Shown one piece after another: positions 1 through 64,000 of a stretch of DNA of 64,000 bases. The notes under the pieces were generated by a model. That model did no database searches. It was given only the letters and a program-made list of their open reading frames with translations, and was not told where the DNA came from. Source of the DNA: a virus (lineage: Duplodnaviria; Caudoviricetes). The translations under genes and the position numbers were made by a program. Where the stretch lies: positions 1 to 64,000 of the IMG/VR virus record IMGVR_UViG_3300037067_001739; one strand, written 5' to 3'. Each line of letters begins with the position of its first letter. Position 1 is the stretch's first letter.

Positions 1-2
1 CT

Positions 3-638
3 TACACAGAGCAACTAGGTAAGCTACCAGCTTTGACACAGCTTGCTCAGTCTCTAGGTAAGTTCGATACAACTGTTCTTACATTGGTTGACCCTATTAC
101 TGGTCAGACCTTGAGAATGGAAGAGAATACGCTTGCTTTACAGATGTTAGGTCAAGTAGTCGAAGAGAACACTAAAGAAGTACAGAAACTTGAAGCTGAG
201 TATAACTTACCTGGTTGGTATCAGAGACCTAACAGATATTGGGCTATGCAACAGACAGGTGGTGGTGGCGGATTTGGTCCTGCTCAAGAAAGTCTTTGGG
301 CAGATTGGTTAAGCTACCTACAACAGAATAGAAGTTATGCTACAGGTGGTACTGTTCCTGAGACTGGTCCTTACTATCTACATAAGAAGGAAACTGTTGT
401 TTCTGCGGACAATCTAGCAAGCACGAACACCATTCTAGGTAATTCATATCGTGTCTTGGTAATATCACAGCAATACTTGTCTAGCATTAGTCTTGGAATC
501 TCTGGATTGAGACAGGAGATTCAATCACTTAGAGAGTTATTTGCAACTAAGGACACGGATAGTTCTAGCACTAATTTTGCAGTCACCACAAGAACTGGTG
601 GTGTAGCCACAAGCAGTTTAGGTGTAAAGAGGAGATAA
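3..638 (+). CDS. C-terminal part of a probable tail tape-measure protein (5' truncated by the window)
   Basis: Frame is open from the window edge. Helical, Q/E-rich sequence with a YATGGTVPETGPYYLH-type C-terminal motif, directly upstream of tail genes. Confidence 0.6.
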   Translation, partial: YTEQLGKLPALTQLAQSLGKFDTTVLTLVDPITGQTLRMEENTLALQMLGQVVEENTKEVQKLEAEYNLPGWYQRPNRYWAMQQTGGGGGFGPAQESLWADWLSYLQQNRSYATGGTVPETGPYYLHKKETVVSADNLASTNTILGNSYRVLVISQQYLSSISLGISGLRQEIQSLRELFATKDTDSSSTNFAVTTRTGGVATSSLGVKRR

Positions 639-639
639 T

Positions 640-1044
640 ATGGCAGTTACTAGATGGTATTTTGAATATGGTGGTTCTTACCAGTATCTTTTTATTAGGA
701 ATCCTGACAGATATGGTGGTGATACTGGATGGGTCTATGAACCTAGATTGAGCGAGATGGAAATTATAGGAGCTAGTCAAGCTTTTATTCAGGTTGATGG
801 TTTCATGGGTGCGAGAAGGACTATAAAGTTTACTGCCATAACTGGTACTATGACACGCACTCTCGAAAACTTCTTCCTTAGAAAGCAGATTATCTACAAT
901 TGCAGAGACCACTTATACCCTACACACCCACAGTTCAATTGTTTTATCATGTCATTTACCCAACAAGCACACCCAACCTCAAGTGATTTTCCTGGTTCTG
1001 GTGAAGACACGTATGATGTTGAAATGACATTAGTGAAGATGTAA
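640..1044 (+). CDS. Putative distal tail protein
   Basis: Follows the tape measure; GAGGAG RBS; 134 aa beta-rich protein. Confidence 0.45.
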   Translation: MAVTRWYFEYGGSYQYLFIRNPDRYGGDTGWVYEPRLSEMEIIGASQAFIQVDGFMGARRTIKFTAITGTMTRTLENFFLRKQIIYNCRDHLYPTHPQFNCFIMSFTQQAHPTSSDFPGSGEDTYDVEMTLVKM

Positions 1045-1045
1045 T

Positions 1046-2662
1046 ATGGGAATAGCTGAAGAATATGTAAAGAGAGTGAAGACTCCCATAATCAAGGCTA
1101 CCGTTACGACATTCCTTGAGGGTGAACTTCCTGGCATTGATTCTCCTGGCAACGACTACTATCCAGAGGTAATATCTTGTGACATTACGTATGGTTTTGA
1201 CCAAGCAAGTAGTAATTGTAGCCTAGAGATAAAAGTGCCACTTGATGGTAATGGTGACTATGTTAGATTTTCTCCCATGAACAGGGTTAAGATAGAACAG
1301 GGTTGGAATAGTATCTCTACATACAGGACAACATTCTTCGGTTTTGTTGACAAGGTTGATTATGGCAACCCACCACAGACTGTTACACTAGAATGCCGTG
1401 ACATTCTGAAGCTTGCTCAGGACAACTATCTCATTCATTCAAATAGACAAGTATATTCTGCTACCCCATCAGAGAGTGAATTTGACGATGAGGGTAATCC
1501 TATGGGTGGGCAGGATGTCGAAGACAGACAGGCTCAGGAAATCATAAAGAACTTGTTGCTAGAGAGTGGTATTCCAGAGTCAAGATTCCATTCATCATTA
1601 CCTGAGTATCCTGCTTCTGGTGCAATTATCATAGGTAACAATGCCACAGCCGTATTTGTGTACGAATCAGCTTTAGATGCGTGTACACGTATTACTGACC
1701 TTATCGGTTATCGTCTTTGGGCAGATAAGGGTGGTCATGTTCAGTGCCAAGAAGTCAGACCTGTTGGTACAGAGTCACCTTCTCTTACATACCAGAGTCA
1801 GGAAGAGACTTACGCTGGAGATGGCACTTGGACGGTAACTACAAGTGGTAATCTCATCTCTATCAGTGCAATGAGGGAGGATGACCTTCGTAATTGGGTT
1901 ACAGTGTATGGTTGGGAAGGTCTATCACCTATTACATTTGCTGGTGATTCGGATTATGTACCAGACCCACCAAGGTATCGTAGGACTGAAGTCCGTTCTT
2001 ACTTACTTGACACACCAGAACTTCTCACAGTTGTTGCTAGTGGCATCTACAATGACCTCAATAGGTTGAGATATACTGCTAGAGCAACAATCGAAGGAGA
2101 CCCAAGAGTTGAGATAGGACAGACTATACGTCTTTATGATTCATATTCCATGACTGGTGCTATTGACTACTTCTTATATGACGTATCAAGTTCTATGAGA
2201 GCAGGTCAGTGGACGATGGAATTAGGTTTGGTTGGTGGTGTCGGTGCTGGTACAGAAGGTTCTCCACCTTTAGCTAATGTATCTCCTATTGCAATGTTTA
2301 CATATGATGTTGAAATGGAAGCACTGGTAAGCGGTGCTTTGTACGATGTGCTTGTGGATGCTTCACCATCATACGACCCCAATGGTCCGATAGAGGATTT
2401 AAGCTACACATGGACTCTATCTGGATACTCACCTGCATATGGGATAACGCATCTTTATTCAATTGGAGCTAATGGTGTCTACTACGTTACCTTAACAGTT
2501 CAAGACCAAGGAGACCCACCATTGAGCAGTAGTGTCACTATACCTATTGCATTACCACCACCAGAAGGTGTCAAGTGGCGCATGTTTTGGGTTGGTTCTG
2601 GTAAGACCATATACACTTCAGATAATGGTGGTTCTAATTGGCTTAGTAGGGAGTTATATTAA
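1046..2662 (+). CDS. Baseplate hub/tail protein with C-terminal PKD domain and Asp-box
   Basis: Hub-like features (FFGFVDKV, GDPRVEIGQTI), PKD motifs (DASPSYDPNG...YTW...YYVTLTVQD) and YTSDNGGSNW. Confidence 0.65.
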   Translation: MGIAEEYVKRVKTPIIKATVTTFLEGELPGIDSPGNDYYPEVISCDITYGFDQASSNCSLEIKVPLDGNGDYVRFSPMNRVKIEQGWNSISTYRTTFFGFVDKVDYGNPPQTVTLECRDILKLAQDNYLIHSNRQVYSATPSESEFDDEGNPMGGQDVEDRQAQEIIKNLLLESGIPESRFHSSLPEYPASGAIIIGNNATAVFVYESALDACTRITDLIGYRLWADKGGHVQCQEVRPVGTESPSLTYQSQEETYAGDGTWTVTTSGNLISISAMREDDLRNWVTVYGWEGLSPITFAGDSDYVPDPPRYRRTEVRSYLLDTPELLTVVASGIYNDLNRLRYTARATIEGDPRVEIGQTIRLYDSYSMTGAIDYFLYDVSSSMRAGQWTMELGLVGGVGAGTEGSPPLANVSPIAMFTYDVEMEALVSGALYDVLVDASPSYDPNGPIEDLSYTWTLSGYSPAYGITHLYSIGANGVYYVTLTVQDQGDPPLSSSVTIPIALPPPEGVKWRMFWVGSGKTIYTSDNGGSNWLSRELY

Positions 2663-3853
2663 ATGGCAACAGAAGTATGGTGGGTAGACCCACCAAGAAG
2701 TGCTTTACTCGGTGGTTACATTACGTATAAGTATCACGATGACGAAGTAGCCGAGGTGGTTACTGCCAATAATGAGTATTTCTCTGGTTTTCAGTGCGTT
2801 AAACAGTGGTTCTTTCCCGCAGATTTAGTGTCCGACCATTATGAGTGTTGGACGTATCACTTTTTTACTAAGTTTAGATTACCAACTGCTACAAGCGGTG
2901 TGATGCAATCTGCCGAGTTGTACCTAATGCTTGCTGGTGCTAACATGGTGATGAATGTCAATCCTATTTACATGGATATTGATGTCTATTACAAAGGTGT
3001 TTATAATGCTGACTCATATCCTTGGCACATGCTAGATTCTGGTGACTATGCTGATGGTACTTGGACACAAAACTCAACATCAATAGAGAACTTCTATGAG
3101 ATGTGGGGAGACTTTATGGTTGATGGTATTCATTGGATAGACCCTGTAGATGTCACCGAGGGTGTCCAGAAAGCAATAGATGAGGAATGGGTTTGGGTTG
3201 CTTTTAGGTTTACTCCTAATTACCTAGTTCCACTTGATTATGATTGGGATGAGAGACCTACACCATACGACCAACAGATATGGTTAGGATTCTATGGTGC
3301 TACTAATCCTTATTGGGTAGCGTCCCCAACAGGATTTCCAGACACGTACTGTTCTCCTTGTCCTTGGTTAAAAATAACCTACTCTGGTGGTGAGACACAA
3401 TATGTACCAGGAGAGGACGTAACCACATCTGGTCAGGGTAATGACATTAACAGCATATCTGCTGACCCAAAGGCTAGAATGGCTATAGCTGGAACTGAAG
3501 GTGGCGGTTTATGGTACTGCTGGAGTGGCGGCGGTTCTTGGAATAAAGTTTATGAAACGGCTTCTGGTCAAGCCATTACTGCGGTATGGATGGATATTAC
3601 AAGAAATTTCCAAGACTACCCGCTTGACGAGATTGCATGGTTTGGTACGGATACTGGTGAATTATACAAGAGTGAGGACTCTTTAGCTACATGGAAACTA
3701 ATGCACACGTTTCCTACTTATGTAAGAGAGATAATGACACCAGAAGATAGTTCAAGTAAAATTGTAGTCGGGTGCGATGACGGTATTTGGATTTCTGATA
3801 ATGGTGGTATAACTTGGACTTTAGGACTTGATGCACCTACTGGAGTGTTCTAA
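2663..3853 (+). CDS. Tail/receptor-binding protein with BNR/Asp-box repeats
   Basis: SGGGSW, KSEDSLATW and ISDNGGITW Asp-box-like motifs; lies in the tail module. Confidence 0.55.
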   Translation: MATEVWWVDPPRSALLGGYITYKYHDDEVAEVVTANNEYFSGFQCVKQWFFPADLVSDHYECWTYHFFTKFRLPTATSGVMQSAELYLMLAGANMVMNVNPIYMDIDVYYKGVYNADSYPWHMLDSGDYADGTWTQNSTSIENFYEMWGDFMVDGIHWIDPVDVTEGVQKAIDEEWVWVAFRFTPNYLVPLDYDWDERPTPYDQQIWLGFYGATNPYWVASPTGFPDTYCSPCPWLKITYSGGETQYVPGEDVTTSGQGNDINSISADPKARMAIAGTEGGGLWYCWSGGGSWNKVYETASGQAITAVWMDITRNFQDYPLDEIAWFGTDTGELYKSEDSLATWKLMHTFPTYVREIMTPEDSSSKIVVGCDDGIWISDNGGITWTLGLDAPTGVF

Positions 3854-5706
3854 TGAAACAAACAATAGCTGGATGGTATGGTAGTTCTGGTTCTTATACA
3901 TACAGAAACACCATTCACGGGGCATCTGCTCGTAATCCTAACTGGCATATGGAAGAGGTGTTCCCCGCAGGTGGTATTATCTCTAATTTTAGAGTTAACT
4001 CTAGGACTGCCCCAGGTGTCTCAACAAGTTTCTATTTTACAATTTATGTAAATGGCGTGGCACGTATGACGGCATACATCACAGGTACGAACACCTCTGG
4101 TGAGAACACATCTGATACAGTTGAAGTAAGTGCTGGTTCTAACGTGTCAATAGCTATTGGTCCTGTTGGTGGAGCAACTGCGAGCGACCACGTGTCTTGG
4201 GCGTTTGACTACGATTGTGACTCCGCAACCGAGTCAATTCTGCTAACCAATCAGTCAAATAACACTAACTTTTCTACCACTACCCGCTACTTTCCACCAT
4301 CTTTTGCTTGTAACTACACGTATTCTGGTACTACTGAGAGTTTAGTCCAAATTCCATTCAAGGCTGGTAAACTAAAGCACTTGTTTTTCTATGGATATGT
4401 CAGTGGTCCTGTTGGGTATATGTTGGATTCAACGGTTACCGTAAGGGTTAATGGTGTTGATACTGATTTATCAGCAACTCTTGTTTATACTGTTCCAGAC
4501 CCAAATCCAGGAAGAATGCCCATCTCTACAACTAATACAACCGATGAGGTTGACGTAGAGGAAGGAGACTTGGTATCGGTCAAGATGTCGGCTACGACTG
4601 TCGGTGCAAATGGACATGGTTATTGGGGATTTATTTATGAACCTACCGATGGTAACCGTCCTATGTTAATGTGTTCTACTTACCATTCACCATATACTAG
4701 CACAACCAGTACCAGATGGTCAGCCCCATTCGATAACCTTGACACCACCGAGTGGTATCCTGACCACGGCAGAGCGGCTATGGTCAGCACAGCTAGGACA
4801 ATTGGCAATCTTCATGTCAAGCTTTCAACACCACCAGGTGCGGGTAGAAGTTACACTCTTGCTTTGGTGAAGAATGGTGTAGATACGGCGGTATCAGTTG
4901 TGATAAGTGGTACTGATACAGAGGGGTCTACTGAGGACACTGTAGAAGTGGAGGATGGTGATACCCTATCTATAAAGTCTACACCATCTGGTTATCCTGC
5001 TCAAGCTTACATGAAATGGTGGTTGTGGCAAAATCTAGAACCAACTGACATCGTAATGGGTGGCATGTTTGTTCGTGGCAATGAGATACAAGCTGTTTTT
5101 AGTAATAACATCGGCGCAAAGGCGTACAGAAGTCCAGATTTTGGTGCTACTTGGTATGCAATATCTGGTATGAGTGGTGAGGTGACAGACGTTGGTTTCA
5201 ATGCTGAAGACCCTCAAGACACATTCTTAGGTGCGGTAAGCAAGCTTTATGAGTTCGATTATGCCACGAGTGGTGGGGCTTATTATGTGACCGCTGGCGC
5301 AGATATTGTTGGTACGGTAACTCGTATTGACGTTGATAAGGATTCACCTGTAGCAATCGTTGGCACTTCATCTAAACTGTACAAGACTATGGATTGGGGG
5401 GCAAGTGTTTATACGTTACTTGAAGTCCCAATCACTTCTGTAGCTATAGGTGGTGTAGAAACTGTGGCAACTGGTGTATCGCTAATTGTACAGTCTCCAA
5501 CTGGTGGCACGTGTACCGAACCAGGTATTGGTGAATATGACTACACCAGAGCACAATCTGTTCATTTGTTAGCCGTACCTGCTTCTGGTTACACTTTCTC
5601 TGGTTGGGCTGGTGATACTGAGAGGATAACAGATGTTGATGCCGCTGATACCTACATATTAATGGTAGAAGATTACACAATTGTTCCACATTTCATACCT
5701 GAGTAG
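3853..5706 (+). CDS. Tail/receptor-binding protein with internal repeats and a C-terminal InlB B-repeat-like domain
   Basis: Repeated NGVDT..V..SGT..DTVEV..GD.[LV]S[IV] units, Asp-boxes, and C-terminal GGTCTEPGIGEYDY...LAVPASGYTFSGWAGD. Confidence 0.6.
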   Translation: MKQTIAGWYGSSGSYTYRNTIHGASARNPNWHMEEVFPAGGIISNFRVNSRTAPGVSTSFYFTIYVNGVARMTAYITGTNTSGENTSDTVEVSAGSNVSIAIGPVGGATASDHVSWAFDYDCDSATESILLTNQSNNTNFSTTTRYFPPSFACNYTYSGTTESLVQIPFKAGKLKHLFFYGYVSGPVGYMLDSTVTVRVNGVDTDLSATLVYTVPDPNPGRMPISTTNTTDEVDVEEGDLVSVKMSATTVGANGHGYWGFIYEPTDGNRPMLMCSTYHSPYTSTTSTRWSAPFDNLDTTEWYPDHGRAAMVSTARTIGNLHVKLSTPPGAGRSYTLALVKNGVDTAVSVVISGTDTEGSTEDTVEVEDGDTLSIKSTPSGYPAQAYMKWWLWQNLEPTDIVMGGMFVRGNEIQAVFSNNIGAKAYRSPDFGATWYAISGMSGEVTDVGFNAEDPQDTFLGAVSKLYEFDYATSGGAYYVTAGADIVGTVTRIDVDKDSPVAIVGTSSKLYKTMDWGASVYTLLEVPITSVAIGGVETVATGVSLIVQSPTGGTCTEPGIGEYDYTRAQSVHLLAVPASGYTFSGWAGDTERITDVDAADTYILMVEDYTIVPHFIPE

Positions 5707-5717
5707 TTGGAGTAACG

Positions 5718-7016
5718 ATGATAACCAAACGTGAAGCTAAAGAAATAGTTGATTGGGTAATCCAAGAGATAAACAAACGCAGATTCCCCTATGTTACAGA
5801 TGGTAAGCTTGACCTAAGCAAAACCTCTGTAGGTACTGTCTCTGGTACTCAAACATCTGGTGGTCAGATTGCTGATGGAGCTATCTATGACCGTCATGTG
5901 CATCCTAATGCCGCTATTCAGGGTACTAAGATTCAACTAGCAACCGAAATTCTTCAAGGTGTAGTAACATTAGGAACTGGTGGTGACGCATACGTTCCTA
6001 CAATGTCGGGGTTGCTTTCAACAGTTTCAGGTTTAGGTGCTAGTTTAGTTGGTATCTACGATGGTGAGGGAGAGTTTGTAAGTGAGGATGTCGAGAGTGC
6101 TTTACACGAGTTGGTAAACATGGTGAATGCTCTCACTTTCTTGGACTTGACGGACACTCCAAATATTTATACGGCATTATGGAGTCATAAGCATTGGATT
6201 CCTGCCATAAACGATGCTGAAGCTGGATTAGAATTCAAACCAGTTCATTACGTAGATGGTGAGGGGTTCTCACCTAATCCTTATGGTGGTGCTTTAGTCG
6301 TTTATCCTGATGAGGTAGATGGTGGTACTCACACTGAAAATGAAATAATTGATGCTGGTGGTTTTACCACAACAAGTGGTGTCACTACTCAATTTATTCA
6401 GTTGGAAGATGTTCCAGATAGCTATGCTGGAAGTGCGGGAAAGTCAGTAGTGGTTAATGAGGCTGAGGATGGTCTTGAGTTTACGACCATCAGTGGTGGG
6501 AGTGGTGCTTCAGATTTTGTTAGCTTAGATGATACTCCGTCTTCTTACTCTGGACAAGGTAAGAAATTAGTGGCTGTAAACTCTGCTGAGAACGCATTAG
6601 AGTTTATCAAAGCATTCGAGCTTGCAAGTCTTACGGATGACCATGATTGGACAGGTGTTACTTGCGCTGGTGTCGCTGGTGAAGTTCTAGCATTCGGTGA
6701 GACAGTTTACTACGATGCAGACACTAAGTGGCACAAGACTAACGCTACAACTAGCGGAGCTATAATCGGAGAAGTGGCTATTGTTGTGGTATCTGGCGGT
6801 GCAGATGCGGATATTACATTATTGCTATTTGGGTCTGTTAAGGATAATAGCTGGACGTGGAGTGGTGGTGATGCCTTGTTCTTTAGTACAACGTCTGGAA
6901 CTATGGCAAATTCAGCACCTTCAAATGCTGGTGAGTTGGTTCGCAGGGCTGGTTATGCTCGTTCTGCCACTGTTGTAACTTTTAGACCAGATGGTACTAT
7001 TGTGACAAGAGGTTAA
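5718..7016 (+). CDS. Tail fibre protein
   Basis: Three FxxLxDxPxxY...VNxAExGLEF fibre repeats; G/S/T-rich. Confidence 0.65.
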   Translation: MITKREAKEIVDWVIQEINKRRFPYVTDGKLDLSKTSVGTVSGTQTSGGQIADGAIYDRHVHPNAAIQGTKIQLATEILQGVVTLGTGGDAYVPTMSGLLSTVSGLGASLVGIYDGEGEFVSEDVESALHELVNMVNALTFLDLTDTPNIYTALWSHKHWIPAINDAEAGLEFKPVHYVDGEGFSPNPYGGALVVYPDEVDGGTHTENEIIDAGGFTTTSGVTTQFIQLEDVPDSYAGSAGKSVVVNEAEDGLEFTTISGGSGASDFVSLDDTPSSYSGQGKKLVAVNSAENALEFIKAFELASLTDDHDWTGVTCAGVAGEVLAFGETVYYDADTKWHKTNATTSGAIIGEVAIVVVSGGADADITLLLFGSVKDNSWTWSGGDALFFSTTSGTMANSAPSNAGELVRRAGYARSATVVTFRPDGTIVTRG

Positions 7017-7017
7017 C

Positions 7018-7935
7018 ATGATTTTAGTATTTAACCCTATGAACACGAAAATAGAGAAGGACTTTTTGAGAGTCTGTGTTGACTTTTTTCCAGAAAAGGG
7101 TGATAAATCTTACAATGCAAACAACCTCAATCCAATCATATCTCATTTTGTGAGTGTTGATGATGACATAACCCAAAAGAGACTTGAGGAAGTGCTCAAT
7201 ACAATAGTACCACCAAACGTCATAGCTACTGTTGATGAGATAATGTCTGATGAACCTAGAAAAGCCATACATAGAATTTCTCCTTTAATGGTTACAAGGT
7301 CATCCATTACCAAATCGAAGACTAAGCTTTCAAGTGTCCAGGACATCAGCAGTCAATTAAATGGATTTGCATTGTATGGTAAAACTGGTAAGGCATTTAC
7401 AGTTGAACCAAGGTCTCTCGATATTGGACCTGGCACAAGCTTTACGGGTTCTGGTTATGGTACTTATACTCAGGTGTGTCAAGAGAACCCCGCCAATATT
7501 ACGTTACCCATTGACACAATTCAGGTTAATGTCCGCACCAATATAGGTACTTTTTACATTGGTACTTGGTATTACACTGGAGTGTTTGTTAGTCGTGATT
7601 ACACCACATTTTCCAGTCTTACAGTTGGTATACACACACTTACGGGTCAAAATATAACTTGTCAAGCAGGTGATTATCTTGGATGCTATAATGCTTCTGG
7701 TGGTACGTATGGTGGTAATAATGGATACTCTACGTGGATGCGTGGTGGCAATTACTTTGGTTCAAGTTTTAGCGTTCAGTACACCGTTGCTTTAAGTGAC
7801 GCTATATATGGTACTGGAACTGAACCCCCACCAAGTTTAGCTATTGCAGACGTGGATGGAGTTCCCATAGATTCTGTTGCGGCAGTTGACGGAATCCTAA
7901 AAGCAAGCATAAGACATATAAATGGCATTGGATAG
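7018..7935 (+). CDS. Hypothetical virion-associated protein
   Basis: 305 aa ORF within the tail cluster; G/T/Y-rich C-terminal half. Confidence 0.4.
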   Translation: MILVFNPMNTKIEKDFLRVCVDFFPEKGDKSYNANNLNPIISHFVSVDDDITQKRLEEVLNTIVPPNVIATVDEIMSDEPRKAIHRISPLMVTRSSITKSKTKLSSVQDISSQLNGFALYGKTGKAFTVEPRSLDIGPGTSFTGSGYGTYTQVCQENPANITLPIDTIQVNVRTNIGTFYIGTWYYTGVFVSRDYTTFSSLTVGIHTLTGQNITCQAGDYLGCYNASGGTYGGNNGYSTWMRGGNYFGSSFSVQYTVALSDAIYGTGTEPPPSLAIADVDGVPIDSVAAVDGILKASIRHINGIG

Positions 7936-7945
7936 GTGAAATAAG

Positions 7946-9298
7946 ATGGCAACAAAAATTTATTTAAGAAGAGGTCTGAACTCCGAGTTAACAGCCGTAG
8001 TTCTTGAATCTGGCGAACCAGGATGGACGACAGACGAAAAAAGATTATATATTGGAGACGGTAGTACCGCAGGTGGTATACTTGTAGGTGGTGATGGTGT
8101 CGGTGTTGACACCTTGAATGCCCTGTATGGTGCTGTTACCATATCAGGCGGAACTGGTATTGCCATCACTGTAAGCGGTCAGTATATAATCGTAGATGAA
8201 GAAGCGGGTGGTTTGGATGTTGATTCTCTTAATGGATTAACTGGTGTCGTAACCATTAGTGGTGGTACTGGTATATCTGTCACCATAAGCGGACAAACAT
8301 TGGTGATTGATGAAGAGGCTGGTGGTGCGGACGTTGATTCTTTGAATGGCTTAATAGGTGTAGTAACTATCTCAGGAGTTGGCACTGTGTCCATATCAGA
8401 GGACGGACAACAAATAGTTGTATCTGGTCAAGATGTTACAGACGTTGACTCAATCAACTCTCTCACTGGTGAGGTTACTGTACAAGGTGCAGGACTTGTT
8501 ACGGTTACGGAAGAGGGACAAGTCATAGTTGTTTCTGGTGAAGACCCTGATGATGTAAGCTCACTCAATGGTTTAATTGACGCTGTTACAATCTCTGGTG
8601 CGGGTGTGGTCACGGTCAGCGAAGACGGTCAGGTCATAGTTGTTTCAGGTGAGGACATAGTAGATGTTGACTCTTTGAACGCATTGACTGGTGTTGTTAC
8701 AATCTCTGGTACTGGAACTGTTCATGTAAGTGAGGATGGTCAAAATATTGTAATCTCAGGTCAGGATAACCCTGTCGGTGTATATTGGGATGACTTGAGA
8801 ACACCTATAAATATGCTTAAACAAAGTCCTGACAGACCTCCAGTTTGGGCGGCATATAAGGGAAGTTATGTAATGGCTTTTGAAGACCAGGCTGTAAATG
8901 TCCAATCAGTCTATTGGGCATGGCAGTTGCCACACACTTACCAACTTGGAACAGATGTTGTAGTACACATTCACACTGTACCAGAAGATACTACATCTGG
9001 AAGCGTGTATTGGGACTTTACCTATGCTACGGCTAATACAAATGAACTATTTCCTACCGAGACAACTGTTTCGTCAATACAACCAATGCCAGAAATTGCA
9101 GATAAACATACCTATCATAATCTAGCCACTGTAGTTGGTTCTGGTATTACTTCTGTTTCTACTATGTTGTTGTGTAGCTTAACGAGACGTTCCGATTTGG
9201 CAGAAGACACATTTGATAGTAAGAGTGTGTACCTACTAGAAGTTGATATGCACTATCGTGCTAACTCATTTGGCAGTATAGATGAGTGGGATAAATAG
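7946..9298 (+). CDS. Tail fibre protein with Mtd/hyaluronidase-type N-terminal anchor
   Basis: N-terminal LESGEPGWTTDEKRLYIGDG motif, followed by six tandem repeats. Confidence 0.7.
   Translation: MATKIYLRRGLNSELTAVVLESGEPGWTTDEKRLYIGDGSTAGGILVGGDGVGVDTLNALYGAVTISGGTGIAITVSGQYIIVDEEAGGLDVDSLNGLTGVVTISGGTGISVTISGQTLVIDEEAGGADVDSLNGLIGVVTISGVGTVSISEDGQQIVVSGQDVTDVDSINSLTGEVTVQGAGLVTVTEEGQVIVVSGEDPDDVSSLNGLIDAVTISGAGVVTVSEDGQVIVVSGEDIVDVDSLNALTGVVTISGTGTVHVSEDGQNIVISGQDNPVGVYWDDLRTPINMLKQSPDRPPVWAAYKGSYVMAFEDQAVNVQSVYWAWQLPHTYQLGTDVVVHIHTVPEDTTSGSVYWDFTYATANTNELFPTETTVSSIQPMPEIADKHTYHNLATVVGSGITSVSTMLLCSLTRRSDLAEDTFDSKSVYLLEVDMHYRANSFGSIDEWDK
8105..8766 (+). repeat. Six tandem 37-38 aa coding repeats (VDSLNGLTGVVTISGxGxxxVSEDGQxIV)
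   Basis: Visible directly in the translation; the DNA copies have diverged. Confidence 0.9.
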
Positions 9299-9319
9299 CG
9301 GCACAATTTTTGGCGGGGC

Positions 9320-9348
9320 TTGACAATGACCAGTTCTTGTGCTATAAT
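9320..9348 (+). promoter_or_regulatory. Sigma70-type promoter
   Basis: TTGACA-17 nt-TATAAT with extended -10 TG. Confidence 0.85.
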
Positions 9349-9420
9349 GTAAATGAAGGATTAAAAAGGTAAGGTCTGGAGAAGACAATAAAAAAGATTA
9401 TTCTAAGCCATGATTGGGGC

Positions 9421-9449
9421 TTGACTAAATAGCCCAAATATGCTAAAAT
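9421..9449 (+). promoter_or_regulatory. Second tandem sigma70-type promoter
   Basis: TTGACT-17 nt-TAAAAT with TG, upstream of the AAGGAG RBS of the SSB gene. Confidence 0.75.
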
Positions 9450-9479
9450 GGATTAGAAAGTAAAAAGGAGAGTCTGATA

Positions 9480-10247
9480 ATGAGTGAATTTGGAAAAACT
9501 TTAGATGAAAGTAGCAAGAGACCATCAACGAAGACGAGGTTTGGGTCAGATTTTATTAAAATTAATAGCGACCACCAAACTGTGATTAGAGTTCTGGATG
9601 CAAAACCAGAAGTAAGCTGGTCACATTTTGTACCTAAAGGACATCACGCCTTCCCTAATGCAAATGCGGGAAAGGGGATGTCTTTTATGTGCCCTGGATG
9701 GGACGAGTGTCCTATCTGTGCGTGGAATCGTGAACAGAAGAAAGCAGACCCAAAGACAAAGGATGTTTTGAACGCTCGCAAAGTTTATACTTTTAACGTT
9801 CTAGACAGAACTCCTGTGGTTACTTGTCCTAGCTGTGAAGCTGAACACTATGAGAGTGGAAATGCGTTCCCAAGTGAGTGCGAATGCGGTACTGACTTGA
9901 GTGAGGTATCTCCTGCACCTCGTAATAAGATTCAGATTATGCAGAAGGGTAAGAGAATCATTGACCAGTTCAAATCCTTTGAAGAAGAACCAGAACTTGG
10001 TGACCTCAAAGACTACGACATCAAACTGGACACTAGAGGCAAGGGTAGCGAGTCAATGACGACCTGCGTTCCTAAGCAAAAGACAAAGATTGACTACAAG
10101 AAGGTTGTTGGGGAAGATTGGGAATCCAAGATTTACGACTGTAAGCAGGTTGTAGCACCGCTTCCTGTCGAGGCTATTAAGAGAATTCTGAACGGTGAGG
10201 ATTACTACACCGTACTGAAGAAGGATAGCAACACCGAATCTGAATAG
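9480..10247 (+). CDS. Putative gp32-like single-stranded DNA-binding protein
   Basis: First gene of the replication operon; HF...C...CPIC zinc motif; GxG..T pattern; acidic C-terminus. Confidence 0.6.
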   Translation: MSEFGKTLDESSKRPSTKTRFGSDFIKINSDHQTVIRVLDAKPEVSWSHFVPKGHHAFPNANAGKGMSFMCPGWDECPICAWNREQKKADPKTKDVLNARKVYTFNVLDRTPVVTCPSCEAEHYESGNAFPSECECGTDLSEVSPAPRNKIQIMQKGKRIIDQFKSFEEEPELGDLKDYDIKLDTRGKGSESMTTCVPKQKTKIDYKKVVGEDWESKIYDCKQVVAPLPVEAIKRILNGEDYYTVLKKDSNTESE

Positions 10248-10259
10248 TGGAGAAAAGGT

Positions 10260-10778
10260 ATGAGCGATATTGATGATAACGCTCGTAACCTAACATGGTG
10301 GTGGAGTCAGCTAAACTTATCAGAAGATTGGGATTCGATGCCTCGGAAGATGAGAGATAATCTCCTCGACAAGTTGCAGAAGTGTCTCATTGATTTGGAG
10401 AAAGTCAATGTGTCCAAAGAAGACCTAAAAGACCTGATAATTAAAACTGACCCACCTACCGTGTGGGATGCGATTTTAATTTTGGATAGACTTCCAAAGC
10501 AGGGTAAGAGTAAGTATGAGATTCTTGCGTACCTGAGAGCCACTGTGCTCAATATCTGGAAGTCACAACATCCAACAGTCAAACCTGTAAGACAAGAACC
10601 ACCAAAACCAGAGAAGCCGATTAAGGAAGCTTCTTGGGAAACTGTGGCGAAATGGGACCCCCTTAATTTTAAGAGAAGGCACTGTGATTACTGTGGAACG
10701 TTACTGAGGGGGGACAATAATACAGGTTTGTGTAGAAAGTGCCAGAGACAAAGGAATGGAAAGGGCAGTGAACATTAG
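10260..10778 (+). CDS. Hypothetical protein with C-terminal zinc ribbon
   Basis: CDYCG...LCRKC. Confidence 0.5.
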   Translation: MSDIDDNARNLTWWWSQLNLSEDWDSMPRKMRDNLLDKLQKCLIDLEKVNVSKEDLKDLIIKTDPPTVWDAILILDRLPKQGKSKYEILAYLRATVLNIWKSQHPTVKPVRQEPPKPEKPIKEASWETVAKWDPLNFKRRHCDYCGTLLRGDNNTGLCRKCQRQRNGKGSEH

Positions 10779-11748
10779 TATTGCATTGGTTGATGACTTA
10801 AAGATTCGTCAACGTAGGGAACACGAAATACTTGGTGTGTGTCCCGTATGCGGCTGTCAAGACGCCAATTTCAATACTGCAAAGCTAAAGTGGAGATGTT
10901 GGCATTGTCCTGCCAAGGGAATCATCATTCCAGAGGAAGGATATGAGGTTAAGGAAGTTGAGGAAAAGGTTCTTGACATTCCTAGAGTGAGAGAACTTTA
11001 TGGTTCTATCGCTGACAAGTATCATGTAAACATCACACCACAAGTTATTAACTACCTCACAGGGAGAGGTCTAACGCAGAAGACCATAGATGACTTCAAA
11101 CTAGGTTTCTGTTCTACTGACTTTTATGATGAGTACACCAACCCATTAGCTGAAGATGCTGGTCTGGTCTATAGAGATTATCCAGCACTCACAAATAGGA
11201 TAACAATTCCGTACATAGCTAGGGGTGAGACTACTGATTTAAGAGGTAGGTTATTAGGTAAAAAGGATAACACACCAACATATGTAAGTTTATCAGGTAA
11301 TCACACATCAAGAGGAGCTACATACCTGTTCAATCATGATGTAATCTCTAAGAGCGATACGGTTATAATTACTGAGGGAGAGTTCAAAGCTATAGTAGGT
11401 TACCAACATGGTTTTCCAATGGTAGCAACTCCAGGCATTTTCGGGTGGCAGAGGGAGTGGTCTGAATTATTGAGAGATAAAGAAGTCATTCTTGCGGCTG
11501 ATTTTGATAGAATATCTGGTTTACGTTCTCCTGCTTATTTGATGGCTAAGTCTCTCATAAAGGAAATACCTCAGTTGAAGATTGCTGTTCTTAGAGTTGC
11601 TGGATATACTACTGATGGTAAGGTTGACGTTGACTCACTGATAAGCAATGGACATCTAAAGACATTTGAGAGAGCAATAAAGGGTGCAGTTGACGCACGT
11701 TGGTGGTTAAAGAGAGAGGTAACATACGGATATGCCAGAAAAAAATAA
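10756..11748 (+). CDS. DNA primase (DnaG-like)
   Basis: N-terminal CPVC...CWHC zinc finger, YLTGRGL, and TOPRIM motifs ITEGEFKA and DFD. Confidence 0.88.
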   Translation: MERAVNISIALVDDLKIRQRREHEILGVCPVCGCQDANFNTAKLKWRCWHCPAKGIIIPEEGYEVKEVEEKVLDIPRVRELYGSIADKYHVNITPQVINYLTGRGLTQKTIDDFKLGFCSTDFYDEYTNPLAEDAGLVYRDYPALTNRITIPYIARGETTDLRGRLLGKKDNTPTYVSLSGNHTSRGATYLFNHDVISKSDTVIITEGEFKAIVGYQHGFPMVATPGIFGWQREWSELLRDKEVILAADFDRISGLRSPAYLMAKSLIKEIPQLKIAVLRVAGYTTDGKVDVDSLISNGHLKTFERAIKGAVDARWWLKREVTYGYARKK

Positions 11749-13276
11749 TCTTACTCCAGAACAGATAGATGAGATTGACCTAAAAACTGAAGATGAGGAA
11801 GCTTTATTCGGTGAGGAAAAGACAGTAGTTGAGACTGCTGAAGAAGATAAGATTCCTGTGTCATATGAGTCTGCTGAAGAAGCGTTATTGTCCATGTTCA
11901 TTCAGGATGATGACATTGCATTGCACATAGCTCAGAGTGGTCTACGTGATATGCACTTTTTGAAGCGCAAGAATCGTTTGATGTTCCCAATTATTCTAAG
12001 TGTAAGACATACTAAGGGAGTGTGCAACTTTGACCTAGTTGCAGATGCACTTGAGAAGGAATCATTGCCTGATGGTCAGTCTGTTCTTGAGTATGTCGGT
12101 GGTCTAGGAGAATTAAGTAGAATTATCGAAATAGCACCACCTACAATGGACTTGAAAGTTGCTCAGGGATACATTGACATCATCTTCGAGCAGTACAAAT
12201 TGTCCAAGATTCGTGAAGCGGCGCATTGGTTGTCCAGCCAGAAGAAGTTTGATGAAATGAAGCTGGTTGACAAAGTTGCAGTAATCCAACAAATTTTGAG
12301 TGATGAGTCGCTCGGTAAATATGGACTTGTCCCCATTGATGTTCTTACTTCTGATGCTTATGAACGTTACAAGGATAGAAAAGCTAACCCTGATAAGTAT
12401 GAGAGTATAAAGACAGGATTCTATTGGGTTGAGAAGTATCGTGCAATAGCAAAGAAGAGAACAGCAGTCATTGGTGCGAGAACTAATATTGGTAAGAGTA
12501 TCTTAGTATCCAATATGATTACTCGTGCAATTCTTAATGACTACAAGGTTCTTCTATTTACACCTGAGTTGGATAAGGAAGAATACATAGACAGGATGCT
12601 GTGTGCTGAAGCTAAGGTTAGCTTAGATAATTGGAAAGCTGGCAAGATTAGCGATGCTGATAATGAAGCTATTGGTGCTGTACGGTATAAGTTGGCTCAG
12701 AAAGCACATAACCTTTATATAGAAGATAGGGGTTCTCAGAGTGCGGGATTCATTATCAACAGTATTAAGAAGCACATGCTCAATCATCAGGTTGACGTGG
12801 TAGTTATTGACTACTTACAGAAGCTTCGTTATTACGGCGATAATACCAAGAGAGCAATAACTGACATGATGGAGAAGTTCTGTTCTTTCGGTAAGGATAA
12901 TGACATTGCCATGATAATCGTTAGTCAGTTGAGACGTAGTGATAAACCAGAACCAGAGGTCAACGACCTGAAGGAAAGTGGTGACATTGAGAACTTTGCT
13001 GACAGCGTAATCTTACTACACCGTAATAGTGGGATAAGTCATACTGAACGTAAGAAGGGATGGTATAAGATAGCCAAGAATAGGCAAGGTCCGTTAACCG
13101 ACCCTGTAGAGCTTACGTTCAATGAAGATTATCTACGTTTCACCGAGAACGACATTCCTCAAGATGATGTGAATGATTATCAGAGTATCATTGCAGGTTA
13201 TGATGAGGGTGCTGATGAGGACATTAACGAGCAAAAAGTAGCGGAAAAAATTATTAAAGAGCAAGGAACGTTATAA
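11732..13276 (+). CDS. dnaB: Replicative DNA helicase (DnaB family)
   Basis: GARTNIGKS Walker A, VVIDYLQ, SQLRR, DLKESGDIENFAD, KNRQG. Confidence 0.93.
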   Translation: MPEKNNLTPEQIDEIDLKTEDEEALFGEEKTVVETAEEDKIPVSYESAEEALLSMFIQDDDIALHIAQSGLRDMHFLKRKNRLMFPIILSVRHTKGVCNFDLVADALEKESLPDGQSVLEYVGGLGELSRIIEIAPPTMDLKVAQGYIDIIFEQYKLSKIREAAHWLSSQKKFDEMKLVDKVAVIQQILSDESLGKYGLVPIDVLTSDAYERYKDRKANPDKYESIKTGFYWVEKYRAIAKKRTAVIGARTNIGKSILVSNMITRAILNDYKVLLFTPELDKEEYIDRMLCAEAKVSLDNWKAGKISDADNEAIGAVRYKLAQKAHNLYIEDRGSQSAGFIINSIKKHMLNHQVDVVVIDYLQKLRYYGDNTKRAITDMMEKFCSFGKDNDIAMIIVSQLRRSDKPEPEVNDLKESGDIENFADSVILLHRNSGISHTERKKGWYKIAKNRQGPLTDPVELTFNEDYLRFTENDIPQDDVNDYQSIIAGYDEGADEDINEQKVAEKIIKEQGTL

Positions 13277-13277
13277 G

Positions 13278-13730
13278 ATGGCATTTAAGAAGGGTAAAGC
13301 ATTCGAGAAAGAGACTGCTGAGGTCGCTGGTAAATATGGGAAGAGGATACCTAGTTCTGGAGCTTTTGGTACGACTATGGGTGAGAGAGCTTTAGCAGGT
13401 GATGTAAAGTGGGTTTTCCCTTGGAGTATGGGTGGTGGTAAAGAGGTTCATATTGAGTGTAAACATGGTTATGATAGGAGCAAGAAAGAGCAGAAATCTA
13501 TGACCATTTATCGTGAATGGTTTGACAAGCATTTAACTCAGGCAAAGGCACTTGACTTTGTACCTATGTTTGCATTTAAGTTTAAGTTTACTCAGCAGAA
13601 TGGTATGAGTAAATTCGTCTTGATTCCATTTCCTGTGATGGAAAAGCTTATCAAGGACATGGAAAACATGTATCTGGAGCTAGAAGAGTTGAGAAATGAG
13701 CAGGCGAAGCGAAAAGCAACGACTCCTTAA
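13278..13730 (+). CDS. Holliday junction resolvase (Hjc-like PD-(D/E)XK)
   Basis: KGKAFEKE...SGA...GD...IECK. Confidence 0.7.
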   Translation: MAFKKGKAFEKETAEVAGKYGKRIPSSGAFGTTMGERALAGDVKWVFPWSMGGGKEVHIECKHGYDRSKKEQKSMTIYREWFDKHLTQAKALDFVPMFAFKFKFTQQNGMSKFVLIPFPVMEKLIKDMENMYLELEELRNEQAKRKATTP

Positions 13731-13883
13731 TGAAGAATTTGACGATTATAAAATCAATTTTAATAGAGTCTTAAAGAGGAATTCGAAGAACCTAAGTAAG
13801 CTAAAGGATGCAGAACGTAGACGTAAGAATAAGAATTACGCTAAGAGAAGACGTGGCAATTTTATATTTAGAAGGGGATAGGT

Positions 13884-14495
13884 ATGGAGATTATTGAACC
13901 TTATGTTCAAATTATGGATGATGTAGACGAGTTGCACATCCTTGGTAAACTAGAACTCTGTGGGCGGACAGCTTATAAATCAGAGGATAAGATAACCAAG
14001 GACTCCGCTGGTAGGTTTATTCGTTCTATCATCAAGTCAGGGCATGGAAGCGTGTTGGAACACGTGAATATCACAGTAAAATTTGTATGTGATAGAGGTG
14101 TAACTCATGAGCTTGTTCGTCACCGCATAGCTTCTTATACCCAAGAATCTACTAGGTATTGTAACTATTATAAGAAGGGTGTCGTGTTCATTCGTCCACC
14201 TTGGGGATTCGATGATGAAGACTTAGAATTTCTTGAGAGAGTCGAATTGCAGTACAATAATAAGATTAGCGAAGGACAGACACCACAGCAAGCAAGGGCA
14301 TTTCTGCCCAACTGTCTGAAGACGGAGATAGTTACTACAATGAATGTACGAGAGTGGAGACATGTTTTGGGTCTAAGGACTAAACCAGACTGTCACCCAC
14401 AGATGCGTCAAGTAATGTTGATGTTACTCAAAGAGTTTAAGCGTGAGTTACCCCTACTATTTGAGGATATTGATGACAGTGGACAATTGGAGTAA
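13884..14495 (+). CDS. thyX: FAD-dependent thymidylate synthase
   Basis: GHGSVLEH, HELVRHRIASYTQESTRY, ARAFLP, HPQMR. Confidence 0.96.
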   Translation: MEIIEPYVQIMDDVDELHILGKLELCGRTAYKSEDKITKDSAGRFIRSIIKSGHGSVLEHVNITVKFVCDRGVTHELVRHRIASYTQESTRYCNYYKKGVVFIRPPWGFDDEDLEFLERVELQYNNKISEGQTPQQARAFLPNCLKTEIVTTMNVREWRHVLGLRTKPDCHPQMRQVMLMLLKEFKRELPLLFEDIDDSGQLE

Positions 14496-14670
14496 ATTAA
14501 ACGAGATAGTACAAAATGTACTAGCGTTGGGTATTGTTGGAACTTATTTATATCTTGTTATTATTGGTGCAACAGTGCCACTAGCGTTAGTAGGTTTCGC
14601 CACAGCGGTTTTGTTGTATTTTGGATTCAAAGCTTACAAGAATGGTACGAATGGTAATGGGTCTAAATAG
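14473..14670 (+). CDS. Small two-TM membrane protein (holin-like)
   Basis: Two hydrophobic helices and a short polar C-tail. Confidence 0.4.
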   Translation: MTVDNWSKLNEIVQNVLALGIVGTYLYLVIIGATVPLALVGFATAVLLYFGFKAYKNGTNGNGSK

Positions 14671-14859
14671 ATACTATAAATTATTTACCAAAAAAGATAT
14701 ACCTAATGACGAGGAGCGTAGGGCAGTGAACTGTTACTATGCCACACTTGTTCCATGTGATGAGAAGTTTGCGAAAAAGTGTAGACAGGAATCGTATCGG
14801 CTTTGGCGAAACTGCCCAAAACAGACTGGTAAAAGATACAAAGGAGAAGGCAACGAGAA

Positions 14860-15912
14860 ATGATAGATTGGACTTTTGATAAGTCAAGAAGATTGACTGA
14901 GCTTGTTTGTGACCCCGAAGAATATAGCGAAAGCGAAATTGCCAAAATCATGACAGATGAGTTTGGTGAGGAATTTAGTAGGGATGCTGTTCACAATAAA
15001 ATTATTAGGCTCAGTGCTAGAACACTTCTTGATAGACCTGTGACGGATATAATGCCTTACTACAGTAAGTATAAGGACATTATCGAAAGCGAAGAACCTA
15101 TAGACAAGACGTTTGAGATTGCTCAGAATGAGATGTCTATAGAGCTTCCAAAAGATAAACTTACGATTCTCCATCTTGGAGATTTGCACATTCCATTCCA
15201 GAGTGATGACCAGATTCAGGTAGCAATGAATCGTCATGCTTCAGCAGACATTGTTCTCACAACTGAGGTACTTGACTGTTACTCAATTTCAAGATTTAAT
15301 AAGAACCTGAGTGTTCCTTTTGAAGTAGAGGTTGATAATGCTGTAAGGTACTTCGAGACATTGAGCGAGAACTTTCCATTAACCATTGTTACATCTGGTA
15401 ATCATGATAAGAGAATAGACAAAGCATTTATGAAGGGTGTTCCACCTGCTCTATTGTGGTTGGTCAAGGGTAGCATATTGAAGCTTCTTGCAAGACCATT
15501 CCCAAACATTATTGTGGCTGAGTCACCTGTTCTACAGATAAATGATGCGGTATTTGCTCATGCTGAATACTTCTCAAAGGTTGATTTGAAAGCGGCTATG
15601 AATGTTAGAGACTTCCTCAATGAGTGGAAAGATACGCTTAATCTGCGTAATTTCCGTCTAGTGGTCGAGTCTCATACTCACATGCTTGGTGCAACCTACA
15701 GAAGTGGTAACATGAAGATTATGGAAAGTGGCTGTCTTTGTAAAGTCCCTGACTATTCTGTAGCTGGATTCTACAATAAGCCACAGACTAATGGTTATAT
15801 TGTTATCGTTCAGAAAGATGGAAAGACAGACTTTAATCTCACCAGAGAGTATTCATTCCCAACGGAGAAGTACATTCCGAATAGTCCTACTGGTGTGAGG
15901 TTCGAGATATAA
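14860..15912 (+). CDS. Calcineurin-like metallophosphoesterase
   Basis: GDLHIP, GNHD and SHTH motifs. Confidence 0.82.
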   Translation: MIDWTFDKSRRLTELVCDPEEYSESEIAKIMTDEFGEEFSRDAVHNKIIRLSARTLLDRPVTDIMPYYSKYKDIIESEEPIDKTFEIAQNEMSIELPKDKLTILHLGDLHIPFQSDDQIQVAMNRHASADIVLTTEVLDCYSISRFNKNLSVPFEVEVDNAVRYFETLSENFPLTIVTSGNHDKRIDKAFMKGVPPALLWLVKGSILKLLARPFPNIIVAESPVLQINDAVFAHAEYFSKVDLKAAMNVRDFLNEWKDTLNLRNFRLVVESHTHMLGATYRSGNMKIMESGCLCKVPDYSVAGFYNKPQTNGYIVIVQKDGKTDFNLTREYSFPTEKYIPNSPTGVRFEI

Positions 15913-16242
15913 TGTACAACATTCAGGGTGACGGTAGTTTCCACCACACAGTTATTCATAGAGACGGTAAAAAGATTTCTTGGAAAGAATGCGAGTTCAG
16001 AATTAACCAAGAAGAGGGTTGTGTAGCGGTGGTTGATGGTGTTCATGGTAAGATTGACCGCATGATACTAAGTGGAGTCTATATGATAATTAGTGAGGGG
16101 CAGTATAATAATACTCGTCTGTTCTACATGAAGGAAATGCTTCATGGTATACAGTGGGTAAAGGGAATTATTAAAGATAATGGTCACCCTCAGTTGACAA
16201 TAGGAACAATACTACTACCAAATTTAGTGGAGTTAAAGGAAG

Positions 16243-16680
16243 ATGTATGAGGCTTGGGCAGACGGTTCAGTTAGGGACGGTAATCCTGGAATTGCGGGGT
16301 TTGCTTTATATGTTGAACATGACGGCACACCTGTCTATAAGAATGCTTTAATACTCCCGATACGTGGTACAAATAACGAAGCGGAGTATGAGGCTGTTCT
16401 AGCGGCTATTCAATATCTCAGGGTTATAAACAATGAAAGAGAAGACTGCACGATTTATACGGATAGTCAACTTGTTCATGGTCAGGTAGCTCAAAATTGG
16501 AAGTGCAACTTTGACCACCTTAGAAAGAGACGAGACGAGGCAAAGCGACTTATAAACGACTTACCGTTCTCGATAACTTTAAGATGGGTGAAAAGGTTCA
16601 AGAACACAATAGCGAATGAACTGGCTCAAGCCATTACACAAGCAGAGAAGGAGAGGAAATGCCAGAATTCAACGAAGTAA
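16243..16680 (+). CDS. Ribonuclease HI family protein
   Basis: WADGS...GNPG, TNNEAEYEA, YTDSQL, N..ANELA. Confidence 0.9.
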   Translation: MYEAWADGSVRDGNPGIAGFALYVEHDGTPVYKNALILPIRGTNNEAEYEAVLAAIQYLRVINNEREDCTIYTDSQLVHGQVAQNWKCNFDHLRKRRDEAKRLINDLPFSITLRWVKRFKNTIANELAQAITQAEKERKCQNSTK

Positions 16681-17066
16681 AAGATAGTGGGCAACGTCAA
16701 GAGTTTGACACTGGAAGTAAAAGAGATACTAGGGATGGGAAGGGTCGTTATGACCTAGTTCCACCTTATGCACTGTCAAGATTGGCAAGGCACTATGAAA
16801 ATGGTGCTAAGAAATATGGTGATAGGAATTGGGAAAAGGGGCAACCTCTGGCACGTTATTTGGATTCCATGATTCGTCATGCGTACAGGTTTCTTGGTGG
16901 TAGCCGTGACGAAGACCATTTAGCGGCAGTGGCTTGGAATGCTCTCGCTTACATTGAGACTGAGGAAAGAATACGTAGAGGTATTCTTCCTGCTGAACTT
17001 GATGATGTTGAACCAGTGAGGAAAACATTAAATGGAGAAACACAAGAGCAAAGCACTGGAAAATGA
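16659..17066 (+). CDS. dATP/dGTP diphosphohydrolase-like protein (DUF5664 type)
   Basis: GKGRYDLVP...GAKKYGDRNWEKG...RH...DHLAAVAWN. Confidence 0.78.
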   Translation: MPEFNEVKDSGQRQEFDTGSKRDTRDGKGRYDLVPPYALSRLARHYENGAKKYGDRNWEKGQPLARYLDSMIRHAYRFLGGSRDEDHLAAVAWNALAYIETEERIRRGILPAELDDVEPVRKTLNGETQEQSTGK

Positions 17067-17445
17067 ATGCCTGTGTGCTAAGTGCATATTCAGGTTTCAA
17101 TGTTTCACTCAAGAGCGTGTGTTCTCTGACCCTATCTATCAAGGTTTGTTCGAGGCTTTGATGGCAAAGGGTAGGAGCAGAGAAGAGGCTGTTGATGAAG
17201 TAGCGAATGAGATAAAAAATAAGATTGCGGGTGGTTTCCGTGTTACTTTGGATGACATTACACCATATGTACCACAACCAAACACGACAATTCAACCATA
17301 CTATCCGCAATGGCAAACATATTGTAGCGACAATGTTAGTGTTCAGCAACAAGAGAATGGTAGCTTACAAATAAGCTATACGTTGTTGGATGGAGAGGAA
17401 GTTAGTTGGTATGCAGGTTCAGAAGACTGCTCTAGGAACTTATGA
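17032..17445 (+). CDS. Hypothetical protein with CxxCxxRFxCFT motif
   Basis: CAKCIFRFQCFT. Confidence 0.6.
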   Translation: MEKHKSKALENECLCAKCIFRFQCFTQERVFSDPIYQGLFEALMAKGRSREEAVDEVANEIKNKIAGGFRVTLDDITPYVPQPNTTIQPYYPQWQTYCSDNVSVQQQENGSLQISYTLLDGEEVSWYAGSEDCSRNL

Positions 17446-19450
17446 GTTCATTGAAAAAGATTCCGAAGTCCCATCAGTGATTTCGGAGATAGAACAGCAT
17501 AAGTACATCTGCCTTGACACTGAGAATAGTGGTGGACTTGACCCTCTTGCAAAAGAGATAAGGGTCTTACTACTACAGCTTGGTGTGGGTTCTAAGGCTT
17601 ATGTTGTAGATGTCAGAAAAGTTAATATCAATCTGTTCAGTGACATCCTTTCTAATAAGAAGTGGATTAAGATAATTCAGAATGCTATTTATGACTTTAA
17701 GCTAATAAAGCATGTCTACAACATTCCAGTTAGAGGATTGTTCGATACCAAAACCGCAGAATCCTTACTACAAGCTGGACTCGATAGAACTAGCAACTCC
17801 TTGGAGAATCTGGCACTCAAGTATTCTGATATAAAGATGGCTAAGGATACAGTAATGACGTTTGTTAACCATCCTTATGATGCCCCATTTTCTGATGAGC
17901 AGTTAAGGTATGCGGCGGATGATGTCTTGGTTCTACCAGATATTCATAGGCAACAACAGATGTATCTCAATCAACTAGGACTTAATGGGATTGCTGAATT
18001 AGAGTTTGCCTTGATTGAACCTGTGGCAGAGATGGAGTTAAAGGGTGTAAGGATTGACTCTGAAATGTGGGGTAGAAGCTTAGATAACACTAAGAAGAAA
18101 CTGTTCATGGTCAGCAATGACTTGAGAACTGTATTACCAGCACCTCCACCTCCCCCTCCAAAACCTGTCAGGTTGAGAAAAGATGGCACACCTTATGCTA
18201 ATACGGCAAAAATAAAACCACCACCTGTTCTTAATCTTGATAGCTGGCAACAGTTGGTCACATCATTTAAGGGTGTTGGTGTTGATTTGGAAGAGGTCAA
18301 TAAGAAGACCAAGAAAGGTCCAACTAACAGCACTACTATAAAGTTTGCTCAAACTGTCTATCGTTCTGAACCAGAGAAGGTCAAGGTATTGAAGAATCTT
18401 ATGGTTTACAGAGCGTTGAACCAGGTTAAGAAAACGTTTGGTGATAATTTGCTTGACCACATCAGAGACGATGGAAGAATTCATGCAAGATTTCATCCAA
18501 ACGGAACAGATAGTGGTAGGTTTAGTAGTACCGACCCTAACTTGCAGAACATTCAGAAGAAGGGTGAAGAGGGTAAGATTCTAAGGTCTTGCTTCATTCC
18601 TGCTGAGGGGTATAAATACATCATTGCTGACTATTCTCAGATTGAGTTGAGAATTGTCGCAGAGTTAAGTAAAGACCCTCTAATGCTGGCTATTCTTGCA
18701 GACCCAAAGGGTGACATTCACAGAGGTACAGCTTCTCAGATGTACAAAGTACCTTATGACAAGGTATCTGGTGATTTGAGAAGAGCGGCTAAGACCCTAA
18801 ACTTTGGTATCATCTACGGTATGATGGTAAAAACGTTATCGGAAAGACTTAACTGTTCTTCCGAGGAAGCGGCAAAAGCTCTAGCTTTATATAATGAGAC
18901 GTATCAAGTTATGATGGGATGGTTGGAGACTGAGGGTAACAAAGCTTACAACAGGCATTGGTCTAAGACTATTGGTGGCAGGATTCGTTTCTTTCCTGAA
19001 CTTGACCAGAAGAAGTTCGAAACGATTCGTGATTTCAACAACATGATTGACTACTATAAGAGAGTTGGTAGAAATCATCCTGTTCAGGGAACGTCCGCTG
19101 ATATGACTAAGACAGCTATTGTATTGCTGTTCTATCCTCTAAGAAAACTTGGAGCAACAATCGTTAATACTATTCACGATGAGGTTTGTGTGGAAGTACC
19201 AGAGGAAAACACAATAGAAGCGGCAAAACTGGTGAAAGAAAAAATGATTCTAGCTGGACAGAGATTCTTGAGTAAAGTTCCTGTTCTGGTAGACGTTAAA
19301 ATCAGAGATTGCTGGTATAAGGATGACTTCGATTCAGCAAAGCTTGGTATTCAAGATGATGAAGAAGGACAACAGTTGATGCTGATGCCGAATAAGTGGG
19401 GTCTTGACGAAATCGGAGAGAGCGAAGATGATGAATCTAATGAGGAGTAA
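17390..19450 (+). CDS. Family A DNA polymerase with 3'-5' exonuclease domain
   Basis: Exonuclease motifs CLDTE and YAADD; polymerase motifs SGRFSSTDPNLQNI, ADYSQIELR, RRAAKTLNFGIIYG, IHDE. Confidence 0.96.
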   Translation: MERKLVGMQVQKTALGTYEFIEKDSEVPSVISEIEQHKYICLDTENSGGLDPLAKEIRVLLLQLGVGSKAYVVDVRKVNINLFSDILSNKKWIKIIQNAIYDFKLIKHVYNIPVRGLFDTKTAESLLQAGLDRTSNSLENLALKYSDIKMAKDTVMTFVNHPYDAPFSDEQLRYAADDVLVLPDIHRQQQMYLNQLGLNGIAELEFALIEPVAEMELKGVRIDSEMWGRSLDNTKKKLFMVSNDLRTVLPAPPPPPPKPVRLRKDGTPYANTAKIKPPPVLNLDSWQQLVTSFKGVGVDLEEVNKKTKKGPTNSTTIKFAQTVYRSEPEKVKVLKNLMVYRALNQVKKTFGDNLLDHIRDDGRIHARFHPNGTDSGRFSSTDPNLQNIQKKGEEGKILRSCFIPAEGYKYIIADYSQIELRIVAELSKDPLMLAILADPKGDIHRGTASQMYKVPYDKVSGDLRRAAKTLNFGIIYGMMVKTLSERLNCSSEEAAKALALYNETYQVMMGWLETEGNKAYNRHWSKTIGGRIRFFPELDQKKFETIRDFNNMIDYYKRVGRNHPVQGTSADMTKTAIVLLFYPLRKLGATIVNTIHDEVCVEVPEENTIEAAKLVKEKMILAGQRFLSKVPVLVDVKIRDCWYKDDFDSAKLGIQDDEEGQQLMLMPNKWGLDEIGESEDDESNEE

Positions 19451-19458
19451 ATAAAGGA

Positions 19459-20031
19459 ATGGAAGAACATACGAGTCAATACGACAAAGACCTTCATTAT
19501 ATGAGGGAAGCTAAACTTTGGATGGGCAGAAGTAAGTGCTTGTCCAGAAAAATTGGGACTGTTCTGGTAAAAGATGACCAAGTAATCGCTACAGGTTATA
19601 ACGGTCCACCTAAAGGTGTTCCGCACTGTGACCACAGAGACAATAAGGGTAATTATTGTTACGAACTTGTGGCAGACGAGTGTCCTCGTAGACGAATGGG
19701 TTTTCCTAGTGGTGAGGGAATGGAGCATTGTGTCGCTGTTCATGCGGAAATAAATCCAATTATGCAAGCGGCTAGGGAAGGACGTTCTACAGTTGGTGCG
19801 ACTCTCTATGCGTATTGTGGTACACCATGTGTAAACTGTATGAAAGAGATAGTACAAGCAGGAATCAAGAGAGTTGTATGTCTTGGTAAGAGTGGTTCAA
19901 GTTACGCACCAATCAAGGATGGTGACAATCCTGCAAAGAAGGACTATAACTTCCCGCTATCTGAGCAATTGGCAAAGGTTGCTGGTGTTCAGTTGGATGT
20001 GATAACTGAGGAAGAGGTTAATAATGGCTAG
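19459..20031 (+). CDS. dCMP deaminase
   Basis: TGYNGPP, HAEIN, PCVNC. Confidence 0.9.
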   Translation: MEEHTSQYDKDLHYMREAKLWMGRSKCLSRKIGTVLVKDDQVIATGYNGPPKGVPHCDHRDNKGNYCYELVADECPRRRMGFPSGEGMEHCVAVHAEINPIMQAAREGRSTVGATLYAYCGTPCVNCMKEIVQAGIKRVVCLGKSGSSYAPIKDGDNPAKKDYNFPLSEQLAKVAGVQLDVITEEEVNNG

Positions 20032-21064
20032 TGATGTAAAAGAGCTTGTTAAAGCAATATTAGACAAAACAGATAGCTTATACGTACCTAAAGGAAAGGT
20101 TACTTGGAGATTACCTACGGGAATACCATCATTAGATAAAATCCTTGGTGGTGGATTACCTGGTGGTTCAATTGTTCAGGTATACGGTCCTCCAGGATGC
20201 GGAAAGACTAGCTTAGTGTATGCTGTCGCAGGACAAGCAGTAAAGCTCGGTTACAAGACATTATTTGTTCCACTGGAGGGATTCAGTAACCAGTATGCAG
20301 AAGCATGTGGTATTGATATTAAATCTGATAACTTTGTACCGATTTCTGCTGATTACGCTGAACAAATCTTCAACTTTACGGTTGAAGCTGTTCGTAACTA
20401 TGACGTAAAGGTTGTGGTAATGGACTCCATCTCTGCGGCTGTTCCGAAAGAAAATCTTGACAAGAAGCAAAAGGTCAGCAATCTTGACAAGGGATTGAAG
20501 CCTGGAGAGAAAGCCAGATTAGTTGGGCATTTCATCGAGCAACTCCAAGCACCTGTTCGCAGAAAAGAGATTTTGTTTGTTACCGTGAATCAGTTGCGTT
20601 CTGATATTGGTAAGTTTGTGTCAGGTCTAAAGCCTGGTGGTGGCATGGCTTTGCAGTATTACTCCGACATCAAGATTTCTCTATGGGGTAAGAATGATAT
20701 GGCAAAGCAGGAGATTGAGACCAGTGTTAGAGTAGACAAGGGTAAGGATTGGGATGTCATTCCTTTTGGTGTGACAACACTATATTTCCACCACGCAAAG
20801 GGAGTTGATATTGAGAGAGATATTCTCACCGTCTGTGAAAAGGTTGGAATCGTAAAGAAAAGCGGTTCTTGGTATAGCTACATAGATAGCAAAAAGAAAG
20901 AACAGAAATACCAAGGATTGGACAACTTTACCGAGGCTCTGAGAAATAACAGTGCTCTCAGAGAGGAACTACTACAGAAAGCGACAGTTGCCGCATATGA
21001 CGCAGAGATTAGGAAAGATGGTACAGAAGAGAGCGAGGACGGAAGCGTTGGAACAACTGAGTAA
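20024..21064 (+). CDS. RecA/UvsX-like recombinase
   Basis: TGIPSLDKILGGGLP, GPPGCGKT, VVMDS, NQLR, PGGGMALQYYS, KKSGSWYSY. Confidence 0.92.
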   Translation: MASDVKELVKAILDKTDSLYVPKGKVTWRLPTGIPSLDKILGGGLPGGSIVQVYGPPGCGKTSLVYAVAGQAVKLGYKTLFVPLEGFSNQYAEACGIDIKSDNFVPISADYAEQIFNFTVEAVRNYDVKVVVMDSISAAVPKENLDKKQKVSNLDKGLKPGEKARLVGHFIEQLQAPVRRKEILFVTVNQLRSDIGKFVSGLKPGGGMALQYYSDIKISLWGKNDMAKQEIETSVRVDKGKDWDVIPFGVTTLYFHHAKGVDIERDILTVCEKVGIVKKSGSWYSYIDSKKKEQKYQGLDNFTEALRNNSALREELLQKATVAAYDAEIRKDGTEESEDGSVGTTE

Positions 21065-21217
21065 TTTGTGGTACGATGCTTGTGTCGAGCTTTGGGGTAT
21101 GACAGATGATAGACCATACCTGAAGGATGAAGCAACCATGTGGGACGCTTTTCGCTTTGTCTACATGAGATTCGTTGAACCTGATGGCTCAGGTCGTAGA
21201 AGTGTAGGAGAGGTATA

Positions 21218-21586
21218 ATGTATCCAGAAAGACCAAATGTAGAAGAATTTATTAAGCTTGTTGATAATCTTGCAGATGTTCAAGATGAGCTTAACAAGAT
21301 GGAATATGAGTATAGCAAAAAGGTGGCTAACAATGTCAGGAGTGCCATACAGCGTGGTGCAAAGACCAGAGAATTAGATTGTGTGAAAGTCTTAGGCAAT
21401 TCCGAGGAAGAAGAAAAGGTTCTAGACGGCTTACAACAACAGATTTTTGATAGGAAGAAAGCCATTCGGATTTTGTGGGGTAAAATAGAGGCATGGAAAG
21501 CACAGAAGGAACTGTATAGGACTGACAGTTATCATACGATTACTGGTAAACCTGATAAGAGTTTCTTCTCCGAAGAAGGAGAGTAA
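21218..21586 (+). CDS. Hypothetical coiled-coil protein (possibly UvsY-like)
   Basis: Helical protein next to the recombinase; GGAGAGG RBS. Confidence 0.35.
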   Translation: MYPERPNVEEFIKLVDNLADVQDELNKMEYEYSKKVANNVRSAIQRGAKTRELDCVKVLGNSEEEEKVLDGLQQQIFDRKKAIRILWGKIEAWKAQKELYRTDSYHTITGKPDKSFFSEEGE

Positions 21587-21587
21587 T

Positions 21588-22331
21588 ATGGAATTTAGCT
21601 ACACTATGCTCCATTCATATATGACATGTGAGTATAGCTATTATTTGAGATACATCGAAAGAGTGCCCATTAAAGAGTCTTCAGCATCAGTGTTTGGTAC
21701 TGCTGTTCATAGAACTATAAAGATTGGGTACGATAATAACCTACCAAGAGACGAGTGGGCTAAAATATTCAGAAAAGAGTGGATGGCTCTAACGTCAAAT
21801 AAGGACATTGTGTTCTCATCTGAAGGTGAGTACCTGAAAAAGTTCAAAGATGGTGCTGATATGGTTACCAACTATTATGATAAGTTTGTAAAGCGGCACA
21901 AACCACCACAGATGACCGAGTTCTTCTTTGGTAGAGATAAAGCTGTTAAGATTGGTGAGCATATCATTATTGGTGTGTTCGACCAGATTGATGCAAAAGA
22001 TAGGGTTATAGACTATAAGAGTGGTGTGAAACCAACCAAGAATAAGCTGGACTTGGATTTGCAGTTTACTATTTATAGTTATGCTTACAGGCAACTTTTT
22101 GGAAAAGAGGAAGGTGGTTTAATTCTTAGGCACTTGGGTACTATGAAAGACTTGACCACGACCCGTACAGAGGATGACTTCAGACTTTTAGAGGAAGAGG
22201 TTGATAAGGTTGCCAAGAGATTAAAGGGTAAACTGTTCATCAGAAGTTTGGACAGAGGATGCGACAATTGCTACTTCTTCGAGCATTGTCTAGGTAAGGA
22301 ACGCATTTATGGTAGAAGGCAGTATAGCTAA
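21588..22331 (+). CDS. RecB/AddB/Cas4-like PD-(D/E)XK exonuclease
   Basis: FSY...C, GTAVH, GVFD...IDYKSG, QFTIY, C-terminal CDNCYFFEHC. Confidence 0.88.
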   Translation: MEFSYTMLHSYMTCEYSYYLRYIERVPIKESSASVFGTAVHRTIKIGYDNNLPRDEWAKIFRKEWMALTSNKDIVFSSEGEYLKKFKDGADMVTNYYDKFVKRHKPPQMTEFFFGRDKAVKIGEHIIIGVFDQIDAKDRVIDYKSGVKPTKNKLDLDLQFTIYSYAYRQLFGKEEGGLILRHLGTMKDLTTTRTEDDFRLLEEEVDKVAKRLKGKLFIRSLDRGCDNCYFFEHCLGKERIYGRRQYS

Positions 22332-22770
22332 TATGTCAATAATTGTCAGGGACATGATACGAAACTACTACAATCTAGACGATTCCTCTAGATTAGATTT
22401 GGATAGAGCCATCGGGAAGCTCATTGAACGTGATGCCCTCGTTGGTGACGACTTAATTATTTTGCGGCTTACACTGGATGGTGTTCACTATACCGATGTT
22501 GCTAGAACAGTTGGTGTAGTTAGCCGTAAGGTTAGTAGAAGAATTGCTATCATTGCTGACAAGCTTTCTGATGAATTAGGGGAAGAATACCAAGACGATA
22601 AAATTATTAAGGAAGTTGAGAGACGGCTAGGTAGACCGCTAACCGATGAAGAAACGGCGTTCTGTTGGCAGGTCATTAAGACTGGTCATCCTCTGAAGAA
22701 GGGACTTAGCATCTTCAACTTTAAGGTGGGGGATGACGGATTTATCTTTGAAGATAAAACAGAGGGATAG
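22309..22770 (+). CDS. Hypothetical protein with possible HTH
   Basis: YTDVARTVGVVSRKVSRRI segment. Confidence 0.4.
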   Translation: MVEGSIANMSIIVRDMIRNYYNLDDSSRLDLDRAIGKLIERDALVGDDLIILRLTLDGVHYTDVARTVGVVSRKVSRRIAIIADKLSDELGEEYQDDKIIKEVERRLGRPLTDEETAFCWQVIKTGHPLKKGLSIFNFKVGDDGFIFEDKTEG

Positions 22771-23557
22771 GTGGACTTGCAGGTTATGTGGGGCAAAGTT
22801 TATTGACCTACAGACAGCAAGATATGGCAATGATAATGATGACATAAATAGCTGGATAACTCTTTGTAGTGGTTGTCTGAAAAAGCTATTCGAGATGCCA
22901 CCAGAGGATGCCAAAGCTATTTGTGCCAAAGCGCAAAGACAGGTAAAGGTTGTTCTTATAGGTGATTGTCACGGTGACTTTGTTGGACTAGACGAAGCTC
23001 TTACTGCTGAAGCCCCATTTGACTTCTTTTTGTCTGTGGGTGATGTTGGAACTTTACATGATGTTACTCCTGATAATATCCAACTGATTGATAAGTGGGG
23101 GGATAAAGGACATTTCGTTTTTGGCAATCATGATAACTGTTGGTTCTTCAAGCAACTAGAACTCCACCAAGAGATATGTGGATTAAACGTTGCTAGTTTG
23201 AATGGTATGTTAAAAAGCAGAACGTTCTTGAAGGAAACACCTAATAATATATCATTTCGTGAGGTCATGTACTTGTCTCATCTGAAGAATATAGACATTT
23301 TGGTTACACACCAACCACCTACTGGACTGTTCAGTGATGCTGGTGAACCTGTTCTTGGGGAATTGCTAAACTATTTAGTCCCCAAGATATATATAAGTGG
23401 ACACATTCATCAATATAAATTGAAGTTTCATTTACAGACATTCGTAATATCGCTACCAATGATTCATAAGGGTCATGTAGTGGCTTACTTTCAAGGTAAT
23501 GACCTAAGAAACATTGAGATTGTTCTAAAGAAAGGAAAGAAAGTAATAAGAGTATGA
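22733..23557 (+). CDS. Degenerate HNH-like zinc finger fused to a metallophosphoesterase
   Basis: RDRWTCRLCG...ITLCSGC, then GDCHG, VGDVG, GNHD, THQPP, SGHIH. Confidence 0.75.
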   Translation: MTDLSLKIKQRDRWTCRLCGAKFIDLQTARYGNDNDDINSWITLCSGCLKKLFEMPPEDAKAICAKAQRQVKVVLIGDCHGDFVGLDEALTAEAPFDFFLSVGDVGTLHDVTPDNIQLIDKWGDKGHFVFGNHDNCWFFKQLELHQEICGLNVASLNGMLKSRTFLKETPNNISFREVMYLSHLKNIDILVTHQPPTGLFSDAGEPVLGELLNYLVPKIYISGHIHQYKLKFHLQTFVISLPMIHKGHVVAYFQGNDLRNIEIVLKKGKKVIRV

Positions 23558-24129
23558 TTAGAGTTGCATTTACTGGCGCACCAGACTCAGGTAAAACGAC
23601 ACTAGCAAAGATGGTGTCAGCAAGGATGAATTTGAAGGGATATGTACCTGCTTACATTCATGAGTTTGCGAGGGATTATATCACAAAGTACGGTATCAGA
23701 CCGAACACTGTAGCGGAGCAGTTCTACGTCTTGAGAACGCAGGAAAAGCGGGAAAGGGAAATGTGTTCTGGTTCTACCCAAATAATGTACACCGATTGTC
23801 CTATTATGCTTTCTTACATCTATGCTATTGACTTGGTAAAAGATGAGAAAGACCTTGATATGCTTTCTGAGCTATACGGTGAAACATTACGGTTAATGAA
23901 GAATCGCTATGACCTCATTTTCTACCTTCGTCCGTTCAGAGAGACCGTAAAAGATGACGTGAGGGCGCAGGATTGGGATAGAATAGCGAAGCTTGATGAC
24001 CAAGTTAAAGCATTCCTAGTTCTGCATGGTATCGTTCACACCGAACTAACTGATACTAACATGGAACACAGGGTTGACTATGTTGAGGGTGCTATTGAAC
24101 ACGCACTCATGAAGGAGCAATATGCGTGA
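23554..24129 (+). CDS. NadR/AAA_28-type P-loop kinase
   Basis: TGAPDSGKTT, EFARDY, YDLIFYL, DDVR. Confidence 0.8.
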   Translation: MIRVAFTGAPDSGKTTLAKMVSARMNLKGYVPAYIHEFARDYITKYGIRPNTVAEQFYVLRTQEKREREMCSGSTQIMYTDCPIMLSYIYAIDLVKDEKDLDMLSELYGETLRLMKNRYDLIFYLRPFRETVKDDVRAQDWDRIAKLDDQVKAFLVLHGIVHTELTDTNMEHRVDYVEGAIEHALMKEQYA

Positions 24130-24841
24130 GGTGACAGCGTATTTACTGGCATTCGGTTCTCTACTTGAGGGAGACGACTACCAGTGGGACGGAATCTTGT
24201 TAGCAAAGAATAATCCTAATGGGTATCTGATGGCAGTTGTTCTTGACCAAGGTATGAAAGCCGAGAAGGTGTGGGCAATGCCTAACAAACTTCCTTGGAA
24301 TTGGGGCAATATGGAAGAGCTTGCTGTTCAGCCACTAGAGAAAACTGAGCAGGACTTAAAAGCGGTGGGTTGTAGGTATTGGAGAAATATGGCACGTTTT
24401 ATTAAAGATGATGCTCGTATTCTTATGGATAAGTACAATGGATGGGCTGAGAATATCTGGATGGATTACCCAACATCTATCCAAATGTATGAAAGGTTCT
24501 TAGAATTTAAGGGCATTGGTCAAAAGAAAGCGTCTATGGCAGTAAACATTCTTGTGCGTGACTGTAGTGTTCCAGTCAGTGACAAATCGGGAATAGATGT
24601 TTCTTATGATAAACACATAAGACAGGTGTTCTTGAGGTCTGGTCTTGCTGAATATGATGACCTTAACCATATTGTTGATGTAGCTCGCAAAGAGAAACCT
24701 GAGTATCCAGGGGCTTTGGACAAACCGTCATGGTATGTCGGTAGAGATTGGTGCTTTAATCAGAGTCCTGATTGTGCTCATTGTCCGCTAGGAAACGTCT
24801 GTGCTAAGAAGACCGAGATTGTTATAAAGGGAGAGGAATAA
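24122..24841 (+). CDS. HhH-GPD/endonuclease III-family DNA glycosylase with Fe-S cluster
   Basis: FKGIGQKKA HhH motif, DKHIRQV, CFNQSPDCAHCPLGNVC. Confidence 0.85.
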   Translation: MREVTAYLLAFGSLLEGDDYQWDGILLAKNNPNGYLMAVVLDQGMKAEKVWAMPNKLPWNWGNMEELAVQPLEKTEQDLKAVGCRYWRNMARFIKDDARILMDKYNGWAENIWMDYPTSIQMYERFLEFKGIGQKKASMAVNILVRDCSVPVSDKSGIDVSYDKHIRQVFLRSGLAEYDDLNHIVDVARKEKPEYPGALDKPSWYVGRDWCFNQSPDCAHCPLGNVCAKKTEIVIKGEE

Positions 24842-25037
24842 ATGCCAATTGAGAAGTTAGGTGCTGAAGTTCGTGACTCTGACATTGACCCTAGTAGTAT
24901 TACAATGAATCGTAAAATGCAGAGACAACTTTGCTGTTCTAGGTGTGGAGAAACCCAATTTGGTTTGCGCAGGGTCAGGGATAAAGACGGCAAGAAAGTA
25001 AGACCTGCAAAGTATATTTGTATGGAGTGTTACAAAG

Positions 25038-25289
25038 ATGGCAGATTACGGTGAAGGCATGAAAGCATTCGTTAGGTGTCCATCCTGCAAGCACTTGGTT
25101 TTTACGAACCATGTGCTACATCTTATGACACTTATCTTAGGTAAAGAAAAGTACATATGTAAGCAATGTGGTACTGTTCTCGATTTTATTCCTGTTTACC
25201 TGTGTTCACGAGAGTTGGGAGATAAGTGCAAGGAATGTGACTTCCGCTTCTCATGCTACTCCATGAGAACAGCCACCAAAGAGGCTTGA
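25038..25289 (+). CDS. Zinc-ribbon protein with CxxCxxRFxCYS motif
   Basis: CPSC, CKQC, CKECDFRFSCYS. Confidence 0.6.
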   Translation: MADYGEGMKAFVRCPSCKHLVFTNHVLHLMTLILGKEKYICKQCGTVLDFIPVYLCSRELGDKCKECDFRFSCYSMRTATKEA

Positions 25290-25314
25290 CTCTAGCTTTG
25301 GCTTGTGCTACAAT
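25286..25314 (+). promoter_or_regulatory. Sigma70-type promoter, probably giving a leaderless mRNA
   Basis: TTGACT-17 nt-TACAAT; ATG at 25321 lies 7 nt past the -10. Confidence 0.7.
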
Positions 25315-25320
25315 GGTAGT

Positions 25321-25548
25321 ATGGGGATAGTAGAGATTTTAGGATTTATTGCGGGTGGTTGTGTCGTTGGTTCTATGGCGTTAAAGAATGTCAAATGGAT
25401 AAAGATATTACTTATAGCTGGTTCTGTCCTGTTCTTGACCTATGGAATCATCTTGATGTTATACCCAATCATATTTATTAACACCATTGGACTTATCATT
25501 GGAATTATTTCTTTGATAAGATTGTTAAAAGCCACTAAGAGGGCTTGA
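25321..25548 (+). CDS. Small three-TM membrane protein (YgjV/PQ-loop-like)
   Basis: Hydrophobic helices; GSVLFLTYG...PIIFIN. Confidence 0.55.
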   Translation: MGIVEILGFIAGGCVVGSMALKNVKWIKILLIAGSVLFLTYGIILMLYPIIFINTIGLIIGIISLIRLLKATKRA

Positions 25549-25573
25549 CAATGACCATAGTATGTGTTATAAT
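25545..25573 (+). promoter_or_regulatory. Sigma70-type promoter
   Basis: TTGACA-17 nt-TATAAT with TG. Confidence 0.85.
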
Positions 25574-25585
25574 TAGATTGGGAGA

Positions 25586-25876
25586 GTGAAAAAAGATATG
25601 AAAATTTCACAAGCTTTACAAGCACAAAAAGCAATCTCAGCGGAGATTTCTCATCTGAGAGGGTTAGAACAGCAAAAGGCATGGTCTTACCGTTCAATGG
25701 AGACCCCTGACGCTGAAATGAAGCCTAACTTCGACTTCGAGAAGAATCATGAGAACGTAAAAAGACTCTCAAGACTCCATACGAAGCTTGGTCAGGCAAT
25801 CGCTAGAACGAACCTCGAACAAGACCTTATTGGTCTCAACGAGAAGGACATCAGCGAATTAGAGGAGTGGGTCTAA
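25586..25876 (+). CDS. Coiled-coil protein, DIP1984-like
   Basis: MKISQAL...LGQAIARTN pattern. Confidence 0.45.
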   Translation: MKKDMKISQALQAQKAISAEISHLRGLEQQKAWSYRSMETPDAEMKPNFDFEKNHENVKRLSRLHTKLGQAIARTNLEQDLIGLNEKDISELEEWV

Positions 25877-26072
25877 ACCCACGACCTCCCAAGCCTACTG
25901 ATTGGGAAGCAGTTGATTTTTGCAGTCTTACGACAGCTATGTTGTTCTACGTATCTACTGTACAGTCCATCGGTAAAGAGGCGAAGCAGAAGGAATTTCT
26001 CGTGTATCCGTACCATATAAATTGTGTATCCGTGTTTAGCGAGAATCTCTCTTCTCTTTCGGTAGGTGATTT

Positions 26073-26146
26073 GCGTCTATAGTGTTAATATAGCATCTTA
26101 CGCTTCCAACGTAGGGGTCAGGGTTTGAGTCCCTGTAGGCGCTCCA
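26073..26146 (+). tRNA. tRNA-Gly(TCC)
   Basis: GCGTCTA/TAGGCGC acceptor, loop CTTCCAA, U73, CCA encoded. Confidence 0.85.
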
Positions 26147-26328
26147 TGAAAAATTGGTTGGATACCTTAAAAGAAGACGAGAAAAAATGTAAAAATTGCG
26201 GAACTCCCTTTTCAGGTAATGAGGAAGTTTGGGTAGCGGATGATGGCTACATTAAAGTAAAACACATTATCTGTGGCTGTGGTACAATTCTAGTATTGGA
26301 TGTATTATATAGTCAGGAGAATGATTGA
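26146..26328 (+). CDS. Small zinc-ribbon protein starting at the tRNA CCA
   Basis: CCATG overlap; CKNCG...ICGCG. Confidence 0.55.
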   Translation: MKNWLDTLKEDEKKCKNCGTPFSGNEEVWVADDGYIKVKHIICGCGTILVLDVLYSQEND

Positions 26329-26570
26329 AAGAGATACGCCTAAGACCAAGAATAGCAGAACATGATTTACAAACAAAAATTCGTGCTGTAAGACGACTCG
26401 TACTAAAAGATAAGGTTAAAGTTCAGGTCTTTTTTAAGGGACGTGAATATACTCATCTAGAGTTGGGTCTTAATGTACTGAATAGGGTTGTTGAAGAAAC
26501 AAAGGACGTTGCAAGAGTGGAATCTAGCGTTGCTAAAGACCGCTACTTTGTTGTCTTAGTGAGTGTTTAA
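26325..26570 (+). CDS. infC: Translation initiation factor IF-3, C-terminal domain only
   Basis: KEIRLRPRIAEHDLQTK...DKVKVQVFFKGRE; AGGAG RBS before a TTG start. Confidence 0.85.
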   Translation: MKEIRLRPRIAEHDLQTKIRAVRRLVLKDKVKVQVFFKGREYTHLELGLNVLNRVVEETKDVARVESSVAKDRYFVVLVSV

Positions 26571-26605
26571 GGGTGTTCAAGCCATCCCTCACACCTATTC
26601 ACAGA

Positions 26606-26678
26606 AGCGGGTAGGACAAGCGGCTAAGTCACAGTCCTCATAAGGTTTGAGGACAGGGTTCAACTCCCTGACCCGCTA
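26606..26678 (+). tRNA. tRNA with CAT anticodon (Met or Ile2); weak anticodon stem
   Basis: AGCGGGT/ACCCGCT acceptor, loop CTCATAA, T-arm CAGGG-TTCAACT-CCCTG; no CCA. Confidence 0.65.
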
Positions 26679-27444
26679 AGAAAAAGGAGAGTGAAAGTAT
26701 GGGTGTTTACGACATGCTACCGAATGGTAGTCAAGTAAAACTGTGGAACTGTGATATGGAAACCAAAGAAAAAGGTGACCATGTTCCAGATTTTGGTTTG
26801 CCTGAGTACATTGTCCTCTTGAGAGAGGGTGGATTTGTTCATGTCGAAGGCGGTGTTATTACTGATATAAGAGAGAATACCGTGACAAAATTCTATCCAG
26901 AAGATTTCCCTGGAGTTGCCTGCTTCGATAAGTGGGGTGGACGTGTAGAGGCACATGGTGACCTCATAGGTGAATTCCAAGGAATTGCGGGAATGGATGA
27001 CCCGTATTATTTTTAGGAGATACGAATGAAATACTGGAGTAATGTAGTAGTTGAAGGGCATTGCATGGGGAATGAAGACGAGGATGGCAAGAATCCTTGT
27101 GGAAGACACGTTCCCTCTCCATTCTGTTTAGGAAATGGTAGATGCGGAATTTGTCCTCATTTCGGTTGGACAGATGCTACTGAAAGAGATGCCGCTCGCT
27201 TTGTACCGCTTCGGATTATCCTTTGGGATAAGATAAAGATTTATGCGTATGAAGTTTGGTCTCATTTGGAATGGTTCTTTTGGGGTCAGCTTTGGTTCAA
27301 CAGACGTAAGATGGACGAGTTCTTCAAGAGCATAGAAGTTATACCTGATGACGACCCTTGCATGGTTCACTTCCGTAAGGAAGAGGAAAAGTCTCAGGCT
27401 AAATTTGAGAAGTGGTTTCCTAAAGCTAAAAAAGAGTGGTAAAA

Positions 27445-27714
27445 ATGCCGATATACGAGTTTGAATGTACGAAATGCGGGCATTCTGAAGACTATATACT
27501 TACCTTTGACCAAATGAAGAATAACCCCCCAAGCTGTTCCAAATGTGGTAGTCCTACAAAGTACACGTTTGGTAGAGTTCATGCTCATTATAAGGGTACT
27601 GGATTCTACACTACTGAGAAACGTGGGATTACTGGTAGAAAACGTAAACCTACAATCAAAGTAGGAAACGTTAGTGACCTACCACCAGAGGAAAGGGAGA
27701 AACATCTTGGGTGA
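27445..27714 (+). CDS. FmdB-family zinc-ribbon protein
   Basis: MPIYEFECTKCGH...CSKCG...YKGTGFYTT. Confidence 0.85.
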   Translation: MPIYEFECTKCGHSEDYILTFDQMKNNPPSCSKCGSPTKYTFGRVHAHYKGTGFYTTEKRGITGRKRKPTIKVGNVSDLPPEEREKHLG

Positions 27715-28660
27715 GTTTACTAAGGATGAACTTAGAGCTAAGTTACACGAAGCTCAAGTTCCCTATTTAGAGAGAAATAAGGAAAGGTTAGAAACGATAA
27801 AACCAAAGTGGGAAGCACATCAGGCGAATGTACCAGACATCAACAATCTTAATCCCTATATTGAGATTGCGGATGGTAAGAAAGACTTGCTAGATTTGCT
27901 GTTCTACGGTAGGATGACAATATCGAGCTTTCCGTTTAGTGGTGCAGTTGGCAGACGTATTCACTATCTGATTAGAAATAAACCAGATGGTTATGTGTTG
28001 GGTCTGGTTGTTCTTATGTCAGACTTAACTATTCCTATTCGTGATAAGCACATTGGATGGGATAGAAAACAAATGTGGCAAAGAATGAACTATTTGATGA
28101 ACGTCCACCTTGCCATTAGCACACCACCGCTTTCTCAGTATTTGACTGGTAAATTAACAGCCATATCTGTAGAAAGTAAAGAGATTCAGGATTACTTTGA
28201 AAGTAAGTATGGACATAAGTTAGCCGCAATGACTTGTACGAGTCTGTTTGGGAAGTCATCTATATACAACAGACTTCAGGGCTACGAGTATTTGGGGTTA
28301 ACGAAGGGTCACAGTGTAGCTCTTGTTCCTGTGGAAATCAAAGACAAAATGCGTGAGGACTTCAAGAAAGAGAAAGGTAAGCATTCTGAAGTCTACTACA
28401 ATGAAGATGGCACAGTAAAAGAGCGTTACGGTGTAGTTAAAGGATTCCAGAAGTTGCAGAAATATTATGATGTTCAGCAAACTGAGAATCAAAGAGGTAC
28501 GTACATTATTCCTCTAGCAGATAATTATAAAGAGTTTCTTCGTGGTGAAACAGATGATTTGAGGACATTCAATCATCCGTCATTTGAGGAACTAACTCAA
28601 CATTGGAAGGAACGTTGGTTAGATGGTCGTATCGAAAGAGTTAAAGCTGGTCTGATATGA
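27674..28660 (+). CDS. DUF4338/DruA-like domain protein
   Basis: GRRIHYLI, RDKHIGWD, GKLTA, TSLFGKSSIYNRL, LGLTKG. Confidence 0.68.
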   Translation: MTYHQRKGRNILGEFTKDELRAKLHEAQVPYLERNKERLETIKPKWEAHQANVPDINNLNPYIEIADGKKDLLDLLFYGRMTISSFPFSGAVGRRIHYLIRNKPDGYVLGLVVLMSDLTIPIRDKHIGWDRKQMWQRMNYLMNVHLAISTPPLSQYLTGKLTAISVESKEIQDYFESKYGHKLAAMTCTSLFGKSSIYNRLQGYEYLGLTKGHSVALVPVEIKDKMREDFKKEKGKHSEVYYNEDGTVKERYGVVKGFQKLQKYYDVQQTENQRGTYIIPLADNYKEFLRGETDDLRTFNHPSFEELTQHWKERWLDGRIERVKAGLI

Positions 28661-28839
28661 TAGAAGTCGAAAAAGTAGACATACCTATCACTACCTTTGG
28701 TAGCCAGAAAGAGGAACACATTGTCTTCTGGATGTGTGACGAAGGTAAAACATTTAGTAGAACAGCCGTTTTGGGACTCCTTGAAGTTTGTAAAGATTGT
28801 AAGAAAAGGTTTATATGTGCAACGGAACGGAAGTCATAA
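28657..28839 (+). CDS. Small protein with CxxCxxRFxCxT motif
   Basis: CKDCKKRFICAT. Confidence 0.55.
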   Translation: MIEVEKVDIPITTFGSQKEEHIVFWMCDEGKTFSRTAVLGLLEVCKDCKKRFICATERKS

Positions 28840-29093
28840 ACATTCACAAGTATAAGGGAAAAGATTACACATACATTGGACGTGGTTCTCCTTTTGGTAA
28901 CCCGTTCAAGATTGGTGAGGACGGCACAAGAGAAGAGGTAATTGAAAAGTTCAAGGCATACTTTAAGGAAAGACTGGAAGACCCTCTATACAAAGTGCTA
29001 GTTCTCCAACTGAGAGGCAACAAATTAGGTTGCTTTTGTAAACCTAAAGCCTGTCATGGTGACATTATAAAAGAGTGGTTGGATGGTCAATGA
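28815..29093 (+). CDS. DUF4326-type protein
   Basis: YIGRGSPFGNPF...LRGNKLGCFCKPKACHGDII. Confidence 0.85.
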   Translation: MCNGTEVINIHKYKGKDYTYIGRGSPFGNPFKIGEDGTREEVIEKFKAYFKERLEDPLYKVLVLQLRGNKLGCFCKPKACHGDIIKEWLDGQ

Positions 29094-29509
29094 TGGATAT
29101 GCTAGGTGTAATTATAGCACTTGTATTAGCATTTGCTTTAATAGCTGTTTTGGCTCTTGGATGGGTCAGAGAAGTTCTGCGTTCAAAGCAGATGGAAATG
29201 AGACATCAGCAGGATATAAAAGAGCAGAGAGCAGACGCAGTTAAAAGAAGTCGGGCTGTTATTGAGGGTCAAGTGTTTGAACAACTTGTTCCGCACTTTC
29301 CTCAGTGGAAGCATACTCCTAGTGAGGCTAGGTTCTTAGGTTCACCTATAGATTATGTAGTGTTTGATGGCATGTCTACGGGTAAGCCAGAGAAAGTAGT
29401 CTTGGTAGAAGTAAAGAAGGGTCAAAGCACCACGACACCCCTTCAGAATAAGATAAAGAAGCTGATAAAAGAGGGCAAAGTGGAGTGGGAAACCCTTGAG
29501 TTGGAGTGA
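29075..29509 (+). CDS. Membrane-anchored Holliday junction resolvase-like endonuclease
   Basis: N-terminal TM helix; RSRAVIEGQVFEQLVPH, ARFLGSPIDYVVFDG, VEVKKG. Confidence 0.8.
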   Translation: MVGWSMMDMLGVIIALVLAFALIAVLALGWVREVLRSKQMEMRHQQDIKEQRADAVKRSRAVIEGQVFEQLVPHFPQWKHTPSEARFLGSPIDYVVFDGMSTGKPEKVVLVEVKKGQSTTTPLQNKIKKLIKEGKVEWETLELE

Positions 29510-29960
29510 GAAGATGCAAGAAATTTTTGAAGATATTTGGAAGCAACATAAACAAGGTAGGTGGGTTGTTATCACCACGAATGGCGACATTAAAAATGAT
29601 GGTACTTGCGTAATGGGTCGAGGGGTAGCTAAACAAGCGGCAGACAGGTTTCCTGAGCTTCCGTATGAGCTAGGTAAGCGAATTGTGAGTGCGGGTAATG
29701 TGGTCAATGTTTTTGAAGACTTGAAGATTATCACACTACCTGTAAAGCATCATTGGAAAGATAAAGCAGATTTGAACCTAATCGAAAAGTCCTTACAGCA
29801 ACTTGTAGCTTGGGCTGACAAACCACCACGCAAGCATGGCAAGTTCTATATGGTAAGACCAGGCTGTTCTAATGGTAAGCGTGATTGGGAATCTGAAGTT
29901 AAGCCGCTCTGTGAGAAGTACCTTGATAATAGGTTCGTAATTGTAGAACGGAACAGTTAA
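29496..29960 (+). CDS. Macro-domain-like ADP-ribose-binding protein
   Basis: VITTNG...VMGRGVAKQA...PVKHHW...RPGCSNG. Confidence 0.75.
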   Translation: MSWSEKMQEIFEDIWKQHKQGRWVVITTNGDIKNDGTCVMGRGVAKQAADRFPELPYELGKRIVSAGNVVNVFEDLKIITLPVKHHWKDKADLNLIEKSLQQLVAWADKPPRKHGKFYMVRPGCSNGKRDWESEVKPLCEKYLDNRFVIVERNS

Positions 29961-30259
29961 TGACAGCAGTAAATATAAATAAAGCAGAAGAAAAAATGAT
30001 TAGCAATGGCGATGCCAAGGGTGCTTTCGAGTCCATGCTGACAAGGTTCAATCGTATGGTTCAGGGTTCTGGTTTGTTCAGGGAACTCAAAGAGAATCAA
30101 TCTTACGAGAAACCTTCAGACAGGAGACGTAGAAAGAAGAGAGAGGCACTCGCAAGGATGCGTAAGGAAGGGAAAAATGCCGTATATACCCGTAGAAGAC
30201 CGAGAAAAGCTAGACCATTGGATAGACAACGTTCTGTTTCACCTGTCAAGCATAAGTAA
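29960..30259 (+). CDS. rpsU: Ribosomal protein bS21 homolog
   Basis: FESMLTRFNRMVQGSGLFRELKENQSYEKPSDRRRRKKREA. Confidence 0.82.
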   Translation: MTAVNINKAEEKMISNGDAKGAFESMLTRFNRMVQGSGLFRELKENQSYEKPSDRRRRKKREALARMRKEGKNAVYTRRRPRKARPLDRQRSVSPVKHK

Positions 30260-30443
30260 AAAAGAGGGTGCAATAAATTACATCTTTACTAGGATACTTG
30301 ATGATGTCTATGGTAAGGGTGGATACAGTGCTTACAATGCGGTTGCAGGTATACTAGGCTGTGTTGACAAGGAATTCTACAGACGTAAAGTTGCTCCTTA
30401 CGAGGACATTAAAAAGCAGGAGAATGGTGATGTTTATAGTTAA
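30177..30443 (+). CDS. Conserved phage hypothetical protein
   Basis: MPYI...GAINYIFT...EFYRRKVAPYEDIKKQENGDV. Confidence 0.65.
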   Translation: MPYIPVEDREKLDHWIDNVLFHLSSISKKEGAINYIFTRILDDVYGKGGYSAYNAVAGILGCVDKEFYRRKVAPYEDIKKQENGDVYS

Positions 30444-30969
30444 AGGTGTTTACGCCGTTAAGTTCTATCCGAATGGTTCTGTGAGTCGCAACAAGAATTC
30501 GTTTACGATGCCATTGAACACAGAAAAAGGTGTCATGGCTTTTATTGACGAGCAGAAACCTTTTGAAAGTATTCAAATATTGAATGCTGACACAAAGGAA
30601 GACTTAACAAAATACTTTTTAGGAGACTAAATTGGCAGACAAAGAGGGAACTGTACCTATGCAATGTACGCATTGCCGTAGAACAGCGGATTATTCTCCG
30701 TTGCGTCTAGGAAGGGTTTGTGGTAATTGTAAAACAGGTAGATGGATACCTAAACAAAAGGGGGAAGCTATGAAAGACCAGACAGGTAAAGAGATTGACA
30801 GGGAGTTCGCACCAAACAAGCGTAACCCTGAAGATAAATATAAGGTCACTGTGGTCAAGAAAGACCCTGATTATGACGTAACTCAGGATGAGACCAAGAG
30901 ACCCATCGTGACTAAGAAGACTACATAAAAAATTTTTTGAAAATTATTAAAAAATAGCCCAAAAAAGGC

Positions 30970-30998
30970 TTGACAAAACGGTTCTCATGTGTTATAAT
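30970..30998 (+). promoter_or_regulatory. Sigma70-type promoter heading the tRNA array
   Basis: TTGACA-17 nt-TATAAT with TG and an A-rich UP-like region. Confidence 0.88.
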
Positions 30999-31137
30999 GA
31001 TAGTAGAAAGTGAGAAATGGGATTGCCCATTCAGGAGTGCGAATGATTGATAGACATAATACAATATATGATTTAGGTTGGGGTAAAAAGTTTGCCCCCG
31101 AATCGCACACTGATTTGGTTAAGCAAGGTGAATATAT

Positions 31138-31214
31138 GGGGATGTAGCTCAGTCGGTTAGAGCATTGCGTTGACATCGCAAAGGTCACAGATTCAAGTTC
31201 TGTCATCCCTACCA
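31138..31214 (+). tRNA. tRNA-Val(GAC)
   Basis: Cloverleaf, loop TTGACAT, CCA. Confidence 0.92.
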
Positions 31215-31237
31215 CAAGTGGGGATTTATTATTTTAT

Positions 31238-31312
31238 GGGGACGTGGTGTAACGGCAACACAGCAGTCTGATATACTGCAATCTGATGGTTCAAATCCAT
31301 CCGTCCCTACCA
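31238..31312 (+). tRNA. tRNA-Ile(GAT)
   Basis: Cloverleaf, loop CTGATAT, CCA. Confidence 0.88.
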
Positions 31313-31315
31313 TAA

Positions 31316-31389
31316 AGAGGCGTAGCTGATAGGGAAGCATCGGTTTTACATACCGTGACATAGGAGTTCGAATCTCCTCGCCTCTACCA
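31316..31389 (+). tRNA. tRNA-Val(TAC)
   Basis: AGAGGCG/CGCCTCT acceptor, loop TTTACAT, CCA. Confidence 0.88.
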
Positions 31390-31507
31390 GCTTATCGAAT
31401 GAGATAAGTTAGCCATCTATATGATTGACCCGTTTTGCGGAAAACGAAAAATAACATTATGAATGCGTAACGTTAAGGTCAGTCTCAAAGTAGCTCTGGC
31501 GACTTCA

Positions 31508-31593
31508 GGGGGCGTTTAATGGGTGCAGGTCAGTTAACCGATAGTTCTAGAGTAGGCACTGAAGTGTAGGTTAAACTCCTACCGTTCCCACCA
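31508..31593 (+). ncRNA. tRNA-like RNA with an oversized anticodon-position loop
   Basis: GGGGGCG/CGTTCCC-A-CCA acceptor, T-arm GTAGG-TTAAACT-CCTAC, TCAGT/ACTGA stem enclosing 23 nt. Confidence 0.6.
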
Positions 31594-31594
31594 T

Positions 31595-31672
31595 GCTTGG
31601 GTAGCTTAACTACGGTAAAGCTCTTTCTTGGTAAGAAAGGGGATGTCGGTTCGAAACCGTCCCCAAGCTCCA
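31595..31672 (+). tRNA. tRNA-Thr(GGT)
   Basis: CTTTC-TTGGTAA-GAAAG anticodon arm, CCA. Confidence 0.9.
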
Positions 31673-31989
31673 TGAGTAAGAATGGTTATATAAGTAAGGG
31701 TGATTTCTTAGGAGTTTCTTACGGTACGGCACAGAACAAATTAAAGAAACTAATAATGTTTGATTTGTTAAAACAACAAGGTAATAATATTTGTTACAGG
31801 TGTGGTAAAGAAATTGAAACTGCCGATGAATTATCAATAGAGCACAAGAAAGCTTGGTTTAATATAAGTATAGAGTTGTTTTGGAATTTAGATAATGTTG
31901 CGTTCTCTCACTTTACTTGTAATTCTGGTAATCATGTGATTGGTGCGGAAAGGGATAAAAAAACTGGTAGATTTCGGAGCAGTGCTTGA
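31672..31989 (+). CDS. HNH endonuclease (free-standing, homing-type)
   Basis: CYRCG...SIEHK...NVAFSHFTCN; starts at the tRNA CCA and stops inside tRNA-Ser. Confidence 0.75.
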   Translation: MSKNGYISKGDFLGVSYGTAQNKLKKLIMFDLLKQQGNNICYRCGKEIETADELSIEHKKAWFNISIELFWNLDNVAFSHFTCNSGNHVIGAERDKKTGRFRSSA

Positions 31990-32062
31990 GTGGTTTAAGA
32001 GGACAGTTTGCTAAACTGTTGGGCGTAATGTCCCGCAAGTTCGAATCTTGTCTGCTCCGCCA
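31976..32062 (+). tRNA. tRNA-Ser(GCT)
   Basis: Long variable arm, loop TTGCTAA, G73, CCA. Confidence 0.92.
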
Positions 32063-32072
32063 AATAAAGGGC

Positions 32073-32101
32073 TTGACATTAAGTTTGGCTCGTGTTATAA
32101 T
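32073..32101 (+). promoter_or_regulatory. Sigma70-type promoter
   Basis: TTGACA-17 nt-TATAAT with TG. Confidence 0.88.
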
Positions 32102-32110
32102 GAAGATAAT

Positions 32111-32184
32111 GGATGTGTAACTCGATTTGGCAGAGTAGCGGGCTTTTAACCCGAAAGGTGTGGGTTCGACTCCCATCACATCCA
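32111..32184 (+). tRNA. tRNA-Lys(TTT)
   Basis: Loop CTTTTAA; CCA not encoded. Confidence 0.88.
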
Positions 32185-32185
32185 C

Positions 32186-32290
32186 GTGGGGGATAGTTCA
32201 ACTGGTAGAACAATAGGTTAAAGTTGAATGCGACTTTCCCTTGCTCCGTTTAGAGTGAAGATATAGGTTCAATTCCTATTCCCTCACCCA
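32186..32290 (+). ncRNA. tRNA-like RNA with a remodelled anticodon arm and a G-1:C73 pair
   Basis: Canonical D-arm (GTTC-AACTGGTA-GAAC) and T-arm, CCA; the anticodon arm is replaced by AAAGTTG-AATG-CGACTTT plus an extra hairpin. Confidence 0.7.
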
Positions 32291-32291
32291 T

Positions 32292-32369
32292 GCTTGCGTA
32301 ACTCAATTAGGCTAGAGTAAACGGCTCTTAACCGTGAGGTTGTGGGTTCGAGTCCCTCCGCAAGCACCA
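32292..32369 (+). tRNA. tRNA-Lys(CTT)
   Basis: Loop CTCTTAA, CCA. Confidence 0.9.
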
Positions 32370-32393
32370 CGCACCCCTTTTGTGCGTTTTGAT

Positions 32394-32600
32394 TTGTTAG
32401 TCTGCTGAGATATGCAGTAATCAGGTCTAGGAGAACTTACTCAGTAGTTATGTTGTAAGGGCAACACAACGACACGATACGGTATGGGTAAGACTAGCCA
32501 GATGAGTATGGTAAGCTGGTTGGGTAAGACGTAAAACGAGGCGTTACTAACGGCACGCCTATCCTAGCACCAGTGGGACACCCAAGTCCCATACTGACAA
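32394..32600 (+). ncRNA. Unclassified multi-branched structured RNA
   Basis: Closing helix TTGTTAGT/ACTGACAA and at least five internal helices; lies between two tRNAs. Confidence 0.55.
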
Positions 32601-32603
32601 CAT

Positions 32604-32678
32604 GGGGTTATCGTCTAAGGGTCAGGACGGCACTCCCTCGAAGTGCGAATATCGGTTCGAATCCGTTTAACCCTACCA
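32604..32678 (+). tRNA. tRNA-Glu(CTC), with C33
   Basis: GCACT-CCCTCGA-AGTGC anticodon arm, CCA. Confidence 0.85.
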
Positions 32679-32680
32679 AA

Positions 32681-32866
32681 ATGGATAATGATAAACTTAT
32701 AGAAGAAGTGTGCAAGGTTGAAAATCCTTATGAGTATTCTCAAGGAATGTGGTATGAACCACTACAAGGTTATTTGATGACTCATGAGACAGCAGAAGAG
32801 AATTCGGCACATATTGCTTTTGAAGAGTGTCGAGATTTGATTTTGCTTTTGTTAGCGGGAGCGTAG
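32681..32866 (+). CDS. Hypothetical protein
   Basis: ATG 2 nt after the CCA; stop lies inside the next tRNA. Confidence 0.55.
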   Translation: MDNDKLIEEVCKVENPYEYSQGMWYEPLQGYLMTHETAEENSAHIAFEECRDLILLLLAGA

Positions 32867-32952
32867 CACAATTGGCAGTGCAACCGTCTTATAAGCGGTA
32901 TTAGGGGCTGATTTCCCCAAGGTTATAGGTTCGAGTCCTATCGCTCCTACCA
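32857..32952 (+). tRNA. tRNA with TAT (Ile) anticodon and a long variable arm
   Basis: ACCGT-CTTATAA-GCGGT anticodon arm; GGGG-CTGATTT-CCCC variable hairpin; CCA. Confidence 0.85.
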
Positions 32953-32953
32953 G

Positions 32954-33208
32954 ATGAAAGTGACACTTGATTTTCCTGTAATGCACGACAGATGTAACAC
33001 TTGTGAGCACAGATTTGCGTGCTGGACAAGGAAAGTACATGTGGAATTGGATTTAACATATGGAGATGGAAGTTATCATACAATGATACAACCCTTCATC
33101 TTCGGTTTGGATTGCTTTAGACTAGAACCTTGGTCAAGGGTCAGAAATATAAAGCTTGACATCCTTCCAGACGGTACTTCGATGGTGTTAGATTTGTTTG
33201 CAGTATAA
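32954..33208 (+). CDS. Hypothetical protein with CxxCxxRFxCWT motif
   Basis: CNTCEHRFACWT; exactly fills the inter-tRNA spacer. Confidence 0.65.
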   Translation: MKVTLDFPVMHDRCNTCEHRFACWTRKVHVELDLTYGDGSYHTMIQPFIFGLDCFRLEPWSRVRNIKLDILPDGTSMVLDLFAV

Positions 33209-33286
33209 CTCCCTATAGCTCAATTGGACAAGAGCGTGTGGCTACGAACCACAAGGTTGCGGGTTCAAGTCCTGCTAGGGAGACCA
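33209..33286 (+). tRNA. tRNA-Arg(ACG)
   Basis: Loop CTACGAA, CCA. Confidence 0.92.
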
Positions 33287-33738
33287 TGAGTGCTAAATCA
33301 AAAGCTAATGGTCATGATATAGTTTACAATGGCAAGGATTGGGTTTACTTGGATAACGGTGAAGTTGTTGACGTAAGACCGTGTGCTCGTTGTGGTGCTA
33401 AACCAGTAGCAGTTAAGGTCAAAATACCAGCCGATTTATCACACACTGGAAAAGAGTTTTGGAAGTACGCTCAAATAGACGCTTGTATTGCTCCCATCGT
33501 TAAAGCGTTACAAGATGCTGGTATAGATATGAGAGGTTCTTGTTGTGGACATGGTAGGGGAGTTGGTGATATAGAACTTCAAGATGGTCGTGCTGTTGTT
33601 ATCCTCAATCCAGAGCAAGCACATACTTTTTATGTTAAGAATGCCCTCGTAGCTGAATTGGAACAGCCGCTCGCTTCTAACGAGAAGAATGAGAGTTCGA
33701 GTCTCTCCGAGGGTGCCAGGGTGGAACTTCGTAGCTGA
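33286..33738 (+). CDS. Hypothetical protein reading through tRNA-Arg(TCT)
   Basis: CCATG start; IDACIAPIVKAL...SCCGHG motif. Confidence 0.6.
   Translation: MSAKSKANGHDIVYNGKDWVYLDNGEVVDVRPCARCGAKPVAVKVKIPADLSHTGKEFWKYAQIDACIAPIVKALQDAGIDMRGSCCGHGRGVGDIELQDGRAVVILNPEQAHTFYVKNALVAELEQPLASNEKNESSSLSEGARVELRS
33643..33718 (+). tRNA. tRNA-Arg(TCT)
   Basis: Loop CTTCTAA, CCA. Confidence 0.88.
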
Positions 33739-33837
33739 CCCGCAACGTGTTGTACGCACGTTTGTTTACGGCACGTGAACATAGTGAAAAAAGTATTAAC
33801 GAATGTGTTAATACGAGGTCAGAGCGTTAAGTACCCT
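33719..33837 (+). ncRNA. Unclassified structured RNA
   Basis: GGGT/ACCC and CTGACC/GGTCAG closing helices; two internal hairpins (ACGTGTTGTA/TACGGCACGT and GTATTAAC/GTTAATAC). Confidence 0.55.
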
Positions 33838-33841
33838 TTAT

Positions 33842-33921
33842 CTCGCTGTAGTCGGGGGAATTTCCTAAATTCTCATCCGTAAGTGGAACTGTAAATGCGA
33901 GTTCAAGCCTCGCCAGCGAGT
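33842..33921 (+). ncRNA. tRNA-like RNA (acceptor stem and T-arm, no canonical D or anticodon arm)
   Basis: CTCGCTG/CAGCGAG acceptor and GCGAG-TTCAAGC-CTCGC T-arm. Confidence 0.6.
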
Positions 33922-34032
33922 CGGGGGATGGGTACAGCCGATGAAAAGGTAAAAAACGGCAATTGATGAATGTCATGCAATACGGGTACGCCTCCACCAT
34001 CGGACTAAGTATGAAATTGGAATAGATTTTTT

Positions 34033-34109
34033 GCGGGTGTAGCCGAATTGGCATAGGCAACAGGTTTAGACCCTGAAATCTGGAAGTTCGAGTCTTCCCA
34101 CCCGCACCA
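34033..34109 (+). tRNA. tRNA-Leu(TAG), short variable arm
   Basis: Loop TTTAGAC, A73, CCA. Confidence 0.88.
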
Positions 34110-34115
34110 TATGAT

Positions 34116-34517
34116 ATGTTTCTGTACATTGCAGTTGATGACAGGACGATAAAAAGCACTTGGAATTGGGACTTTGAGGGTTGCAATTCTTGTCCGCATA
34201 GATTTGAGTGCTACACAGAAGACAGTGCTACTATAAAGCCTGTCAAAGTAGATGAGTGGGAAGCAGATAGCTACCTATATTCTCGCAATTATAAGGCTGA
34301 GTTTCATCTACCAAAATGTATACGAGCAGGGCTATTTAAGCAGATAGCGGATACTGGATATTGGAAAAGCAGTTATCCAACGGATTTCGGTGACGGCTTC
34401 AAGTTAGGTGGAGTGTTTAGTGATGAAGGTGAGCACGTTACAGTTGAGCGTGCGTGGGTAAAGTTTCCTAGCACTCTTTATGTCACTGGCTTAAAGAGAA
34501 AGGTGCGTTGGTGTTAA
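34116..34517 (+). CDS. Hypothetical protein with CxxCxxRFxCYT motif
   Basis: CNSCPHRFECYT; stop lies within tRNA-Asp. Confidence 0.65.
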   Translation: MFLYIAVDDRTIKSTWNWDFEGCNSCPHRFECYTEDSATIKPVKVDEWEADSYLYSRNYKAEFHLPKCIRAGLFKQIADTGYWKSSYPTDFGDGFKLGGVFSDEGEHVTVERAWVKFPSTLYVTGLKRKVRWC

Positions 34518-34577
34518 TGGTGAGCATACTACCCTGTCAAGGTTGAGGGAGGGGTTCGTGTCCCCTACGCACCGCCA
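34502..34577 (+). tRNA. tRNA-Asp(GTC)
   Basis: Loop CTGTCAA, G73, CCA. Confidence 0.88.
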
Positions 34578-34870
34578 TGAAAAAGATAATAGCGTATACT
34601 GATGACGACAAACCCTTTGGTGATAGTCCAGAGGATTATCTAGACTATGAGCTACGTGTCATAGACAGAAGGGTAAGGATTGAAAACAAAGAGCGCAAAG
34701 ATAAAGCAACTACTACTATAGAAGGTGCTGTACAAGCGGCTCAGAGATACATGTTTTCGAGTCCTAAAGAATTCCCTATGACTGATACTCTGTTTATGGC
34801 GGAATGCAAACGAAGAAAGGTCGGTGATTGTAGTATCTGTAAACTCAGATTTAGGTGTTGGACAGAATGA
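34577..34870 (+). CDS. Hypothetical protein with C-terminal CxxCxxRFxCWT motif
   Basis: CSICKLRFRCWT; CCATG start. Confidence 0.65.
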   Translation: MKKIIAYTDDDKPFGDSPEDYLDYELRVIDRRVRIENKERKDKATTTIEGAVQAAQRYMFSSPKEFPMTDTLFMAECKRRKVGDCSICKLRFRCWTE

Positions 34871-34953
34871 TTATTGATGTTCTTGTAGTGTCGTTATTTT
34901 TATTAATGCTTGGTGGTTCTGTTTGGTGTGCAACAAAATGGGATGTGCATTAA

Positions 34954-35026
34954 GGCATCGTGGTCGAGTGGCTAAGGCGAGCGTCTGCAAAACGCTTTTA
35001 CGTGGGTTCAATTCCCACCGATGCCT
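34954..35026 (+). tRNA. tRNA-Cys(GCA)
   Basis: Loop CTGCAAA, U73; no full CCA. Confidence 0.9.
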
Positions 35027-35027
35027 C

Positions 35028-35429
35028 ATGAATACAAAAGATATAGGTGATATTACTCAAGCTAAACTAGAACTAAAATTGTTGCTACAAGGTTACGTAG
35101 TATTGACCCCACGTGGTGATAATCTTAGATACGACTTTGTTATTGAGCGTAATGGTAACTTTGATAGAGTTCAGTGTAAGACTGGACGTTACAGAAAAGG
35201 ATGTGTGGTATTTGATACTCGTTCTTCTAGTTGGCACAGAGACGGTAAGAAAGAACCGTATAATAAATATCAGATAGATTTCTTTGGAGTATATTGTCCT
35301 CAGTTGGATAGTTATTACTTGATACCTGTTGAGGATATTGGTGATAAATACCAGTGTAACTTGCGGGTTGATGAACCGAGGAAGAAAAATAATCGTTATA
35401 TTTGGGCAAAAAATTATATTCTGGTGTAG
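35028..35429 (+). CDS. Group I intron-associated-type PD-(D/E)XK endonuclease
   Basis: GDITQAK...GYVVLTPRGDNLRYDFVIE...RVQCKT...IDFFGVY...YLIP. Confidence 0.85.
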   Translation: MNTKDIGDITQAKLELKLLLQGYVVLTPRGDNLRYDFVIERNGNFDRVQCKTGRYRKGCVVFDTRSSSWHRDGKKEPYNKYQIDFFGVYCPQLDSYYLIPVEDIGDKYQCNLRVDEPRKKNNRYIWAKNYILV

Positions 35430-35495
35430 TTCAATCGGTAGAGCAGGCGGCTGTTAACCGTCAAGTTGATGGTTCGAGACCATCCACCAGAGCCA
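35420..35495 (+). tRNA. tRNA-Asn(GTT)
   Basis: Loop CTGTTAA, G73, CCA. Confidence 0.92.
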
Positions 35496-35665
35496 TGCAG
35501 AGAATAAAGATTCCTGAGTCTAGCTACTTTGTCTATTGTAATGACAAGTGCGAGACGTGCGAGGTCAGATTCAGGTGTTTCACCAGTCGTGAAATGCTTG
35601 TTGTTGATTTACCTACAGCAAAAAGGATAGTCGAGTCTGAATATATGGATTGGTTAATTAGGTAG
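35495..35665 (+). CDS. Small protein with CxxCxxRFxCFT motif
   Basis: CETCEVRFRCFT; CCATG start. Confidence 0.65.
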   Translation: MQRIKIPESSYFVYCNDKCETCEVRFRCFTSREMLVVDLPTAKRIVESEYMDWLIR

Positions 35666-35668
35666 TAT

Positions 35669-35743
35669 GGCGGTATCTGCTAATGGTCAGGCAAGCAGGC
35701 TTTCAACCTGGAAACGGGGGTTCAATTCCCCCTACCGCTACCA
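35669..35743 (+). tRNA. tRNA-Glu(TTC)
   Basis: Loop CTTTCAA, CCA. Confidence 0.88.
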
Positions 35744-35744
35744 T

Positions 35745-35862
35745 GCTGTCGTTAATTGGGCAAAGCTAAAGATATTGACGTTACGCTCTTTGCATATGAG
35801 GCTGTACACTGATTATGTAAAGCTGAATATCTTGGTAATTGGGTTCGACTCCCAACGGCGGA
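35745..35862 (+). ncRNA. tRNA-like RNA with a long helix in place of the anticodon arm
   Basis: CTGTCG/CGGCGG acceptor, TTGGG-TTCGACT-CCCAA T-arm, AAGATATT/AATATCTT helix enclosing about 48 nt. Confidence 0.6.
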
Positions 35863-35864
35863 AC

Positions 35865-35938
35865 AGCGGTGGAGAATCGGTATTCAAGATGCTCTCATAA
35901 GGCATCCTTCGAGGGTTCGACTCCCTTCCCCGCAACCA
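35865..35938 (+). tRNA. tRNA-Met(CAT), initiator-like
   Basis: Loop CTCATAA; A1:A72 mismatch; lacks the GGG/CCC anticodon stem; CCA. Confidence 0.8.
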
Positions 35939-35939
35939 T

Positions 35940-36013
35940 TTCCCTGTAGTGTAGTGGTAGCACGCAACGCTCTGAACGTTGTAATTCTGGTTCGAGTCCA
36001 GACAGGGGAGCCA
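35940..36013 (+). tRNA. tRNA-Gln(CTG)
   Basis: U1-A72, loop CTCTGAA, CCA. Confidence 0.9.
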
Positions 36014-36015
36014 AG

Positions 36016-36333
36016 ATGATACCAAGAAGGATAATGCTAAAAGGCAAAACTGGACACAACGAATATATGTGTTCGGGGTCTTCTTGTGATACTTGTAAAC
36101 TCAGATTTGAATGCTTTACTGAGGATAGAGAACATATACTTTGGTTAGAGTGGGATGAGCTTCACGCAAAGTATAGAGGAATCAGTCCTTCAAGAGTATT
36201 GAGAGACATAATCGGTAGTAAAGTTTGGGTTGAGGGTAGCAGAAGGTTCAGAGAAAATATGGAAAAGGCAAGGAGCTTGCTTCCATCTGAACAGCGTGAT
36301 ATTAGAGTTCAACATTTATTAAGGGAGCTATAG
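36016..36333 (+). CDS. Hypothetical protein with CxxCxxRFxCFT motif
   Basis: CDTCKLRFECFT; stop lies inside tRNA-Leu(AAG). Confidence 0.65.
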   Translation: MIPRRIMLKGKTGHNEYMCSGSSCDTCKLRFECFTEDREHILWLEWDELHAKYRGISPSRVLRDIIGSKVWVEGSRRFRENMEKARSLLPSEQRDIRVQHLLREL

Positions 36334-36397
36334 CCCAACTGGCAGAGGTAACTGGCTAAGAACCAGTACAGTAAGAGTTCGAATCTCTTTAGCTCCA
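36324..36397 (+). tRNA. tRNA-Leu(AAG), short variable arm
   Basis: ACTGG-CTAAGAA-CCAGT anticodon arm; no CCA. Confidence 0.85.
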
Positions 36398-36399
36398 CA

Positions 36400-36821
36400 A
36401 GCAAGCAGGACGAGTGAACGCTCTACGGAGAGGAAAGTCCGAACACCTTTGAGCAAGATGCAGGGTAACACCCTGGCAGAGTAATCTGACGATTAGAGCA
36501 ACAGAGACGAGTTGAGATGGACGAAAAAGAGTTAGAAGAAGAACTTCGTAAGCGTAGTGCGTTTTATGAATTGGGATACCAAATTGAACAGTTCAAAAAC
36601 ACACTTCGTAGCGAGTTTGAAAAACTCTTTAAGTTTATACTCAAGTGAAACGGGCAATCTCCATCTGGTGCAACACCAAACAGAAGGCGATGCTAGGTCG
36701 TAATGGACTAAGCGGGATGCGCTCAACGTAGTCTTCGGGTAGGTGGCAAGGAACTTAGCAGTAATGTTAAGTCAAGTCAAATGTTCACATAGACAGAATT
36801 CGGCTTACAGTCCAGCTTGCT
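36400..36821 (+). ncRNA. rnpB: RNase P RNA with an expanded P12 loop
   Basis: P1 AGCAAGC/GCTTGCT, CR-I GAGGAAAGTCC, CR-II AGAGCAACAGAGA, CR-III GTGAAAC, CR-V ACAGAATTCGGCTTA. Confidence 0.93.
36517..36648 (+). CDS. 43-aa ORF nested in the RNase P RNA P12 loop
   Basis: MDEKELEEELRKRSAFYELGYQIEQFKNTLRSEFEKLFKFILK; below the ORF-track size cutoff. Confidence 0.55.
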   Translation: MDEKELEEELRKRSAFYELGYQIEQFKNTLRSEFEKLFKFILK

Positions 36822-36825
36822 ACAT

Positions 36826-36900
36826 GGTGGTGTTGGTCTATAGGTATGACGGTTGGTTGTGACCCAGCCAAAATGGGTTCGATTCCCATACACCACCCCA
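36826..36900 (+). tRNA. tRNA-His(GTG)
   Basis: G-1:C73, loop TTGTGAC, CCA. Confidence 0.92.
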
Positions 36901-36902
36901 TA

Positions 36903-37346
36903 ATGATAAAAGAATTTCAGAGTGAGAATAGGTTTCTCTCCAATTTTTGGTTCTGCAATGGTGTAACTCTTGATGGTAAGAATTACCCATCTGTAGAGCA
37001 CGCATACCAAGCGGCAAAGACACTTGACGATAAGCAGAGAGAGGCAATTCGAACTGCGAAAACACCAGGAGAAGCCAAGAAGCTTGGCAAATCAGTAACG
37101 ATACGACCTGATTGGGAAGACGTAAAGATTGATGTAATGTACGGTTTGCTTAAACAGAAATTTAGCGAGAGCAACCCATTGTTACTGAAAAAGCTGAAGG
37201 ACACTGGCAATCAGGTGTTGCAAGAGGGTAATTATTGGTATGATACCTTTTGGGGAGTTGACCTAAGAACTGGTAAGGGACAAAATAACTTGGGTAAATT
37301 GCTCATGAAAGTAAGGGATTCATATGAGAATAATGCTCAAAAGTAA
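36903..37346 (+). CDS. NADAR/YbiA-family protein
   Basis: FLSNF, YPSVEHAYQAAK, AKKLGK, EGNYWYDTFWG, GQNNLGKLLMKVR. Confidence 0.93.
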   Translation: MIKEFQSENRFLSNFWFCNGVTLDGKNYPSVEHAYQAAKTLDDKQREAIRTAKTPGEAKKLGKSVTIRPDWEDVKIDVMYGLLKQKFSESNPLLLKKLKDTGNQVLQEGNYWYDTFWGVDLRTGKGQNNLGKLLMKVRDSYENNAQK

Positions 37347-37647
37347 AATTCACCATATCAAAGTTACTAACGTAGCACCGAATTACGAAGGTAGCATAGC
37401 TATTGACGGTGGGCTTCTTTCCAGAGCCGATATTCTTGAGTACGAACAGGTTCATGTTCTTGACCTGACTAATGGCAACCGCTTCATAACCTACGCTATT
37501 GAAGGTGATAAAGATGAGTGTAGCGTTAATGGTGCGGCGGCTCGATTGGTGAATGTTGGTGATGTTCTAATAATTATGGCATTCTCTATACTAAATGATG
37601 GGGCATCATACGAATTGAAACCCCGCATTGTGGTGTGCGATGGATAA
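37324..37647 (+). CDS. panD: Aspartate 1-decarboxylase
   Basis: MLKSKIH, YEGS cleavage site, NGNRFITY, NGAAARLVNVGD. Confidence 0.95.
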   Translation: MRIMLKSKIHHIKVTNVAPNYEGSIAIDGGLLSRADILEYEQVHVLDLTNGNRFITYAIEGDKDECSVNGAAARLVNVGDVLIIMAFSILNDGASYELKPRIVVCDG

Positions 37648-37802
37648 CCAACTACAGTCTCACCTGTTAAAAGCTTCTATTCAGATGGAAGTAGAAGAAC
37701 TTCTAGAGGGAAAATCAGAGGAATTTAAGGAAGCTTTCTACTTGGGGTTACAATACGGTGTAGAGATACAGAAGGCTTTTCTTGATTTATACTTCGGTAA
37801 AA

Positions 37803-37878
37803 GCGGGCGAAATTCATAAGGTTGAATGCTGGCTTGCCAAGTCAGACGTAGCGAGTTCAAATCTCGCCGCTCGCTCCA
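37803..37878 (+). tRNA. tRNA-Gly(GCC)
   Basis: Loop TTGCCAA, U73, CCA. Confidence 0.88.
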
Positions 37879-37897
37879 AATGGCAATTTACTTAGGC

Positions 37898-37926
37898 TTG
37901 ACTTTGTAAGTGGCATTGTGTATAAT
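37898..37926 (+). promoter_or_regulatory. Sigma70-type promoter
   Basis: TTGACT-17 nt-TATAAT. Confidence 0.8.
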
Positions 37927-45726: not shown

Positions 45727-47076
45727 TTATCGTCTGCCATCTATGTACTCCCTTGCCTTAGCGAAAGCACCCTCTCTGTCATCCTTATCCAACTTGTCAT
45801 CAATGACCAGATTGGTCAGGTGATTCTTGATTTCACCAACAAACTTTCCAGGCTTTAGTGAGAATTCGTTCATGATTTCATTACCGTCAATAGGGGAAGC
45901 TAGAGACTCTGGTTCTTCCGCCAAGCACTCGCTCACCATCTTGGTTAGGATGGTCATGAACTTATAGCGTGGGTTCTTAGAAGAGCGAATATCACACTTT
46001 ACCAAGTCCATTAGTAGTCCGATATTATCTTCACCAACTCTACGTACTAGACGCATGATGATTCTCTTCTTAATCTTACCCCTGACAATTTCTCTCTGTA
46101 GAACGATAGGAGTCATGTGATACTTAATCAAATGACAAACGCTCTGAACAGTTTCATTATCGTAACGTAGTCTGCGTAGAAGCTTTCTAGCCTTTCTAGC
46201 ACCCACGTTGTGGTGGGAGTAGAAATGAACACCACTCTCATCTTCTATCTTGGTTTCAGGCTTACCGATGTCGTGCAAGATACAAGCTAGACGGAAGATT
46301 AGGTTTCTGTCACCCTGCTCAATCTTAGAACCCTTGTGTAGAACCAACAGAGAATGCTCGTAAGCATCCTTGATGTGATTCTTACCCTGCTGGATGTTCT
46401 TCAAGTCCATGAACTCAGGTACGATGTAGTAAATCAGTCCAGTCTGACACAACTTTCTCCAACCGTAAGAAGCTCTGCTAGACAACAGGATTCTGTTCAG
46501 TTCCTCACGGATTCTTTCCTTAGATACTATCTGTAGTCTCTCAGGATGTTCAATCTTTACGTCAAGAGTGAAGCCAAGCTCGCAGGCAAAACGTACTGCA
46601 CGAAGCATTCTTAGAGGGTCTTCGTCAAATCTTTCGTTTCCACCTACTACCTTAATCAATCTATTGTTCATATCAATCAAACCACCAAACGGGTCAACTA
46701 CAGTTCCAGTCAATGGGTCACGAGCGATGGCATTGATAGTGAAGTCTCTGCGAGACAAGTCCTCTACCAAGCTATCACCAAACACGACCTCTGGCTTACG
46801 AGAATTGGAAGGGTAAACTTCCTTTCTGTAAGAAGTCACTTCAACGGTGACACCCTTAACGTTAAGACCAATAGTACCAAATGCTTCACCCATTGCATAG
46901 ATAGCACCCAAGTCATTTAGAAGTTCCTTTATCTTAGTTGGGTGGGCATTAGTTGCTAGGTCAATATCGTGAGACTTTCTATTAAGGAAAGAATCACGGA
47001 CATGACCACCAACTTCGTACAGTTCAAGTCCTTCGTTCTTGAATCTTTCAGCTATAGTCTTTATCAATTCTTCCAT
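45727..47076 (-). CDS. cca: CCA tRNA nucleotidyltransferase with HD domain
   Basis: VGGHVRD, DIDLAT, DLSRRDFTINA, EDPLRMLRAVRF, ERIREE, LHDIGKP. Confidence 0.93.
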   Translation of the reverse strand: MEELIKTIAERFKNEGLELYEVGGHVRDSFLNRKSHDIDLATNAHPTKIKELLNDLGAIYAMGEAFGTIGLNVKGVTVEVTSYRKEVYPSNSRKPEVVFGDSLVEDLSRRDFTINAIARDPLTGTVVDPFGGLIDMNNRLIKVVGGNERFDEDPLRMLRAVRFACELGFTLDVKIEHPERLQIVSKERIREELNRILLSSRASYGWRKLCQTGLIYYIVPEFMDLKNIQQGKNHIKDAYEHSLLVLHKGSKIEQGDRNLIFRLACILHDIGKPETKIEDESGVHFYSHHNVGARKARKLLRRLRYDNETVQSVCHLIKYHMTPIVLQREIVRGKIKKRIIMRLVRRVGEDNIGLLMDLVKCDIRSSKNPRYKFMTILTKMVSECLAEEPESLASPIDGNEIMNEFSLKPGKFVGEIKNHLTNLVIDDKLDKDDREGAFAKAREYIDGRR

Positions 47077-47082
47077 ACCTCT

Positions 47083-47111
47083 ATATTAGCACATTTCCTT
47101 TCATTTGTCAA
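47083..47111 (-). promoter_or_regulatory. Sigma70-type promoter, probably giving a leaderless cca mRNA
   Basis: TTGACA-17 nt-TAATAT with TG; ATG lies 7 nt past the -10. Confidence 0.7.
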
Positions 47112-47455
47112 GTCTGCCATAGTCAATTATTTCGTATTTATCAGGCTGAGGTAGTCGTGTGAAAGTCACCACAGCGATTTCATTGGGATTAAAATTACAA
47201 TAGATACGGCTCAAGGTTTCGCTCAAGCACTTCATTGTTTTTGTGGTGAGAAAGCACGCCAGATTGTCTATTTCCTTTTGAGTCACACCACTTAGTTTGG
47301 TATGACGAATCTTCTGTATGATGCCGAAACCTAATATGTTACTATCCATGTCACAAAGACAAATTGGGTCACTAACTTTAGCTACGGCTAACCATTTACC
47401 TCTACGTATTGTGGTATTTATGCCCTTGTGGAGATTGGGTGCTACGAATTTCATT

Positions 47456-47959
47456 CTATAGAACTTTTGCATCTTCCCAATTATACCACGAACTAGAGTG
47501 TGTTTTGCTATCTCTAGCACCACCAACTCCGCAGATAATCTCGCAACCAATCTCTTTGCACACGTCAAGTTCTTCTTGAGGAATGTTGGTCATGTCTCTG
47601 TCGCCACCTTTAGCAAATATGTGCGGCTTTATAGCCCTAATAGTTGCAGATATGCTTTGGTCACAGTCTACACTACCAGCCACAACATTGACCGTCTTGA
47701 ACTCATTAACGATAAAAGCCCTGTCTAGGAAAGGATAACGAATCCTGCCCTCAAGCGGAGTCCCTCTGCGTTTCATGAGTAGTTGCTCGTCAGTATTCAG
47801 CATGACGACTAAGAAGTCTCCTAAGTCTTTTGCCGCTCTGAAATAAATAAGGTGTGTCGGTGTAGGTGGGTCAAAGTAACCAGACACCGCAACGACCTTA
47901 CCCTGTTGTTTTAAGCTTTCGAAAAATTGGGTATATTCATTTGTGTGTAGTATTATCAT
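47456..47959 (-). CDS. Cytidylyl/adenylyltransferase family protein
   Basis: SGYFDPPTPTH, AKDLGDFLVVMLNTDE, FAKGGDR, SSSW. Confidence 0.85.
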   Translation of the reverse strand: MIILHTNEYTQFFESLKQQGKVVAVSGYFDPPTPTHLIYFRAAKDLGDFLVVMLNTDEQLLMKRRGTPLEGRIRYPFLDRAFIVNEFKTVNVVAGSVDCDQSISATIRAIKPHIFAKGGDRDMTNIPQEELDVCKEIGCEIICGVGGARDSKTHSSSWYNWEDAKVL

Positions 47960-48681
47960 ATTTACCTACCACTTCAAAATCTAGTAGATATACTGGTGAT
48001 ATGTACCACATACCTACCTTGTAATCTGCATAGTCTACTTTTTTAATCTGATGGTAAACTTTGACACCATCCTCAGTTTCCCACCATCCATAGTAAGGGG
48101 TATAAGAAGATTCTAGTCTCCATTTCTGTGCCTCTGGTACGTGCAGTTTATCAAGGTATAAATCTTCCTCGTCAAACTCTACGTATGCACCACGTCCACC
48201 ATGTACAATACGAGTAAACTTATCAGCTACAAGAATGCCACTTTTGGTAAATACTGGTAGGACTCCTGTAAAGTCATACTTATTCATAGTGGCAAACCGT
48301 TTACTATCTTCCTAACTTTCATAATTTCTGAGTCATGGATGTGAATTCCTAATTCATAAAGTGAAACAAAGACTGGCAGAAATTCCTCAATGCACTCTCG
48401 TCTGGTGTTATTCAGTATAGGACTATTGCTGTAAAAGTCCATGAACGCATCCACGTACTCGTCAAGTTGCTCGTCTGTATAGACGATATGGTGCATTAAC
48501 TCATGTACTCGTTCTCTATTCAGCATTCTCATTCTCCAAGCAACCGTCATTTTCCTCAGCCCATTGAGCGAGTTTCTTCTCGCTGTCAAAAGTGCCGATG
48601 GTGCAGACATCAATAAACATTGTCACCTTGGAATCCTTGGAATCAGCGTAGTGCTCGGTTCTTTCTTCTACCATTGTAAGC

Positions 48682-49095
48682 TTATACTTTACAGTCATCT
48701 GCATTCCTCCATCCGTCAGGAAATAATTTTATCTGCTTCTTATAGCATTCGAGACATAATACTTTGTCTTGTAGTGGTGGGATTACGTACTTTTCCCAAT
48801 CTTCATCTATAAACATATCAGGAAATACTTCGCCACAAAGAGCACACAACACAGGTATCTGAACCCAAGGAATTCTGCCCTTACGTTCTAGCATTTCTTC
48901 CCATTGTTCCTCTTGTCTCTCAGTTAAGCCATGCTCGTATGCCCAAGTTCCCTCGGACACATCAACATTTAGTAGTTCGTAGCAACAACCACAGCTTATG
49001 AGTTGCCCACCACAGAAGGGACAACGTTCCATATCACAGCCTAGAGCATGATACTCACCCTCTTTTGCACCACAATCATGACATGTCTTATCCAA
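48682..49095 (-). CDS. Cys-rich hypothetical protein
   Basis: [28 protein letters not shown]. Confidence 0.6.
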
Positions 49096-49564
49096 AGGCT
49101 AAGTTCCCCTTTTCTGACGCTGTGCTTACTTTAGGACTTACAAGTATCCCTTTCTTATCAATAAGGATACCGTCAAGGTGGTCTACTTCATGCTCTGCCA
49201 CGCTAGATTCCTCTGGTGTTTTGCACTTTAATTTGACAGGTCTACCATGAGAGTCAGTTCCAAAGAGCGTTAATGTCTGCGGTCTGGTTACTTGATAAAC
49301 ACCATCTACACTCAGACAACCCTCGAACATCTTTACTGCACCTTTCTTGTGCTGGATGTAGGGATTGAATATTGTATACTCTTTGCCACGATATACGATG
49401 TTTATAATCCTCACAGACTGACCTATCTGTGGTGCGGCAAGACCGATACCACCATTCTCCTGTCTGACCCTTGACATTTCCTCAGTAATATTGGTCAGGT
49501 CAAGTTTGGTGGTGGCGGGTACTGCTTTCTGTCTTAATCTTTTATCTGGTAATTTAATTAACAT
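49088..49564 (-). CDS. def: Peptide deformylase
   Basis: [23 protein letters not shown]. Confidence 0.95.
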
Positions 49565-49808
49565 CTAATATCTTCCCCAATTTTATAGAATAAAGAGCCT
49601 CTCCCTTGTCCATCCCTAACCACTCCACTCTCATAGTAGGAGAGGTCTTTGAATACCCATTCTTGAATACGATTACATCGAAAGTCTTACCTTCCAATCT
49701 CTTTGTCCAGTAGGGTTTTATCTCACGAAACTCTACTTTTTTAGTGCCATCTAGTATCGCATCAAAGTAGCATTTCTTTAGTGTCAAGTATAAGACTTTT
49801 ATCCCCAT
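49554..49808 (-). CDS. ASCH domain protein
   Basis: YFDAILDGTKKVEFRE..PYWTKRL...FKNGY. Confidence 0.85.
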   Translation of the reverse strand: MGIKVLYLTLKKCYFDAILDGTKKVEFREIKPYWTKRLEGKTFDVIVFKNGYSKTSPTMRVEWLGMDKGEALYSIKLGKILDVN

Positions 49809-50347
49809 TGTTCCGCCATTGCCTCAGCTATTCCAGTGTAAGTCGTACTTCTTAACTTCCACCTATCAGGTGATGGTGGTAAATGATGTACTCTTGGTGT
49901 CCGACCCTCGACAATGTTTGTCGGTTTCAACAGTGGTAGATTCTTTAACCACAAACATGTAGCTTTAGTTTCACCGTGTCCAAACTGCCAAGGTTGGATT
50001 ATCTGGTCTGGTTTACGAATCTTGGACGATATTATACTGATAGGATTCTCCAAAGCTATCTTTGGTATGTCAGCATTAAGCAAAAGCCATACAAAGTCTA
50101 GAGCTTCCTGTTGTTCCTGTTGCTTATTTTTGAACCATCGAGCACCAGAAACCGCAAGATGTGTACAAGGTGGGTGGGCTATCATTAAGTCCCACTTGAA
50201 CCCCAATATGTCTCTCACATCACCTTGGTAATGATACTCACTGCCATCATCAGCAGGAAGTAAGTCACAGGATAACGCATCGTGACCTCTAAGTCTGAAA
50301 GCTTCTCTGACTACCCCGCTATATTCGCAAGCTACTAATATCTTCAT
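49799..50347 (-). CDS. DNA cytosine methyltransferase (short phage type)
   Basis: LVACEYSG, AHPPC, LENP, RSTTYTGIAEAMAEQWG. Confidence 0.85.
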   Translation of the reverse strand: MKILVACEYSGVVREAFRLRGHDALSCDLLPADDGSEYHYQGDVRDILGFKWDLMIAHPPCTHLAVSGARWFKNKQQEQQEALDFVWLLLNADIPKIALENPISIISSKIRKPDQIIQPWQFGHGETKATCLWLKNLPLLKPTNIVEGRTPRVHHLPPSPDRWKLRSTTYTGIAEAMAEQWG

Positions 50348-51654
50348 TTTCCGTTTATTGCGTCCGCCGCAATTATACCACTTGCTACTGCTTGGATGAT
50401 GCCTCTTGATACACCACTTCCATCACCCACACAATACAAATTAGGTATTGATGTCTGCATATTTTTTAGTTCAATGACGTTAGAGTAGAACTTGACTTCG
50501 ATGCCATAGAGCAAGTTGCTTCCAGCCATCATGCCAGGAGCTATCTTATCCATCGTCTGTATCATTTCCGTTAAGTCACACAGGTAACGATATGGAAGTA
50601 CGAGGCTCAAGTCCCCTGGAAACGCATCCAGTGTTGGCTTCACATTACTCTTTACTATTCGTTCCTTGGTTGAGCGTCTACCGTCCAGCAGGTCACCAAG
50701 TCTCTGTACTATCACTCCACCCTCAGCGATGTTGTTTGCTAAGGAGACGATTGACCTCCCGAACTCATTAGGACGAATAGGAGAACCGAATGGGATGCTT
50801 ACAAGGAGAGCAAAGTTGGTATTAGTTGTCACTCCCTGTTTGAAGCTATGCCCGTTGCAGGTGGTCAGGTCATCAAATTGTTCCCGTACCACTTCACCAT
50901 GTGGACATACGCAGAATGTTCTTACCATGTCATCAAAACACTTGGTATAGTAGTGTATCTTGAAGTCATGACTAAACTTTACTAACTCTGCGGCAACAGC
51001 ATCAGGTACTTCCATTCTGACACCCAAATCTACTTTGTTACCACCAACCTTAACATTCAAAACAGATAGCTGGTCAGCTAACCATTTAGAACCCTCTCGA
51101 CCAGTGGCGAGCACTACGGTCTTTGCTCGGTATGTCTCGCTGTCAAGACCGAACTCACCAGCACTTAGATGGAACTCGTCTCCCACAATCTCGATGTCAT
51201 GGATGTCTGTGCAGAGTCTTACCTCACACTTCTTGTCCAATTCCTTGTACATCTTCTCGGTAAAAATTCGGCTACCATCAGTCCCAAGATGAATGGTGTT
51301 CGTTGCGAGTAACTCCATTCCCTCTCTAGATGCCCTGTCAGCAAGTGATTGTTGAGCATCGTCAAGGTGAGGTTGTAAAGTCGTTAAATCGGCATCAGCA
51401 CCGAACATCTTAGCGGCTCGGCACAGGTAATAGCTAGGTTGATATGTATGTTCCTTGATGTTTCCACCAACGACATCAGACATAACTAGCTTGCCATCAG
51501 AGAATAAACCAGCACCACCGAAGCCAGAGGTGATTGAGGTGCGTTCCATTACTCCCTTACCTTTGTCTATTAAAACGACTTTTAATTTTGGGTCGAGTGT
51601 CTTGGCTACTGCCATTCCAGCAGGTCCAGCACCAACTATTGCCACATCATACAT
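50344..51654 (-). CDS. FAD-dependent oxidoreductase
   Basis: VGAGPAG, GGAGLFSDGKL, RTFCVCPHG, VGDGSGVSRG. Confidence 0.88.
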   Translation of the reverse strand: MYDVAIVGAGPAGMAVAKTLDPKLKVVLIDKGKGVMERTSITSGFGGAGLFSDGKLVMSDVVGGNIKEHTYQPSYYLCRAAKMFGADADLTTLQPHLDDAQQSLADRASREGMELLATNTIHLGTDGSRIFTEKMYKELDKKCEVRLCTDIHDIEIVGDEFHLSAGEFGLDSETYRAKTVVLATGREGSKWLADQLSVLNVKVGGNKVDLGVRMEVPDAVAAELVKFSHDFKIHYYTKCFDDMVRTFCVCPHGEVVREQFDDLTTCNGHSFKQGVTTNTNFALLVSIPFGSPIRPNEFGRSIVSLANNIAEGGVIVQRLGDLLDGRRSTKERIVKSNVKPTLDAFPGDLSLVLPYRYLCDLTEMIQTMDKIAPGMMAGSNLLYGIEVKFYSNVIELKNMQTSIPNLYCVGDGSGVSRGIIQAVASGIIAADAINGK

Positions 51655-52163
51655 TACTTTGTCTCCAACAGTTGCAATACCATTTTCCTGAAATACTCTT
51701 GACCATCTGGATATAAATACCCATCTGTAGTCTCATCTTCACAACTCTTTATATTTTGTCTATAATCTTCTGCATGTTTGACTTCCATCAGTACCTTGTT
51801 CATACGAGCCTGTATCTGCTTGTAGTCCATTTCTACTGCTATCCATTCGGCATCAGGTTGAGGATTACCAGCAGTCCAGCATTTGAACCTTTGGTTACAC
51901 TTATCACAGTTCTTAAACTCGACTTCCTTTTCCTTTATTCGGCACTGCTCAAATTTCCATTCGTCAGTATTCTTTTTTATAAAGTAATCTCTAGCTGTAC
52001 CTTTTGGTACATTAGAGATATTCGGATGCTTGCCAGAAAGTCTACCAGTTACCGTTCCTACGTGAGTATCGGACAGTACAAGTATAGTATTTTCTGGAAT
52101 GTCCTCACTTACCAATATCGGTAAATTTTTTATCACAAGAGCGTTCTCCGAATGACTCAACAA
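51654..52163 (-). CDS. Hypothetical protein with CxxCxxRFxCWT motif
   Basis: CDKCNQRFKCWT. Confidence 0.6.
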   Translation of the reverse strand: MLSHSENALVIKNLPILVSEDIPENTILVLSDTHVGTVTGRLSGKHPNISNVPKGTARDYFIKKNTDEWKFEQCRIKEKEVEFKNCDKCNQRFKCWTAGNPQPDAEWIAVEMDYKQIQARMNKVLMEVKHAEDYRQNIKSCEDETTDGYLYPDGQEYFRKMVLQLLETK

Positions 52164-53319
52164 TTACAGGTAAGCACAACCTTTCACTAACCTCTTGAAC
52201 AAGGTTATCACTTACCACGACATGTGGTTTACATTTGAACAGTGTATCAGTTAATTTTGATTGTTCATCAAGACCAAATGGAGTTCTAAGTTCAGTAACA
52301 AACCCACGTGTAGGTGGTAGATGGTAGCTGTCACACAGCTTCGAGCAGTTTTCGTCAATATGCGTGACCGCTAAAGCATTCACCCCACCGTTCACCTTGA
52401 GTGCATACTTAGTTGCCACAAGGTCAAGTACACCAGTTCTAAAACCACCCTGCCACTCGTTAGTCACGTTATATTTATCAACAAACGGCAAATCAGTTTC
52501 GGTCACAAATGGTCCGTTGCCATGACGAGTCGAGTACGTTCTGATAACACCAATCTCGGTTGCTTCCTGATACCACAATTTCCAGGCATTCTTTGTAGTG
52601 GTTGTAGTCCACATAGTGTGCGGATGGAAACCATAGTTCTCGTCAAGCAAAACGCCACCAGCACCCTCAAATATTACTTGGTCGAATCCATGAGTATCAA
52701 GGTTCTCTACTATCTTAATGTTCTGAGCTAGTAGGAACTCATAAATACCCATACAGAGTTCTGGTGCTTTGGGGTCGTCCAGAATTGCATCTGCTACTCC
52801 CACTTCTGCTCGTTTCTTCTCTTGTATGGTCTTTAGCTTTGTCATAGCAGTCTCATGGTCTAGCAAGTCTCTTACTCTTAAAACCAGACCATCTAACGAG
52901 TCTGCGACAGCGTTGCCCATACCCATCCCACAGCTACCATGCCTGTTCTTTGTCTCAAGTACCCTATTTGCTACCTTGTGGAAAGGTGTTACAATCGGTG
53001 TTTCGACATTGATAGACAGTCTAGATAGTGCATCATTCACATCAATATTGCACAGCCCCTCATTCTCACGTAGCATGGAAAGAGGGTCTATCCACACATA
53101 TTCAGACAGATATGTTTTAACTGTAGGAACGAGTGTGCCACTACCAAACTGAGCAAACGTGTGGTGGACTCCCTTTGCAGTCACAACATTGTGTGCGGCT
53201 TGAGGTCCACCATTGTACCTTACAATCAAGGTGTTTGGGGTGAGACAGGAAAGATAATCAATGACTGTTCCCTTTCCTGCGTCACCAAAGCCTAAGTCTA
53301 CGACTATATAAGCTTTCAT
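52105..53319 (-). CDS. Adenylosuccinate synthetase-like protein (divergent PurA family)
   Basis: DLGFGDAGKGT, RYNGGPQAAHNV, HGSCGMG, FEGAGG, TRHGNGPF. Confidence 0.88.
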   Translation of the reverse strand: MKAYIVVDLGFGDAGKGTVIDYLSCLTPNTLIVRYNGGPQAAHNVVTAKGVHHTFAQFGSGTLVPTVKTYLSEYVWIDPLSMLRENEGLCNIDVNDALSRLSINVETPIVTPFHKVANRVLETKNRHGSCGMGMGNAVADSLDGLVLRVRDLLDHETAMTKLKTIQEKKRAEVGVADAILDDPKAPELCMGIYEFLLAQNIKIVENLDTHGFDQVIFEGAGGVLLDENYGFHPHTMWTTTTTKNAWKLWYQEATEIGVIRTYSTRHGNGPFVTETDLPFVDKYNVTNEWQGGFRTGVLDLVATKYALKVNGGVNALAVTHIDENCSKLCDSYHLPPTRGFVTELRTPFGLDEQSKLTDTLFKCKPHVVVSDNLVQEVSERLCLPVIVESFGERSCDKKFTDIGK

Positions 53320-53630
53320 TAGTTGTCCTCGGCTTCCGTAAAACATTTGAACCTAGTTCTACATTTATCACATATGGCTAGTCGCTTATCCAAAGGAAGC
53401 TTTTTGCTACAACAAAAATGCAGGTCAACCCTATCACGAGAGTTGATTGTACCATACTTTGTCCTGTATGCGCTATATCCGTAACTACCATCTTTGTTAC
53501 GTTTAGCCCTTGGTGTACAGTCTATACACCATGTAAAGTGTCTACCGTACTTCCTGAAACACTTAGGACATATTTTGTAGTAACCATTACTTGCCATAAT
53601 ATTATTCGGTGGCGTGACCAAGCATTTCAC
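53319..53630 (-). CDS. Cys-rich protein with CxxCxxRFxCFT motif
   Basis: CDKCRTRFKCFT. Confidence 0.6.
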   Translation of the reverse strand: MKCLVTPPNNIMASNGYYKICPKCFRKYGRHFTWCIDCTPRAKRNKDGSYGYSAYRTKYGTINSRDRVDLHFCCSKKLPLDKRLAICDKCRTRFKCFTEAEDN

Positions 53631-53727
53631 TTGGGAGGTTATTTTCCCATCTACTTCACGGTAACGTTAACTCCGCTATCTACTGGTATCTTCACCCTTT
53701 ACTATTTGTTACGCACGCCATGTAAAC

Positions 53728-54657
53728 TTATTTTACTGCCGCTAACGTTTTCTCTACGGATTTCCTAGCTTTAGCTGTCGTTCCAGCTTTCGTCAGGTTC
53801 TCCATGATTTCCTTGAGTTCGATACCTTCCTCAGCGGCTACCGTTGAAGCTATCAACTCACAGACTGCGCTCTCATCGTCAAGACGAAGAACGTTCTGAC
53901 CAAGCAACTCGTTCCAGCGTTTCTGTAGTCTAGGGTCGCTTGCGTGGTAAGTATGTTCAGGTATAATGAAGTACACTTCCCACTTCTCACGGACTTCTTT
54001 GATGATGTCCTCAATGAGAATGTCTGCTTCCTCGCCAGCACCAAATATCCTGTTCACTTCGGATTTCTTGACCACAGGATAAGGCATCTCGTCACCACTC
54101 AGGAACAGGTAACCTTTCTGCCCTCTCTTGTTGTAGCAGTCAAGGTCGGTAAAACGTGCCATAGCGTATAACGCTAATTCGTAGGACTCTGTGAACTGTC
54201 CGCCGCCGCCACCTTCAAGGACAATCTTGCGAATGTGCTCGTCAATCAGATTGTTGCTTTCAAACTGAGAAATCTGTAACGGAATCGCATCGCAGGTAGC
54301 GTCACCGACTGCACCGACAAGAATTTGAGGGTGCTCGATTTTACCTTTGAGAACGACTAGAGACATCAGTTTATTCAGGTTTTTCTGGAACACCTGCGGT
54401 ACAGTCTCCATCGAACCCGTAACATCGAAAAATACGGCGATTGCTCTGGATTCAGGATGGTCGTCAGAATCATGGCACTCCCTGACGTGGTTCACCGAAT
54501 CTTTAATTGATTTCGGTTCAAGGTCTGCGTGAGCCTTTCTCTCACTTTTTGCTCTGGACATTACATCATCACTGTGTGCAAAGTCCCTGATACCACTCTT
54601 AGCTCTGTAAGTGGCTGAGGATGAATAAAGTTTGCTATCCCAATGTCCGCCGCCCAT
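53728..54657 (-). CDS. VWA-domain protein
   Basis: MIDAS-type FDVTGSM, GAVGDA, LEGGGGGQFTESYEL, SGDEMPY. Confidence 0.85.
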   Translation of the reverse strand: MGGGHWDSKLYSSSATYRAKSGIRDFAHSDDVMSRAKSERKAHADLEPKSIKDSVNHVRECHDSDDHPESRAIAVFFDVTGSMETVPQVFQKNLNKLMSLVVLKGKIEHPQILVGAVGDATCDAIPLQISQFESNNLIDEHIRKIVLEGGGGGQFTESYELALYAMARFTDLDCYNKRGQKGYLFLSGDEMPYPVVKKSEVNRIFGAGEEADILIEDIIKEVREKWEVYFIIPEHTYHASDPRLQKRWNELLGQNVLRLDDESAVCELIASTVAAEEGIELKEIMENLTKAGTTAKARKSVEKTLAAVK

Positions 54658-54740
54658 TATTTAGTCTCCTTTTCTTCTGATTTTTCTTTTTCCTCGATTG
54701 GTTCATCTGTTAATGGTGTATCCCATTTATTGCCACCCAT
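54657..54740 (-). CDS. 27-aa peptide resembling the VWA protein N-terminus
   Basis: MGGNKWDTPLTDEPIEEKEKSEEKETK; GGAG RBS; TAATG coupling to the VWA gene. Confidence 0.5.
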   Translation of the reverse strand: MGGNKWDTPLTDEPIEEKEKSEEKETK

Positions 54741-54923
54741 TTATTTTATCTCCTTTTTTGTTTCTTTCAAGTATTCAACCACTAATCTTGGTACTACAAA
54801 GTAGTGCTTAGGGTTGGTTATGCACTTATATACAACACCCTCTATAAAGTTCTGGCTTTCGGGTGTCTGCTCTGCTTTATTACCGCAGAAAGGACAATCT
54901 AATGTAAACATATAGCTTAACTC

Positions 54924-55709
54924 CTATACCTTAAATGGTCTAAAGACTGAACCGTAAAGTTTCTTGACAACCTTATCCAGTTGTTCGTGCAATTCTCGTG
55001 CATCTGTCATGCCCATAGAACCAGCACGCATAATGATACGAATGTCTTTACTAACATTATCAATACCACCCATCAACTTCGTCATGAGAATAGTTGCCAT
55101 ATGAATATCAAGAGCAGTTCCATTCTCTACTGTCAAAGCATATTCAGGGTAATAGTCTTTAATGTGTACCTCAAACTTTGGTTTTTTACCAACCTGATTC
55201 ACGTGCATCCAGTCTATCAACCAGATGCCGTGAGTTTTCAGGTTCAGTAACACGTGCTCTGGAAGCACAGCCGAGTGTATGTAACCAAGTGAATGAGCAG
55301 TCCAAATTGCCGCAAGCAATCTCTTATACATCCAAACCATATCTCGCTCGTCTATACCATTCGGATATACTTTTAACACCTTCTCCAAGCTTGGCATATC
55401 CTTGTCGTATCTGTATGCTACGGCATTATTCTTCATGCTACAATTAAAGTTCTTTGCTGACGTGAAACACTTGAACCTCTCAGGACAACTATCACATACT
55501 TTAAGTCCTGCTGTTTCGTCAAGAATGTCTGGAAACAGGTCAGCTAAGTTGGTTTTCTTCAACTTGCTAACAATCTCTACCTCTTTCTTGAGTCGGGGTT
55601 CATCCTTTGGGTCTCTTACAACCTTGAGTAATGTAACCCCATCGTCACAGAGTAGAGCATCTGTGTACGTTCCAGTTGCTATCTTTTTTGCGTTATCGTA
55701 TACACTCAT
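54924..55709 (-). CDS. Protein-kinase-like protein with an inserted CxxCxxRFxCFT motif
   Basis: LLKV...E, WMYKRLL, HSLGYIHSAVLPEHVLL, LIDW, YYPE, DIHMA. Confidence 0.75.
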   Translation of the reverse strand: MSVYDNAKKIATGTYTDALLCDDGVTLLKVVRDPKDEPRLKKEVEIVSKLKKTNLADLFPDILDETAGLKVCDSCPERFKCFTSAKNFNCSMKNNAVAYRYDKDMPSLEKVLKVYPNGIDERDMVWMYKRLLAAIWTAHSLGYIHSAVLPEHVLLNLKTHGIWLIDWMHVNQVGKKPKFEVHIKDYYPEYALTVENGTALDIHMATILMTKLMGGIDNVSKDIRIIMRAGSMGMTDARELHEQLDKVVKKLYGSVFRPFKV

Positions 55710-55960
55710 ATCTTTGCCAGTATCTCACCGATTTCGTGTGCTACTTCGGGTTTGATTATGATGTTCTGACCCTTAGCCGCAAACTTCTTCTCATTCTCAT
55801 TCTTCCATACCTGTAGCTGGATAAACTCTGCACCCCAACACTTCACCTTTGCTACACGTACAGTAGAGAATTTATTTTTCGTGACCTCACCAAGAACTTC
55901 AAGAAGCTGAAACTTCCCATTCTTCTTGTCATATTTAGTATCTACTTCTGAAAAAGACAT
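55706..55960 (-). CDS. Possible PC4/YdbC-like ssDNA-binding protein
   Basis: VRVAKV...FIQLQVW...KG pattern. Confidence 0.4.
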   Translation of the reverse strand: MSFSEVDTKYDKKNGKFQLLEVLGEVTKNKFSTVRVAKVKCWGAEFIQLQVWKNENEKKFAAKGQNIIIKPEVAHEIGEILAKI

Positions 55961-55978
55961 TTCTCACTCTCCACTTAC

Positions 55979-56007
55979 ATTATAACACATTCGCTTCTCA
56001 AAGTCAA
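55979..56007 (-). promoter_or_regulatory. Sigma70-type promoter
   Basis: TTGACT-17 nt-TATAAT with TG. Confidence 0.85.
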
Positions 56008-56024
56008 GCCTAGCTGTGGCGATG

Positions 56025-57035
56025 CTAATTGTGTGCTCCATCACCAATCGTTTGCCCACCTGAGTTGTCGGAGAAGCGGTGAGCACCATATATCTTATCT
56101 GACTCTATGCCAAGGGTTAGTTCAAAGTAATCACCCTCAACAATTCCCCAAGCACCTTTGTTATCTGTAGTTTCAAACGTGTACTTGTAATCAGTAAGGT
56201 CGTAGTCTTTTATTGTCGTGCGGTTGATGTAATCAGTGTGCGGTACAGTTATAGTTGTAGTTGTCTTACCTGTGCTGATTACCCTCGTTTCTACCCAATG
56301 GTGCGTGTCATGTTGAGTAGATGTAACCACACCATATCCACTATAGGTTGTTGCCTCCATGTTAGCACTTGCCGCACTTATCCCCACAAAGATTCCCAAA
56401 AGCACTATTAGGACTATAGGTACAATTAAATCATGTTTCTGGAAACCGTCACGCTGTTGCCACAGGAACACAGCAAGAGATAGAACCAATACCCATAGCA
56501 ATATAGGTACAATCATCGGTTGGAATTTGTCCCAAAATGGGACTTTGTATTCTTCGCTGACAGCACCATCAATCTGTGTCTTTAGTGCCTCAATGTAGCG
56601 TATTAGAGTTAGAGATAGGTCGCTGTCCATGTTCTCTTTAGTAAGGATTTTGTCACCGTATGTTTTAGAGAATGGAACTGAAACCACATCGTTACCACTA
56701 CCGATTGAAACAAACCAAGAGTTATCGGGGAAGATGAAAATTGCCGCACCATTATTTCTCTCAGCTTTACCGATACCCATGTCATTGAATGTGGTTATTA
56801 TTTCATCTTCTTCAAGGGTAGCATCAGGAAGTACAACGACTATCTCATAATGAGACTTTGTATCTACTTGCCACAGTCTTGACGCTAGTGCAAGTTCACT
56901 TTCCAGGCTTAACCTATCGGCTGTATCGTAGACATATTTGCCACGAATGTCCTCTTTTGGTGCTCCACCACATGCTGACAATACGAGGACACCTAACAGT
57001 AATACCGCAAGAGCGATTCTCTTAATCATTTTCAC
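56025..57035 (-). CDS. TPM-domain lipoprotein/membrane protein
   Basis: Lipobox LSAC; VYDTADRLS, EIVVV, GIGKAERNNG; two TM helices. Confidence 0.8.
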   Translation of the reverse strand: MKMIKRIALAVLLLGVLVLSACGGAPKEDIRGKYVYDTADRLSLESELALASRLWQVDTKSHYEIVVVLPDATLEEDEIITTFNDMGIGKAERNNGAAIFIFPDNSWFVSIGSGNDVVSVPFSKTYGDKILTKENMDSDLSLTLIRYIEALKTQIDGAVSEEYKVPFWDKFQPMIVPILLWVLVLSLAVFLWQQRDGFQKHDLIVPIVLIVLLGIFVGISAASANMEATTYSGYGVVTSTQHDTHHWVETRVISTGKTTTTITVPHTDYINRTTIKDYDLTDYKYTFETTDNKGAWGIVEGDYFELTLGIESDKIYGAHRFSDNSGGQTIGDGAHN

Positions 57036-57783
57036 CCCCGAACCACTTGTTTACAAGTTCCTCGTATTCGTCTGTACCCATCAAGCTGTTTACAAGTGGT
57101 AACAATCCCTTTGGGTCACCCTTTTGTACAGCTACTCCATATACTTCACCAGTCTCGATGTTACCAATTACAATTATGTCAACGTCACGACTGGCGAAGG
57201 CATCTGCTACAGGTTTGTCCACAAGGATAACGTCAACATTACCAAGCTTTAGGTACTGGATACCCAAGCTAAGTTCACCAAACGTCACGCTATCAGATAC
57301 GGCGAGGTTTGCTTTCACCCATTCCTCGCTTGTAGTCCCCTCTTGATACCCCACGATTAGCCCATTCAGGTTGTTAGCGTCAATAGTAGTTCCAACTTTT
57401 GCTAATATGGCTTGTGACGTGGAGAAGTATGGTTGGGAGAAGCTGACAATTTCCTCACGTTCTGGCGTGATGCTCACAGCAGAGATTACCATGTCCAGCT
57501 TACCCGCCACCAACGCTGGTAGCAAAGCATAGAAGTCTTGGAAGTCCTTGATTACGAGAGTTTTTCCAGCCTCTCGTGCAACCAACTTCACCACATCTAT
57601 ATCAAACCCCACCACTTCTTCACCTTTTCTGTCCTCAAAGGGTGGGAATGGAGTATTGACACCAACAACTATGGTACTTTCGTCTCTCGGTGTTGCCACT
57701 AAATCTTTCGTGGTTAGAATACCAAAGATTGTAGCAGTCACCAGAGCTACTGCGGCTATGATTACTGCTATTTTATTGACCAT
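57022..57783 (-). CDS. Polar amino-acid ABC transporter substrate-binding protein (family 3)
   Basis: FPPFE, GFDIDV, SAVSITPERE..VSFSQPYF, GTTS, YGVAVQKG. Confidence 0.92.
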   Translation of the reverse strand: MVNKIAVIIAAVALVTATIFGILTTKDLVATPRDESTIVVGVNTPFPPFEDRKGEEVVGFDIDVVKLVAREAGKTLVIKDFQDFYALLPALVAGKLDMVISAVSITPEREEIVSFSQPYFSTSQAILAKVGTTIDANNLNGLIVGYQEGTTSEEWVKANLAVSDSVTFGELSLGIQYLKLGNVDVILVDKPVADAFASRDVDIIVIGNIETGEVYGVAVQKGDPKGLLPLVNSLMGTDEYEELVNKWFGGEND

Positions 57784-58353
57784 TTACTTCTCCAAACCTA
57801 AGTTAATGTCAGGTGCTTTTTCTGCGCCAGCCTCAGCTTGGAAACCTTCACGTGGCTCAAAGTTGAACCAACCAGCTATGAGACTGCCAGGGAACGTCTT
57901 AACCTTGTTGTTATAGGTAAGAACGGCTGTATTGAATGCTTTACGTTCATTGTTAATGACACGTTCCACGTTGTCAATAGACGCATTCAACTCGGTAAGT
58001 TGCGCTGTATCAAGAACTGGAACAGCCTCAGCCCTAACATTAGCATAAATACCAGTTACTTCTTGGTTTACGTTGTCAAGTTCATCAGGTGTAGTTGCCT
58101 TATCGTAACCCTCACGAAGTCGGGCTACCTCTGTGTTCAGTTCTATCTGAGCGTCCACAGAAAATTGAGCGACTTCTGCAATACGTGGTATCACATCGAG
58201 TCGTCTCTGGTAAGCGGCTTGAACATCTTCCCATGTCTTGTCAATTGTGTTCCCTGCTGTTACCATGCCGTTGTACGTTACCCACACTGGAAGAACGAAG
58301 AATAGGATTACTGCCACAACGACACCGATTAAAATTCCCCACACTTTATTCAT
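57784..58353 (-). CDS. lemA: LemA family protein
   Basis: TM helix, YNGMV...WEDVQAAYQRRLDVIP, ERKAFN.AV..YNNKVKTFPGSLIA. Confidence 0.92.
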   Translation of the reverse strand: MNKVWGILIGVVVAVILFFVLPVWVTYNGMVTAGNTIDKTWEDVQAAYQRRLDVIPRIAEVAQFSVDAQIELNTEVARLREGYDKATTPDELDNVNQEVTGIYANVRAEAVPVLDTAQLTELNASIDNVERVINNERKAFNTAVLTYNNKVKTFPGSLIAGWFNFEPREGFQAEAGAEKAPDINLGLEK

Positions 58354-59393
58354 TGTTTCCCCTTTCCATTAAAATTTCAGCCACTATGTCTTGCGTTTCT
58401 AGGAGATAAGCCTCCCCGTTCTTGAACTCAAGAACTAATCCCGTTCCATCCGTAAGCAGGGACATGACAAATACCGTTCCATCACTTCCCTCACCACGAG
58501 CCATAGGAATTCGTAGCTGTCCATTGTCCTCAAATTTACTGATTCGCACGTATTGCCTCCAATAGAGCACACCTTTCTTTCTCTACTTTATTCAAGTCAA
58601 TGTTGAAATACTTGGCGAACAATTTCTCATAAGGTTCACGGTGCGGAATGAATTGCTCTTTTGGGTATCCATCCGTTTCCTCAAGAGTACAGATAGTATA
58701 TCCATTCTCATTGAGCCAGTCCACGAAAGCTGATAAGGTATTACTCTGGTCTTGAACCTCAATCATCTTGTCACATTCAGGACACGCTGGCATCTCTTTT
58801 TCCATTGATTTCCTCCTGTTTTTTCGTTGCTTCCTCACAAGTTAAGCCAACTGGAAAGCGTTCATTTGGTGACTTGAACTTAATCCACATATCAACTCGT
58901 TTGTAACAATGCGGACACCAATTCCAGCACACTACTGTATCGTTTCTGCCATCGTCACAGAACACTTCGAAATCTTCGTTACAGTTGGGACACATCCATA
59001 TGATGCCTGTGCGCCTCATTCTTTCAGCCACTCTCGGATACGCTTGATAGCGTCTGGATTATACCCCTTCTTCTCAACTTCATCTAGCTGTGCTGGCAAA
59101 CAATCCACACAGCATCCCTCGCTTAAACCTGTGTTATGCGGAACACCGAAGTAACAAAGGCTCACAACACCCATCTTCTTTCCGCACTTACTACACTTGA
59201 TTGTGTAATCAATTACGTTCATCTTTTGCTTCCTCGATAAACATTAAGATTGCCTCGTACAGACTACCGAAATCCATTTCCTCTACCTTGGTAGCTACCG
59301 CTTCGACAAGTTCATCGGTTAGTTCTATATTCTCAGCTTCGGCTACGTCATAGATGTCTTGGATGTTTAATTCATAGATTCGTCTATTCTTTA

Positions 59394-59930
59394 TCAAATC
59401 TCACCCCTTTTGCTTCTGCCGTAGTAGCAGTACCAGACTTTATTCTCCACATCGTATTTCATGTAAGAGCAACGTCTGTAGGGAGAACCTTTGTAGTTTT
59501 GCCGCATCCAGCTATGATTACAGTCGTCTCGCTCTTTGTATGCACAATAGACTTCATCCATTTCCAATTTGTTGTTATAGATGCCAGTATAGGAGCGCAC
59601 TCCATCAATATGCCTAGTATCAATAACGTTAGGAACACTCTTAATTTCGTGTGCCTTTACGTTCAGTAATTCTCGTTCAATTATTGCGTCTGCTCTAGTG
59701 ATGCACCTGAATCTATCTGAACAAGTGTCACAATACTGGTAACCATGCAGTCTTGCCGCATGATTGACAAGAAAACAATCTACGACCTCAGTCATACAGT
59801 CAGTGCAAACAACTGTCATGAAACGGTCACGGACTACCTTGACCACTCCGATTTTGTCCACGTCTTTGTGGGATTCACAAGTGGGACAATACCATCCATA
59901 ACCTCTAACTTTTGTGAGTAGCTTTTTCAT
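59394..59930 (-). CDS. Cys-rich protein with CxxCxxRFxCxT motif
   Basis: CDTCSDRFRCIT. Confidence 0.6.
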   Translation of the reverse strand: MKKLLTKVRGYGWYCPTCESHKDVDKIGVVKVVRDRFMTVVCTDCMTEVVDCFLVNHAARLHGYQYCDTCSDRFRCITRADAIIERELLNVKAHEIKSVPNVIDTRHIDGVRSYTGIYNNKLEMDEVYCAYKERDDCNHSWMRQNYKGSPYRRCSYMKYDVENKVWYCYYGRSKRGEI

Positions 59931-60090
59931 TTGCTAACTTGTCCTTAGCCCAATCATAGAGAAGGAACACATGCCACAGTTCACCACGCCCTGACGCATT
60001 CCAAAGTGCCTCTGGTGTTACTGGTGTGTCAGGATTATCAAGCTTCATTGCTTTGACAATAATCTCGCACATTTCTTTTCCAGTTGGCAT

Positions 60091-60309
60091 TTATTTCTCC
60101 TTTGGTTTTCTTCCCCTGCCTTCCCACTTACCGCTTGTTTCATGTTCTTTTATCCATTTTAGAACACTATCTGCAAGAAATACACAACTGTTCCCAAGAC
60201 GGATTACAGGAAAATTCTTCTCTCTAACCAATCTTGCTAATTGACTTTTATCAATTTTTAAGAGTTCAAGGATACGTTCCTCGCTCCATACTTCTTGTTC
60301 TAAGACCAT
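60091..60309 (-). CDS. Excisionase/AlpA-like HTH protein
   Basis: ELLKIDKSQLARLVREKNFPVIRLG...F...VLKWI. Confidence 0.7.
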   Translation of the reverse strand: MVLEQEVWSEERILELLKIDKSQLARLVREKNFPVIRLGNSCVFLADSVLKWIKEHETSGKWEGRGRKPKEK

Positions 60310-60888
60310 TTATATAGCCTTTAGTAATTTCTGGCAGGATTTTGACTTGAGACAATTTCCACCAGATTTTTGAAGCTGAACTATCAGCTTTTGTAACGAT
60401 ATTTTTACTTCTTTGGGGAAGTAGAGGTCCACTGCCACCCTCTTTGCTTTGGCTGGGTCGCAGTCTTTCCAGATTTCGTAGAAGACTTTTTGGTCGGCTT
60501 TGTCTTTGAGAGCTTGGTAGATTTCGTTTTCCGTTGTGTAGAGGACGATGGTTTTTCTGTCACCGTACTCTCGGATTTCTGTTCTACCTTTTCTTTCTGG
60601 TTTAACAGTCCCTCTATTCCTGACTTTATTGGGTGCTTTTTGTATTCTTCCCATTGTTTCTCATCCAATCCTATAGGATATGCGTCAAGAGTGCCAGGTT
60701 CACGACCTTGCTTGAACATCGTAAGCCAGTAAATCTTACCATCAAAAAACACTTCACCTTGATTCCCCCACTCATCTGTTATCCACCTTGTAGATGAACG
60801 GTCTTTGGTTTCACCGTCATGGGTAACCTTGCGTCTCTTTTTGGATTGCTTTTTGAAAGCTTCCTTACGGGCTACCTTCTCAGCTTTT

Positions 60889-61197
60889 TCAATTTCCTTT
60901 TTGACTTTTTTGCTGTATCGCATATTCTTCTACCAACCTATCAGCTATTCTCGCAAGAAGTGATTCATCGAATTTGCCCAAGTTTTTATTGATTTCTACT
61001 CGTGTCCCAAAGCACTTCATGAACAGATGATTGTCACCCATTTCTTCACGCATTATCCGTACTGCATGTAGCGGGCAACAACTACTCTGTGATGTATAAC
61101 AACCGAATCGGAAGTCACAAGCACTACAGGGTGGGGCTTTGAATGTAAAGATGTCCTCGGTAACTTGAGTTATCTCCATGACACACCCTCTATCCAT
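60889..61197 (-). CDS. Protein with CxxCxxRFxCYT motif
   Basis: CSACDFRFGCYT. Confidence 0.6.
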   Translation of the reverse strand: MDRGCVMEITQVTEDIFTFKAPPCSACDFRFGCYTSQSSCCPLHAVRIMREEMGDNHLFMKCFGTRVEINKNLGKFDESLLARIADRLVEEYAIQQKSQKGN

Positions 61198-61550
61198 TCA
61201 ACGCCCTTTATCTTTAGTCGCATCGGTTCGTTACCCTCAGCAGACAAAAACTGAGCCAAGATAACTCCATGAAAGATGTGAAACATACCATCATGCTCGG
61301 CATGTATTGTAACCTTGCTACCTACCATATTTCCACACTTAAAACACTTCGGGCAGACAGCATCAAGTTCAAATCCATCCTGTCCAGCCAACTGTCGGTT
61401 CATACTTAAATGAACTATCTGGAATGTGGAACGTCTGCTTGTCCAGCATTTGAATCGTTCATCGCATACTTGGCATTTGCTTTCATCTTTCTCGACACAC
61501 TCGTACTCAAGTTCTGCGTACATGAGCATTTCCTCAGTCGGTATTGCCAA
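61170..61550 (-). CDS. Protein with CxxCxxRFxCWT motif
   Basis: CQVCDERFKCWT. Confidence 0.6.
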   Translation of the reverse strand: MAIPTEEMLMYAELEYECVEKDESKCQVCDERFKCWTSRRSTFQIVHLSMNRQLAGQDGFELDAVCPKCFKCGNMVGSKVTIHAEHDGMFHIFHGVILAQFLSAEGNEPMRLKIKGVEWIEGVSWR

Positions 61551-61749
61551 TGTCGTCTACCACCTTGAGCAAGTCACTCAGTCTAGGGATTTCCCCCGAC
61601 TTGACTTTTACAGGATTGTGTTTTACACGTTCTGTAAAGCACTGAAACCTATTTTTACATGCGTTACAACAAGTGGGGTCAGTTTTCATTTTGTCACATT
61701 GACTTATTACTAGCTGACCCTCGACCCATTCAAAATGCACTTTTCCCAT
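61534..61749 (-). CDS. Protein with CxxCxxRFxCFT motif
   Basis: CNACKNRFQCFT. Confidence 0.6.
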   Translation of the reverse strand: MGKVHFEWVEGQLVISQCDKMKTDPTCCNACKNRFQCFTERVKHNPVKVKSGEIPRLSDLLKVVDDIGNTD

Positions 61750-61758
61750 TACACTTAC

Positions 61759-61787
61759 ACTATAGCACAAGCCACGTGCATAGTCAA
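61759..61787 (-). promoter_or_regulatory. Sigma70-type promoter driving three motif genes
   Basis: TTGACT-17 nt-TATAGT with TG. Confidence 0.75.
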
Positions 61788-61800
61788 GCCTGGACGTTGG

Positions 61801-62181
61801 CTATTGCTTTATGTAATCTCGAAAGTCCTTATATGTCGGGAATTTCTCCCGCATAAGCTTTGCCACACCTTCACGGTCAAGACCTTGCTCTTTCATGAGG
61901 TAATTCACAATGTCACTTTCTGACGCTCTTTGGAAGGTGCAACAAGGGCAGTATTTTGCATCCAGTTCGTAGTAATCAAATTCCTCATCTTCTTCCATCT
62001 TGTCCTCAACCGCTTCCCTACCACCTACTGTGTGGTCACGGCAGAATGTGTGTCCGTTTTCGCACTGGAACATATCAGCATCATCAAGACCCATGTCCCA
62101 TCCACTGGCATCCTCTCCGCACACATCGCAGATGAATGACGTGGAACTACTGTTACTTATAAAACCATGTCTTACTTTCAT
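61801..62181 (-). CDS. SNSSS-motif protein 1 (Cys-rich body)
   Basis: MKVRHGFISNSSSTSF. Confidence 0.7.
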   Translation of the reverse strand: MKVRHGFISNSSSTSFICDVCGEDASGWDMGLDDADMFQCENGHTFCRDHTVGGREAVEDKMEEDEEFDYYELDAKYCPCCTFQRASESDIVNYLMKEQGLDREGVAKLMREKFPTYKDFRDYIKQ

Positions 62182-62194
62182 TATAAACTCTCCA

Positions 62195-62524
62195 TTATTT
62201 TCTTAAAGTTTCCCACAAAGATACAATTATCACATGTGAGGCATCATCTGGATGAATCACGAAATCATCAGTCTCTAATGGGGTAAGCTTCATTCCCCTC
62301 TCTATGGCTACTCGTTTGCAGTCAACAAGTAGCTCGGTTTTCTTATCCCACAACTTATAGTAATTCCGTATATGAGTGCCAAAACCATGATGATACAAGT
62401 ACAATTCATGCTCTCTTAGGACACTCTTTATATTGTTTTTAGATGATTCCTCAAGTCTGGATATGATGTCCTTGACCGCCGCATCAACGGTTAGTATCCT
62501 GTCCTCAACGATGAAATCTTCCAT
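62195..62524 (-). CDS. Conserved hypothetical protein
   Basis: HHGFGTHIRNYYKLW...HPDDASHVII. Confidence 0.65.
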   Translation of the reverse strand: MEDFIVEDRILTVDAAVKDIISRLEESSKNNIKSVLREHELYLYHHGFGTHIRNYYKLWDKKTELLVDCKRVAIERGMKLTPLETDDFVIHPDDASHVIIVSLWETLRK

Positions 62525-62525
62525 G

Positions 62526-62915
62526 CTACTCTGAGCTTACTTCGCCATAGTGCAGGTCTACTTCATTTTCCGTGTACGTTACCCCAAGTTTCTTTGCCGC
62601 CTCGATGAATTCTTTCTTCAATTCGAGAACGGTCTTACCAGCTTTCAACGCTTCCTCAGCGTAGATGCCGACATAATAAGGTTCGTAGCTGTCACGCATA
62701 ACCTCTGCATCCTCGGTGTCCCAATCAAATTCTCCACCTAAGAATACCAAAGATTTGCCATTGTACTCACCACCAAACCCATCTTCAAGACTAACCTTGT
62801 CAGCAACAGCTAACTGGTTGCCACGTCTGTCTGACGACCTGTAGCTACAGGATGCACCGACAATAAGGAAACTGGAAGAACTGGAGTTACTTACAAACCC
62901 AAACCTTAACTTCAT
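62526..62915 (-). CDS. SNSSS-motif protein 2
   Basis: MKLRFGFVSNSSSSSF. Confidence 0.7.
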   Translation of the reverse strand: MKLRFGFVSNSSSSSFLIVGASCSYRSSDRRGNQLAVADKVSLEDGFGGEYNGKSLVFLGGEFDWDTEDAEVMRDSYEPYYVGIYAEEALKAGKTVLELKKEFIEAAKKLGVTYTENEVDLHYGEVSSE

Positions 62916-62930
62916 TTGCCTCTCCTTTAC

Positions 62931-63314
62931 TTAGCAGGACTCAGTGCCACCGACTAATTTTACTTCAACGTCAGGTTCACCTATCCCTGCAAAAAGTTCC
63001 TTTAATTTCTTGACATATTCTGCAACTTCATCCATAGATAATGAGAACGTGTCCATATAGGAATCTTCGACAGATGCAAGCCGATACCCGAAGTATCTTC
63101 CTTCGTCAGCATCGTCAAGAGGTTCATCTGCATCTTCTACGATTTCGCTCAGACACACATCCTCAAAACCATCTGCCCACTCAGGTAACTCAAAGCTGAA
63201 CCTCTCTGCCAGCTTTTTCTTGAGTGCTTCCTCGTCTATCTGGCTGACATCTACGGCAACCATGACGAAGCTTTGCGAACTGCTGTTTGAAACAAACCCA
63301 ATTCTTACTTTCAT
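62931..63314 (-). CDS. SNSSS-motif protein 3
   Basis: MKVRIGFVSNSSSQSF. Confidence 0.7.
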   Translation of the reverse strand: MKVRIGFVSNSSSQSFVMVAVDVSQIDEEALKKKLAERFSFELPEWADGFEDVCLSEIVEDADEPLDDADEGRYFGYRLASVEDSYMDTFSLSMDEVAEYVKKLKELFAGIGEPDVEVKLVGGTESC

Positions 63315-63323
63315 TTTTATCTC

Positions 63324-63878
63324 CTAATGATAACTTATTTGCTCGTGTGGCAATTTATTGAATATTCCACCATGTTCAAGTGTAGAATAGTAAGCACCAC
63401 TTTCATCACCATAATGGAATACATAGATAACCCTATCTTTCCACTTCTCAAGCAAAGCATCTACGACCTTCTCAGCCGTCTCTGCATGTGCTTTCTCATA
63501 AGCCTTCCAGTCATAATCCTCTTTTAATTCGGCTTTAAGAATAGTGCTTCCTTTGAATTCCAAGGTAGTTATCTGCTTTGGGATTATCTTGAAATCTTCG
63601 TATTCAGGTTTGCCATCAAACCAACCATTGGCGATTGTATCAAAGACTTTCTGGTTACGGTATTTTTTCGTCCAGCGTCTTTGACCCCTCAAGTCGTTCC
63701 ACACTGTCTTAGCAATGTCCTTGGTGCTGGTAACACCCTCGTCATAAGGGTTACCCATTTCGAGGGCATCACCGAACAGCATCTTCTGGACTTCCCTATA
63801 ACCCTTTGGTACGCTAGGAAAAGCCACCACGAACATTGAGCTAGAACTATTGCTTACAAAACCTGCTCTGATTTTCAT
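63324..63878 (-). CDS. SNSSS-motif protein 4
   Basis: MKIRAGFVSNSSSSMF. Confidence 0.7.
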   Translation of the reverse strand: MKIRAGFVSNSSSSMFVVAFPSVPKGYREVQKMLFGDALEMGNPYDEGVTSTKDIAKTVWNDLRGQRRWTKKYRNQKVFDTIANGWFDGKPEYEDFKIIPKQITTLEFKGSTILKAELKEDYDWKAYEKAHAETAEKVVDALLEKWKDRVIYVFHYGDESGAYYSTLEHGGIFNKLPHEQISYH

Positions 63879-64000
63879 TAAGTTGTCTCCTGCTTCAATA
63901 CGATGGCATCTCCTGTTTTAACCAAGTCATTAACCATCTGCTTGAGAGTTCCCCACATCGCATCTTCCTCAAAGGACACAAAGACCCAATCCTTGTTGCC

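Follow-up and report, generated by a model that had tools for sequence, protein, structure and literature searches.

Results

A cysteine tag on unrelated proteins of one phage

The window (the whole stretch of DNA analysed, 64 kb of a 134-kb phage genome) contains 19 sites of a 12-residue tag, C-x2-C-x2-R-F-x-C-[FWY]-T (Table 1). The original prediction had listed this micro-motif in 19 proteins, and a search of the six frames with the regular expression C..C..R[FYWLIM].C returned exactly those sites and no extra ones, all in frame in real ORFs and on the strands first reported. The ORF starts agreed as well, including those at 35495 and 41746, which were preferred over the longest-ORF starts because both abut tRNA 3' ends.

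Table 1. Tagged proteins (carriers) in the window, with the positions of their tags.
Feature	Length (aa)	Coordinates	Strand	Tag	Remarks
Carrier ORF	137	17032..17445	+	17074-17109	Tag N-terminal; fourth Cys (C13) two residues upstream, kept in 8/8 homologues; paralogue at genome 72039-72470
Carrier ORF	83	25038..25289	+	25227-25262	8 Cys; tag near C-terminus; zinc-ribbon-like CxxC pairs besides tag; L049 orthologue tagged too
Carrier ORF	60	28657..28839	+	28789-28824	Exactly 4 Cys; tag near C-terminus
Carrier ORF	84	32954..33208	+	32993-33028	Exactly 4 Cys; remote fourth Cys (C54) kept in 3/3 orthologues, mean column identity 62%
Carrier ORF	133	34116..34517	+	34182-34217	Remote fourth Cys, residue 68
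Carrier ORF	97	34577..34870	+	34829-34864	Exactly 4 Cys; tag followed by one residue, then protein end
Carrier ORF		35495..35665	+	35549-35584	Fourth Cys four residues upstream; start at 3' end of tRNA-Asn
Carrier ORF	105	36016..36333	+	36085-36120	Exactly 4 Cys, C-x4-C-x2-C-x5-C; C19 kept in 5/5 homologues, mean column identity 41%; ESM look-alikes are DDE_Tnp_1_6 fragments
Carrier ORF	129	37910..38299	+	37994-38029	13 Cys, 12 conserved (three sets of four)
Carrier ORF	91	40520..40795	+	40676-40711	8 Cys; four-Cys ribbon, plus C38 with tag
Carrier ORF		41746..41970	+	41923-41958	Tag three residues from C-terminus; start at 3' end of tRNA-Pro
Carrier ORF	111	44735..45070	-	45029-45064	8 Cys; tag from residue 3
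PolA-like fragment	169	51654..52163	-	51873-51908	Gene directly downstream of PurZ homologue; tag and C74 inside ~35-aa insertion relative to Pfam PolA model
Carrier ORF	103	53319..53630	-	53337-53372	10 Cys; tag near C-terminus; L011 orthologue tagged, 79% identical
Kinase-like protein	261	54924..55709	-	55461-55496	Tag N-terminal to Pkinase-like region
Carrier ORF	178	59394..59930	-	59697-59732	12 conserved Cys; tag with C52
Carrier ORF	102	60889..61197	-	61093-61128	
Carrier ORF	126	61170..61550	-	61440-61475	
Carrier ORF		61534..61749	-	61633-61668	Conserved fourth Cys ten residues upstream

Extending the search to the full genome and to related phages, as had been proposed, made the observation larger than first described. 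With C-x2-C-x2-R-[FY]-x-C, 51 tags were found in all ORFs of the genome (44 in called genes), where shuffling residues inside each called protein gave a mean of 0.007 per proteome and a maximum of 1 among 300 shuffles. Five complete relatives have 22–50 tags apiece, and roughly one fifth of the proteins of the phage and its relatives are tagged. The tag is restricted to this clade of uncultured phages of roughly 135–150 kb: across 185,579 prokaryote genomes the motif occurs at chance level. It does not mimic an abundant cellular motif. To our knowledge, proteome-wide use of such a cassette has no described precedent.

Tags are confined to the small-gene blocks of the genome; the large-ORF blocks at 1–24, 84–89, 97–109 and 112–134 kb are tag-free, with carrier 17032 as the sole exception. 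Each carrier has one tag (251/251), even when it holds three metal sites. Many carriers additionally contain classical CxxC pairs, and their conserved cysteines then number multiples of four. The carriers are otherwise unrelated, as originally stated: a tag-masked all-against-all BLASTP of the 51 carriers gave only two or three related pairs, and a Pfam search found no family common to more than one carrier and no nuclease among them. The tag also occurs on a family-4 uracil-DNA glycosylase (UDG), a bL12 C-terminal domain (CTD), the kinase-like protein and the PolA-like fragment.

The tag has an obligatory fourth cysteine

New here is that a fourth cysteine is essentially an obligatory partner of the tag. 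Of 244 complete carriers, 243 have at least one extra cysteine, the lone exception having a mis-called start; 84 have exactly one. As a control, 17 of 66 loci with a single, chance-level hit have none. The original prediction had a fourth cysteine "usually" at a variable distance; the distance does vary, and "usually" was too weak. It most often lies 4, 5, 8 or 10 residues upstream of the tag; in the remaining cases it is tens of residues from the tag, before or after it. Conservation of the extra cysteine is 100% in nearly all orthologue families, at mean column identities of 36–76%.

The fourth cysteine also moves, and comes and goes, with the tag. In the bL12-CTD family, a remote cysteine at the start of the domain is found in four members; in the two without it, a cysteine lies four residues ahead of the tag instead. 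Among five UDG orthologues, three carry a C-terminal extension of ~45 aa that holds the tag and a cysteine at -10, and two stop without it; the four conserved cysteines of the UDG itself are distinct from those of the tag. Considering that the fourth cysteine is obligatory, conserved, gained and lost with the tag and relocated within proteins, the unit is likely a metal site of the "staple" type with four cysteine ligands, in the geometry of the Cas4/AddB iron staple, WhiB, FNR, RseC, NifQ and EndoIII. The portable metal-binding module that had been proposed is thereby supported at the level of sequence, given the obligatory, co-inherited and repositioned cysteine, a cassette present or absent among UDG orthologues, and weak resemblances to Cx2Cx5C families only.

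A probable metal staple, and which metal it holds

We infer that the tag and its fourth cysteine are most likely a metal centre that staples the protein together, with a [4Fe-4S] cluster as its most likely occupant. The tag would supply the three-cysteine half of a compact centre and the same polypeptide the fourth ligand, so that a terminal extension or loop insertion is clamped onto the protein body; such clamping would stabilise early and middle phage proteins that are small and evolve quickly. Around the centre, the invariant tag residues (Arg, Phe, the aromatic and Thr) would form a second shell, packing on it and hydrogen-bonding to it, and an anaerobic host would load the cluster with its Fe-S machinery. 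The cassette would have arisen once, been grafted onto many unrelated genes of one phage clade, and now be under purifying selection. Taken whole, this explanation (a portable staple, most likely [4Fe-4S], with one origin) is somewhat better than an even bet in our judgement.

Several observations are consistent with it. When 140 tag segments were compared with Pfam, the recurring sub-threshold hits were only to Cx2Cx5C families: DDE_Tnp_1_6 (9), Whib (4), EndIII_4Fe-2S (3) and NifQ (2). The phage encodes canonical Fe-S enzymes of its own, namely a Cas4-like nuclease (21588-22331), an HhH-GPD-like protein (24122-24841) ending in C-x6-C-x2-C-x5-C, the family-4 UDG and a radical-SAM/SPASM enzyme. 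The anaerobic setting suggested earlier is plausible, as the phage comes from groundwater and landfill metagenomes and has several radical-SAM genes. Counting against this explanation are the heavy load of ~50 Fe-S proteins per infection, for which the phage brings no IscU or IscA, and the missing basic residue at +6 in the phage's own Cas4-like nuclease. AlphaFold2 predicted coil for a 140-sequence tag profile (pLDDT 66) and gave the tag pLDDT 58–62 within the bL12 fusion; Foldseek and VIA-align found no structural match.

The same four-cysteine staple could instead hold zinc natively, as a structural Zn(Cys)4 knuckle of unusual C-x2-C-x5-C-plus-one spacing, and this is the strongest competing reading, at something over one chance in four. 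Zinc ribbons are common in small phage proteins, the accessory CxxC pairs and the multiples of four fit such a site, zinc would be cheaper for the host than ~50 clusters, and no Fe-S scaffold gene (IscU or IscA) was found in the phage genome. However, the offset expected of a second CxxC knuckle (-3) occurs in just 2 of 83 carriers with a single extra cysteine. The residue after the second cysteine, typically Gly in zinc knuckles, has Gly outside its six commonest choices (<6%), and Pro, which is common in Fe-S motifs, makes up 16%. DUF3799 (PDB 3L0A) holds zinc in the same Cas4-like staple layout (PMC3466216), so spacing alone is insufficient to fix the metal, yet every characterised family that weakly resembles the tag binds Fe-S (PMC3466216; PMC11729352). 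An Fe-S cluster is favoured over zinc.

Docking, modification and other readings of the tag

The original prediction also saw in R-F-x-C-aromatic-T a docking surface, and we consider this a candidate function only, with perhaps one chance in five. The metal-held loop would act as an address displayed to one shared reader (a host Fe-S carrier or chaperone, a WhiB-like sigma/polymerase surface or some phage protein), so that ~50 early proteins might be jointly recruited, timed or redox-gated; such a function is compatible with the staple and would be added on top of it. Conservation of the non-ligand residues (R 92%, F 95%, T 93%), seen in over 250 contexts without homology, exceeds the usual demand on a second shell and, with the single tag per protein, leaves room for a recognition role, as does confinement to small-gene blocks. 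In addition, a plain C-x2-C-x11-C stands in the untagged ORF 45067-45399 at the place of the tag in its L016 orthologue, which suggests that RF and aromatic-T are dispensable for that protein's own fold; the exchange of one cysteine site for the other also speaks for the staple. Against docking, the tag copies no cellular motif and two phage-encoded candidate readers lack conservation among the tag-rich genomes. The kinase-like protein is found in 0/5 relatives, and dependence of the tag on it is rejected. The radical-SAM/SPASM enzyme is missing from one complete relative with 40 tags (G002) and reduced to a 69-aa remnant in another with 22 (G005), so dependence on it is rejected likewise.

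The last result also weighs against the idea that the tag is a recognition or substrate site for this enzyme as a maturase (e.g., thioether or other cysteine chemistry), which we regard as very improbable. The gene (genome 67931-69007) does lie among carriers, is 61–80% conserved in several relatives and has two tagged proteins in its downstream array. However, G002 has no radical-SAM gene at all, and an obligatory, conserved fourth cysteine fits a metal site rather than a modification motif.

Comparably improbable is a common descent of the carriers along their full length, as paralogues from a single ancestral family that diverged until only the motif was recognisable. Two or three pairs are true paralogues, but masking the tag leaves the carriers as a set without relationship, the tag sits N-terminally, internally or C-terminally depending on the carrier (all three placements had been noted originally), it is fused to UDG, the bL12 CTD, a kinase-like fold and the PolA-like fragment, and it is an add-on missing from some orthologues. 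Least likely of all, an accidentally translated nucleic-acid signal, be it a promoter, an RNA element or a recombination site, would account for a recurrent, strand-specific DNA pattern, but it is refuted by the codons: the tag invariably keeps to a single frame, that of a real ORF, first and second positions carry the information and are invariant, third positions are nearly free, and Arg is encoded by both AGR and CGN, so selection acts on the protein, as the synonymous variation had first indicated.

Comparison with known systems

WhiB-like proteins (Wbl, PF02467) of Actinobacteria and actinophages share the C-x(n)-C-x2-C-x5-C layout. Their consensus has an Arg between the second and third cysteines at the tag's position and follows the third with a hydrophobic residue, and their [4Fe-4S] pocket doubles as a protein-docking surface. 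The remainder of the Wbl fold is absent from the carriers, however. The best sub-threshold Whib hit among the tag segments had E 0.0034, no carrier reached the Pfam threshold, and the phage genome gave no match at E up to 1. The habitat and the 42% G+C are not suggestive of an actinobacterial host. The cysteine motif of IS1182/IS5-type transposases (PF13751, DDE_Tnp_1_6) accounts for more of the weak Pfam hits than any other family (best E 0.0019; one whole carrier at 13.7 bits against a 25.1-bit cut-off) and the top ESM feature match (0.95), although the carriers have no DDE domain. We know of no characterised function for this motif.

The cluster loop of EndoIII/MutY (PF10576), C-x6-C-x2-C-x5-C at the C-terminus, has the identical spacing to the end of the phage HhH-GPD-like protein; in the tags, a cysteine at -7 occurs in only ~8%, and no HhH-GPD domain lies beside them. 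The zinc staple of DUF3799 and zinc knuckles and ribbons resemble the tag as four-cysteine structural metal sites in small phage proteins, but the tag has neither the paired CxxC ... CxxC nor the knuckle Gly. FNR, RseC and NifQ combine a Cx2Cx5C triad with one more ligand to an oxygen-labile cluster, as established for the CX2CX5C of RseC (PMC11729352), and the C-x4-C-x2-C-x5-C of NifQ equals the tag's common -5 variant; these proteins are single-copy, family-specific and non-portable, without the R-F or aromatic-T signature.

An unrelated phage PD-(D/E)XK nuclease family has the staple layout too, with an N-terminal cysteine and C-x2-C-x-[YF]-[KR]-x2-C-W, and shares with the tag a basic residue at +6 (three positions past the second cysteine) and an aromatic at +10, a second-shell pattern that speaks for the staple. 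A related architecture is the "iron staple" of Cas4, AddB and Dna2, in which three close cysteines, spaced C-x2-C-x5-C, and a distant fourth on the same chain bind the cluster and so link two parts of the protein (PMC3466216). In these enzymes the staple spans the nuclease core and is a feature of a single domain family, whereas the tag is a free cassette of ~12–45 residues on about 50 unrelated proteins per genome, with its fourth cysteine usually just 4–10 residues away.

The tag recurs in the small-gene blocks of the phage

A six-frame search of the window with the expression C..C..R[FYWLIM].C recovered exactly 19 sites, none beyond those originally predicted, and each lies in frame within a plausible ORF. 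For 35495 and 41746 (carriers are named by ORF start) the predicted starts are preferable to the longest-ORF starts, as the 3′ ends of two tRNAs coincide with them (Table). When the 19 tags (the 12-residue cassette C-x2-C-x2-R-F-x-C-[FWY]-T) were aligned as DNA, codon positions 1 and 2 of the conserved residues were invariant and position 3 carried 0.07–1.4 bits, with AGA, AGG, CGC and CGA all used for the arginine; selection therefore acts on the peptide, as the synonymous codon variation had been taken to mean. Across the phage's single 134,397-bp IMG/VR record, ~90% complete by CheckV and opening with the 64-kb window, there were 48 strict tags and 3 with Lys replacing Arg (51 together), and shuffling residues within each called protein gave a chance mean of 0.007 per proteome. 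All fall in small-gene blocks at 25–45 kb (+), 44–96 kb (−) and 110–111.6 kb (+), except carrier 17032, in the replication block; besides this carrier, the large-ORF blocks (1–24, 84–89, 97–109 and 112–134 kb) hold no tags.

The carriers had been described as otherwise unrelated proteins, and neither all-against-all BLASTP with the 12 tag residues masked nor Pfam revealed a common family. BLASTP left one clear pair (17032 with the ORF at genome position 72039), one pair with an N-terminal leader alone in common and one marginal pair; no Pfam family was common to more than one of 50 carriers. Four carriers were recognised by Pfam: a family-4 uracil-DNA glycosylase (UDG), a bL12 C-terminal domain (CTD) protein, a kinase-like protein and a PolA-like fragment, with the tag at a different place in each domain context (Table). 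The bL12-CTD fusion, kept in five relatives, has a beta-rich N-terminal part and a bL12-like domain modelled at pLDDT 85–92 (AlphaFold2).

An obligatory fourth cysteine accompanies the tag

Over 253 distinct instances the tag reads [ED]-K-C-[DEN]-x-C-[KPE]-x-R/K-F-[KR]-C-[FWY]-T/S-[ETS]-[RK], with Arg at 92% and Lys at 8% of the basic position between the second and third Cys, Phe at 95%, Phe, Trp and Tyr at 29% each of the aromatic position, and Thr at 93%. About 23% of carriers terminate 1–3 residues past the tag Thr, and each carrier holds one tag without exception (251/251).

The key new result is a fourth cysteine of the same chain. At least one further Cys was present in 243/244 complete carriers, exactly one in 84; the lone carrier without it has a mis-called start, and its homologues bear a Cys two residues upstream. 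Among chance-level single-hit loci, 17/66 had no further Cys. Of the carriers with a single extra Cys, 55/83 place it between −2 and −13 relative to the tag, with peaks at −4, −5, −8 and −10, and the remainder have it 17–73 residues off on either side. Nearly every orthologue family conserves this Cys at 100% (alignments at 36–76% mean column identity), and Cys-rich carriers have a conserved Cys total of 8 or 12. The variable distance originally predicted thus held, and "usually" present proved too weak.

Three natural experiments bear on the same site. Among members of the bL12-CTD fusion, four carry a Cys where the domain begins, and the other two have one four residues before the tag instead. 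In UDG, 3/5 orthologues are extended C-terminally by about 45 residues that include the tag together with a Cys at −10, and the other two end short of this extension; Cys 10, 13, 79 and 102, conserved in 5/5 and separate from the tag, are, judging from the family, probably the enzyme's own cluster ligands. Finally, an untagged ORF has a plain C-x2-C-x11-C where its orthologue in a relative carries the full tag (Table). Together with the conservation of the fourth Cys, these cases show a four-Cys site whose fourth ligand can be placed wherever the fold permits, and such a movable ligand is the logic of a metal staple. The original interpretation is partly supported, in its portable metal-binding module, with the addition of a fourth Cys that is obligatory, conserved, repositioned and co-inherited with the tag. 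The pair in which tag and plain cysteines are swapped is a natural exchange that is experimentally usable.

The tag marks one phage clade

Scanning IMG/VR with a degenerate DNA pattern found the tag in many copies per contig in about ten contigs of 55–153 kb, and 21 tags were counted in the proteins of one 12.9-kb locus. Whole records of five complete relatives contained 50, 40, 41, 26 and 22 tags, and the reversed-pattern control gave 0 in each. Orthologues at 30–85% identity were almost always concordant in tag status; the tags are therefore old and have been maintained. Single pattern matches in other large viral contigs were rejected as chance matches, as in-frame stops were present.

A search for a mimicked host motif had been proposed. 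Scanning 185,579 prokaryote species at one genome apiece (596 Gb) returned 45 single matches, set against roughly 40 expected by chance (our own estimate from the pattern's information content, about 35 bits). Nearly all were in short wrong-frame ORFs, and only two short MAG contigs resemble fragments of this phage group taken up by binning. Matches at chance level mean that the tag is clade-specific and no copy of an abundant cellular motif.

Phage DNA was found in groundwater and landfill metagenome runs, of which one from groundwater may be the source, and in two further landfill studies, one at 0.90 of sampled words; no RNA run was listed among the sequencing runs that contain it. The structural block had no megablast match among 50,697 phage records and the best tblastn identity of PolA was at most 30.5%, so the phage has no cultured relative. 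The tag can serve as a sequence handle with which to locate this clade, and its early proteins, in metagenomes.

Neighbouring genes

Features discussed in the text, with positions in the window, the whole record (genome) or loci of other phages (L016 and L090, relatives; L031 and L050, outside the tag-rich clade) and further stretches of the same genome (L001, L002)
Feature	Position	Strand	Evidence or remark
Cas4-like PD-(D/E)XK nuclease	window 21588-22331	+	PDDEXK_1, E 3.6e-25; ordinary Cx2Cx5C
Weak HhH-GPD-like protein	window 24122-24841	+	C-terminal C-x6-C-x2-C-x5-C
37 tRNA genes among small ORFs	window 26073-44599		
tRNA-Cys	window 34954-35027		
tRNA-Asn	window 35420-35495		ARAGORN; 3′ end at ORF 35495
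tRNA-Pro	window 41670-41746		ARAGORN; 3′ end at ORF 41746
Untagged ORF	window 45067-45399	-	plain C-x2-C-x11-C
Tagged orthologue of this ORF	L016:3048-3380	+	full tag, same place
CCA-adding enzyme	window 45727-47076		
PolA-like fragment, 169 aa (carrier)	window 51654-52163	-	Pfam; directly after PurZ homologue; tag inside insertion of about 35 residues
PurZ-type 2-aminoadenylosuccinate synthetase homologue	window 52105-53346	-	phrog_1211, E 3.5e-68
Leader-sharing ORF run	window 61801-64000 to genome 69007 (L001:1-5007)		common start, then divergent
Radical-SAM/SPASM gene	genome 67931-69007		heads the leader-sharing run
bL12 CTD homologue (carrier)	genome 78435-78941 (L001:14438-14941)	-	PF00542, E 1.1e-12; tag at C-terminus
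ATP-dependent DNA ligase	genome 92126-93046 (L002)		
RtcB RNA ligase	genome 93594-94751		
Family-4 UDG (carrier)			Pfam; tag at very C-terminus
Kinase-like protein (carrier)			Pfam; tag in N-terminal part
UDG orthologue	L090:5679-7181	+	in-frame insertion of about 300 residues
Unnamed phage nuclease family	L031:6453-7349, L050:10609-11463	+	weak PDDEXK_1; 31 database homologues

The PurZ homologue and the PolA-like fragment suggest that the genome contains 2-aminoadenine (Z-base); the PurZ homologue is adjoined by no full-length second polymerase. Tagged ORFs 35495, 41746 and 34577 start at, or a few bases from, a tRNA 3′ end, and RtcB, the DNA ligase and the CCA-adding enzyme beside the tRNA set resemble a toolkit for repairing and maturing tRNAs. 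ORFs of the leader-sharing run begin with M-K-x-R-x-G-F-V-S-N-S-S, and two of them are also tagged. The insertion in the L090 UDG orthologue, which has no C-terminal tag, lies just after a conserved Cys and resembles an intein or homing-endonuclease element.

Possible recognition of the tag by a partner

A shared partner could read the tag, which would be compatible with a staple but which we consider unlikely. Arg, Phe and Thr are conserved to a very high degree across unrelated contexts, tags are strictly limited to one per protein, and a plain Cys site can replace the tag in an orthologue; all three facts exceed what a purely structural site requires and leave recognition as a candidate role. 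The analysis found no reader, however, and two candidates encoded by the phage fail: one complete genome with 40 tags lacks the radical-SAM/SPASM enzyme and another has a remnant of it, and the kinase-like protein, for which the invariant Thr might have been a phospho-site, has an orthologue in 0/5 relatives. It is quite improbable, in our estimate, that the staple also serves as a handle across the proteome, a redox-gated address system encoded by the virus in which one partner would read a cluster-dependent R-F/aromatic-T surface, much as WhiB reads sigma region 4. Such a partner might be a host factor in Fe-S delivery or quality control, or else a component of transcription or translation. 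Through it, roughly fifty early phage proteins could be loaded, localised or switched off as a group, for instance where oxygen or iron limitation has cost them the cluster.

Comparison with known metal sites

Searches of Pfam models, PDB sequences and fold libraries all failed to recognise the tag. Among PDB sequences, a profile built from 140 tag segments matched GATA alone (E 1.8, meaningless). AlphaFold2 modelled the tag profile as coil (pLDDT 66) and the tag of the bL12-CTD fusion at pLDDT 58–62, neither being usable as a tag structure, and neither Foldseek against the PDB nor a wide VIA-align search with the low-confidence coil model gave a match. Against 5.8 billion proteins (longer lengths), the profile, too short for a census, had only 7 matches, none of them named, at E up to 0.001. 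The full-text literature yielded no description of the motif, and broader searches on Cx2Cx5C in phages or cysteine-rich motifs returned unrelated papers.

We also scanned the 140 segments (42 residues each) against Pfam at a permissive threshold, and the recurring sub-threshold matches were all to families built on Cx2Cx5C: DDE_Tnp_1_6 (PF13751, 9 segments), Whib (PF02467, 4), EndIII_4Fe-2S (PF10576, 3) and NifQ (2). Zinc ribbons and knuckles use two CxxC (or CxxH) pairs, whereas the tag's fourth ligand would be a lone Cys, found at −3 in 2/83 single-extra-Cys carriers; zinc-ribbon Pfam matches in carriers lie on other Cys pairs, off the tag. The SPASM/Twitch motif, C-x2-C-x5-C-x3-C on a radical-SAM domain, differs as well: a Cys four residues past the third tag Cys occurs in 1/253 tags, and no carrier has a radical-SAM domain. 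The EndoIII/MutY loop, C-x6-C-x2-C-x5-C, follows an HhH-GPD domain, a context that the tag lacks; no carrier has that domain, and only about 8% of tags have a Cys at −7. For DDE_Tnp_1_6, the tag has neither an above-threshold match nor a DDE catalytic domain; one whole carrier scored 13.7 bits against a 25.1-bit cut-off, covering profile positions 13–51 alone, and ESM features placed ORF 36016 nearest to DDE_Tnp_1_6 fragments. The WhiB family consensus, which we take to be C-x(n)-C-x2-C-x5-C in which an Arg lies between Cys 2 and Cys 3, shares spacing and Arg position with the tag; all four segment matches were below the curated threshold (best E 0.0034), and the phage genome had no PF02467 match at E up to 1.

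Outside the tag-rich clade, an unnamed phage nuclease family has the staple layout, an N-terminal Cys with C-x2-C-x-[YF]-[KR]-x2-C-W-[PG]. Second-shell residues of this staple parallel the tag, both having a basic residue at +6 and an aromatic one at +10. The exact R-F-x-C-W-T match of its L031 member is partly luck; the family consensus there is [KR]-x2-C-W-[PG]. The phage itself encodes several Fe-S enzyme types (a Cas4-like nuclease, an HhH-GPD-like protein, the family-4 UDG and the radical-SAM/SPASM enzyme), and relatives have up to four radical-SAM genes; no phage-encoded IscU, IscA or WhiB was found. The Cx2Cx5C sites of the Cas4-like and HhH-GPD-like proteins lack the R-F and aromatic-T signature. 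Cas4 and AddB hold an Fe-S cluster with three C-terminal Cys and one N-terminal Cys, an "iron staple", and DUF3799 (PDB 3L0A) has zinc in the same arrangement (PMC3466216); CX2CX5C of RseC binds an oxygen-sensitive Fe-S cluster (PMC11729352). Because of the weak Cx2Cx5C matches, this literature, the nuclease parallel and the phage's Fe-S enzymes, we favour a [4Fe-4S] cluster over zinc as the probable metal of the tag.

If the tag does bind Fe-S, about fifty clusters would sit on unrelated accessory proteins of a single phage, which would make viruses of anoxic habitats dependent on host iron-sulfur metabolism to an extent not recognised so far. The tag would then also be a minimal transplantable staple of 12–20 residues for protein ends or loops, of interest for protein engineering, and a probe for the choice between iron-sulfur and zinc at Cx2Cx5C sites. 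Even with zinc, cassette grafting would be a route to stability for small, fast-evolving phage proteins.

Like the Cas4/AddB iron staple, the tag pairs C-x2-C-x5-C with a remote fourth Cys in the same chain; unlike it, the tag is not tied to a RecB-like PD-(D/E)XK nuclease core, which the iron staple spans, and no carrier matched PDDEXK_1 or Cas_Cas4. The type of site is thus already known, and what is new is that a fifth of a viral proteome carries it as a free-standing, graftable cassette.

What the first reader, a model, noticed from the sequence alone, without database searches (positions are those of the whole stretch)
36400..36821. Phage RNase P RNA whose P12 loop is a complete protein-coding ORF
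Seen: the RNase P conserved regions I checked (CR-I, II, III, V and P1) are present. Between CR-II (AGAGCAACAGAGA) and CR-III (GTGAAAC), a 5-bp P12 helix (TTGAG 36512-16 / CTCAA 36640-44) encloses about 123 nt. An ATG sits at the first loop base (36517) and the frame stays open until TGA at 36646-48, which is the TGA of the conserved GTGAAAC. The product, MDEKELEEELRKRSAFYELGYQIEQFKNTLRSEFEKLFKFILK, looks like a real amphipathic helix, and the purine-rich loop does not look like a base-paired P12 extension. P13/P14 appear to be absent. Established: P12 is the most length-variable RNase P element. Inference: this is a dual-function ribozyme/mRNA, or a gene inserted at a neutral site. Translation would unfold the specificity domain, so the two functions may be mutually exclusive.
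Basis: partly seen in the sequence, partly recalled or inferred. Interest (0 to 1): 0.9.

Follow-up and report, generated by a model that had tools for sequence, protein, structure and literature searches.

The report
Phage RNase P RNA, ORF-bearing P12
A 134-kb tailed phage carries its own intact RNase P ribozyme gene inside its tRNA cluster, and this ribozyme's most variable arm (P12) is a 133-base paired rod that also reads as a 43-codon open frame; the frame shows modest signs of being a real small gene, but nothing shows that it is translated.

Summary
The RNA is real. It matches bacterial class A RNase P RNA at 175.6 bits (cut-off 100) over 36402-36823, with a tRNA 3 nt away on each side, and P13/P14 are absent.

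One observation is wrong. The insert is not unpaired; it folds into a roughly 45-bp imperfect rod (-40 kcal/mol, z -5.3).

Relatives with 85-91% identical cores carry unrelated P12s of 24-120 nt with stops in every frame. One relative has an HNH nuclease gene at this site, so P12 is a hypervariable slot.

For coding:
- A chance ATG ORF of this length occurs in 0.2-0.6% of hairpin-preserving permutations.
- Codon usage is gene-like (p about 0.04).
- In the only variant strain, 4 of 5 substitutions fall on third codon positions (p about 0.045), and three break RNA pairs.

Against coding:
- There is no Shine-Dalgarno sequence.
- The AUG lies inside the helix.
- No homologue exists among 1.8 billion representative proteins.
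- A partly homologous P12 carries frame-breaking indels and a stop.

I put about 50% on an untranslated rod and about 37% on a young micropeptide gene. This scan has found phage RNase P RNAs before on other DNA, including the nuclease-bearing one. I found no paper describing either.

The parts
36324..36398 (+). tRNA-Leu(AAG), ends 3 nt before the RNase P RNA
   Evidence: ARAGORN; Rfam tRNA 57.3 bits
36402..36823 (+). Phage-encoded RNase P RNA, bacterial class A, P13/P14-less form, 422 nt
   Evidence: RF00010 175.6 bits, E 5e-55, model 1-367. Core is 85-91% identical to RNase P RNAs in tRNA arrays of other IMG/VR phages.
36402..36511 (+). 5' core: P1-P11 strands, CR-I (GAGGAAAGTCCG), and CR-II/J11-12 (AGAGCAACAGAGACGAG, ends 36511)
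   Evidence: cmscan alignment. 0 differences in 110 nt against the 95%-identical strain L026.
36512..36644 (+). P12: lineage-specific 133-nt imperfect rod hairpin, about 45 bp with a 15-nt apical loop
   Evidence: MFE -40.2 kcal/mol, z -5.3. Replaced exactly at 36511/36645 in close relatives from landfill metagenomes. Unique in the 134-kb genome. 5 differences in 133 nt against L026.
36517..36648 (+). 43-codon ORF (protein P0001) filling P12; its stop is the TGA of CR-III GTGAAAC
   Evidence: the ORF listing. Codon LLR 0.30 per codon. 4 synonymous and 1 non-synonymous change against L026. No SD, -2.9 kcal/mol. No homologues.
36645..36651 (+). CR-III / J12-11 (GTGAAAC), followed at once by the P11 3' strand, so P13/P14 are absent
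   Evidence: Invariant in the family alignments
36652..36823 (+). 3' core: P11'-P10' and following returning strands, P15-P17 with the GGU motif, P18 (GUAA loop), CR-IV, CR-V, P4' and P1'
   Evidence: cmscan alignment. With 36645-36651 included, 2 differences in 179 nt against L026.
36827..36900 (+). tRNA-His(GTG) with encoded CCA, starts 3 nt after the RNase P RNA; the NADAR-family gene starts at 36903
   Evidence: phrog_1017 match from residue 2

Best explanation
36402-36823 is a working, phage-encoded class A RNase P RNA. It is transcribed as part of the phage's 37-tRNA array and is probably released from that transcript by the same tRNA end-processing it helps to catalyse. The phage has no rnpA, so the RNA would pair with the host's RnpA protein. 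It belongs to a phage family with a cut-down specificity domain: no P13/P14, with CR-II, P12 and CR-III leading straight back into P11. The same build occurs in Burkholderiales bacteria.

In this family P12 is a hypervariable slot. It is replaced wholesale even between phages whose ribozyme cores are 85-91% identical. In this lineage it holds a 133-nt, roughly 45-bp imperfect rod.

My committed reading is that the rod is an RNA-level P12 expansion that points away from the active site and is tolerated. On this reading the 43-codon frame is a by-product of a purine-rich, 3-periodic (GAA-type) 5' arm paired to its complement. At most it is a very young proto-gene, not an established translated gene.

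Shown: the RNA's identity, the missing P13/P14, the paired rod, P12 hypervariability, and the intact ORF. Inferred: catalytic activity, use of host RnpA, release by tRNA processing, and non-translation.
For: Identity and intactness:
- 175.6 bits over the full model, with all conserved regions and the P4 strands present.
- 0 of 110 and 2 of 179 core positions differ from a strain whose protein genes differ at 6.5% of sites. Five neighbouring tRNAs show 0 differences in 372 nt, so the core is under tRNA-like constraint.
- No PF00825 (rnpA) match in the 134-kb genome.

Family:
- Every RNase P RNA that kept CR-II and CR-III, in about a dozen phage tRNA arrays, lacks P13/P14. L020 and L383 have lost both conserved regions.

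P12 is a paired RNA element:
- z -5.3 in the window and -3.85 in the variant strain, with the same rod in both.
- Relatives also have hairpin P12s, at -0.24 to -0.54 kcal/mol per nt.

Hypervariable, with an ORF only here:
- P12 is 14, 38, 41, 63, 96, 97 and 120 nt in relatives, and 24 nt in a landfill variant. The sequences are unrelated, there are stops in all frames, and open-frame codon scores run from -0.41 to 0.05.
- L007's P12 shares a significant 33-nt local match with codons 5-14 (score 26; 300 shuffles averaged 14.4, maximum 21). It has 1-nt and 5-nt indels and a TAG in the corresponding frame.

No translation signals:
- Anti-SD pairing is -2.9 kcal/mol, against a gene median of -6.2 and a random-position median of -2.2.
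- The AUG is inside the helix.

Orphan:
- Only the peptide itself turns up among 5.8 billion clustered proteins and 1.84 billion representatives.
- No Pfam or PHROG family.

Other weak points of the coding signals:
- Amphipathicity is not above null.
- The gene-like codon score comes mostly from the GAR/AAR codons of the 5' arm: 0.49 there against 0.13 in the 3' arm.
Against: - A full-length ATG ORF is rare by chance in a rod of this composition: 0.2% for at least 43 codons and 0.6% for at least 40.
- Its codon score of 0.30 per codon lies inside the real-gene range (0.36 +/- 0.15). It is above all 46 spurious ORFs inside genes, and at the 96th percentile of chance ORFs in permuted rods.
- In the one variant strain (L026), 4 of 5 P12 substitutions are at third codon positions and synonymous. 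Neighbouring real genes show 63% at third positions and a non-coding sequence would show 33%, giving a likelihood ratio of about 7.
- Three of those five changes break G-C pairs of the rod and cost about 8 kcal/mol. This is not what purifying selection on RNA pairing predicts.
- P12 evolves at a gene-like rate (3.8%), not at the core's rate (0.7%).
- A sister RNase P RNA carries a genuine HNH gene at the same site, so coding sequence at this position has a precedent.
- Several real genes in this tRNA array also lack an SD.
Confidence: 0.5

Rival explanations
1. Dual-function RNA. The P12 rod is also a young, lineage-specific micropeptide gene (43 aa, P0001) that arose de novo inside the hairpin. 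It would be translated from the unfolded precursor or from a P12 fragment. Ribosome passage would melt P12 and the CR-II/CR-III module, so one molecule could not translate and bind tRNA at the same time.
For: - ORF chance is 0.2-0.6%.
- Codon score has p about 0.04 given an ORF.
- 4 of 5 substitutions are at the third position and synonymous, p about 0.045. Fisher-combined with the codon test (my own arithmetic, no tool call), p is about 0.013.
- Three substitutions break pairs, and P12 changes at a gene-like rate.
- An HNH gene sits at the same site in sister L020.
- SD-less genes are common in this array.
Against: - No SD, and the AUG is paired.
- No homologue anywhere.
- The ORF is absent from every more distant relative, including the partly homologous L007 P12, which has indels of 1 and 5 nt and an in-frame stop.
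- Only five substitutions support selection.
- The codon signal is concentrated in the GAA-rich arm.
- Amphipathicity is not significant.
- The finding was selected for having an ORF.
Confidence: 0.37
2. Intervening-sequence-like element. The long rod is a substrate for a double-strand RNase such as RNase III and is cut out, as happens with the extended helices of some 23S rRNAs. That would leave a two-piece RNase P RNA and a free hairpin RNA whose AUG lies near its new 5' end. This is compatible with either reading of the ORF.
For: - The rod is about 45 bp, sits at a helix tip, and is sporadically present or replaced among close relatives.
Against: - There is no evidence for cleavage, and no RNA runs are available.
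- The rod has many mismatches and bulges.
- Relatives with 14-41-nt P12s show that no excision is needed.
Confidence: 0.12
3. The insert is the decayed remnant of a mobile or protein-gene insertion of the HNH type seen in L020. It retains an ORF-like look but has no function.
For: - The P12 site hosts an HNH gene in L020. L383 has the same junctions with only about 100 nt, which suggests gain and loss at this site.
Against: - No similarity between the peptide and the HNH protein, or to anything else.
- The junctions differ: CR-II and CR-III are intact here but lost in L020 and L383.
- A remnant would not be expected to form a near-perfect 45-bp rod over its full length.
Confidence: 0.06
4. The RNase P RNA is a decaying, inactive copy, and P12 is free to drift.
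For: - The S-domain is reduced, with no P13/P14.
- P12 changes quickly.
Against: - The core is as conserved as the tRNAs between strains: 2 of 289 nt against 6.5% in genes.
- All conserved regions are intact and the model match is full length.
- The same reduced build is the normal one in the bacterial rnpB of the Burkholderiales genomes found here.
Confidence: 0.04

Closest known systems
Bacterial class A RNase P RNA (Rfam RF00010; E. coli M1 RNA/rnpB), in the P13/P14-less, long-P12 form found here in Burkholderiales (Comamonadaceae, Rubrivivax, Roseateles, Acidovorax and others)
   Same: - Full-length model match, CR-I to CR-V, the P4 pseudoknot strands, the P15 GGU motif, and P18 with a GNRA loop.
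- Identical CR-II and CR-III flanks (CAACAGAGACGAG ... GGTGAAACGGGCAATCTC), with nothing between CR-III and P11'.
   Different: - Carried by a phage, inside a tRNA array, at 45% GC. The one bacterial copy examined (L214) is 65% GC.
- The bacterial copy examined (L214) has a conserved, branched, GNRA-capped P12 of about 130 nt. Here P12 is an unbranched AU-rich rod, lineage-specific and hypervariable, and it reads as an ORF.
Other phage-encoded RNase P RNAs in tRNA arrays
   Same: - Same family and the same genomic setting.
- The closest relatives have cores 85-91% identical.
- No P13/P14, and P12 varies from 14 to 120 nt.
   Different: - Only this lineage's P12 has a start-to-stop ORF with gene-like codon usage.
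- I found no paper describing this family.
Sister phage RNase P RNA with an HNH endonuclease gene at the P12 site (L020:924-1785, minus strand)
   Same: - A protein-coding frame nested in the same arm of a closely related ribozyme (core about 88% identical) and closed by a short helix.
   Different: - There the gene is 167 aa with a recognisable domain (PF01844), has a GAGG SD, is not itself a hairpin, and has displaced CR-II and CR-III.
- Here the ORF is an orphan of 43 aa, is coextensive with a rod, and CR-II and CR-III are intact.
ORFs looped out of peripheral helices of other structured RNAs: homing-endonuclease or maturase ORFs in group I/II intron loops, and the ORF in 23S rRNA intervening sequences of Leptospira (from memory: Ralph and McClelland 1993; not checked here)
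   Same: - Coding sequence tolerated at a solvent-exposed, length-variable helix tip of a ribozyme or stable RNA.
- Sporadic distribution among relatives.
   Different: - Those ORFs have conserved protein families and sit in loops. None is known in RNase P RNA.
- No homology here.
Dual-function bacterial RNAs (RNAIII/hld, SgrS/SgrT, SR1/SR1P; tmRNA)
   Same: - One transcript with both an RNA-level job and a short ORF.
   Different: - Those are regulatory RNAs with demonstrated translation and ribosome-binding sites.
- Here the host RNA is a ribozyme and translation is untested.

Membership tests
Bacterial class A RNase P RNA (RF00010) | Covariance-model score above the curated cut-off over the full model | tested here: met
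   175.6 bits against 100, model 1-367, E 5e-55
Bacterial class A RNase P RNA (RF00010) | Conserved regions CR-I to CR-V and P4 pairing with a bulged U | tested here: met
   GAGGAAAGTCCG, GCAACAGAGA, GTGAAAC, AAATG and ACAGAATTCGGCTTA are aligned to the model. AAG-U-CCGAA pairs with TTCGGCTT by inspection.
Bacterial class A RNase P RNA (RF00010) | P13/P14 in the specificity domain (typical of E. coli-type class A) | tested here: not met
   CR-III is followed at once by P11'. The Burkholderiales rnpB examined also lacks them yet passes the model, so this is a subtype feature and does not exclude membership.
Bacterial class A RNase P RNA (RF00010) | P15 internal loop GGU motif (binds tRNA 3'-CCA) and P18 with a GNRA loop | tested here: met
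   CGGGTAGG and CAGTAATG are aligned to the model
Bacterial class A RNase P RNA (RF00010) | Catalyses 5' maturation of pre-tRNA together with RnpA | not testable with these tools
   No rnpA in the phage, so use of the host protein is inferred
Protein-coding gene / dual-function RNA | Intact ORF kept across homologues | tested here: inconclusive
   Intact in 4 contigs at 95-100% identity. The element is replaced by non-coding hairpins in all relatives whose cores are 85-91% identical.
Protein-coding gene / dual-function RNA | Purifying selection at the protein level | tested here: inconclusive
   4 synonymous and 1 non-synonymous change, 4 of 5 at the third position, p about 0.045, from only five substitutions
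Protein-coding gene / dual-function RNA | Ribosome-binding site and an accessible start codon | tested here: not met
   Anti-SD pairing is -2.9 kcal/mol, the level of random positions. The AUG is paired in the rod.
Protein-coding gene / dual-function RNA | Gene-like codon usage | tested here: met
   0.30 per codon against 0.36 +/- 0.15 for real genes; p 0.04 against chance ORFs in permuted rods. The signal is driven mainly by the 5' arm.
Protein-coding gene / dual-function RNA | Evidence of translation | not testable with these tools
   No RNA run holds the stretch
Homing-endonuclease or mobile-gene insertion in a structured RNA | Recognisable nuclease or maturase domain in the nested ORF | tested here: not met
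   No Pfam or PHROG hit for the 43-aa product. The sister L020 does have HNH.
rRNA-type intervening sequence | Extended stem-loop at a variable helix tip, sporadic among relatives | tested here: met
rRNA-type intervening sequence | Excision by RNase III without religation | not testable with these tools
   Needs RNA data or an enzyme assay

The most novel reading that the evidence does not exclude
An RNase P ribozyme that is also a messenger. The P12 rod of this phage's RNase P RNA encodes a newly born 43-aa peptide. It would be translated from the unfolded array transcript or from an excised P12 fragment. Translation and tRNA recognition would then be mutually exclusive states of one molecule. 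This would be the first coding RNase P RNA and a datable case of de novo gene birth inside a ribozyme helix.
Probability: 0.35. Interest if true: 0.85.

Novelty: new variant of a known kind. Interest (0 to 1): 0.6.

Why it matters
RNase P RNA is a universal ribozyme, and I know of no case, and found no paper, in which it carries a translated frame.

Phage-borne copies are unreported in the literature I could search. They show that large tRNA-array phages bring their own tRNA-processing catalyst.

This family also shows how far the specificity domain can be remodelled in nature. P13/P14 are absent. P12 is swapped freely, from 14 nt up to a 500-nt nuclease gene.

If the 43-codon frame is translated, it would be a new class of dual-function RNA and a datable example of gene birth from a structural hairpin. 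If it is not, the case still shows that a long purine-rich rod can pass ORF and codon-usage filters, and that gene callers annotate it as a protein. This peptide is already in public protein collections.

Tried and rejected
- blastn of the RNA against 50,697 GenBank phages: no match.
- The insert as a repeated or mobile element in its own genome: it is unique, with only a 17-nt chance match.
- Peptide homologues: the word-indexed search and the full HMMER search found only the peptide itself plus two long coiled-coil proteins that match by composition. Pfam and PHROGs gave nothing, the ESM Atlas gave no usable hit, and there is no similarity to the L020 HNH protein.
- Amphipathic-helix test: not above null. 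I dropped it as evidence.
- RNA-seq support: no RNA holder is listed for this stretch. The four runs laid are DNA contigs, and none covers the insert except a trace in X2.
- More variant strains: only L026 differs. L024, L025 and L224 are identical in the RNA.
- Syntenic relatives L259/L260 and L261 have no RNase P RNA at this position.
- Literature searches for phage RNase P RNA, or for ORFs in P12: nothing relevant.
- I did not fold the peptide or test a complex. A helix prediction for an E/K/L-rich 43-mer would not separate the hypotheses.

Full report
WHAT IS THERE

The window is the first 64 kb of a 134,397-bp IMG/VR virus record estimated at about 90% complete. It encodes a DNA polymerase, a DnaB-type helicase and tail proteins, so it is a tailed phage. 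Between about 26 and 45 kb it carries 37 tRNA genes.

Rfam's bacterial class A RNase P model matches 36402-36823 on the + strand at 175.6 bits against a cut-off of 100, E 5e-55, over the whole model. tRNA-Leu(AAG) ends 3 nt upstream and tRNA-His starts 3 nt downstream.

CR-I, CR-II, CR-III, CR-IV/V, both P4 strands, the P15 GGU motif and a GNRA-capped P18 are all in place. GTGAAAC (36645-51) runs straight into GGGCAATCTCC, the returning P11 strand, so P13/P14 do not exist. The phage has no rnpA.

THE INSERT IS A PAIRED ROD

- about 45 pairs with a 15-nt apical loop
- -40.2 kcal/mol, z = -5.3, with none of 200 dinucleotide shuffles as stable

The ORF and the hairpin are the same sequence. The purine-rich 5' arm gives the Glu/Lys/Asp-rich N-terminal half, and its complement gives the Phe/Leu/Lys-rich C-terminal half. 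The 'amphipathic helix' impression does not exceed what permuted hairpins or residue shuffles give (p about 0.1).

THE FAMILY

Pattern scans of IMG/VR, followed by Rfam searches, found the same kind of RNase P RNA in about a dozen other phage tRNA arrays. Some sit next to a tmRNA gene. The loci are L003, L004, L007, L008, L011, L015, L019, L257, L382 and the syntenic L258.

Every member that kept CR-II and CR-III lacks P13/P14.

The same flanks, enclosing a GC-rich, branched, GNRA-capped P12 of about 130 nt, are the normal rnpB build in the Burkholderiales genomes found here, such as Comamonas, Acidovorax, Rubrivivax and Roseateles. This makes that order a plausible donor or host lineage. That step is an inference.

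P12 IS A HYPERVARIABLE SLOT

The closest relatives have cores 85-91% identical to the window. Their P12s are 97, 96 and 120 nt of unalignable sequence, with stops in every frame. More distant members have 14, 38, 41 or 63 nt.

Contigs from four landfill metagenomes match the flanks at about 90-95%. They depart from the window exactly at 36511/36645, and one carries a 24-nt hairpin there instead.

In sister L020, whose core is about 88% identical, the site holds a 167-aa HNH endonuclease gene (PF01844, 26.7 bits against a cut-off of 21.4). The gene is closed by a 10-bp helix, and CR-II and CR-III are lost. L383 has the same junctions with only about 100 nt between them.

The window's rod is unique within its own genome.

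One relative's P12 (L007) shares a significant 33-nt local match with codons 5-14 of the ORF. It has 1-nt and 5-nt indels and a TAG in the corresponding frame. So whatever common ancestor these inserts had was not kept as this ORF.

IS THE ORF A GENE?

Signals for coding:
- Chance. In permutations that keep the hairpin and the composition of each arm, an ATG ORF of at least 43 codons appears in 0.2%. An ATG ORF of at least 40 codons appears in 0.6%, or 1.8% with any start codon. Because the finding was chosen for its ORF, I give this little weight.
- Codon usage. The codon log-likelihood is 0.30 per codon. Windows of real genes give 0.36 +/- 0.15, 46 spurious ORFs inside genes give -0.17 +/- 0.14, and chance ORFs in permuted rods give 0.10 +/- 0.12, so p = 0.04. 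Most of the signal comes from GAA, GAG, AAG and GAC codons in the 5' arm.
- Substitutions. The peptide's 90% cluster has one variant, R13H. Its contig (L026) is about 95% identical to the window. Neighbouring genes differ at 6.5% of sites, with 63% of changes at third positions. Five tRNAs differ at 0 of 372 sites, the ribozyme core at 2 of 289, and P12 at 5 of 133. Four of those five are third-position and synonymous, giving p about 0.045 against a non-coding expectation and a likelihood ratio of about 7.
- RNA pairing. Three of the five changes turn G-C pairs into A-C mismatches and cost about 8 kcal/mol, although the rod persists.

Signals against coding:
- There is no Shine-Dalgarno pairing: -2.9 kcal/mol, which is the level of random positions. 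Most genes of this phage have GGAG-type sites, with a median of -6.2.
- The AUG sits in the helix.
- No homologue exists among 5.8 billion clustered proteins or 1.84 billion representatives.
- No relative beyond 95% identity keeps the frame.

A caveat cuts the other way. Genes in this array, such as the NADAR-family gene at 36903, start right after tRNA 3' ends without an SD. SD-less initiation is therefore normal here, but those starts lie at processed ends and this one does not.

VERDICT

I weighed the two selection-free tests (combined p about 0.013, my own Fisher combination) against the missing initiation signals, the orphan status and the non-conservation. That gives about 50% for an untranslated P12 rod whose frame is incidental. 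It gives about 37% for a young translated micropeptide gene, which would make this a dual-function ribozyme/mRNA. The remainder goes to a decayed gene insertion or an inactive RNA copy. An RNase III-excised, intervening-sequence-like rod is compatible with either main reading; I give it about 12%.

What is solid:
- a conserved, probably active, phage-encoded RNase P RNA
- a P13/P14-less specificity domain
- a hypervariable P12 site that in a sister phage demonstrably hosts a protein gene

RELATION TO EARLIER WORK

This scan has already reported phage-borne RNase P RNAs on other DNA, including an enlarged-P12 relative and the HNH-bearing one. I re-derived the HNH case independently on L020. I found no paper on phage RNase P RNA or on an ORF in P12. 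No RNA-level data exist for this phage.

Noticed in passing
L020:924-1785 (minus strand); L383:528-902 (minus strand): A sister phage RNase P RNA carries a 167-aa HNH endonuclease gene at the P12 site. The gene is closed by the helix CTCCTACTTA/TAAGTAGGAG and flanked by a TAAACTCC direct repeat. CR-II and CR-III are lost, and there is an extra insertion of about 75 nt in P3. L383 has the same junctions with only about 100 nt and no HNH.
   Followed up: partly
L214:3337-3769 and about 120 loci L262-L381: In the Burkholderiales genomes found (Comamonadaceae, Rubrivivax, Roseateles, Acidovorax and others), the CR-II and CR-III flanks match the phage family exactly and enclose about 110-140 nt. 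The one copy aligned to the model (L214) lacks P13/P14 and has a branched, GNRA-capped P12. This order is a possible donor or host lineage of the phage RNA.
   Followed up: partly
window 36016-36333, 35402-35665, 37910-38299: Small Cys-rich paralogous ORFs lie scattered between the tRNAs and share the motif C..C..RF.CFT. They match no PHROG family. Orthologues at 50-63% identity sit next to RNase P RNA or tRNAs in related contigs.
   Followed up: partly
window 36900-36905 and other tRNA/ORF junctions: The NADAR-family gene starts at 36903, 2 nt after the CCA of tRNA-His, with no SD (+2.8 kcal/mol). This fits the tRNA-punctuated, possibly leaderless expression that another reader noted for this array.
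   Followed up: partly
L026:5357-5707: The 95%-identical strain has an extra 116-aa RF-1-domain gene (PF00472, ArfB or peptidyl-tRNA-hydrolase-like) between tRNA-His and the NADAR gene. The window lacks it.
   Followed up: no
window 36522, 36554, 36561, 36720: Four of the seven window/L026 differences in the RNase P gene are transitions at CpG. This may reflect cytosine methylation and deamination in this phage or its host.
   Followed up: no
L015:10752-11100, L257:11520-11873, L382:4423-4727: Several related phages carry a tmRNA gene within about 0.5-1 kb of their RNase P RNA in the tRNA array.
   Followed up: no
L018:461-767 (minus strand): A 307-nt RNase P-like RNA lies between two tRNAs and scores only 68.8 bits, below Rfam's cut-off. 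It may be a further reduced phage variant.
   Followed up: no
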